Positions 1 through 64,000 of a stretch of 64,000 nt of DNA are shown in pieces; position 1 is the first letter of the stretch; the number at the start of each line of letters is the position of its first letter. The position numbers and the translations under genes are program-made. Source of the stretch: Catajapyx aquilonaris (taxonomy: Eukaryota); assembly GCA_000934665.2 (NCBI GenBank), contig KZ538093.1, positions 1-64,000 of the forward strand. The letters are read 5' to 3'. The notes under the pieces were generated by a model, which was not told where the DNA came from, did not search any database, and saw nothing but the letters and a program-made list of their open reading frames with translations.

Positions 1-1455
1 TGATCGTCTTGGTCTATAGAACGTCTGTGCAAAGTGGCTTGCTTTCTGCAAGATTTTGCAGCATATGACCGTTTTTCCTGTTGTACCGCTTCCACTATTA
101 TACTGATCAGCTGAAAGGCTTTGTTACGGTCTTGGCCAAATCTGGCCAAATTCGAAGGTCATTTTGTGATTGGACGGAATGCCATTTTTGAGAGAGCTCG
201 ATTCAATAGCCGAGTTCAGAGGGATATTACTGACAGTGAGTCAGTAGCCTAGATGAATATATTGATCTGTATATTGTGTCTATGTGTAGAGAAAACTAGT
301 TATTTTTGAACAAAATATTTCAACTAATTGAATTGTGCAAAATAAAATGGTAAGATGTTACATCTGAAAGTAAGGTAAATATACCAATTTGTGGGCCCCT
401 CATTTTTCTAGTCCAATTTATGACCGCCTGTGGGAGAAATTCAATAACAAGAGTTCAGAACATAATTATAGCATAGCAATTAACTAACTTGGCAGCACCT
501 CCTACACTTATTTGACTACCTGTAGTGGGGTAAAGGTCAGGGGTGAGTTGGTTTTCAACAAATAAATATTAGAGTGTCGAGAGTGCTGCACAGCCACCGT
601 ATGTGCCAATTCCGTTAAGAGAAGAGTTTCGTTTAAAATCTTTTGACACATTTATTTTTAAATGGTGAAACAATTTGAAGGTTACAATAAGTATTTGAAG
701 ATCCCCTTTTCCTCTTGTGAATGTTTGTTCTAATTGTACCAAAGCAATGAGAGTTAGTGTGGGTGTCAGTAATTGGAGGCTGAAATTTGCCATTGGCCAA
801 ATGATGACACCCATGTAAACAATACGGTTTGCTAAATTTATATTCTTATTGTAGTAGTCTAATGAATACGCAAAGGGCCTAAATGGAACATTCACTGCAT
901 AAACAACTGCATGACTCAATGAACGAAATATTTATCCTGTCCCCATCCCCTGGGTCACCAGCATGTGGTATAGATATGGTTACCAGTGGACATTCCTCCT
1001 AGGACAGTATAGCTGACTTGAACGGGTACCAAAATGTAAGCTTGGACAAATAGACACACCTAACCATCAGTTGAATCTGTAACATGGTGCTACTGTGACT
1101 TCCATATAGGGGTCATTGACGAGAAATCTGCAAAGTCCAAAAAATCTAGAGACTTGACTCTGCACTTGCTTACATGCTGGTGAATACAGAAAATCCTGGT
1201 TTACTACTGGCTCATTATTAATCTTTAGAAGGGAGGCGAAGTGGCGCTGCACTAACGCACGCGCACTGATTGTAAATGACCTGACATGGAGAGTGATGCA
1301 GTACATTCAGTTGTTGTGTTGCTCCCTTGGAACTCCATGCATTAGACCACCTGAGATGGGTTCAGATGTGCCAGTTTTGTCATTCACAATGTTAAATCAT
1401 ATGAAAAAAGACAACAAGAGACATAAGACGCAATCAATTTTCAATCCATGTAGTA

Positions 1456-1621
1456 CAGGGTTGGACATAATTATATCCAGGCATACTACTAGTGACATCT
1501 TCTGAAGCAGCAGAAGAAGGAATCTTGCCCGCCCGGCTTGAAGTATCCTTATCTTCAATTCCTTTTTCTGCCACTTCGGAAAATGTCGCTAGCAGTATGC
1601 CTCGATTAATGTCCAACACTG
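1456..1621. mobile_element. Tc1/mariner-type MITE, copy 1
   Basis: TA|cagggttggacataat ... attaatgtccaacactg|TA, with internal arms also complementary. Confidence 0.65.
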
Positions 1622-1762
1622 TACCTGTAGCTTCCATGGTCACATGAAAATCAATTTACCATTTTACAAATTTGACTCAAACTGAGAGGTGGCAAACAAC
1701 TTGTCCCAGTCCAGTACCCATTAACATCATGTATTGGGTAGATTGTACTATTATTTCATGTA

Positions 1763-1973
1763 CAGTGCTGTAGATTATACTGACAGCAACATTTTTCGAG
1801 GCGGCAGAAGAGCACATCGAAGAGATGAAGTATGAGCTGTGCGAGTAAAAAATGGTGTCACCCAGGGCCTACCATTTCTTACTCGCATGGCTCGTACTTC
1901 ATCACTTCTGTGTGCTCTTGTGCCGCCTCAGAAAATGTTGCTGTCAGTACTCCGCCATTAATGTCCAGCACTG
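1763..1973. mobile_element. Tc1/mariner-type MITE, copy 2 (same family as 1456-1621)
   Basis: TA|cagtgctg ... cagcactg|TA; tactgacagcaacattt pairs with aaatgttgctgtcagta; right arm resembles copy 1. Confidence 0.6.
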
Positions 1974-4271
1974 TACCATGTGTGTAAGTTTTCACATGCA
2001 ACTGCATACATATGATATGCTTTCAGATGTAATATAGTGTGCTTTGATTTCCACAGGTTCTTTAAGGAGAAAATTATGCTACGTGCTTGCTGCCCCATTT
2101 ATTTAGATTTGTTTCTCACACAGATACATAGACCAAAATGAGTTTCGTGGCCACTGAACATGCAAATGGTTACTTTTACAACATGACACACATGGGCAAA
2201 TTCTGTTGGCACCCACAGGGAATCTTCTGTCCCCTCAGTCTTGTCAAAATCCAACCAATATCTCTCCTTCTGAATAACTACTAACCTACTTACCCAGTAG
2301 TAGGAGCTGGGTGTACCAAATCATTTCCAAATCTATGCGTATGGTACAAAAATAACAAGCAAAAGATTCATGCACACTGACAAATCTTTCACAATTCATC
2401 CTGTTGTTGAGCATCCTTTCGGTCAAACTGGCATCGATTATTATTAGTTCAATATTATGACCGGTGCCAAACCACAACCTCAGACAAACTCTACAATTAA
2501 AATGTGTAATAAATAGCATCCACAACAACGTGTATAGTTTAAATATGTATATAATTATATTTATTGAGATAATTAATCTACTTGTGGAAAAGGGCATTTT
2601 GCTTAATAAATTCTGCTTTGAGATGGAGCACCATTGCTTGGCCAAGAATTGGCCTAAGTCTTTGTACTCACACAACAAGAGTACAAGACCTTTGTGAATG
2701 TTAAGAAATCTGTCCTTTTTATAAAAGTTATTCATGTCACATTCCAAACACTGTCTCAAACCTGATTTATAGTGCTTTATTGTTTTAGCGTTTTTCAGAG
2801 CAACATATATTTTTAAAATCTGGTATGGCAATTAAATATTGTATATGAATAGAGAAGGCCCAAACTGCTGCATGTCACTTTATAGTGAGGCGAGCCAGAA
2901 TGGGTCACGGTTTTAAAATGGCACTGATGTATCCACAACATCCCACCAAAAACACTCTTAATAACACATTAAGATTAATAAGAGAAAAGGACAACACACA
3001 TAACATGGCCTTCAACCACACATTGATGCACCAACACACTTTGACAACAGTTTTGCTGCAACACCATACTGTGCATCTATTTTTTTGAGGGGTTTACTTT
3101 ATCATGAAGACAACAGTCAACTTCACAAGCAAAACATCTTTAACATTGCTACTGAGAGCCCCAGGGAACAGGAACATAAAATATATATGCTTTAAATATT
3201 AAATTTTTGACCCATAAATTTCTGTAACTTGTATGCAGAGATTACTGCAGTTATTACAATGTTTCAAACAAAACATTCTGAATGATATAGTATGAATACT
3301 ATAAAATTACAAGGAAACCTGTCAGAAGGTCACATTTCAATGTCAACTATGTCCAGAGTAAAGGGAAAGTAGTGTACTATATCTTTTATAAATCAAATTG
3401 ATACATCACAGATTTGTGAAAAAGTAATAATCTGCATGGTCCCCTAGAGCAGGATTACTTCAGAAGCATGGCCAAGTTGTCACAATGCAGGTTGCAGTAG
3501 AAGGCTCTTTAGGCTCAGACCAAAGAAGTGGATCTGTTTGCTACTCCATTTGCACTCTAGGGATCCTGTAAAATTGGTTTCAAACAGATCGTAGTTCGTC
3601 CCTAATAATTTTCGCAAATTTGATAATTAGGGCCATAAGAAATTACACTATGTTTCATCAGAAAATAATTACTAAAACGCAGCTACTCCACTCCTGATGG
3701 AATGTGACCTAGAGCACAAGGATCCCTGCTAGTTCTGATAAAATTATGTACCTATTGCCCCAAGGCCTCTAATTGATTATTTTGTAAAACGAGGTATGTG
3801 TCTGTCTGTGGTGGCAGCATAACATTCCATGGAACTACTATTAACTACCACCACTATGGAAGGGATGTTAAGTTCAAGTCATTGGAAAGTAATTTTTCTG
3901 CTCTTGTGCTTTCCACAGCCACCCAGTACAAACTTTGCTGGTTAGCACAAGTGTGGAACAAATACATGGTGTGCATGTGCTGCCATGTTAAATTAACTCC
4001 AGCTATTTATCCTATGCAATTTTCAGATCTGTATAAATAAATAAAAAATGTGAAGCATGCTATATTGCACAAATACTTCTTTCTTCCATCTACGCTACTG
4101 TAACACAGAATGTGTGGCAGTGGGTACACAAGAGCGTCTAATGTCCTCAGTCTTTACGTTGCTATGCATTGTTGTTATGGAAGCATCTGCATGCAAATGC
4201 AAGCATGCCCAGCTAAGTGACATCAGCAGCAATTATTATTACTGTATTTCAGTTCACTAGCTAGCCTACTC

Positions 4272-4365
4272 TGATGCACCAATGTACATATGGTGCACCT
4301 TACCAAAGAGTACAACTATGATGCACCAAATTACTTATGGTGTGCCTTATCAAAAGCACATCTAC
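4272..4365. repeat. Two-copy ~47-bp tandem duplication in the putative 3' UTR
   Basis: tgatgcaccaa..tatggtg..cctta.caaa...aca.cta repeated twice with several substitutions. Confidence 0.6.
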
Positions 4366-4535
4366 ACCCAACTTCGTATCAGTTAACTTTTGCCTGAATA
4401 ATTAGAAAGGACCATTTGCTTCCTATCATGTGCAAGAAGGTACCCACACAAGAACACAAGTGTACAGTACACCCAAACACAACACCAGTGCTAACTCAAA
4501 TTGCCCCTCTCTTAACAACACATCCAATTGCCTAA

Positions 4536-16017
<11,482 letters not shown>

Positions 16018-16314
16018 CTGTAAGAATAAAAATCATATTAACAACTCGAAAATGACATTTTAAGTAATAGTTTCCACGATAAAAACCGACACTCCCGTTG
16101 TCTTCTGGAGACACATTTTTAATCCTAATAGATCACCAACGCAGATGTACCTCCCAGAGGATTATACGTGCGACCAACAAAAAATAAAAATATCAGGCGT
16201 GACACACCGGCAGGGCAGCACAAAAAGGTCAATTTGAGTCGCACCTCGCGGCTTGATGGACCCACCAGTGATGTTCTGAGATGGCTGACGACCCTGCCGG
16301 CTGACCTCACTTAC

Positions 16315-16470
16315 TTCACTTCTTTCCTCTCCCGGAAGGCTATGCCGAGATTATGGCAAAGATGTTCCGTCGCCTGCCATGAGAACAAAGACGCCGCTTA
16401 CGAAAAGAATCCGCGGAGAAGCCAGCATTCCGAGCCTTCTACATTTTATGCCAGAGCTCGCTTTTAGTCC
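16315..16470 (-). promoter_or_regulatory. Probable proximal non-coding first exon/promoter of TANC/rols, with a 9-codon uORF
   Basis: Donor GAA|gtaagt at 16315/16314, 297 nt from the RING exon acceptor. An in-frame TGA just before the donor forces use of ATG 15994. uORF ATG..TAA at 16380-16351; CpG-rich; 5' boundary uncertain. Confidence 0.45.
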
Positions 16471-17704
16471 CAACTTACGGCCCATTCATGTCACTCTCCT
16501 TTAATTAATGCATAATATATGCCGTCAGAAAATACAGAGTACTTTATGGTATTTCGTGTACTTTGTGTTACTAAAGGCGCCTCCTCCTAACATTTCTTCT
16601 GACCAACCAATAATTTGTCTCCACAATGTTCATGTGTAATGTTAATTGAAAAGGATACGGACAGTTAAATCAAGAACATCGTAATGCAAACTTGTTCGAC
16701 TTGAATGTGCACGAGAATCTTCCTGGGGGGTCAACAATGCCTAACTGAGATTATTTTTTTGGAAGCCTTCCGCTATCCGGTATACGAGAGAATGCACTTT
16801 GTAGGCGAATGTTTACGTGTGCAGACAGCTCAGCAGATTCGAAATGAGTGCTTCACAAGCTGGCATTAAGTGCAATTATTATAACGTTCATATTATAACA
16901 GGCCTGCCTCCTATAATTGTTTCAAGTCACGTTTTCCCCCCTCATCCTACCGCTTTTGTTATGCGTAACAACAAGTGATCGAATCATCAGTGCAATTACC
17001 TGTCAAACGTGCAGCACCTCATTTGCTAGCATTACGTAATTTTTTTCGCAATACATAACAGTATTCAGTAGTACCTATAGCATCACAAAACTAGGGCTTC
17101 ATCTTCATTTTGAGAACGTTCTTGTTCAGAAATAATTGCACTTCAAGTATTACGACACTAATTGAATAGGCACCAACAGGAAAAAGCCATACACAAGACA
17201 TGAGCGGTGAATAAAAATGAAATACGCGCCCTTTTACGAGCCACGAGGCTTCGATTCGAACCATCAATTATGGGAGGCCACACTGAAGAAACTCCCTTTG
17301 CGTAGAAAGTGCTTCACGACCCTCTCTTATTTTTTTTGTCACCACTTGAACAGTACACGTCCCATGCACCATGTTGATTAACTGAACCCTAACAACTTGA
17401 TTGTTAATGAAGAGTTCGCTTGATTCTACGTTCCCTACTGGGTGTCACGTTACATGGGCTGAGACTGATTTGCTGGTGACACCCCGACAGCTACTCAATG
17501 GTTCACCAATTTCGACGAAAACCGGACTCCGCACCTGGTCTGAGAGGACAGTGACATTACCGTGCAACCGACTGAATTATTCAAGAGGTCGACTTTCAAA
17601 TTCTACCCAATTTCAGCTGTCAATGTGTCAAATGAACGAGTGATTGACAGATTCGCTGGTGTCCTTTGCTGGTCATGTATGACGTCCTTCGCTCTTCCAC
17701 TCAC

Positions 17705-17882
17705 CATGCCTGTGGGAGCCTAAGAAATACCAAAAGCCACATGCCTGTACGGTACGTAACTCTGGTGCCACACCATTCTCGTGTACGGTCCATTGCTCCT
17801 CCCCATCCGAAGGATTAATTCGTTCACAACCGCATTTTTTACGCAAGGCTAACCAGAAGAAAGCCTGAAGCCACTCATTCAT
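17705..17882 (-). CDS. Candidate alternative first coding exon (MNEWLQAFFWLALRKK...GSHRH|D, 59 aa)
   Basis: ORF 17673-17882 contains a consensus donor G|gtgagt at phase 1 after codon 59. Confidence 0.45.
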
Positions 17883-20800
17883 TTAGTTTCTCCAGCCATT
17901 TGCATTGCTTTTTCTTCGTGCCCACCGCCATGGGCGTCGACCAATCAAAGCGTGAACATGAATCAATCAAATGGTCCTGAGGTACGGGGGGCACACTTAC
18001 TAATGCTGGCCATTTACTTCCAAGGTTTCACATCGCAGCTGAGCTTGCACTGCAAACAAGGAGCCATAGTTTAAGAGTGGAAGCGTGAAAAATAAATTTT
18101 GTCGAATCAAAGTTCACTCCAGCGTGGGCGGTAACCAATCACGATGGGCTTTGTCTCGCAGATATAACACTCAACTGGAAGTCCAGACATTTATTGCGAT
18201 TAGGAAGAACCCGACAACAATAGGCTCTGTCATTATAAGTGAATAATAAAATAAAATAAGAAGTTATTTTATTTGACACGCTCTTAGAAGATGGCTCTTC
18301 GTGATCCAACATCTTCCATTTGTTAAAAGAGGCATCATTACACCTCCTGGGCCGACTTTTTCCCCATCTGACATTATTCTTGTCCCGTTGCGTGACTGAC
18401 AGAATTAGTCTCACACGAATAGATTCTCACGAAACACCTGCTGACATGACCTAAATATGGCTCCACACCTCCCAAATGGAATCCTCAACAATCACCATTT
18501 AGGACCATTTGACCATAGTTGTACATTTCACGCGGGCGTTCAAATTACTCACGACCAATCGACTTGCCACGCTTTTCTATGGCTTCGAATAAGGATGCCA
18601 CACCATTTTGTTTTTATTTACAGCCTTGTGGCCATTTTGAAGCAATAAAAAAATATTTCCATGCATATTCGTTGTCATCATTTTCAACCGAATGTCAGTG
18701 TGTCGTCATCTTAACTGCAACGTTGCATCAGCACACCCACGTGACAATTGCACTTACCATCTGCTCCACCTACTATAGAGTACCGGTAACTTATATGGAG
18801 CGAAGTAATTCGCAAGAGTATGGCCCGTAGAAGACGAGCTTTACTTGTCCTCTTTCAAATATTTACAAAAGTAAAGTGCTGGTCATTGCGATGAAAGGAA
18901 AGAAAAGAAGTAATTCGTGCGGACCACTCACTGTTACTTTCATCTTCTTGCATGGAAACGCTCATTTCGACCCGACACAAAAAGCATAAATAAAATATAC
19001 GATGCAGAGAAGAGCCAGAAGACTTTCATCCACCGTTTGTCTCGCTCTTTGTCGTTTGCCTGGATTTATGTCAATTGTAATTTTTTCTGCCCTCCCACCC
19101 CCTGCCTCTCTCTACACACACCACCACCCAAAATGGATGTAAAAAATTAAAAGGAAGATCCCACGATCTTTTAGTGTGTACCTGTCACGCTCTGACTACA
19201 GATGCCCACACAAACATGAGACCTCTCCCGACCTCTTGAAGTGTAGGAACAAACAGGGCCATCAATCAACAAGACTAAAAGCTCGTATACATCCATACAC
19301 AACCGTGATATTTTATTCCCAAATTCAACGGCATAGCGCACTTACGCAGTTACTTTTACGTGTAACCATCCCAAATCAGCCACTGTCTGGCTTACAGTTA
19401 CAAAAAAAAATGGATAGCGACCAACATCTTAACAGATTTTAATATTTAAAAATATACTCAGCCCATTCTTATAAATGCATAAGAACGTCAACTCACGGTG
19501 AAGGCATACTCGATAACAATGCTGAGGTCGGTGTTGTGCATGTGGAATTTCACTGACAGCAAAATAAGATTAAGCTAGAGGCAACTGCACCGAGAACGTG
19601 ACTTCTACACTTGCCTGAAGGGACAAAATTTCAACTCATACTCCTGGTGAAATTATAATGGGAACAGCCCCATGATATCAGAGTGGAAGAATCCTCAAGC
19701 TATAGCTTATGAACAAGTAGTGAGAGATGACTAAAATTATTGACGCGCCCATAAGCAGGTCAAGCAAAACCAAGAACATTGGGAAATAATCACATCTTTA
19801 TAACAGCTTTATACTGCAAGATTTATCATATGTGACACCATGCATAAAAAGAAAAGCCATATATGGACATATCTTCTTGCTGCATGCCATCTAGTGAAAC
19901 TAAAATGTTGTACAGCAACTGTTGGCATAGCTTCAATTGCCTCTCACGCTCATTGCTGTGTAATAAGAATTCGAAAGCTTCGTTGTCGATGATAATGAGT
20001 GTCTCTTTTTTTAGTAGTAGGGGTAGAGGAAGGTAAAGCACATCCTATCCATCAGCCAAGGATAAACTCCTACGCAACAGCTCCCAACCCATACGCACCT
20101 TAGTTTATTCGACTAACATTCCACAACAAAGTTCAACCTGATCAGAATTCACCACGAGTCCTTTTTACCCCAAGTCTCATCAAAGACACTGTCCCAAGCT
20201 TGAAAATTACGTGACTTTCATTTCCGAGACTATTGGCGTATGTCGTTACGACACCAAACCCTTCAGGTTTCCATACAAGGATATCTGAGCAGTTGTCCAT
20301 ACTATCCCTCTCCCACCTCCTTTCTGACCCACTGCTTATTGAATGAGTAAAACCAGCTTCTGGAAACCGTAGCATTCCCCAAATTGGCAATGTTTAGGTT
20401 CGAACCTTGCGAAGTGTTAACTCATTCACAAAACGAGTCCTCCAGAAGGTCTCAAGTGAAAAACTTACGATATCAAGATACCCCCACAACCTCCACATAT
20501 CTATATCGGCTTCAGGCTTATCCAGTATAATTCTGGGTCATTGCATCCCCTAGACAGCGAGGTTTCAGGTATCCTTGAAGTATGGGGGGGGGGGGGGNGG
20601 AAACCACCTTCGATAATAATATGCCTATACCGGTCGGTAGTTTCTCCACTTATTAAAGCGGAAGTTTTCCCCCTGCCTGGACCACATCGTGGGAGGTCAC
20701 CAGTTTCAGGTCACCTTTGAAAAAATCAGGGGGGACCAGGAGAGAAACATGTGTAGCCTGCTGCGAAGCTAATCTGCACTAGAAACGATTTCCACACCCA

Positions 20801-22677
20801 CAACGTCTCAATGGTTCCAACAATAATTTTTGGTCATGTCGCCCTGTCCACCCATAACGTTGGAAATGCTCCGATTTGGCCTCGCCAAGTGACACCCCAA
20901 AACACAAGGAAACAAAAAGGATAGCCTTTCCTGCTGGGAACGTCCTTATGAATGGCCTGTGGTTTCCAAGCAATTTCCATTCCGTGAATGAAATCGAGCC
21001 TTGTGGTAATGGCAACACAAGGCGTTTTCTTTTTTCTTTCTCTATTCCCCCTGCAGGCAACTACAACAGGGGTGGAGTCACTGGCTTTAAGAAAAAGCCA
21101 TCCAGGATGGTATTCAAGGCCTTCTTTAGCACCTGGAGTAGCACATGAGACATCTATCCGAGCTCGTAAATCTCGATGCTATCGTAGCTGACGGTTTTTT
21201 TTCTTTTTTTTCGGATTGGACCAGCCAGTAGCCAACACCGCCTTCAACCCTCCTTAGTAATGGGGCTCTTTTCCATTCATTATATCCTGGCTCCTGATTC
21301 CTCTTTCTTTTGTCTGCTTTTTATGACCACAACAAGAGAACACCTTCACCATTAAAAAAATACAGGGTGAAAAAAAATAAACCTACTCTATCCTTGAAAA
21401 GGTATCAATTAGTCCTGTCAGGTGTCAGCTATTTTTGGATCTCACTAGGTGGCAGCAAATCATCTCTTCAAATTGCCCTTTACCCCGACCGTGACCCAGA
21501 CAGTTCTTATTTCATCTTGCTGTCCCAACATGCATCAATCACTTCCTGAAAACGCTAATTATTATAGCCGTACGTTAACAGGCCAGGTCAAGGTGCGCGA
21601 CTACAGGAAAAAAACTGTCTTAACAATAAAAATGAAGCAATCTCCACTAACCCATCCAACAATCAAAATCGTCACAAGTTTTAAATGTGCCTATGTCCAA
21701 TCCCTACTGTTTTTAATGCCTACTTAGAACGTACGGGTTATTGCTGGCTATTTGGAGAGAGCGAGTGGTTACAGACTCCGAGTGTAATTGCACATGTAGC
21801 GGCAGCCCCACCTAGGCAAAACTTCCAACCTAAGAGCTGAAATTACATGGCAGTCATTACGGTACAGGGTATATAGTTTCCCCCAACGCAAACACTAAAA
21901 AAAACTGGTAATTCCGACTCGTCTTTATGACCACTGCATTGCGCGTCCTGCGAGATGGGTTAGCGATTACTAGGGAAAGGCTTCTTCGAAATTGTAGACA
22001 ACTTAACAAGACGATGACAATTACATTTTGTTTTATACGCCCCTAAGTTCGGTTAGTACATCATAACAATATATATACGATGGACTTGCACCCTGGGTCC
22101 AACACCGTAAAGCACTGCAATTGTGAAACACGCCCCATACTATTGCGCCACCTCGTAACAAAAGCAACACACCCTAATGTTCCTCCAATCAAAATGGCTC
22201 AATCAAGTCTTGCAACATAAAAAAAAGCGACTCGTAGTTCAAGAGACGAATTCCATGTTGTAAAGCCTCCCCCATCCATTCTCGCCATCTAAGAAACACC
22301 AATTAGCTACAGACGACAGCAGAAATGTGGCACGACTGGGCACTGATAGCTTTTTGAGCATGGTCAAATGAACTGGAACGTCGCCTACGAACAAAAACCA
22401 GCTGGTCACATTGCGATTGTGCCCATCGGATTGCTCACTCAAAAGGCCTGTCAACTACCCCAACCACGTCTTAATTCACAAACAATCGCAATCAACTCAT
22501 TCAAAATATCAGACTTTTCCAGGACAGAAATATTAGGTTGCAAAATTAGATACAACATACAGTGTCAGTAGGAGCGGTTTCTAAGGCGACAACAACCTTC
22601 TGGGCCTACACCAAGGCGATCTGTGGGTCGTACCAGAAGGACGTTTTTTTTTTTCTAGTTCCCCCACGCAGTCATAC

Positions 22678-22741
22678 CGATTCTACCCAATTCATATACA
22701 TAGCCCCCAACAGTTTGGTTAACTAGTTTCCAGATAAACAT
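22678..22741 (-). CDS. Candidate alternative first coding exon (MFIWKLVNQTVGGYVYELGRI|D)
   Basis: acgATG at 22741, 21 codons + 1 nt, donor G|gtatga, phase 1; CpG-rich, purine-rich leader immediately upstream (22742-23050). Confidence 0.5.
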
Positions 22742-24362
22742 CGTTCGATTTCCTGAAGCTGTGCCCTTGTGCGCAAAGCCGCTCTTCGCATTCTTTCTTC
22801 AGCATTTTTCCCACAAGTCCTGCGCATTTCTTGGATTCTTCTCACACTGAAAACTCGTCTCTGATGGACCCTGCCGCCTTTGCTTTCCCCTGTATAAATT
22901 CGGTCAGATTCGATCCCACGTTTTGCTTCCAACTACCGGTCTGTCATGTCCTCATATATTTTCTCGCTTCACAAATATGCGATTTTTCCTTACTCTCGCT
23001 TCCCACTGATTGGCTTGTTGTCGCAACTCATGGCCAATCCGGGCTAGCAAGCTGACAACACCTAGGTATCCGCGAATAATGCACTTGGCATAAATCTCCA
23101 TTTTTATTGTGGCGTCTCTGTCTACGAGCATGAAATTAGATTTTTAACCGCCTTTTCAGGCGAGACTTTACGCTCATCTAATCTGGAAGCGATTTTTAGC
23201 TCCGTGTAATACCATCCAACCAGTTTTTCTTCCTACAGGGCTATGCACGTCCCAAGATAGCAACAATCCTGTAGAAACCCCTTTCGCTACCGAACTTATC
23301 TACAGCTGATTTTACAGTCCCAGTCACGAACTACACTTGAAAAAAAAAAGGCACGCACGTGGCCGAACCAATATCTGCCATTTTATCTTTATTTGCGAGA
23401 AGCCCAAAAATGGCGCCTATCCACTTGTCCCCAATCTAATTCGGAGACCACTTGAAGCACTGACAATCAACTTGCTTTTTGGTCCGACGATAATGATGAC
23501 GCTCGAGACCCCTACAAGACGTGATTCTCAAACGACCATCCCTCACCCTCATCCAAGACGCCAAAAAAAAAAAAAAAAAAAGGTGCGCAATAAAAAATAA
23601 GAAAGCTAGGACCTAACAAAGAGGAGGTCAACACTCGAGTGCTATCCGGCATGAAGAGTGGGTGTGAGGTGTGAGAGATGGGCGGAGACAAAACGTCAGA
23701 GTTCAGGTGCACACTTGATGAATCTTATTCCCAAAAATGGGAATATATTCAGGTGCTAATTACGCAGAATTCATAAATCTTGACCAGTACCATNCCCCCC
23801 CCTCACGATTCCAAGAAGGTAATGACTGCTCCTCCTGAAAGAGACCCCCATTAGGATAATGCTCAGGTGAACCGGAGGACCACTTTCAGGTGTAGCACCA
23901 CGGTGGGTGCACGTTGGCATACTCACCACAAATTGAAACGTCAGATTACTGGCGTCCTGAGTCAGATGCGTGTGGAGAGGACCGGGGGTTCCTAAGAAAC
24001 CATCTCTACCAAAATAAAAGACAGCATCCCTCCTATATGGACTGATCATAAAGGAAGCTGAGAACCAAGTCACGCCCCTCCACTCACTTGCCAGGTAAAG
24101 TCATTCTCTTTGGGAAAAAGCTGCAGGCGACATGCTTTTTTCTCCATCTGAATTGCATTCTTCTATACGCTCCATTCTGTTTCTACTATCCCAGGGAACA
24201 ATCGTGTCGTTTTTTTTGTGTGCTTTACGAGGGAGACAACTATATGGGATGAAAAGAAATCCGGACAGAGCCACGTTACAACCTACTATTTAAAAAATGT
24301 TCGTTTCAAAAATAAATTTTGACTGGTGTTATTATTTGGAACTAATCATAAAATGACCATGT

Positions 24363-24590
24363 GTGTTGCATAACTACTGTATACGGTGCGGTATCATGCA
24401 TGTGCTCTTGAATATTGATTGCTGCCTTCAAGTTGTCGGAAGCTACGCAGGAAAATGGCCTCATCCTGCATGAAATCAGTTTCACACGCAATTGATGTAA
24501 CAGCTACTGCGTCAAGTTTTCACGGGGGTACGCAATTATAGCCATTCACGGTAATAACCACACCTGCTCCCTGTATAATCACGCTAATGC
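24363..24590 (+). repeat. Dispersed direct repeat, copy A
   Basis: Shares aaaatggcctca..tgcatgaaatcagtttcacacgcaat.gatg..gcaattat.gccattcacgg.aataaccac..aatcacgctaatgc with 41177-41425. Confidence 0.8.
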
Positions 24591-27500
24591 ACAGCTTATG
24601 GTCCCAAAATGTATGCTAATGCTGGGAAACGTGCCCAAAATCACATGCTACTTTGATCATATTTAACTTGCGTACCCTGACACCTGAAAATTTATGGCGA
24701 CAGTCAATCGATATTCTCTTAAACCTCCTAACACGCAGACTAGACACAATTGCCCAGTATATCAATAAGAAAATGAAAAGAAAAAACCGGAAGCATTCTT
24801 TACGCTCGAGGCCGCAGTAAACTATATAAAAAACCGGTCATATATCGTTCGGAATAGTCTCCGTCAGACCCAAGTAAAACGATGTGAATTGGAAAACTTT
24901 TTCTCCGACTCGGAATGAGTCCTGCAACCAGCAAATAATAGGAATGAAAGTAGGCCGTACAGCAACCCAATGAGATGGACCCCTCAGGCCTGCCTCAAAA
25001 CCACCAAAACCACCAATTCACTAGCTTAGCACGCCCCATATAATTTCATCAAATCTCACATCAGACCTAAAATAAAAACCGGTACTGCTTTAAAACAGTT
25101 TCCCTTTGACATATTCACCATGAACAAATTATTTAAATATTTTGTTTAAATATTAAAATTCTATACTTTTGTAACCCAACAACCTTCGTAAATTCCGACC
25201 CGTTTTTTATTGGTCCGGCATTGACCGACAGAAATAGCAATGACCACTTCACATCAATATGTGCATGTTCCGCTATCAGGTCCAGTTTTTGCTGGTACAA
25301 CCGCCTGAAGTAATGTTGTTCATGCAGGGCAACATGCCCACGCTTATATTGTGAAGGGCAATGGAAGATATGCAGCGTCTGCGACAAAAAAATATATATA
25401 TACAGTATATAGCTAAAAGACATTTGCTGGCTAGTAAGAGTGGTCTGATGGCTTCATCCCAAGGAAGCAAGGGAATTCTCCCAAACTTTTATCTCACGGC
25501 CTACCACTACTGAAAAGTGCCTGGAGGCTTCTTTTCAGGCCTTTTGCCTCCCACATTTTCCACAAAGATGCTCAACGCAATGTGCCAGAAGTGGCAGTTT
25601 TGTAGAAAAAAAAAGTGCCGTCGCAATTTTCCAGACAGCCTTCTGGAGTTAAAGGGAGAAAATGTAGCACCCAGAACAACCTATAATTTAAAAGGATATA
25701 TCTGTCACAAAATACATAACCACATATTTTGCATATTTGCCACCCTCTACGGAACCCCACGATTTATCTATGGGAGCTGATCTCACTATATCCGTGTTAA
25801 TGTGACCCTGATCCAGGATGATCACCCGACCTGACATGGCCCATCATGTATCACTCTGTAATCTGGATTGGAGCACGACCGAAGCAGTTCCCCTTGACCT
25901 TTTCCTGTCACAAAAGAGGCAATTTGGGATTCGCGTCCAGATCTGCGATACCGTATTTGGAGCCATGTAGTGCACTTGAGTCCAAGCACGGATGCAGAAT
26001 TAGGTCGTATTTGCTCACATCGTACACCATGTGAATGTTTACCGAAAAACGCCTTCTCAAGTGGCACAAGACTTATCGAAAGCCTTATATGAAAGGAGCT
26101 CAGCTGACCCAGAAAACTGTTCGATCATGGTCGTGCACAGTTATTATGGGCAATAAAACTAAAGCTTCCTAAATTCAGTGCGTGGGTGCCAGCAAGTGAA
26201 ACTATACACGGCATGACATGACTATATATAACATTTGTTTTTTTTTGTCGAAAAGACATGATAAGAGAAGCCGTGTACACCAATTCACACCTCAATCGTG
26301 TGAAGACGTCAGTGCTGCTTCATGTGTGCTGCTGGTAGCAGGATGACCTCATGCACGAAAAAATGACAAAGTTCTAACCTAAGGATCCTTGACAGGTAAT
26401 TTCACGCGATTTGGCTGGCGCGCCTACCCCTGTTCCTGGCAAACATCAAGACAATAACAAGCTGGGATGAAGAGAAGTCAATTTTGTTTTGTCACTCGAG
26501 CAACATTATAAAAATACAAGCCTGTTAATGCACCAGGACTTGTGGTGGGTGCACCGAGTAAGGGTACCCGTAGCGAGCAGTAACTGTACAGGAGCACCAC
26601 CTGGCAGCGTGTGAGCACCCTCTAGCGGAAGGTGTGTGGGGTAGGGAGGGCTAAGCAGGGATGTAGTCAGAGGGGGGGCGCACCCAGTGGGGAGAGAGAG
26701 AACTTCCAGCGGACATGCAAACAAACATCGTTGACAGTATTAGGTGAAATATTATTGAGGCCTTCAAATTCAACATTTCATGATTTCACGGCAGTACGTT
26801 GGTGATTATTACTTGTTTCAACTGCTATACTGGCCTAGGCGCTAACTTAGTCATAAGTTACCAAAAATGGCTTTTTCCTCCACCGATGTAGCCTCACCAT
26901 GTTTGAAGTGGTTATGAAAGCGGTTCAGTGTCCTTGGGCAGGTGACATTTTACAACAAAACTGACTTCTGTAATCTCACATCCTACGTATCCATTATTGA
27001 AGTTTTACGAGCCCGATCGTGTACTACAAGCTCACTTAATTGTTATATTATTCAGTTTAATAAAACCTTAGGCATAATCCTATGCGGTGCGAATAATGAT
27101 GATACCACTGCACAATGCAAATGGACTGATCCAACACCCTGCAAAAACAAGGCGCAGAAATAATAATTACCCTGCTGCTCTCCCAAGCCGTCACCTACCA
27201 GGTGACCCAAGCAATAGTTTATCATTATGTCCGCCTACTTGTGTCATGACGTTATTCATTCCAACACAAGGTACTTGCCCCCAACCTACCAGCAACGTCA
27301 GCTCGATCTTCAGCATTCACGCAATATATGATCGGTATAATTCAGGTGGCATCACAGAAAGGCTTCCATCAACGTCATGTCAGGTCTTCAGATGCTACCT
27401 GTTGTCTAAGATTTCACCTGCCAACCAGGTCACGTATGTCGAAGGAACGACACTTGTCTAAATATCAGAGTGGCGCAATGCATCATTTCTGGTTCGCTAG

Positions 27501-28046
27501 GCATGACTTTTTTATGTCGTTCTCTTGTTATCACGCACCTAAAAAAAAATGTTAAAAAATAGGTGCAACTTCACACATCGTGGTCAGAATTTACACTAAC
27601 ACTTCACACCCTTACCTCACGACTCCAGAAATATTATAAAACTCACTTTTACCTATTTTTAAGTTGGAGAAATGAGCACAAGGACAATATAAAAAGGGGG
27701 CGCAAAGAGGCGAAATTATTTTAGAGTCGGGCACAGTGGAATGCTTTGAAAGGCATTATCTCACAGAGGCCAATGATTTATCTGTAAAGCGTGAAAGCGG
27801 ACGTCAAGAAAGATGGAAGACACGCTGACCTTTCGCACTCGCTTGCACGTAAGGTGGCCATTCTTCTCGCCGGCTGATGACCACAGTAATAAGCCTGCAA
27901 GAGCTTCAACCTGTCGTCTCCATTTTTATTTTCATTCTTTTTTTTTTTTAACGCTGCTTCAACTCCATACACATCATCACATGCGCAAAAGGGTCGAGGG
28001 CAATGTTGGATCTTTCTGTTTACAAAAAAAAGAAAAAGAAGAAGAG

Positions 28047-28108
28047 TGCGTCCGGGAGTCGAACCCGGATCAGTGTCGAAAAGTGCTCTGCCATTGAGCT
28101 ATAGTGGG
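28047..28108 (-). pseudogene. tRNA-derived fragment (tRNA pseudogene or isolated SINE head)
   Basis: A box TAGCTCAATGG and T-arm CCGGGTTCGACTCCCGG; anticodon arm and acceptor stem not intact; followed by an oligo-T-rich tract. Confidence 0.55.
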
Positions 28109-29402
28109 TCATAAAACCCACAAGCCCTTTCACAAGTTTCTGAATATACATGGATCATTCGCTAAGTAAACATGTCCTTTCACAAACTGTCTATTGACCT
28201 TAGTCCGAATACCCATTTCTTCCCGCCTGCAGATCGGAACCGTACCCCACCCCATCCCTGAGCCCTTTTGCAATTGAAATGTTTTTTTTTGAAACAGGTT
28301 TTACTAGGAAAATGTCACCAAGTCCCACTTTTCGATAGAGTCACCCATGTCCATCAGTCCAGTCGATACCAAGTATAATCAATGGCTTAGATTTCAATCA
28401 ACTCCTCTAGCCTCCTCATCAGCAAGTGAAAAATGACGTTTCTCAGACATTATTTATACAAATGGCTGACCGTTTCTACTTACGTTAGGAAAGTGATCGT
28501 GTCAATGGTAGGGCCAAGCCTATATATCGTTTACGTCTCTACGTTAAAATCAAGAGTAAATCTCTCCCGTTTGCAGTAATATTACAGTAATAAATTTTTC
28601 TCGCCCCTCCTTCCCCATATTATGACCCTGTGACGATGCCAATTTGAACTCCCCTGAATTTAAACCGTCTTTGATTCACACCTCATTATACGGACCCTGA
28701 AGTCGGTAACCTCCTGAATTCAGTGCCCTCAGTCAACTTGTCACAACCCCACCCACGACCCGCCACCTTGCAACATGGGCGCCGAAATTACCAGGCATAA
28801 TCCCCATCCCGACAACAATGGCCAGATCCGTTCTGACATCATCCGAAATGAGTGATCGCTCCCCAAGGGGGCCGAGCAAGTCCACCAACGCACTGTTGTG
28901 ATTCGACAGCCCCAGGGAGTCGTCGAGACTTGCATATGGGATGGACACTTGGTACTCCAACTGGTCTTGTTTGCCTTCCCCCCCCCTCCCCCCCCCCTTT
29001 GTTTCACTAACCAATCTACCTACGTCCACGCTACCTGCAAGATCCCTCCAGCGAATCTAAAGCTTGTCAAGCCTGCCTTCTTACCTGCTTGACAGCTGTT
29101 TCGTTCCGGCAAAACGCTTCCAGAATAGGAGTCCTTCCATATTTTTTTTGTCCAATATCAAATAGGAGTTAACACCCAGCTAATACTTTTAACCACTTAA
29201 AGTAACCTATTAATAATAAGCATCAGTGTCAAAAATGTTTTATTTTACATATTTATTATTTAATTTCATTTACCTAGCCTCAACCAACTGCCTCACAACT
29301 GACTACATTTTCAAGCCTCCCCCAGGTCTGCCATCTAGTGGAGGACACGTCACAATACTGCCCACATATTAAGGGTGGCAGCTAAGGTGTGAATTACGGG
29401 CA

Positions 29403-29763
29403 GCCCCCGGACACTGCCCCTACAATCATATCTTATCGCCTGCCGAGGCGTTTTGCATGAGGTGCTCACCTTAGAGCGCCATGAGACCTTTCACTGCTAT
29501 ATTATGTGGCGACCCTACCGGATTACTCTGAACTTTATAGGTATAAAAGGGAAGCGCAACATTGGGGGACCCAACATGGTCGCCGGCGGCCATGTTGGGC
29601 CCGCATGTAGCGGCTTCCCTTCTACCTTAGTTCAGCGTAGTCCGGTAGGGTCGCCACATAATAGAGCAGTGAAAAGCGGTCTCATGGCGCTCTCAAGTGA
29701 GCACCTCATGCAAAAGGCAGGCGATAAGAGGGAGTGTCCAGACCTTAGTATTCTAAGACCATG
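29403..29763. mobile_element. Foldback (MULE-like) non-autonomous element with 10-bp TSD
   Basis: Direct repeat attacgggca at 29393-29402 and 29764-29773; nearly the whole element is an imperfect palindrome centred near 29584 (e.g. tcttatcgcctgcc / ggcaggcgataaga; ttatgtggcgaccctaccgga / tccggtagggtcgccacataa). Confidence 0.75.
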
Positions 29764-30835
29764 ATTACGGGCATAATTGTGGCATTTGCTCACAGGCTTA
29801 TCAGCAGGTTTCGGGAGGTGTGCTAGAAGCTTTTGACCCCTTATGACCTGACCTCGTAGTTATGCTGCACCTTTTCCTAGGGGTTGGGTGAAATCGGCAG
29901 TCTGACCGGAGAATCCTTTTAGTAGAAGTTGTGCAACCGGGTGTATAGACACACGTGTCAGAAAAACGTGGGGATAAATCTGTGCTACGCGCGTATCGTG
30001 CCACTCGCATATACGAAACAGAAAGTGCGAAGTTCGGTAACGTTGTAATAAACATTCCGAATCTGTCGGTGAAGTTATAATGGCCATGCTCAGTACTTTC
30101 AAAATTTTCTTCAAATATCACCGTTAAGTACCTCCTACAGGTTATAAATAATATTTAATTGACACTATGGGGAGCCCTAGGTTCGCAACTCATTACGCCC
30201 ACTTCAATTGGTATCATTACCGTAGTAGCACGAGCTTGACACATGATGGGACCGCCTATTAACGAACCTAAGTTAATTGTGTCGATACCGCAAGGTCATG
30301 ACTCTGCAAAATTCGCACACTTTGACCATTGCTCCCATAAGAAAGCTAACCTGCTTAGACCACATGTGGAGCGATTTTGTGATTTATCGGGTGTCCTCAT
30401 TAATTTTCCAATCCGATTTCCTCCTGTACTGAGGATGGGCGTCGTCACAAGCTCCATCATCAAGGCTGGCCACACAAAACGGGCTCAATGCTCCAAAAGT
30501 GATGCTGAAGGGGCGCGCCATGTTTGTGAACGGAGAGAAAGTGAATACCCCCGGCAAGACACTTAATTGTTTCCCCCACACCAACCGGTCACCGCCAAGT
30601 AAGGGTCACTCTCTAAAGTGGAACAAGCGTCCCAACTACGCAACCGCTTGATTCAATATGGACAGGCCAAATTAATTATATTGTTACGCCGCTACCACTT
30701 TGGCCTCGGAAAAATTTCTTGTGCTAATACTAAACGTCGTGTGTCTTACGCAACCTCAGCAGGTGAATGCCAATAGAGAGAGAAAAAACCCACAACCACA
30801 AATCGGATCTGACAGGGCAAAGGACAACGCGTTTG

Positions 30836-30891
30836 GTTCGATGGGGTCGGGGACGTCCCAACGCGTTGGGACGTCCCCGACCCCATCGAAC
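30836..30891. repeat. Perfect 56-bp GC-rich palindrome with no spacer
   Basis: gttcgatggggtcggggacgtcccaacg|cgttgggacgtccccgaccccatcgaac. Confidence 0.9.
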
Positions 30892-32537
30892 GTTGCAACG
30901 GTGTCGATATGTTGTGATGCGCCTCACTAGAGGGCAATGGCGTCTGGGTGGGCTCTTTTGTTGAGTCGTGGGACGGCCTGGCTCCGGGCCGGTCGCAATA
31001 AATGGGTTGCTCCGATTGTTGGACCCTGAATGACCTTGCGGGTCAGGAGAGCTGACCTCCCCCTCTCAATGTACGTTACTCATATCAGCAGGTACAGTTT
31101 ATTAGTTTCCGCCCCCAATGTAAAGGCGATAACGAATACAATAGACCTAGCTCCACCCTTCAGACATGTGCCTCATGTAATCAGTGCAATCTGCGCTTTA
31201 AGGGCAAATTTTCCGCAGTATACGATCGTACGATACGGTATTGTACACACATCTTTAAAAACAAGTCTTTCACCGTCCATCAGGTCCTCAGATGTCTGCT
31301 TGCAGATCTGGTTCATCACCTGTCCTTTTTGTCCCATACTGCAAGAAGCTTATTTGATTTCCAGAGACCCGTTCTTCCTACACCGTTTCCCACGCGTCTT
31401 GAAAAGGAAGGACCTAAAGCTTCCGGCCCAGTCCACACAAAGAAGCTCCCACATGTAAGTTTATCTCCCTTTTCTTCCCCTTTTTTCCAACCCAAGAAGC
31501 TCTGAGACCAGTTTAACCCTATCTGAGCAAGAATGTCAACAATCAAAGTCTGGCTTTAAAAGACACTTTATAACCAATCTTTACCTTATTTCTCAAGTAA
31601 AGGTCAGCTCCACCTTCATGAGAAAAAAAGAAGACCACGCCTTGAGAAGATAAAAGAGTGATGAATAGCAAAGTTGCGATAAACCTTTTTCACAATACCA
31701 GGTCTTCGTTAATTTACTGGCCAATTTGTGAAGGGCAAAAACGCAGCAAACAGTACAGGAGTGGGGGGGGGGGGGGGGNGGGGTTAGCCCACACTGGAAC
31801 ACAATACATTATGACTGCAGTTAATTCCGACGAGAGGAGAAAATAATTATAACGTACACCATGTCATGACGTGCGATCTCTATACCGGACATTTAAAAAA
31901 AATTCTTACCCATCGTCCTTAAATTATGACCCACTAAATTGGGTGTGAACATCCTTTCTTATCACGCCCACATCATTTGAACGCAGGTCTGGCTTTTCAC
32001 AAAATGGCCCAAAAAACCCTTTTAGGCTCATGTACCTCCGCCAGCTATAAGAACTTACAAGACGGTCAAACGGTCTGGTCTGTCAGGTTTGCACACGTGC
32101 ATCGGCATACCATGTGGTCGCAATCATTCAGGCAGTACAAGTGACCATCATGAGCAACAAAAAAAAAGTATTAGAGGAACCGAAATGTGTGAGGTCCAGG
32201 GATCGAACTCTGGACCCACCTTCTGCCTCTATAGCCATTTCGAATAATCCTAGCCTCTAGCAACCTTCGCTATTTACTGCCGAACTCGAGCCTCATTATA
32301 CCTGACCGTACTAATACCGAACCTGAACATAAACGCTACAGTCGTATTTCTTTTCCCCGTCCCCTTGTATGCGCTTCAGACAAAAAGTTCTTCACATTTC
32401 GTTCCAGACAACAGGATTCCTCTCGGGGGCCTCCCAACTTTGGACCCCGAATTAACCCACCCCGAGGACAAAACCGCTTTGTCGGAGGAATTTATAACCC
32501 CCCCCCCCTCCCCCCCTCCCCCAACAAACACTCCACC

Positions 32538-32612
32538 NNNNNNNNNNNNNNNNNNNNNNNNNNNNNNNNNNNNNNNNNNNNNNNNNNNNNNNNNNNNNNN
32601 NNNNNNNNNNNN
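32538..32612. other. Assembly gap (75 N) flanked by poly-C and low-quality-looking sequence
   Basis: N run. Confidence 0.98.
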
Positions 32613-33354
32613 CCCCCCCCCCCCCCAAAGCCCTTTACCACCCCCCATAACATCCTCCACATTTATTTCTTTAAAAATAAATACCGCAATAAAAGTTTTA
32701 TTTATTTAAAAATAATTAAAAAATAATTGTACGGTATATTAAAAATTAATATAAACAAAAAATAATTATTTTCATTGAGTCATATGATTGTGTAACTTCC
32801 TTAGAAAGCGATGACCTCCGTAGTTTTTGTTTATCCCATCATGTTGGGTGGCCTTCGATCTATCGTTATAAGATGGGGGAACATATACAGGCGTCCCACC
32901 TGCGGAGATGGGGACCTACCTTTGACCCTAAAGATGTACCATACTTCCGTCAGCAGTTTTTTTTTTTCTAATCGCGTTTGCTGGAGCTCAGGTTTTTAAA
33001 CTATTTATCGCAACATCTTCACGACTTGGACAACCTGTTCTGTACAGCGCTTTTTTTTGCATATTCTCTGGGGCTTTCGCACACTTTGGAGCCAGGAATA
33101 ATCTAACCTGAGGAAGTACACGATATGACCTGGCGTCTTAATGTGAGTGATTTTACATGTGCATGTGATCGTCCTTCAATTCCCTTTGTCCTGCCAACAT
33201 TTTTTTTTTTTACTGTGGGCCTCGTCTCTTAACGCTGCAATAAAATATCGTCCGAATCGTGCGAATTACAAGGGAAGAACTGGCCACAAGCCAAAGTGAA
33301 TGGGAGAAAGTGCAAAAAAAAACTGCGATAAACGCTAGATAAAATTTGACTTAC

Positions 33355-33427
33355 TCGTATTAATGTTTGGATCCACTTTCTCGTCCAAATTTAAATGATT
33401 TTTTATATGGGCCACCCTTTTCTCCAT
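33355..33427 (-). CDS. Candidate alternative first coding exon (MEKRVAHIKNHLNLDEKVDPNINT|N)
   Basis: gctATGG start, 24 codons + 1 nt, donor A|gtaagt, phase 1. Confidence 0.4.
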
Positions 33428-36400
33428 AGCTAGTCACTCCTTACAGCACATAAGCTTCAATTATTCCTTAGTGCAATTACATCCCAATTACTTCTTTCTC
33501 CACGGAAAAACAATACAATTCGCACACTTGCAGAGCTGCCACCGAATAACCTATTGCACGTGGCCAAAAAAAAAATACATAGCAACTGTGATTACACTGG
33601 AAAGGCGAGAGAGAAAAAGGCTGGGGAGTAATGATGACAATCTGCGACCCAACTAGAATTGGGCACACTGAACGCCGAAGAAGAATAGTAAGAAAAAACT
33701 ACACACATTCCACTGCTGCTTTGCAATCCTTTTTTCTCTCCTTCCCTTCCAGTTGGGACCAACTTATCATGCTGGCAAGCAGACGACAAAAGGAGGCGTC
33801 CTTATCAGACGTTTGGTATATACTGAGAGAGAGGCAGCGAATGGCAATGGTACAGACCCCCCCCCCCAAAAAAAAAGTCTAATAAATTAATCATCCGATT
33901 GTTTCCGCACTGATTTACAGCCAGCCGGCAATATTTTTTAACCAACTAGGGGTCGTAAGATCAGGATTTATGATTATAGGCCTATTACGCCCTCTTGTGT
34001 ATGATCGCACTTGCACAAGTATGACTCACTCGTTGTCGAATATAAATATTTATACAAGCCTGCTTCCTAACCAATGCATGATAGCATTTCAAACATTTGT
34101 TTTCAAATTCTTTTTGGGGAAAAAATATATATATTAACAATGCATATCCCGTCAAGTCATTTTGAGTCAGGTTACTTGTCAACTTCTTCATGGCCCCTCT
34201 CCACCTTATTTCAATTGCCCAACTTCACCTTTACACCTACGCTCCTTTTTTTTTCTTCTCCTTCCAAGTGGAATTGATTACAGCCATCGATTCCTTTAGC
34301 AGATAAGCCCCAAATTCTTGTCAACAAGAAGCTGAAGGTGTACACACCTTTGTTTCCATCACTTTGATTAGGCGATACAACACGGACACTTATGGTATCC
34401 AAATCATCCAAATTACAAGCCAGAGAGAAAGCGGGCGTCAACCCCTGTAAGCTTCAAAACACGTTGACAAAACTTGATCCGGTACTGTATGACATTCAAT
34501 CCAACGTTATCTTCCCACCAGGTGTTATAATAATTGTTAAACCATTGATAATAAATCCATAAAATGCAGAAGCAGCCACACCCCCTTTGTTCAAGTGACC
34601 ATAAAACCTACTCATATCACTACTAGTGTAAAACAACATGCATTAATTTCAGCGGTTTCGATAGGAGTTTGGGGTCTCTCCAGCTTCGTCTCAGGTGTGA
34701 TTCGGTCGACTAACCACCAGGGTAACTCACCATCAAAGGTCCGTGGGCGCACAAGTAGCTGTAGCATAGTACCGAGAGTTGGTCAGGAGATCAGGTATCG
34801 GGTGGGTAGAACAAAGTGGTGACTTGTACAGGTCCACCGTATCCCCCTTGAAAAGGCGGTATGTGTACGTAGGGGGATAGGGGGTGAATCAACGTCTAGC
34901 TGTATAAGGATGTGACCGCTCATGGTCGAGCCTAACCGATGCTAAGTAGGAGGCAGTTGTGTAGTTGCATCACGCGCCTACATTATCATCATATCCCTCC
35001 CCACGTATCTCTTCATTCAGACTTCCATGTTGGGCCAGACCTCCTCTTTGGAAGATGTCATGCACTTCACGCGACATTGGGTTTGACGCCTATCTGCATG
35101 CCTTTTGCAGTTTTTTTTCCCACGTACGGTACCGCAGCCCATCCGCCTGGATACCAGCCAACCAATCCATTTGCATATATTTTATTGCCCGCCACATCTA
35201 CTCTTGGAAATAGTCACCGGTGGAATTGCACATTTGTCACTGCCGCCTTGCAATTCTGAAAAATTTCTAATGTAACACCGTAGCGGCCGGATCTTATCAT
35301 GAAGTCATGCTCTCAAGATGGTTAAAAAAAACCTGGCTGGCCAGACATGACCTAAGTGTTGATTATCTCCGGCAACGGCCTACACATCCCTGAATGATTG
35401 ATTTATCAGTCCAGAATTTACAACGGCTGGCACCCCCCCCATGTACAGTACTCCGCATGCGCCTCTACTGTTGTATATGGGCCTCGACACGCCGTTGTGG
35501 CCAGGCAGGTCAGGTTGTAAAGCATCGAACGAGTAGCATCAAAACGCCATAACGGATAGTGAACCCTGCGCCTGAAAATGGTCAGGTGAGGGCGTAGTTG
35601 AAGCCTGAAAATTATATAGCTAACCGGAGGTGATTAAGGCTCCACAAGTCCACCTACGCCTCCGCCAACACAGGTGCTTCACTGTTCATTTAGCTAATAC
35701 CCGCATGTGTTTTTATCTAGTTTGCGATTCTTTCGCACGTGGTGCAACCTCCCGCAGAGGTCATTGATTCTGATGTACCCACCTACGCGGTTTGAACCTG
35801 AGGACTTCGAACCCGTTCCTTTTCGGCTCTTGTCTGGGACCAGTCTACGGCACTTGGCTCGGACACCTCTGAGGGGGTACCATATTGAAGAAAACATCGT
35901 GTCTAGTCTTGCCGACAATCAATCAACTCTTAACATCCCGCCCACCTTTCGTATTCGATTATCCACAAGCTGAACGAGCACATATGTGAGAAGTATGTCC
36001 GGCCCTATGGTCTTTGATATACCGACAGTTTTCTCCAACTTGGTCGCCTTATCTGGGTGGCATCATTTTTATTCCCACGGTTGGACAACAAACGAAGCAG
36101 ACTTCCGGTGATACCGCGGCAAACGGGCAAAACATGCTTGTACTTACCATTGTACCACTGTCCAGCCGTGGCGGTCATCATGGCTTCGTAGAACACACGT
36201 GCACAAAACGGCAAACAAGGTTCATGCGTGCATTGCATACGGTTACGTCCACTGGTTTCGTACACACTGCCTTTGTCATGCACATCAAGGAGCTGGAACA
36301 TGCAAAAAGTGAATGCCAATCACATTTCAATGCAACTATCGATAGACATCTCAGAATGGGACTTCCTGCACTCGTAAACAAGGGAGTGGCTTTTTCCCGC

Positions 36401-39225
36401 CACAACTGGCTACATTAATTTTGAGAGTTGTACACACTGCATTCAATGAGAGTGAGAGAGAGGTAGGTGGGGGAGGTGGGCTAAGTAGCAAAGCTTGTAC
36501 AGCCTCAAGCCAAGGGGTTTCAGGACGGTAGGCCTATTCAATAATTAGGCGGAGGCTGTTTCAAGTGGTACATGTACTTCCTTCGTCTGGTAGTTGAATG
36601 GGCACAGTGTTGCAAATTTTCATTCAACATCAGGCAGGTGTATGAATATGAATGGTCCATTCTTCATTTCGGTACCGCCATGTACGTGATATGCAAGTGC
36701 AAAGCATTCACTTTTTAAATGGTACTATATTAATAGTAATGGTAGACCTACTCTACAAAAATTGTATTCGGAGCATGCAACTTGGAAGACCAACAAGTCG
36801 TGCAATTTTTTGTGCTTCATTGATCAAAGAGTCTAATCCTACTTGAATACATAATACTACCGCCCAATCAACACTACGCTAGAGGCAGTTTGTACTGCAA
36901 TTTACATATTACATTCACTGTAGCACATGATCAAAAGCGGGTTGGTCTGGCACATTGCGTTGGACTCTGAAAACACATTATTTATAATGTAATAATTCCA
37001 ATTCCGACAGGGAATTCGCACTTGAGCAGTGAATCATACCGCTGCATATTTATATCCTGTTGTACTGTACGAAGGCTTTATCTGGCTTTGCTGATGATCA
37101 TATGTTCACATGTATCAAATAACTACACTATATGGCCTATGTCGTCGAGACAGCTGAAATTTCTCAGTTAAAACCTCCGAAAAATGTTCCCGCAGACACG
37201 CCAAATTTCCAGCTTTTTTTTGCCCTATTACGCAAACTACCTGGATATTAGAGCTGATGAATATTCAACTTCTCAGTTACTATTACGTGACTCGATAGTG
37301 TTGCCGGATATGCAAGTGTGTCCGGCGCCTGAAAAACCCTCATCGAGGAAGTACTGTCCATTTGAGGCCACGTGAAAATAATAGAATGGGTACTCACTGC
37401 CTGAACCTGATTGTTTCGAGACTCAGAAACCATTCTTATCCACTACACATCATCTGACTCTCACTCGAGTGTGCAATGATCCATGCGAAGAGAAAACTAT
37501 TCGCCTACTGTGCAAAACTCTCATGTTGCAATATAATGCTACACCCACAGGATACTCATCCTACAATGCAGATATAAAATTCCTCTTTTATAGCTACTGA
37601 AGCATGATTCTGACTGGTTGGAAGCGGGCCATTTCATAACTTGCAAATACCGGTATTCCTAAATAACTTGCTTGGGCGCCCAGTCGTGCAATCACGTGAG
37701 CTACTGCGGCTATAGTTGTCTATTTAATCGTGTGCCGGGTAATAACTTTCACAAATTACTGTCATGCAACGCATACAGTGCCAGCCACCTAAAGGTGACA
37801 GCCAAGAGAAGGCAGTGTCATAAGGGTAATTAAGGGGTTGAATTGCTGGTAGGCACATCGGACATTTTTCAAGGTAGTGTTAAAATGAATTGCAGTAGCA
37901 CCCGGTCATAACATGTACATGGAGTTGAAAATTCATATGCAAAACAGCACACCGGTTAGGTACTTATTCAACTGATATGACCCGTGGCACTTTCCCTACA
38001 AAAAAAAGGCTCAAGATGTAATAATAAATTAGTCGCGCAGATATTGCATAATAATACTGCTGGGTTCAACATAAGGGGCAATGCCTTGTAAGTTATCCCA
38101 TTGTGGCTCACTTATTTCAGTACCGGTACCCATTATTATGCATCCATTATCAGACTCTACGTGTGTTTCCCAGATAGGATGAGCATAGCTCTTCCACTAT
38201 TTCCAGTTACAGTTACACCTGTTTGAACGCATTCCTCGCATCACTGCAACTAGAAATGCATCGGTATCAACAAAGCTATTGATTGTACCGGACATTAAAA
38301 AATGGTCAGTGGATAACACGTGGGATATATTAATTTAGTGTGACTTTTGTTTGCACGAAAGGAGATGAGGTGTCGCCTCAATTTTTATGCTCCACTGGTA
38401 GATTAAAGTATTTACCATGGTTCACGCCAAACGTTCCATGAAATTTTGTGCTCCATGCAGTTGTGTTCTTATGCAATTTGAAGAGCCGTTCAGACACCGT
38501 ATAACACGGTTGTAAACACAAGCACTTATGTCTTGAAAGGAGCACTTCAACGATACGAACTTTTCATACCTTTTGTTTGCAACACTCAAGTCCATCTGAA
38601 TTTCTACCAAAAAAAAAAACAGCGTGAAACTCACTGGTATGATGTAATTACGTTACCCTATGCAAGCGAGTATTATTCGTGCACCGTACTGACACTATAA
38701 ACTGGACTTTATCGCAACTCCCTGCCCAATGTTGGCATTACAATACGCGACTAATTACAGCGCCCGGCCATGGGAACACTTCAAAATTAACCAAGAGCAA
38801 TAGTCAATGTGCCCCAAAGGTACTCTAAAATTTCATCCCAGCACGGGCAATAAAGAAGTCCAGGCCATGACGAGCCTAATCTGGATTACGACCATTTCCT
38901 GTCCAAACTAGTCTGGCGCCATTTTGCATATATCCCAGCTCCCCCCCAATCACGAAACAACTTAAATAGCGCGGTACTTAAACCATCACTGCCGAAGACC
39001 CCTTACTCGAGGGCATTATCCTCCTATCATAACACTTATGTAAGAGGGAGGGCGATTCACCCCTCTACACTCGGCTGGTTTGATTACACCCCCCTAACTT
39101 GTCACTGAACCTTTTTTTTATATATACATATACGTATATCCAACATTTCCTTAAGCACCTAAGTGCAGGTAGCTAAGAACAGGTTTCTTCATCTGGAAAT
39201 CCCATGAAAATTTGTAAAAACGTAC

Positions 39226-39292
39226 CGGATTTGTCCTCTTTACGAGTCTTGCACAAGTTCCGGAATCCGGCTTTCAGTTCTCCAAACTTCAT
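39226..39292 (-). CDS. Candidate alternative first coding exon of TANC/rols (MKFGELKAGFRNLCKTRKEDKS|D)
   Basis: ATG at 39292 (gcgATG), 22 codons + 1 nt, donor G|gtacgt; phase 1 fits the RING exon acceptor (G+AT = Asp); lies in a GC/CpG-rich island (~39230-39620). Confidence 0.6.
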
Positions 39293-41176
39293 CGCCTTTC
39301 CCGAACTCACACTTGTCACCGCGCAGCCCGACCTAGACACGTCCGATCACAACGGCTTCACAGCCCACACTGGCCTGGCCGGGGCGAGCTTAGCCTTCCT
39401 CCGGTTCCTCGCCCCAAGCCATGCCCTACCTTCAAACCCACCCCCAACCTGTCCTCCCCAGCAGCATAGACGCCGACCCTTGTCCCTTCCCGTAGCTACT
39501 CCTCCTTCTTCAGAGAGAAAAAAAAGGCGCCAGGAGGGTGAGAGGGATACCCTCAACCTTCTGGAGGGACTCATTTTGGGAATCCGGTGCACGGGGGAAT
39601 AACAGGCCGGTGCAAGGGACACTTTGTTCCAAAAAAAAATATTCGGTCAAACAATGTTCGCAGATTTGTGGATGAAATTTTTTGGAAAATGTGGACGATA
39701 TGGTATAGTGGGCAAAAAATATTTATGTGAATACTCCACCCATATATGTAGCAGGGTGTTTGTTCGGGTGGGGTTGTTAGGCGATGCACGGATAATCCGC
39801 ACTCGGATAATCGGGAGTGCAGTGTAGATTTCGGAGGGGGGGGGGGGACTGCGTACGGCCATGATTATGTAGATAATTATGAATTCCCCTCCTTGATTTA
39901 CATTTGAAGACCTGTAATTGGCTCCTTTGTTTGAACCGTCAGGAGTAAATAACCCACTCCATATTCGTGTTATAACGCGTTAGTTCAACTGCTCAAAAAT
40001 GTAAGGTTAATTTAGCAGGCCAAAATGAAAACAAACCCCTTCAGCCATGGAATTTCGCAAATTGGCCCTCCTCACTCGGAATCAAGGCCATACATGAAAT
40101 ATCGTTATAATCTACAGAAATCTTCTGCAATCTATGACAATTCCTGGAAATCCGCTCGCCGGCTATCATGCTACTCCAACTCCACTCATGAACTAAAGAG
40201 GGCAGCATGGCATGTAATCCAGCTGGAAATTATATACTCTAAAAATATGCTCATATTAAACATTACCTAGCTGAGTGCACCCATTTTCAAGTGCGGTACA
40301 TTCCTAACCATTTGCTCAGCAATACTTATTGAAGCGTGATTTCACTTTTGAACACGCTAACCGTACCTCCGAGCGAGAAATAAAGATGAGGAATGATGGT
40401 CGGATCATTCCATATCTAATTGAGTAAGATTCTGATGGGAATAGCCGGCAATTACTGAATGCATGTGGGTAGTAGAGTGGATGAACCAGTCGAACGATTT
40501 GTCGCGGGAGTTGGCGTGAGAATTAAAACACTTGCAGGTTTAGTCCAACCACTTCAATTGGCAGCATTTTGAAAAATCCAACACAACCAGGTTTTATTCG
40601 ATAGAGAATGACGTGTGTTTTTTTTTAAAGAGACGCTGTTGAATATTACTGAGCCGAGTATTATTTTTGGGGGGGAAACCAGTTCCATTTCTTTATCACA
40701 CTTTAGGCTACAGTATAATACATACTTCTGCAAACAAAAATCCTTCGAGTTTTCTGTTGAAACTAGTTACAAAGGAACACTTTCCGCTTGCATGAACTTA
40801 GCCCCTGTATATACAGTATAGAAACATGCGACGCTTATTCAACAAAGAAGGTGCACGCAAACGTAACACTGTTCCATTATGTAAACAATTAACTATTCGG
40901 GCAGAGCGTCGGTGAAACTCGGGATTTTAGAGTGCTACATTTTGGGAATAAGTAAATTCATTTCCTGGTGAAAGTGCAAAATTATCACGTGCCAGAAAAC
41001 TCGATGTTACGCTGGATACAGCAGTGATTCTCACATTAGGATTAGGCTACAGCGCAGCGTTCTCTCCTGGCTATAATAGTTAAGGCGAGTGCAACTCATA
41101 GTTGCTCCTTTATTGTCTTACTGTCTATATTATATACTCGTATGAAAATAAATGTGATACCACACAACAACCAACT

Positions 41177-41425
41177 TGTTGCATAACTGACTATCGTATA
41201 AACAAGTCTTGATTATAAGCCAACATATTAATTGCTTCCTCTATAAGTTATCGGAAGTTATACATCAAAATGGCCTCAACCAATGCATGAAATCAGTTTC
41301 ACACGCAATCGATGCAACACCACCTACGTAAAGTTTCCACGTGGGCAAGAGCAATTATTGCCATTCACGGCAATAACCACCTGCTCCTTGTCTTCCAGTA
41401 GTCAGCATATCAATCACGCTAATGC
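41177..41425 (+). repeat. Dispersed direct repeat, copy B
   Basis: Collinear diverged match to 24363-24590. Confidence 0.8.
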
Positions 41426-41898
41426 CCTGATCATAGAACTGAAAGTTGCCTATATTAATTATCTTCTAGGCCATGCGCCCACATTCGTAGGTAACAAATC
41501 AGCGACTGCTATATACTGTAATGTATATAAGTAGAAATCGACAGAGACATAGCTATTGTAAGTAGTTTTGCTATAAGGTTTCCTTACAGATTCTGTGCAT
41601 GTTGCATGATGGATGCATCTTCATACACCTTGCAGTTTACGCAATGAATCTGGATAATTATTGCGTGACTTCATAAGCAGGAAGTGGTAATATACGCACG
41701 AAGTTGGCGTGCGCTCCTCTCGTTTCTTTTTTTTTCGTAAAGTTAGTTATCTTCAAGATCACTTGATTCTTGGGGAGGAATTTTACACGTAGGCCTACAG
41801 CATATGGTGCGGTAGAATATACCAATCTACCACAACATACAGCAGTTCCACATTATCTCTCCTCTAGGTGGATTTCGTGAGCCACAAAACCAATACAA

Positions 41899-42361
41899 CA
41901 GGCAGTCTCCGACTTACGCAGCTCCGACATATACATAAATTCTAATTTAAGTTTTAAAAAATCCGATATGCGCAAAAAATCTACGAAGAAAATGCCGGAA
42001 ATTGCGAGAAAACGATATCGGAGCATGGCAACTCGGCTGTCCTGGAATTTTGCATGAACTGTCCTGGAATGAGGGAATGTCCTGGAATCAGTGTCCTGGA
42101 ATGAGGGAATGAGACTCATTCCCTCACTCAGTTTACACGTGAGAGACGTTTGCGAGCAGCTTCTGGGCCTCGAGGAGAATCTATATTCCTGCTCGCAAAG
42201 GCCAATACAAAGGGCGGGATTCCAGTATCGAAGTATAATGTAAATAAAGAGTACTAAATATGCAAAAAATAAACAAGTTCCGTGTTAATTCGAAAACGTA
42301 AAATTCGACTCGCGAATTAATGTTGCGGAACGATCCACTTACGTAAGTCGGAGACTGGCTG
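41899..42361. mobile_element. Tigger/pogo-type (Tc1/mariner) MITE
   Basis: TIR caggcagtctccgacttacg / cgtaagtcggagactggctg|TA (1 mismatch; left flank AA); four internal gtcctggaat repeats. Confidence 0.75.
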
Positions 42362-45300
42362 TATATTTAACCATGTGTAGTGTCTGGAAATTTCCGAAAA
42401 AAATACGCATTATCCCATTCCATGAGCGAGTTACATGCAAGTCAATATTTTCAATCTGTGTTTATCAACATTTATTTGAAAACACGTAATGAAAATATTT
42501 TTCATGCGCTGAGTTTGCCCAAACACATCATTCATCCACCGAATGTGTTGTGTTTTCAAATATGAATGCTTACTGCAGTTGGCAGTTGACAATATGAATG
42601 AGGCCTATTCATTGCGACATGACATCACCATACAGGTAGCCAAATAGCAAATACAGACTTGCTTACTCCCCAGGAGGTAACTCGACCACCGAGTCATTTT
42701 TTATTATCTTATTTATGTTTACTGTAACACTATACCTTACACTTAATCTAACTTCCTCGTGCCTTACTCCTCAGGCAAGTCTCGAGAGTGTGAGTAACCA
42801 GGCATTAATGCAGAATATGAACCTCGGTATATATTTCGTAGCAGTACCGATCGCATTAAGGTTTCACTCCACGAAAGTGAATTTAGGCGGGCCTAATGTA
42901 GTTTCTGAATCCAAAATCTAAAACGAGATTATCCTTCGCCAGAAACAATGATAGGAAAGCTTGAGATGCTCTTGTGGAAACACTATCATTAGCACCGCGG
43001 CCCAGTACTTAAGGAAGCCCCATTTTTGTACCCCAAAATCTTACCCCAAAAGACCACCTAAAACTGGTGAAAGTAGTCCTTTTTCAGCAGCTACGTCCTT
43101 GATAAATGGGGCTTGTTCTTAGTGGGTACATACAGTGGGCTCTAAAACTGAGTGTTACACAATAATGTCTGCACGAGGGTTAAATCAGAAGTCATGGCCA
43201 ATGTTTTATTACTGCTGAAATACCCTTATAGAACTCGGGTGGGCTTGGTTGTCCAGTGCTATCAAGTAATGCTGACAAATGGCACTACAGCAACAACCTC
43301 ATTAGCAGCCCTATTAATAATAGACACCGCTTAGTGTGTGGCTATTCAAATAGCAAGACCCTCGGATTGGAATACTGCAGATATTGTACTGGATGGCCGT
43401 GGGTGGGCTTTTTGATGATTCGTGAAGCAATGTTTGTTTGGATCCATGTCTTGAAACATATTCTAACGGCTCATCTATAATCCTGCCTTTCACTCAGCCC
43501 ACGCTACAGACCACTCCATCCATTCACCACCATCTCGCAATTTATTCTGCCCACTCGTTTTAATGATTCCATAAAACCCAACGGTATATCAATTCCGAAA
43601 AGGTTAACTGAGCCATGTGTGTGTGTTTTTTTTAAACTTGTGGATACTGCAATTATTATTGATGATTTCTCCAGAAGCAGCAGGCCGCAAACCTTGAAAC
43701 GGCAGCAGTGTGTAGACGTCGAAAGTCGCGATAAAACACAGCAGTTGGACAAGAACAAGTTAAAAGAGAAAGACAAAAAAGGGACAACTCCAAGGTGAAA
43801 TTCCTCGACCGTCCTACATATCGCATTGTCTAAAATTGTAGCGCTTTAATTGACGCCAAGACGTAGCAGTTGGTGAAAAGAGACAATTGTACGGTACAGG
43901 ATTGAGGACAGGTATAGAGTATCACCTCAGTCGTTGATCACTCTTTCACTTTCTCAACATCCAGCGATTTTTCAAAGTAGGCTACTTACTATCCAGCTAT
44001 CCCATTTTTATAATTGGCCATTACGCATACCGGTTCGAGTGTTAATTATCCCCGATGTGCAAACACAATGATGGAAACGGGGTGTCCAGGTAAATACTGA
44101 AGATGCAAGAGGTGGACATAAAATATAGGAAAAAAGGTAGGTAGGGCAAGGAGCATACATGCTTCCCAACTGTGAGAGACTGGATTCTGAGTTTTTTGGG
44201 GGGACCCTGCTGGCTAGCTAATCGAGCAAAATGAAGGAAGCGCGTGTTGTGGGTGCCTCAAGTGCATCATCATCACCTGTCTGGTCCCCGCTACTTTTAT
44301 TCCCACTTTATCATCATTCTTGCCCATTTGCCAGGAATTTCCTCGCTTCTTCCTCTTCCCTGCTCTGTGGGGACTCTCACGCGCAAATCAACGTCAACTA
44401 TCTTCTGTCAACGGCTCCCCCACCTTCCATAACCACTATACAAAAGAAACTTATGTCTGATTTTCCTTCCTATGTAGAAAGTCAGGAAACACCAAGAAAA
44501 TCGGGTCAGAATCAGCTCCTTGTCACTCCTACCCCAGCCTTATGAGCTTACTTGCTCCCACCCTTAGGCGAACGTGCTCCGGAGCGACACCAGCGCCAAA
44601 TCGGAAATCATCTTAGGCCTAGAAAAATGCATTGTCGCTCTCTCAAGAACCCCCCCCCCCCCAGCTATAAGCGCGTCTAAGATGTTATGGAGCAATAATT
44701 CAGTTTTAAAGTATGGGCGCTAGCTCGTAGTTATGCGACAAAGAAACGAGAGGCTTAATTTACCTACCGGCCTAAAAGAAAGACGAGGAAAAAATTGAAA
44801 GTGGTCCCATAGCGCAGGAGGGATTTGGGCAAACTTTTCTAAAAGCAAATGGGATGAAACTTGGTTATTCGAAAGGAATGAAAAAAAAAGTGCGATGGTG
44901 GGTCGTCTGCGAGATCGTAACTTATGTAATTCGGTTTCGAAAGTCATTCCTCGAACCCTTTGATGTGTAGAGTTACCGTTTCTATTCATTCTGCTCCTTA
45001 ATCACGTTTAATTAACGCTGACTAACTTGAAATAGATTCCGATCTGAAACATCCCAAATGAAAGAGGAGTCCCTTTTTTTTAGTCGTCGCCCTTTGCATA
45101 TAGGTTGCACCTAATATGCAATTATCTGATAGCACTAATGCCTTTTAATTCAATTCCCAGATAGTAAAGGGAAAGGGCTGATTGGATTAGCCGCCTCTTG
45201 GTACATACAGCTATACTAGATTGCTTGATTATCGGAAGAAATCTGGGGCATTTGAAGGGTATATACTACACGGCGACAAATATTTCACTTCGTAGTTACA

Positions 45301-48300
45301 GCCTGCTATTTTATTTATGTGTACGCTTCTCTGTATCAAAACAAAAACAAATAAATTTGGGATCCGCTCTTGTACGCCATTCTACGCATATATGCTTGCA
45401 GAAATTCAAGCTCGTGGACCCGATTATTTTCATATTTATTTGAATACCCTATACTCAATGTCCCCTCAATGTACTCAATGTATTGCAGCTTTAGTCATCA
45501 AAACTGGTATACATTTCTTTACATAAAACGTTCAAAATATATATTCAGCGAGTGACAGTGCTCATTATACATTGCAGAACATTTACGGTCGCTCAGTCGT
45601 AGTCGATGGCCGTATACTTGAGGTATAGGCGTAATAAATGTAAAGAAAACAAAGACGTTCTCGCAGGATTTACACCGAGGGCGGTTAAGAGAGAGTCTGC
45701 ACGACCACATTGTATGTCAGAAAACAAAAGCGCGAAAGCCATTCGTAAATATTGCAGTTAACCGCGATCACCTTGTCACACACGATTATATTCATTACAG
45801 TCCGCTACCCACTCCCTCAACCCGAAATTCAACTATTCGCAAATAGTGTCACTTTTATAAGCTGGAAAAGTGAAATGTATTGTTCCGCACATCAGCTCAC
45901 GTTGTGTTGTGTATTACATCAGTGTTCAGCCTTTCAGTTTTGTGCAGATATTGCATAGTATTCACTGAATATAGTAGTCTCGTGCTTCGGGATGCATTTT
46001 ATGAACGAGATGGTTGCTCTTGGAGACAAGTCTCAAGATTCTTTTCTCCCTCCAGTTAATTAGTTCTGCATGCAGGTTCCACTCAGCAACATTCCTTTGC
46101 GGCGGAACATTTTCAGATTTCATTAGTATACTTGGCGCAGACTAAAATTTGCACAATTTTCTAAAGTTTGTGCATAATGGCCCCCTTTGCCCTGCAACAC
46201 TGGCCCAGGGAAAACTATCGTGCAGGACCCGTTTTGCAAGACAGTATTACCGGCTATCTGAAGTGCATCGTAAATAACAAAAAAAAAACAGCCCTCCCAA
46301 CAAAATGCAAATGTCTATATTCGGCCATTTGTCAGCATAAGTGCAAATAAGTAAGTGTCCAAAGCACATAAATGACAATGTACTGGCTTTAAATTGATTT
46401 GGCAGTTAAGTCTTAATTTGACCCTACACAATAGTAAGCGATTATTTTCCCCAGTCATTTGATCTGAGGACATTCACCATATAATCTGCCTCGTTAAAAA
46501 AAATCTCGGGTCATATTTCTTAACGTGCTGATACCTAGGGCCAAGGACAACTACCGCTTACGCTCTTGTTTGATGCCGGTAAAGTTACTGGACTTACGCA
46601 TCGACACGTAGCGAAAAGCAAAGCAACAAAGTGTGTCCAATTCACTCACTTCATATATCACCCAAGACAATCGTTACTCTTGACGTTCTTGACAAGACCG
46701 ATAATGAATGCTGGAGTACTTAATTGAAATCACGGTTGGGCGTGAGCGCTTCCATAAATAGATACCATTGCTTGTTATAGGCCCACTTCGCGGAACACTG
46801 TCCAATTTTGTACCTGTTCAACAGCGTAGACAGATTCGTCTGGATTCGTAATATTAGAAATATATTTCCTGCTTCATAATAATTGCGGCTGACAGGATAT
46901 CCACAGGGCCAACATTTTAATCACTGTGTCAGCAGCTAGGAGAAAAAAGGCTTATCATTTTGACGGCTTGATAAAAATGTCAAAATAATATCTGCAAACA
47001 ACGAGAGGCGCCTGCATCGAAGACGCCATGCAGGAAATGTGTATGCAGTTATCAAATCACGGGATATCGTCTCCGTCTACGTTATTTCGAAACAATATCG
47101 GCTCCTTAGTGTAAACTTGTCTGGACATGCACTACTTGTAGACTACTATCTGCTTCTGCACACACAAAATTAATTGCCTGATAAAGGTTCTATAAAAGGG
47201 CGCACTATCATGTTGTATTTGAACTTATAGTTTTTTTTTTGTATTTTACACAGCAACAATAATTGTGACAACAACAGATTTAATAACATGCACTTATGAA
47301 TATTTATACAGGATCAAGAGCTGTATGATCGCTAGCGGTATTCAGCAACGTCCACTTTAAAGAATTAAAGAGTAATTAGTAGGAAGTTGATTTTCTAACC
47401 CCATTGACACTTTCACTTGAAAAGAGTGAAGACTAATAATTAATTGGTAGGTATATCCAATCCTACAACCCTCTTTTTTCTCACGGATATATCGATGTTC
47501 CTGACGATATAAAAGTTTAGAAATTATCAGTTGTGAGATTTCATCACAGACAGATTAATTGTACGCCCATCTCTTTTGATAACTCGAAAATCTTGAAAAT
47601 CCGGTGAAGGCAAAAATTTCGAAACAAAAACACGTTCTCACGAATTTCAAAACGCAACTTCCATAAACAGACCTTGCGTAATATAGCTAATACGGCGTCT
47701 CAATGCTGTTGCAAAAATGCCAGTCGCCAGTTTGTGAATGAAACTCCAGGTCAGAAACACCCTGTCATTCACAACATTGGTATCGGGACGCAAGCAAGCT
47801 TCAAGGCAGAGGTCACCGCCAAGGCCTGATAACAAGGAAATCTCTCTTTCTTTTTTTGGAGTGTCTGCTTTTTGTGTCTCATGGGCATGTTGCACGCAAG
47901 AATTGCATGCTTTGTATTCAAGTGGTTTTTGCACAACTTACAGTATATCACTAGACAATAATCGCCCAAGCATTATACGCTCTGTTCAGGTACACTTATT
48001 ATAATTTGTACTCTAATTGTTTCTTTTTTATCAATAATAACTTGTGCATCACAAGCATACCCATGCATCTATACAAAAGTAGACAACATTATTGGAATGA
48101 AAGACAGTATTTATTAACCTCACTTTTCAATTCCCAACATTGCAACATTACAAGGTGAGACTCGAGTCATTATAACCAAGGACTGAAAATAACATGAGAG
48201 CTGTGATATGTACGAAAGTTGACATGTTTGTGTAACCAAAACACGAAATGTTTCCACTCTTATACGTATACTTTTTTGCCAGAGACCTCGTTCTTTCATA

Positions 48301-49650
48301 ACAAAAGCTTGTTCTCCTACGCACCAGCAACTTCTCATGCAAATTTAACGTCCGTCTAAAGTAGATAGGAAGAAAATGATCCCTCGCCACCATAAAAGTC
48401 ACCTAATTAGACCAGGGCATATTAAGGGATTAATTTTTTAATTTTTTAAAATTTCTGAGCGTGCCTAGGAATGTAATAGTTTGTGCTTGGTTTCCTCAGA
48501 CATGGCTTTTCAAACTATATACACCTCAGACGAACTATAATCCAAACTACTTGCCACTATCAGATTCTACAAAAATCGATGCATCCCATGATGCTCCTGG
48601 CTCCGAGCCTGTGACTGTATTACTGGATTACATATGCTAATGCAATAACTTTTCACGTCACATTAGCAAGTCACACTTTACGCCTATTTTTCCAAAAGGC
48701 AACATGTCAATGGCTACTCGCCAGCGACCCTAAAATTGTCAGCTATTTCCTGCTTAAAATGGTAATTGCAAAAGTCTCCTCTCACTCTCCCCCTTCCATA
48801 CCCAGCACCACAATAATAAAAAATGGATAGTGTCCCCCTTGGCGTTACGAACCCCCTAATCAAGTGACCCCAATTTTCTCTCCCACGAGTTATTATATAA
48901 TCAGCTTTGCGTCTAAACCCGAGGGGGGGGGGGGGGGCCCNGCTCTGAAAATGTTCAAGTAGAAGCCTACCCCATGGTGAATGAACCCAGAAATTTTAGC
49001 TGCCATAGAACCATAGACTCGTACCTTGCTCACAATTTTGTTTTTTGAAGATTGCGTGTGAAGGAGTAATTATTATGCCACTGAAAATGGAAGCCTCCAC
49101 CCTAAAGAAACTGCCGACTTGGCTAACTAACTATCGACCTTTTTGCACGTGTACCACCGACAAACGAGCTCCTAAGCAATAATTTCTAAAGAGAGGTTGA
49201 AATATCCTGTGAAGTCAGCAGCTAGATCAAAGAGAACATTTGCATCAAAGAGAAAAATTTTGTCAAAAAAATTTTTTTAAAGTCTCTAATGCAATAAACT
49301 TATGTTTCTGATGTAATCTACAAAATTTTTGAAGTATTGTGCGCTATTTCCCATGAAACGGAGGCGATTATCATCAGGGTTGAATCGTGACATGTGCTGA
49401 GGCTCAACACAAAAGCGTGTGAACGGTTGAATCACGTCATCACTAGATGAACAACGTGTCAAAAAAAAAACATGCCGACAGAAAATGAAGTCGGAAATTA
49501 TGTTTACACTTATTATTCGCTTTTTTCTTATGTGGCAGTCACGAATAATTACTTGAGAGGCTCTGGGAACAACCCAATCCCTTTTGGCGAGAGTGCATGC
49601 TTCAAAAATAAAGCATTTCACAACAGGAATATTCAAAAGGCCATTGTAAT

Positions 49651-49897
49651 TGAACCATGGAATCCGAAAACGGGCTAAGTCCATATGGATGCACAGAGAG
49701 AGGGGGGGTCAAAGGCACCGCTCCAATTCCTCACTCGTAGCTGGTATTAGATTCGTGACACCCTGTATTGACAAGTGCACCTAGCCCGAGTTTGATGGGG
49801 CTTCGATGCTCCGTTTGGCGTACAGTGAGGCTCAGAACAACAAGTGCTTAAGTGAATTTTCGAATGGACTTAGCCCGTTTTCAGATTCCATGGTTCA
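49651..49897. repeat. 34-bp inverted repeat pair, probable internal part of a DNA-transposon relic
   Basis: tgaaccatggaatccgaaaacgggctaagtccat (49651-49684) vs atggacttagcccgttttcagattccatggttca (49864-49897), 1 mismatch. Confidence 0.7.
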
Positions 49898-50693
49898 TAT
49901 TATGGGAGTGTATTCCGGGCATGACTTGACTAAATACGATCGCATCAAACTTGCTTCTTCTGTAGCATCGTGTAGGTCTATTCTCACGTCAGCAGAGTGA
50001 GTTCTGTCAACCAAACAACCACTTGACCCATCACAACAAATGTGAGTATATCAAAAGGGAAGCAGCTGTGAACATTGACGGTACCATTTCTCACCCACAG
50101 TTATCCACTTACAAAGCATGAAAGGGGTCAGTAGACGGCGGTTGATCATATGACACAAGAAGGATGTCATCCGATATAGTCAGGTGTATATTGACACAAG
50201 TGACAAACATTAATCGGTTGTCAACGCATCCGGGACTGAGCAGGTGACATTTCCACCCGAGATATTTGTCATCCTTCCAAAAATGGTCGCCCAGAAATTT
50301 GAGCACTTCCAACCATGATGACTTCTGGAAAGCGTGAAAGTTAGCGACACTATTCGAAAGTTGACACCTGAGTGGTCCACCCGGATTTCTAGATTCAGCG
50401 TAGGTGAACGATGGTGCTCGGGATTTCCCTGAGAAATGACATGTAGGCGACTGGGTGGTGGTCATTTTGAATCCCACCTGTCCCAAGTCACAATTTGGGT
50501 TTGGGCACTTCAAAAAAAATGCAGACTGTGTACCAACCAAGTCAAGGACCCTATGAGTGGGAAGCAGCACATGCTGAGGACGAGACGGGCAAAACACCAA
50601 AACCCGAATGAAATACGCCCACATCCACCCACACATTGCCAGACCCATGTGGGTTTTTACTTACTCTACACACTACAGGTTGCCTCACCTTAC

Positions 50694-50721
50694 CTTTCTC
50701 CATCGGACACTCGGCCTCCAT
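50694..50721 (-). CDS. Candidate alternative first coding exon (MEAECPMEK|D)
   Basis: cacaaATGG start, 9 codons + 1 nt, strong donor AAG|gtaagg, phase 1, CpG-rich surroundings. Confidence 0.3.
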
Positions 50722-53397
50722 TTGTGTCAACCGTTTGTCCGGAAGTGACGTTGGTTGGCACGTGGCTTAAGGTGTAGTTATCGCGTTTTTCCCCCCTCGG
50801 AAGATTTATAGCGAGACAAATGAAGCGCGGGTAATCTGACAGGCCAGACTGGGGGATTATTGTTGAAGGGTTGCAGAATTTCTGCATTGTCCTCTAGGCT
50901 CAAGGTTATCAGAGCCGTAGTAATTCCTTGTTGTTGAGGACAGAAAGGATTGCGACTTGTCTGCCAGATAAGAGTTAGCGGATATCTAGTGTTCATTTGG
51001 CATATTAGGATAGCAATTAAAATGATTTCTAATAGGTCCTCATCAGTGCAAATACCGGTAGCACAGACAGTTGTATAATTGGGAGGGGATTTAGTCACTG
51101 AAGGCGTGTAATTTACGACTGTAGCTAAGCCACGGGGAAGGTGAATGTTTCCAGTTGTGCCTGTTGCCTTATCGTTGCAATATATTTAGGATTCGACTTG
51201 GGATTTGATAAGCTAACCGAGAGTTTGGAGGGGGATATAAAGCAACATGTTTGCTTTCGGCAGTTATTTGCCCTGATGTATTTACAAATGTTATCGGTGA
51301 TAAGCTGGAAAAAAAATTTCATTCAAGTTGTGATCATTTATAACCTACTTTCAGAACAAAATGAGAGTACCAGGAAGTATAAGTCAATGTCAAGCGTGTT
51401 ATGTTGCGTACGTGAAGCAAATGAGCGCAAGTGAATAATTAGTAGTTGCGTTGAATGAGTAAATCCTGGGTGGTATTTTTATGGACTTCCATAACCTATC
51501 TGGAGCATCATGTGGCCTTCCTGTGCATGAGGAACGATGTGCTTTTGCAACCGGGATTACTACAGATATTTATTCAAAATACTTATGGAGACTTATACAC
51601 TACTATAGTATAAAATTTTCATATATACATCCGTAAAATATTCTGGATCACCCTATTCACAATTCAGCATTTCATTAATTAATTCGCTAGTTAATTTTTC
51701 TATTCCATTGAATTACCACTGTGTTCAAGGTCCTTCACTGCTTAATTCCACAAATATTGATATTTCCATGATATGCACAACATTTCCATATTGAGTATGT
51801 GAGCAAAGAATGGAGCCTGGGAAATGCACCCTTTTTTTTGTCCACTCTTCACAATCAGGCTCTTGTTACATAGTTGCTGGCATTGAGCACGTCACTTCCT
51901 GAAACTATTACAGGCTATAAAGCAGAAGCTGTCCCCGGTAGCTGTTTGGTTCAAGTGTGTGTATCCCATCCTAATCGCTTATTGTCGGTGATGTCATCGT
52001 TACAGGAATTTTTCCGCTTGGCTTGGTACAGTACACCATTCTAAAAACCTGAGCCCGAGATTACAATCGCTCATATGCTGCTTATTAAGTGCTTGTTCCT
52101 CCCATGAATTTTGCGTATAAGGAGGCAACACGCTCGATTAATATTAGTCTCAGGGTCATTAGTTGTCGGTTCGACCAAAATGATCTCACATAATGAAGTG
52201 AATGGCTGCGTGGATCGGACAGGAAAACAGTACTGTTGAACGAAGGCCGAAAGTGTAGCGTGTGTGCGTGACTGCAATACCTTTTGGCAAGGCACAACTA
52301 ATAGGAGTGACCCACAAGATTCCTAAGCTAATTGTACCATTTTACTTCAATAATGTCGTATAATACGCGCTATTACAAATTGAAGGCTTCATTATTTCAT
52401 TAATATGAACACAATTGGTAACACGAACAGTAACGTGTACAAAAAGGTGAAAATTGCGATTCACTTGTACACTGTACATGTGCAGTACAAATTCGCGTCA
52501 ATATTGCACTGATGTATTTTAGTCATATCCTGAACCTTTTGCTGAGGCTCATTAGTCGTCTCCCCTAGCTCCCCATGCTGGGAATTTTCCAAATCATTCA
52601 CTCTGTGACAGCTGTTTCACAGTCGATGTCCTGCATAATTGCAGAGATTTTTCTCACACAGCAATCAATATATTGGCTTGCTAATCAGTGACGATAAATG
52701 TATTCGGGATGTTTTTTTGGATACACCTTGCCCTCATGAACTCTAGACAGAAAAAAAATGCCATCTGTTGCCAAAAAGCATGTTCCACCGCCTCCAAGCA
52801 TGTCATCTTGCAATAATTCATTGGTAAGCCTTGTTTTCAAACAAGCTGTGAATGAAAACGACCGGAAGTGTCTCCTCTCAACCGCAACAATTTTTTTTAT
52901 TCCTGTATACCCTATAAAGGTGCGGGAATTTTAATTGGCAAGAAAATCCTGAGAGGAAGAACGAGACTCCTACGCATCTACGGTATCTATCTCGCCTTGA
53001 CTTCCCCGTTGGGTTACCAAGGTGGACCAGACGGAGGAGCCAAAAAATGAATGGGCGACAATAGGTTTGGGCTTCGTCCAAATCAGTGCTTAGGCGAAGG
53101 GTTAGTCACTTTATCAATAGCACCTGCAACAATAGTCCTTCAAAATTGAACTGCACCACCATTTACCACAAGGCTACCACTTCCTCATCGTATCATGTAA
53201 TCATATTGATGATTGAAGACACTCGTTCAAAGAGAACTTAAGACCAGAAGCCCATATAATATATTTCAACTCCAAGGCGTGGCAAAAATGTCAGTATTGT
53301 GCTCCCTTGTTGTTTAATAACACCATAAATTTTTATCCCATGCCACCTGGTTTTAGTAGCTCGAGACCATTCTCTACAAGATACAGTACAATAACTA

Positions 53398-53622
53398 CAG
53401 TAAAATCTTAATATAAAGCTCTTCAAGGGACCGCCCAAAAGTAACGTCATAAGCGGGGGAATTCGTTAATATTCGGGATAATTGTCTCTCAGGACCAGGG
53501 AAACCGAGCGGTATATGCGGGAAAGCGTTAAAAGCGGGAAGCGCCATTATGGGGCTGATCAAGGGACCGGAAAGGGGGGGGGGGGGTTAAAAGCGGGAAA
53601 GCGTTATATCGATATTTTACTG
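53398..53622. mobile_element. Tc1/mariner-type MITE
   Basis: TA|cagtaaaatcttaatataaagct ... agcgttatatcgatattttactg|TA; internal repeats of aagcggg and caagggaccg. Confidence 0.7.
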
Positions 53623-54382
53623 TAATTTGAATGACATTCTGTTCACTCGGTCTTCACTCGAAAAGACAGTGACTATTTTATTTGACTAATCAGCTAGGCG
53701 TTACTCAAAGTATGCATGGCAATTCCCCTTAAATAAATTTCTTTGTTGACCTTCGCCAAATATCCTCAGAATATCGCTCACTATATATTTTAGATCGCAA
53801 AATATAAAAATCGGGGTGAGTCACAATCCATTGTCAGACTCACTCTTTGTCGCCATTTTTAAGTATAGATATGACTACTTTTTATAGCCATTGATTGGAA
53901 TCCTCCTATAAGCAGGGGTTTCAACCTATCCGCCACAAAGCCATGTCTTACAAAGAGAGCATCACCCCCATATTGTGTGGGCCGACTTATGGCTGCGCAT
54001 TACGGCAGCCCCGATTATTCTGACCCTCCGGATACCCGAATAAGGTGGTAATGACGCGATTGCACCCGTCATGCACTTTGGACAGAAGTATTAGTGGACG
54101 CCAAAATAGTGGTAGACGAAATGGTTGGCAGGCATGAAAACCCCTCCCAAAAAAGAGTGGGAGTGAACCGCTCGGAGGCTCTGTACAAGGGTTCTTTTAC
54201 ATATATGGTCAGGCAGGGGAAAACCGGTCCCACGTCATGTCCTCTAAATAAATACGGTGGAGGGTAGGAAAAGGTGATGCTGAAGAGAACCGGAGGAAGA
54301 AGATCCTGGGAGAGGAAGAAGAGGAAGCATTTGGGGAAACGGATTCCTGAAAAGGTCTATTGCCGCTCTATTGTGATTAGTG

Positions 54383-54672
54383 CACCGAAGCAGTTTGGAG
54401 AAGGGTGATATGGTGTCCGACTACTAATCGGGAGGTCCTGGGATCAAATCCCGGGGCCGGCAACTCTGACCGTGGTTTTCTGTGGTTTCCCAAGGTCCTT
54501 CCAGGAAAATTCCGGAGTTGCTTCCGTAATTAATAGGCCACAGCCGCTTCCTTCCGTCCCTATTCTATCCCAAAGAGCACAGTAAAATGAAAAAGCAAAG
54601 AGTTCCAGGCAAAACAAACTTCCCCCCTAAAGAGCCGAAAAAGGCTGATAACGGGGTATGGATTATTATTAT
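54383..54672 (+). mobile_element. tRNA-derived SINE with a Nin/Deu-like central domain, (ATT)n tail and perfect 14-bp TSD
   Basis: TSD tattgtgattagtg at 54369-54382 and 54673-54686; B-box-like gggatcaaatccc; central gtggttttctgtggtttccc...ccagg...taggccacagccgcttccttcc (family assignment from memory); tail ggattattattatt. Confidence 0.8.
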
Positions 54673-57081
54673 TATTGTGATTAGTGTGGGTTTTAACAAA
54701 AATCCATGTGCAACCGTACATGATTTTCACTATTTAGGCATGTCAGATACATTTCCACCATAGAATACCAGCTACGTTAGATTAGTTTTGAAACTACTAT
54801 TTTAGAAGGTTACTAACCCTTGCAGAGAGTGGAAGGAAGTATATAAGCGAGTCCCATTGCGATACCTACGATTCGACACTGATCATAAACCTGAAAGTGT
54901 GAAGGGGTAGCACCTACCATTACACAGCATTATTAAATCCTAATCATTTCCCAAATAACGAAATGGCAAAGGGCACGTGACACAAAAAACGGAATCAAAA
55001 GAACCAGCAGAATTCGTCTCAATTTTATGGTAGTTCGTTCCGTAGCCCATAGCAACTGGAGTGACAGCGCAGGAAAATATGTCCCAATAGTGTCATTAGC
55101 TGTGATAAGGAGGAGAATGGGGAAGGTGTTAGTCTCTTTCCATGTCGGCATAAATTTCACACTCATCTACCAGAATAGCGAGAAATAGGGTGAAAATACG
55201 ACTATAAAAATGCGAGAGAGCTGGGAGAAATATTCGTTATTTCCGAATCGACTGCTTTCATTTCCTATATACGCGCCCTAGATTCCGATATACGTAAGAC
55301 ACTATCGGTTGCATATAGAAGTTACGAGTCGTACGTTTCAAAAGAAAACTGATGATATATCTATGCATCGGAAGTGTTGAGTGAGTGTTTATGAATTAAA
55401 CCATACCCTTTGATCTTGGAGTCTTTGCTGACTTGTGCTACGTCTGCACACCTTTCAGGGCCAACTTAAGTAAGCACACGATAGTCATAATTTGCCTAGT
55501 TGACATCTCGATGGTCGTGGCAGCCAATCAAAACTGCATGCTCAGTAGGAAAACTGCCAATTACTATTATTAAAACAGGTTAGAAAATTCAGTTGGAGTG
55601 TCCTTTCTCAACAGATTGTAATGTCTAACAGTAGCGCAATATGTCTTAGACTTTGGGTAAATTTGTATCGTATCGTAATAGTTGAGCCTCTGAATCATGT
55701 CGCCACAAACGTGTCAGAACAAATACAATCGTAAAATTGACTATATAAGTAGGTGTTTCCAAACAAGATCATTCTCGTCACGTTCGTCGTATTCTACTTT
55801 GTCTCAATTACGATTTGAATTGCGAGCTTCATTGAGATCACGATAACATCACCACCAATCAAAACAACAAATCGATTTTTTACTGCATTTTATGGGGCCA
55901 AGAAAAAATATGATACGATGTAAGTTCAGTGTACTGTACTGCATATTGGGCGTGTCCTGTAACAAAATGGACATATTTGTAACGGAATAGTATTACGCAA
56001 GGGGGTTTGCAAGGTCTAGGATCATTGTCTGGCTAACAGCTTCGGGCAAGGACTTTTCGAATATTGGCGCGCGACCTCTCAGTAATTATAGTGCACATTC
56101 AAAAGAAAAAATCCTCAACTTTTACCTTTGAGTATCACTCAGCTGAACAATTGCACATATCCATTATTAGTTATTATGCAACTGTCCATTCGTAAAAATA
56201 TATGGCCTAAACAATACCCAGTCATAATGGCGTAGACAATACCCTTTCACAAAACATATGTGTGCAACCTTCACACATTAACACCAGTAACGATCAGCAA
56301 CCTTTGACTTACCATATACAGTAGACTACAGTAGTTCACATGATGAATTTCTAGCAACCTCAATAAACTTTTGTCAGAGCTGGGGGACAATCAAATCTGT
56401 TGACTTGCTAATTGGATGGACTAAAACATGTCACCATTAGCAGTTGCAATGGCTTCTGATACACCTCCACATCCTGTCGTCCCTATGTCCCGCTTGAACG
56501 ATGGCCTACAAATAGACCTTGGATACAAAAGGACATGGCCAATCAGATACCCGTCAACGCCCACCCCAAAATGGACATGTTAATTCCTAATCAAGATTAA
56601 TCACGATACGTACATGTTCACCGCAAAGTCCGGGAAAAAAAGATGGGGAAACTCTCCGCCAATTCACTGTGAATCATTCATCACATTCAGTATACATCGG
56701 TATACTGTGAATTTTACATGGGATATTATTTTCTTAAATAATTAGGACACCATTTTCGCACCTTTGCTTCCAAGAAAAACATAACACAGCAGAGGCAGAA
56801 TCATTAGTCATGAACCGTCACGTATTCCCTGCAAATTTTTTGCAATGTCTGTACTCTTGTTTAATTAGTCAACTTTTCTCGTGTGTAGTTATTTTCGTCG
56901 CAACCAGAAGTCATTTAATTCAACAAGTTAGAAAGTTGAATAATACGCTTGCATCACCTGCGATGGAATAATAACTCATTTGCATAGTATGTTATTATCC
57001 GGTTTATTTCTGGACTCAGGTTTGCAGTAACACGTAATTGTGTTCCCAACTAGTTCTTCTTTTTTTTTTGGGGGGGGGGGG

Positions 57082-57203
57082 NNNNNNNNNNNNNNNNNNN
57101 NNNNNNNNNNNNNNNNNNNNNNNNNNNNNNNNNNNNNNNNNNNNNNNNNNNNNNNNNNNNNNNNNNNNNNNNNNNNNNNNNNNNNNNNNNNNNNNNNNNN
57201 NNN
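57082..57203. other. Assembly gap (122 N) flanked by poly-G/poly-T/poly-C runs
   Basis: N run. Confidence 0.98.
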
Positions 57204-57724
57204 TTTTTTTTCCCCCCCCCCCCTACACATATCATTGGAAGTCGCTGATTTTTTTTCTTCTAACTCTTCGCCACTTATGCAACTTGTCACGCTTTTAGTA
57301 AAACATATGTGAAGAGAAGCACAGTGACGGGGCTTTTCTGGCAAAACGTGATTTCTTCGTGGCCTTACAAGACGAGGAGAATTGCCTCGTTAGCAAGGTC
57401 CGATCCGTGCATTCACTGCAAATGTTACCCCGCAAGAAGTACGCTTGACCCATTTAAGGTAATGCTCCGGTGTCTTTCTAGCAGTCGGTGAGGGTTTGAT
57501 GAAAACCTTGAGAAGGCGTTTTATACACATGTATAAGAATCATATTTCAGATATGCCTTCAGCTAATTATTGTGATGCAAAACATGTATACATTTCCAAT
57601 AAGCAATATACACAGTTTGAGAAATCCTGGATCACATGATTACAAGCTGTCGAATATGCGTGTCAAAATTATGCAATAAGTGCAATTTGAGTACCAATTT
57701 ACATACATTTAGCACACCATATAC

Positions 57725-57929
57725 CAGTGGTTTCCAACCTGTGGGTCGCCTCCCTCAGGGGGGTCGCGAGCCTTTGTTCAACTTTATTTTTTGTTGCCAT
57801 TTCTGTGTAAATTGAACCATTTTTGCGGCCGTACAGGGTCAGTTGTATAAGGGGCCGGGGGGGGGGGGGCCGCACATTTATGGAAACATGTTTAGGGGGT
57901 CGCAGTTAGTAATAGGTTGGAAACCACTG
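57725..57929. mobile_element. hAT (Charlie-type) MITE
   Basis: TIR cagtggtttccaacct / aggttggaaaccactg; perfect 8-bp TSD ccatatac (57717-57724, 57930-57937). Confidence 0.88.
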
Positions 57930-57948
57930 CCATATACACTCACTAGAC

Positions 57949-58275
57949 TAGGGGTGGGCAAACTACGGCCCGCGAAGACAATTTGTGCGGCCCGCGGAAA
58001 AATTTCGGCATTCCTGAAAATGTTGAAAAATTAAAATTGAAAAAATGTTTTTTTAAATTTATGCGGGCCACTTTCATTGATATATTTAGCTAATTTTAGC
58101 GATTTTCAGAGCCGAATCTAATGATAATTGATGCAATTAATGAAGTTCATTTAAAACGATGGATATATTGTAAACTTTTTTAATAAGTCGAAATTTCTTT
58201 TGTTAGATGCGGCCCATCAATTTTAAAACAAATTGTCTATGCGGCCCACGGAGAAAAAAGTTTGCCCAACCCCTG
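57949..58275. mobile_element. Second hAT (Charlie-type) MITE, different family
   Basis: taggggtgggcaaact / agtttgcccaacccctg; subterminal gcggccc repeats; flanks cactagac / cactagct (imperfect 8-bp TSD). Confidence 0.8.
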
Positions 58276-59201
58276 CACTAGCTAGACCAATAATATTATT
58301 ATCTGCCATGCCCTCAACGTGAAAAGACCTCACAAGGCGAATATCGTGCTTCAACAATATTTTACCGGTGTCACTTTCGCACAAAAAATGTCTCCACATT
58401 TTGAGAAGAATCACCCGTATGTGACAACCGTACTTAGTTTATAGCTTTCCCAACCTCCAAAAAAAGCTGAAAATTATGTGTCACTGATTATGAGTGGGCA
58501 GAGATCACATTAGGGCTACATGTCTGCTCCACAATAGATGCAATTAAGGGCAACCTGCTAATATATGCCATAATACTGCAACATATCAGGCAATAATGTA
58601 CTCAGGTGAGGTGGGGGACAAGAGGTACGGAGGGGGTCGCTCAAAAGTGCCGCGTCGATACATAAACTGCCACCAGCAGTATAACTTAAATAACCAGTTT
58701 CTCGAAGGGAAAAAGAGTAAAAAAAAAAAAAAAACCTTGAGGGCTGCAAAATGGCCAAGTCCGTGCAAATTGTGAGACTACCGCACAAATTTTGGTTCGT
58801 CACGAACACAAGTATGTAATATATTCCCTAGTTAGAACTGGACGAACACGTGTGGATGACCGCTGCTCACGCAACCGACGCCCTGTATGACATTTTAGAG
58901 GAGGTTCCAAGGGTGCACGTACAAGATGAAGCAAAAGTCAAGATGCCAAACTATTTATCATTTTTTGGGGTGGTAATGATGCACTTGATAGTTGCAAACT
59001 CTGACCTCATTTAATGAATGACGTCACGCGAATAGAGCTGACATGAAAAGTTATTTGCATGTACTCAACACTCCTGGAAACACCACACAAAAACCTCAAT
59101 ATTATTATAAAGAATATTATTTAAAACGTGAAATCAATTCGACTGTAAATTATTGTCCTGGTCCCCCAAAAAGGGTTATGCCCTCGTAAATGGTAACATA
59201 A

Positions 59202-59511
59202 TCTTCTGTATAAATAAAGTCGTTTGTGAGTCAGTCTGTCTGTCTCTCTGTCTGTCTGTCCGCCGGCCAACCGTCATTTGCCTGCCATCTGTGCTCCACC
59301 CCCAGGCCGGGAGAGGATGGAGGTGTTGGGGTTGACTACAGATGGTAGGCAAATGACGGTTGCCGTTATACAGGCGGGAGCGGTTGGAGTAGCAGGACCA
59401 CAGATGGCATTGGTGGGCGGACACACAGAAAGACAGACAGTTGACGGGGGTACTGGCAGGTGTTTTCCCTTCATTCATTTCTTCCCGGGCAACGCCGGGT
59501 GCCGCAGCTAG
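59202..59511 (+). mobile_element. Non-autonomous mini-Helitron (310 bp)
   Basis: A|TC 5' end (tcttctgtataaataaag), (ctgt)n microsatellite, subterminal hairpin cccgggcaacgccggg, 3' CTAG|T, no TSD. Confidence 0.8.
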
Positions 59512-62500
59512 TAAATAAATAAATAAATAATCATTGTCCTGTACCATCATCATCAACAATCATTGCCACATAAACTACCGTGATACCTTTAATAACCACT
59601 ACAACTATGCTTAAGATAATCAGATTAGTTCCAAAAATCGCTAAAATCATTTAATTGGATCACCCTGTGTATTCTTTTCATGTATCTCGCCAGAAGCAAC
59701 AATGCAACTTCCAGCTTATTAGATTAGCCATTAGCGCCACACTTTTCAAGCCGCATCAGTCAAGCGAAACAATTTCAATAAGTCACCCGCCTCTTCCAGA
59801 TTTTTCGACTCACCTTGTAAGTCCATTAATTTTTACGCTTTGAGAAGAACAGCTTGAAAAAAAAAGATGCCTACAGGTATGTTGCTGAAGGGTCATCTGT
59901 ACTTGTCACCGAACCCTGATGGCCCCTGCAGTGGTGGATAGAAAGTGGAACGCATTAACCACCACCCCCCTCCACCTCTCTCATGGTCCTCAAAAGAACA
60001 CCTGAGTCTTTTTTTAAGCCAAAGAAAAAAAAGACGAAGAAGAGGACCAATTAAAGCAGCAGAGTCCGTGGAGAAGCACCCTTCTACTAATTGCTTTCCT
60101 CGGCTGCCAATTACCATTGGACAAACGGAAAAGGTAAGGAGTACGTATGTCACCGCAGATTAATCCTCATATCCAATTGAACCCACCCCACTCTCACCTG
60201 TTGGGTGTCCCCGACCTTCCCACCTCTTAGCCTACTTTTCCGAGGATAAGTGCACTGTTAAAAAACAGCTTGGAATTTCACAATACGTGACCACCGATTC
60301 TAAGCTGTGACTCATACATTGTGTATGTCTCGTACTACTAATTACATGGCGCACTCGTATAATGGCTACTGCATGGGAATGAGAACCTTCGTAAATATGG
60401 ACATATGGACGTATTATTCTATGGGTGGAGCCTACAGCTTGAGATGTACTGTACAAGATAGCGGTTATGTAGTTGGTGTAATGAGCTGCTACTGATATTT
60501 ATTATTATTTTTAAGGGATTTGTGGTGGAGAGTAATTATTATAATTAATAATTGAGCTGTCATTAAAATATTGCTTCATGATACAATATTAAGGAGTTAG
60601 CGATGACCACTCACATTCTCCTACATCAGCATATTTGCATATTGTATTTTCACATTTTTCCACGAGGAAGTCATAACAATGATAACTTGTGCAATAACTT
60701 GTATTTTACGTATAACTTGATTGACTAACTCAGGAAGCTGATGAAGTGATGATGATAGGAGCAGTAGGAGAAGATACGAGAATTCTTAACTTGATGAACA
60801 GTTAGTGACTTGTATGTAAAAAAGTTGTGGCCTCTTTATGCATCCTAATCGTTATTGACCTGTTAATTAAATGCAAGTAAAGAAGTGTTGCATACAGTTT
60901 ACTCATGCACATATGTTTACACATGACCATAATTGAGACTTGGCCATGTGACAAAAGCCAGAGAAATGCCATCGCATCTGTAATGTGCTACGGTCATTAA
61001 GACGTTTGCTTAAGCTTTGATCTATTAATAGTTCAATGATGAGATTTTAAAGCCGATGCTGTTGAAACGTGCCATAGGAAAAAAAATATCATTTCAACGT
61101 CTTCAGGTTAGTGAACTGAGTCCACTTGCATATTTTGTTAGCAGAAACACGCCACGGTTCCGTATATGGTGCTTTAGGCATGTTGCTGTTACTTTTACCC
61201 CCATATCGGATTTTCAAACATACATTAAAATTTGCATTTTAAAAACGTCAAACAAGTTAAACAACCATTCCACTCTCCCCAATGGCTATACAGGATGGTC
61301 CCCGATTCCCAGTTGAAGAAGTCACTGATTGTTCACTCCAGCAATCAGTATACACTCTAGCAAGAAATCAAGGCCATATTCATCTGCCATGATTGCCAGT
61401 TGTGCGAGTAATCAATCCACAAGTTCTATACCCCCACCTCTCAAACAGTGGACACTAAAAATGCACCACCCTTCTTACAACATGTTAACATACATGTACA
61501 GCAGCATTAACCCATTTGCATAATACCAATCACCGTACATTATAATCGCACATTATTTCGTTATGTATACACTGCTTATTTGTACCAATAATAACATGTC
61601 TGTGGCGCCAACACCATTGAAAGGGTGGGTATTACAAATGGAATGAGATGAAGGTCTGGGTAGAGTTGCTGAGGATTTCAGTGGGAGACAGATAATTTTA
61701 TACGGGTTTGAATAGTAGGCTAAGGCTACCGACAGCCCTTTATGTTCACGACTAATTTCATCACGCCTTCGTGTGTTTTTTTTATGCGGCATTAAAAACC
61801 TCACCAGCCCACATACACCTGTTAACCAAGACGTACTATTAGAGATAATAAACCTATTATAACGTACCAAAGTGAAAGAGGAAGAAAAAAAAAAATCTCC
61901 GGAAATTAAACGTATGGAATATTCTAAGAAGCCTGGTCGAACAGGCCATGCGATCAAGGCAGATTAGATGGTTGGACGGTTTAATTCGCAAGACATTCTA
62001 GATTTGAAACTCCTGAATACATATGCTAGGTTCGGATAAGTATTCATTACATCGTTATGACGCAAATGAAGCAAACTGGTTCAGCTGGAAATGAACTTTT
62101 GTCTACGTTGTTTTGTTAAGCGAGGCGGGCAAATGAAAGGCTTGGTTCGACACCCTTTTGATAAAATATTTAGTAGAACATAAACAACCAATAAATGAGA
62201 CAGCATGATGTAATATGGGTTGAGGTAATTTCGAATCCGCTAGGAATGAATGTATGAGAAGTGAGTTGTGAGTGACAAGAACTATTAGGGAGATAGCGGT
62301 GTTAGATTGTAACTATATGTAACTTACCCTGCTTATTAGAGGTCACGCAATGAAATTCATAAAAATGGCTTTGTTTTCATATATTTTTCAATTATCGTAA
62401 TAAAGGGGCAAATTTGGGTCTGCTTGCATAAATTCGTCCAAAACTGAAAATAAAACCTTCCGGAAGAGGACTCCCGGATCCCCTTCTATAACTTCCAGGG

Positions 62501-64000
62501 TCAACCATGGTGTAACTGTAACCTATTCACTATTCCGCAAAAATATGTGTGTCAAGTTTTATCTGACAAGGCCATGCTCTTTAGTCTTATCAAATGCGAG
62601 TACTTGGTCACTTTCAGAGGGGTGACCATTGTAAAAGTCAAGTGACGCACAATAGGTTCGGAATTTGTGGTTTACATGATTCTGGTTTTAACCCCCTCAA
62701 CTTTTCATCGTTTATTTAGACGGACACACACTGTGCACAAGTATGACTTTGTAAACCATCCTGTACAATAGTACATAGCAATGCACCATACTTTTTCGCA
62801 CAGCCTGACACACTCACCGGAGTATACAAATAGAATGAATTTTCAGACCGAGTGTAAAGTAACCCCACACTAGGGTATTTGACCGAGTGTTACGCCAAGA
62901 TTACATCAGCTTCGCGAGGATGGAGATGAAGTAAAAGAATTCATGTTGCTTTTCCTGCTTGAAATCTAAAGCCCCCCCCAAGCAAGCCAAGTGGAGAGGA
63001 GGCAAGGGTGTAAAAGCAGCTGTGTGTGTGTGTGACGGACCACAAGGGTCAACAATTCCCTATTTGGAACTGACCTTCTTCAAGAGAGCTGGAGGGCATA
63101 CCGCTGCTACCCACGTCCATCGAGGGGGTTTCAGGTGTCAAAACTCACTCTACTGGTCTCCCTCTTTCAACCCACATTAAAACAATCAAACCAAGCTAGA
63201 TTCGCCATGCATTTCTCTTACCTTATGGAAAAGCGCTGATATAGCGCCTTTCCACGCCCAGGTTGTTGTCTGAAAAATGAGAGAATATAATGTACATTTT
63301 TGAAGTACATGTGACATGATTTGAACTAACCGCTCCAATATAACGTATACACAGGAATCAACATGTTCTCAGCAATGCTACTGCCATCTAGTGGGAGCAT
63401 TGCATACTCCACATTAGACGCCAGATGACGTACCATACTGTACGGTGCAGTAATAACATTGTCATCAATAGTGAATATTTTAATTAAAACTTTTGCACTT
63501 TGACAATGAGGGCCATCTTATTCAGTATCACACGATTTACACCCGCACACCTATATACTCGCCACTTGTAATGTTATGTATCTAGGTTAACGTCACTGGG
63601 AGTAACGGCATAATTATGGCGATTCCATCGGCCAAAACGTTCTCAGATACGGTCACGAATGTGAGGTATAATGAATAATCATAATGGGTCAATCGAGAAG
63701 TCAGCGAATACGTGATTGTGATCACGCCTAATTGCAGACTACAAAATCTATCTAGAATGCAACTTTGTGTTCAGCATCAATAGAACATAGCAATCAGTTC
63801 ATGATGCTGTGGTACATTGTAATGGTTTCACAAAAAGTCGATTTCCAGAGTTGGATTGTTCCACATTTCATAGTGGGTCAATGAATTCGGATTAGAGCTA
63901 GAATATTATTGCAAGGATCATATAGTACCAGTAGACAAAATGTTACCGGGTGGTCCTATAATCTCTGCTTTTTTTGTGTAGGTCTGGTTCCACTGATGCG

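Follow-up and report, generated by a model that had tools for sequence, protein, structure and literature searches.

The window, by which we mean the whole stretch of 64,000 nucleotides analysed, carries on its minus strand what is, judged by protein similarity, an arthropod-type orthologue of TANC2/rols (rolling pebbles). The first constant exon encodes an N-terminal RING finger with a ...CPLC signature (translation of exon 16015-15848) and spans positions 15847 to 16017, with a phase-1 acceptor and the phase-1 donor AAG/gtaggc (a slash marks the splice boundary here and below). The remaining coding region, deduced from tblastn, splice inference and Pfam, occupies positions 4647 to 15846 and comprises P-loop, TANC1 AAA-lid and wHTH, ankyrin and TPR exons. 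When compared with proteins, the RING exon matched 384 of 389 candidates at E<=1e-3 (best 4e-21); those with a name were insect TANC2/rolling pebbles. Insect TANC2 also provides the nearest full-length homologues, at about 52% identity over about 1280 aligned residues, across which the window protein is colinear with them (tblastn of three homologues, and alignment). The representative-library search with the RING exon returned no relative with a partial identity above 88%, and no full-length protein closer than the insect ones.

The features by which a TANC2/rolling pebbles orthologue is recognised are all found: a RING finger, a TANC1-type NTPase/AAA-lid/winged-helix region, and ankyrin followed by TPR repeats. 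The AAA-lid and winged-helix (PF25520, 1.1e-33; PF25521, 4.8e-15) and the ankyrin repeats (Ank_2, 8.9e-19; Ank, 1.4e-17) score above the Pfam cut-offs, while the RING models on the RING exon (E=0.005), AAA_16 on the P-loop exon and TPR_2 on the repeats after the ankyrins (3.2e-5) remain below theirs. The inferred introns of the constant region measure 59 to 2257 nt, and the 10 inferred donors of the gene itself score 4.2 to 12.6 bits on a 9-position weight matrix of approximate frequencies.

The acceptor of the RING exon reads ...ttattcttacag/AT at 16018/16017 (AG at 16019-16018). As the preliminary description of this DNA had it, the acceptor is in phase 1, the first two exon bases finishing a split codon. 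This codon is Asp in nearly all homologues, and it is exactly 5' of this Asp that the homologues diverge by isoform. Because the first base of this codon lies outside the exon, isoforms that keep the sequence D-L-x-A-x-R-K need an ATG and one base from upstream. The frame 5' of the internal Met of the exon was likewise correctly said to be open: it runs through the acceptor to an in-frame ATG at 16036-16034, with the Asp kept. ORFs that cross polypyrimidine tracts are a frequent artefact of gene prediction, and many such fragments are found among the homologue N-termini. A search of metagenome contigs for a spliced transcript, with an exact 43-nt pattern of the RING exon, gave no match.

The junction motif is present in 93 full-length homologues, 10 of which have at most eight residues before it. 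On its 5' side the sequences split into classes, among them '...RPGSGLSLSVL/D', '...DDPFWPNIAT/D' and 'EEILWSDDE...W.Q/D'. Insect TANC2 isoforms thus fall into at least two conserved N-terminal classes, all breaking at one x/DLAAIR junction, and isoforms of a single species may belong to different classes (X6 versus X2 in Tribolium, X2 versus X3 in Anoplophora), an assignment that rests on the source names of the protein matches. For Drosophila rols, PMC4169254 describes two promoters that give transcripts with specific 5' exons, in agreement with the alternative promoters that the earlier description had named. Alternative 5' exons joined to a constant RING exon at a phase-1 junction are, then, a trait of the family, and some such exons are to be expected in the window.

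Eight segments upstream of the RING exon had been put forward as alternative first exons. All eight exist as described: each starts with ATG, stays open and ends one base into a codon before a GT. On the minus strand they lie at 17882-17705 (59 aa), 22741-22678 (21 aa), 33427-33355 (24 aa), 39292-39226 (22 aa), 50721-50694 (9 aa), 18013-18001 (4 aa), 18965-18932 (11 aa) and 59826-59814 (4 aa). Joined to the RING exon, the segments ending at 17705, 22678, 39226, 50694 and 59814 would give GAT (Asp), and those ending at 33355, 18001 and 18932 AAT (Asn). Their donors score 12.1 bits (59814), 11.3 (50694), 10.1 (17705), 7.4 (39226), 7.2 (33355), 6.7 (18932), 6.0 (18001) and 4.5 (22678); a further donor, at 16315, scores 8.6.

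As a set, these candidates are no more than what chance provides. On the minus strand of positions 16018-64000, 142 GT sites score at least 6 bits, and an ATG-open frame precedes them in phase 0, 1 and 2 at 43, 39 and 38 sites, respectively; the corresponding counts are 102, 99 and 105 for the 393 sites of at least 4 bits, and 16, 14 and 9 for the 40 sites of at least 8 bits. Phase 1 is not enriched among the ATG-open frames of this region, which agrees with the caution given at the outset that some candidates were probably false. Since ATG-to-GT segments of the right phase occur at about a quarter of donor-like sites, whichever the phase, lists of this kind need an independent filter.

Nor are the candidates related to each other. 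Sensitive blastn among nine candidate regions yielded only four short matches (22-41 nt, E 0.009-0.025); one of them, between the 35-kb and the 33-kb region, was checked and is not colinear with the exons. Self-comparison of the 48 kb gave six non-self alignments, none of them at any candidate. The mutual paralogy of variable exons that marks a tandem array is absent here, and on this point the likeness to protocadherins and UGT1A suggested earlier breaks down. Pfam detected no domain above cut-off in 55 ORFs of the 16-64 kb region, so that no transposon or second gene is seen there, and searches for Rfam families, tRNAs and tandem repeats gave nothing relevant.

Codon-usage scoring was uninformative for the short peptides. 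Likeness to known N-termini was assessed in two ways. In a class-free Smith-Waterman comparison against 250 controls, applied to six listed peptides (the five main ones and that of 18932, the two four-residue ones being left out), only 33355 exceeded control ORFs (p ~0.03). Junction-anchored matrices were applied at phase-1 GT sites for five N-terminal classes, with p-values that are modest after five classes and a design that followed a first look at HMM matches. Two outliers emerged: the FWPNIAT class peaks at 33355 and the RPGSGLSLSVL class at 44740. The three other classes ('LWSDDE/WWDE') gave nothing, their scores being reached by 48, 217 and 90 of 300 simulations. As a positive control, the class matrix finds in one metagenome locus (L003) a class-A exon ending TAG/gtaagt with 27.6 bits, 8.8 kb upstream of the RING exon; in the upstream flanks of eight other loci the highest scores are 5.6 and 7.2 bits. 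HMMER profiles searched against the window were not significant (class A, E=2; full-length FWPNIAT, E>=2; class B, nothing), and tblastn of 64 homologue N-termini against it found no right-strand match with E<0.01, the best on that strand being E=0.44 at 33397-33353.

Among the listed candidates, the best supported by these comparisons is the putative first coding exon MEKRVAHIKNHLNLDEKVDPNINT at 33355-33427 (donor CGA/gtaagt). Its FWPNIAT-class score of 13.7 bits compares with 2.4 for the next best site and with 4.8, 10.2 and 7.2 in the controls; none of 120 shuffles attains it, and 2 of 300 Markov simulations do. In the class-free comparison, 2.8% of the 250 controls reach its score. Against it, the RING junction would carry Asn in place of the Asp of nearly all homologues, and the Trp of the class is missing.

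The second outlier was not on the list. The segment RPVGKLSLSFL at 44740-44773 (minus strand) resembles the 'RPGSGLSLSVL/D' class and ends with T/gtcgca, a phase-1 GT; the acceptor-like sequence ttttttcctcgtctttcttttag lies directly 5' of it. At phase-1 GT sites it scores 18.9 bits (next best 7.2, controls at most 6.7), which none of 120 shuffles and none of 300 simulations reach. Over the whole window in six frames the second best is 9.4 bits, and 1 of 40 shuffles reaches the score, as do 0.4% of the 250 controls in the class-free comparison (p ~0.004). However, its donor, at -6.5 bits, falls far below the 4.2-12.6 bits of the gene's own, the codon at the junction would read TAT (Tyr), and no ATG occurs within 60 codons.

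A further unlisted sequence, the short ORF MTSSKEEVWPNMEV ending in a stop codon at 35017-35061 (minus strand), is the top match in the window to the 'MPS..FWPNIAT' class (15.0 bits, reached by 2 of 25 shuffles; Smith-Waterman score reached by 9.6% of controls). It has no phase-1 donor, its sole GT (GAA/gtctga) being in phase 0 with 0.0 bits, and HMMER was not significant on it. We also considered the 33.4-kb and 35.0-kb motifs as tandem duplicates, and rejected this because they share no colinear DNA similarity.

The remaining candidates differ in context. The 59-codon ORF at 17705-17882 (minus strand, donor ATG/gtgagt) is probably a chance ORF rather than a coding exon. Its codon usage looks non-coding (log-likelihood of -7.2 bits, where about +13 is expected for 59 codons at the gene's own 0.22 bits per codon), its score is equalled or exceeded by 79.5% of null ORFs, Pfam gave no match and 33% of controls reach its Smith-Waterman score. 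The segment at 22678-22741 (minus strand), with the weakest donor on the list (TCG/gtatga), is unsupported as an exon, as 87% of controls reach its Smith-Waterman score. Two others, 39226 and 50694, may have a promoter-like context, although this is circumstantial. The candidate MKFGELKAGFRNLCKTRKEDKS at 39226-39292 (minus strand, donor CCG/gtacgt) shows no likeness to known N-termini, 41% of controls doing as well in the Smith-Waterman comparison, and has a codon-usage score of +2.3 bits, reached by 12% of null ORFs. Directly 5' of it lies a G-rich, CpG-dense patch, 39293-39560 (GC 0.61, 16 CpG, minus-strand GC skew 0.34), which may be a promoter or 5'UTR. No other upstream window is as GC-rich as the 300 nt preceding the ATG of this candidate, and one of eight candidates is expected beside such a window with p ~0.1 (post hoc). 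The candidate MEAECPMEK at 50694-50721 (minus strand, donor AAG/gtaagg) is the only listed one with a TATAAA within 200 nt, at 50810-50805, 89 nt 5' of its ATG; with 22 TATAAA in the 48 kb, finding one near at least one of eight candidates has p ~0.5 (post hoc). Its peptide does not resemble known N-termini (36% of controls score at least as well by Smith-Waterman). The donor at 16315 (GAA/gtaagt) is indeed non-coding, as had been noted, its phase-1 frame meeting a stop at once; it would close a putative leader exon, 16315-16400 on the minus strand, 297 nt 5' of the RING exon and within a CpG-rich zone.

The question arises as to where transcription starts, and here base composition was considered. 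CpG o/e shifts from 0.33 to 0.79 at about 14,750 (2 x dLL 175). CpG depletion begins some 1.2 kb downstream of the RING exon, the coding region having an o/e of 0.33, so that the sequence 5' of the first constant exon is unlike the gene body in this respect. Against distal first exons, the unmethylated appearance of 16-64 kb could be a sign that transcription in the germline begins beside the RING exon. A first scenario, which we consider unlikely, builds on a single proximal promoter: transcription of the main, germline-active form would start some 0.1-2 kb ahead of the RING exon, with the 16315 leader exon or a 5'-extended RING exon, and the start codon would be either the intronic ATG at 16036-16034, in frame with the exon (MIFILT-D-L-D...), or that of the internal Met. 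The distal ATG-to-GT segments would be chance, and positions 18-64 kb intergenic or regulatory. Such a promoter would agree with the CpG o/e of about 1.0 at 15751-17250, with the open, Asp-keeping frame through the acceptor, with the short N-termini of some homologues mentioned above, and with introns of 297-2914 nt, which would suit the intron sizes of the gene. However, ORFs through polypyrimidine tracts are commonly gene-prediction artefacts, and the two conserved-class matches sit at 33 and 45 kb. Moreover, in human genes H3K36me3, and body methylation with it, starts only after the first intron, which would likewise place the CpG boundary at the first of the constant exons.

The strand skew also speaks against a proximal start. 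Minus-strand GC skew is strongly positive over the 23 kb upstream of the RING exon (0.113 at 16-39 kb), then 0.064 at 40-49 kb (p=0.008 for an interval chosen post hoc) and -0.002 at 49-64 kb. The main change point, at 39,517, is reached by 0 of 300 block permutations, and candidate 39226-39292 lies just downstream of it and of the GC-richest patch; a second one (48.9 kb) is not significant (52 and 93 of 300 block permutations). According to PMC2927911, the sense strand of transcribed introns in vertebrates has a positive GC skew, which is near zero in 5' flanks, and the sign found at 16-49 kb is the one expected on these vertebrate data for the sense strand of transcribed introns.

Alternatively, the gene might have one distal first exon (39226-39292 or 50694-50721) and a long first intron, with no alternative usage and with 33355 and 44740 as coincidences. 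We regard this as quite improbable. The 39.5-kb change point does adjoin the GC-richest patch, a TATAAA and an 11.3-bit donor do coincide at 50.7 kb, each of the two exons would restore the Asp, and the class matches are not significant by HMMER. But the precedent in the family is of two or more 5' exons, simulations and controls seldom give junction-anchored matches such as those at 33355 and 44740, and the skew is still positive at 40-49 kb. We hold in similarly low regard the possibility that the gene's actual 5' coding sequence lies in one or more exons beyond 64 kb or in an assembly gap, no listed segment being used: runs of N do occur at 32538-32612 and 57082-57203, and the list is at chance level, but the skew is about zero past 49 kb and the class matches fall within the window.

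We find the balance roughly even for the explanation that we prefer, namely that the RING acceptor is joined, as in insects, by a few alternative 5' exons, two to four being the likeliest number. Each would presumably have its own promoter, all would be joined to the acceptor at 16017, and the outcome would be one RING/NTPase/ankyrin/TPR scaffold with different short N-termini. Against this, a first intron of 17-35 kb would have 8-15 times the length of the longest of the gene's other introns. In this scheme 33355-33427 would be one real exon, and a second exon of conserved type, or the remnant of one, would end at 44740; 39226-39292, behind its GC-rich, G-skewed patch, and 50694-50721, with its TATA and strong donor, are possible promoter-proximal first exons, and 17705, 22678, 18001, 18932 and 59814 would be chance ORFs. 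The isoform array initially proposed thus survives in part: the architecture is known in the family and 33355 resembles known N-termini, but the list overall is at chance. A full multi-promoter array, with at least four first exons (at about 50.7, 44.7, 39.2 and 33.4 kb, and perhaps 16.3 kb) providing different short N-terminal tags, seems rather doubtful to us; if it were true, the skew steps from 0 to 0.06 to 0.11 and the CpG boundary would be footprints of promoter architecture in bare sequence.

If the preferred explanation is confirmed, the rols design of Drosophila, with two promoters and alternative N-termini, would reach a lineage about as distant from insects as decapods are, and at least one N-terminal class ('RPGSGLSLSVL') would be older than the split between that lineage and insects. 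This would be of use for gene annotation, and for studying the role of short N-termini, for example in the tissue-specific localisation of a myoblast-fusion or synaptic scaffold.

In the clustered protocadherins and UGT1A, several 5' exons with their own promoters share one constant acceptor, and whole domains are encoded by the variable exons, which are paralogues in tandem. In contrast, the candidates in the window are mutually unrelated and would add 1-25 residues only. What we describe is probably a known trait of the family, with two to four exons here, rather than a novel array or a new principle. Closer are the predicted insect TANC2 isoforms X1-X6, whose N-termini differ and break at the same Asp before L-A-A-I-R, some having at most eight residues; the window protein is only about 52% identical to the closest of them, and its class matches are partial (Asn or Tyr for Asp, and one very weak donor). 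Drosophila rols (rolling pebbles/antisocial), with rols7 and rols6, belongs to the same family and has the same RING, ankyrin and TPR parts as the window gene. According to PMC4169254, two promoters place specific 5' exons onto common downstream exons and the intron after exon 1 contains regulatory elements; only two forms are described there.

The minus strand of the window carries a TANC2/rolling pebbles (rols) orthologue. Its translated exons (about 4.6 to 16.0 kb) match the Pfam models of the TANC1-type AAA-lid (PF25520, 1.1e-33), the winged helix (PF25521, 4.8e-15) and ankyrin repeats, and match TPR and P-loop models below their cut-offs. Their alignment to insect full-length proteins is colinear, with about 52% identity across about 1280 residues; identity is 49% to a decapod-like protein and 43 to 48% to other proteins. 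The most 5' recognisable exon, 16017-15847 (-), encodes a RING finger and is matched by 384 of 389 candidate proteins at E<=1e-3, the named ones being insect TANC2/rolling pebbles. Over most of its length, no protein closer than about 76% was found in the protein collections searched, and the exact RING-exon pattern had no match in the metagenome contigs searched. Directly 5' of this exon lies ttattcttacag, and the exon's first two bases finish a codon begun upstream, so that it is in phase 1. In homologues the junction codon is almost always Asp, the first residue of a conserved D-L-A-A-I-R-K-L-L (x-L-D-A-V-R-K-V-M in the window), and divergence by isoform begins directly 5' of it. It follows that the acceptor is real and that at least some isoforms translate the stretch of the exon lying 5' of its internal Met. 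Splice inference places five introns of 59 to 73 nt (9736-9673, 9534-9474, 9301-9241, 9006-8932 and 5481-5419) beside introns of 0.5 to 2.3 kb; a first intron of 17 to 35 kb would be a strong outlier for this gene.

The junction motif was present in 93 full-length homologues, whose N-termini form recurring classes ending at the same Asp: '...RPGSGLSLSVL/D' (beetles, bugs, a cricket, wasps, a lacewing and a mosquito, with a '...SLSFL' variant in moths), 'MPS...DDPFWPNIAT/D' (bugs, stick insects and a locust) and 'EEILWSDDE...W.Q/D', with moth and mosquito counterparts. Ten of the 93 have at most eight residues before the junction. By source names, a single species can have isoforms from different classes (Tribolium X6 and X2, Anoplophora X2 and X3); alternative 5' exons joining the RING-exon acceptor are therefore a family trait, not a novelty. 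Whole TANC-like ORFs also occur on four mRNA-like metagenome contigs of 4.6 to 5.3 kb (L009, L013, L015 and L018), two of which, L009 and L015, begin MPSETRQ.GLPPARASLPS.... Judging from the 'MPSE' start common to these two and the insect FWPNIAT class, this type of N-terminus may be older than insects.

The preliminary description had proposed that an array of alternative first exons feeds this acceptor. Its eight ATG-to-GT segments, with donors at 17705, 22678, 33355, 39226, 50694, 18001, 18932 and 59814, and a non-coding donor at 16315 were all recovered in place and in phase 1. The proposal names the right kind of arrangement, since the family works in this way, but the number of exons was overextended. 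The listed segments, taken together, do not exceed chance. Using a nine-position weight matrix with approximate frequencies, we counted 142 donor-like sites of at least 6 bits on the minus strand of 16018-64000, and an ATG-initiated open frame ended at 43, 39 and 38 of them in phases 0, 1 and 2. The corresponding counts were 102, 99 and 105 of 393 sites at 4 bits or more, and 16, 14 and 9 of 40 sites at 8 bits or more. The ten inferred donors of the gene itself span 4.2 to 12.6 bits with the same matrix, so no candidate is excluded by donor strength. The sequence features are real, yet individually uninformative. The 59-codon ORF at 17705 scores -7.2 bits with the gene's codon usage, versus about +13 expected, and 79.5% of random open frames score at least as high; 22678 has the weakest donor of the candidates. 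Segments 18001, 18932 and 59814 are too short for testing. No Pfam domain above cut-off was found in 55 ORFs of the upstream region.

The question arises as to whether counterparts of the N-terminal classes lie upstream of the RING exon. Neither tblastn with 64 homologue N-termini nor HMMER profiles of the classes gave anything significant in the window. Position matrices of five class tails, whose design followed an initial inspection of the HMM output, were then scored at each minus-strand phase-1 GT lying 5' of the RING exon (1670 to 1750 sites). For the FWPNIAT class, the best site was 33355 (tail DEKVDPNINT, CGA/gtaagt) with 13.7 bits; the runner-up had 2.4, and phases 0 and 2 of the same sites and the plus strand reached 4.8, 10.2 and 7.2. 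None of 120 shuffles attained this score; two first-order Markov simulations out of 300 did. The site is without the Trp of its class, and its junction residue would be Asn. Across the whole window, the 'MPS...FWPNIAT' class is best matched by a short ORF, MTSSKEEVWPNMEV, ending in a stop codon (35017-35061, minus strand). This ORF, located 1.6 kb 5' of 33355, lacks a usable phase-1 donor and could be a relic or a coincidence.

For the RPGSGLSLSVL class, the best site was a segment not listed earlier, RPVGKLSLSFL at 44773-44741 (-), followed by T/gtcgca at 44740, with 18.9 bits (runner-up 7.2, controls at most 6.7), a score not reached in any of 120 shuffles or 300 simulations. It also came first in a six-frame scan of the window (second, 9.4 bits), where 1 of 40 shuffles reached its score. 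Its donor scores -6.5 bits, there is no ATG within 60 codons, the junction residue would be Tyr, and an acceptor-like pyrimidine tract precedes it; the segment could represent an internal exon with weak splicing, an exon that decayed recently, or a coincidence. The remaining three matrices gave nothing, their top scores being reached in 48, 217 and 90 of 300 simulations. As a positive control, the ant-like metagenome contig L003 (L003:1-1200 and 10021) yielded MAPPDRSPRPSSGLSLSVL, a first coding exon of the RPGSGLSLSVL class ending TAG/gtaagt, with 27.6 bits, 8.8 kb upstream of its RING exon and preceded by a long (GA)n tract; across eight other loci, the matrix maxima in the upstream flanks were 5.6 and 7.2 bits. 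In a class-free Smith-Waterman comparison with 81 distinct homologue N-termini, the score was reached by 0.4% of controls (for each peptide, about 250 open tails ending at GT sites in phase 0 or 2) for 44740, 2.8% for 33355, 9.6% for the ORF at 35 kb, 33% for 17705, 36% for 50694, 41% for 39226, 44% for 18932 and 87% for 22678, which shows no similarity to known N-termini by this test.

A serious rival, or an additional promoter, is a start proximal to the RING exon. The CpG observed/expected ratio is 0.33 at 1-14,750 versus 0.79 at 14,750-64,000 (single change point, 2·dLL = 175), and about 1.0 at 15,751-17,250; the depleted domain also extends past the last coding exon, over 1-4.6 kb. The ratio thus places the start of the historically methylated body about 1.2 kb 3' of the RING-exon acceptor, and the sharp boundary suggests mosaic, gene-body-type germline methylation in Catajapyx aquilonaris. 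Methylation in an oyster climbs sharply past the start site and remains high along the body (PMC4378273). Read in this way, the boundary points to a germline start at about 16-17 kb. Reading through the acceptor keeps in frame an intronic ATG (16034-16036) that precedes it by six codons, and an unspliced proximal transcript would therefore still encode the whole RING protein. The boundary could equally be that of the first constant exon, if a long unmethylated first intron lies in front of it; in human genes, H3K36me3 starts after the first intron.

On the minus strand, GC skew falls from 0.113 at 16-39 kb to 0.064 at 40-49 kb and -0.002 at 49-64 kb; the gene body has 0.043. Block permutation firmly supports the change point at 39,517 (reached in 0 of 300) and does not support a second one near 48.9 kb (52 and 93 of 300). 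In vertebrates, introns have positive sense-strand skew and 5' flanks about zero (PMC2927911), a pattern that we tentatively carry over to Catajapyx. The first change point coincides with the stretch of highest GC in the upstream region (39293-39560; GC 0.61, skew 0.34), which is also CpG-dense and G-skewed and lies immediately 5' of candidate 39226-39292; the chance that one of eight candidates would lie there is about 0.1. In donor strength, candidate 50694-50721 ranks second (11.3 bits), and a TATAAA precedes its ATG by 89 nt, which is weak evidence because 48 kb contain 22 TATAAA.

Taken singly, 39226 is somewhat less likely than not to be a real exon, 33355 slightly less likely still, 50694 and 44740 are each rather unlikely, and 17705 and 22678 are each very improbable. 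The odds are about even that 16017 receives two or more alternative coding 5' exons from within the window. An exon could be hidden in one of the assembly gaps (32538-32612, 75 N; 57082-57203, 122 N), which have G/C homopolymer runs alongside, and base errors close to them are possible; four single N also occur.

Palindromic self-matches were found at 29431-29729 (316 nt, 82%) and 30836-30891 (perfect, 56 nt), the latter in the most CpG-dense 300-nt window (30701-31000, 25 CpG), and a 39-nt inverted pair at 49647-49684 and 49864-49902. The only dispersed direct repeat found in the 48-kb upstream region, 169 nt at 80% identity, joins 24412-24574 and 41225-41391. No paralogy was seen among the candidate regions, and on this count the suggested likeness to protocadherin- or UGT1A-type arrays fails and the TANC2/rols locus stands apart from them.
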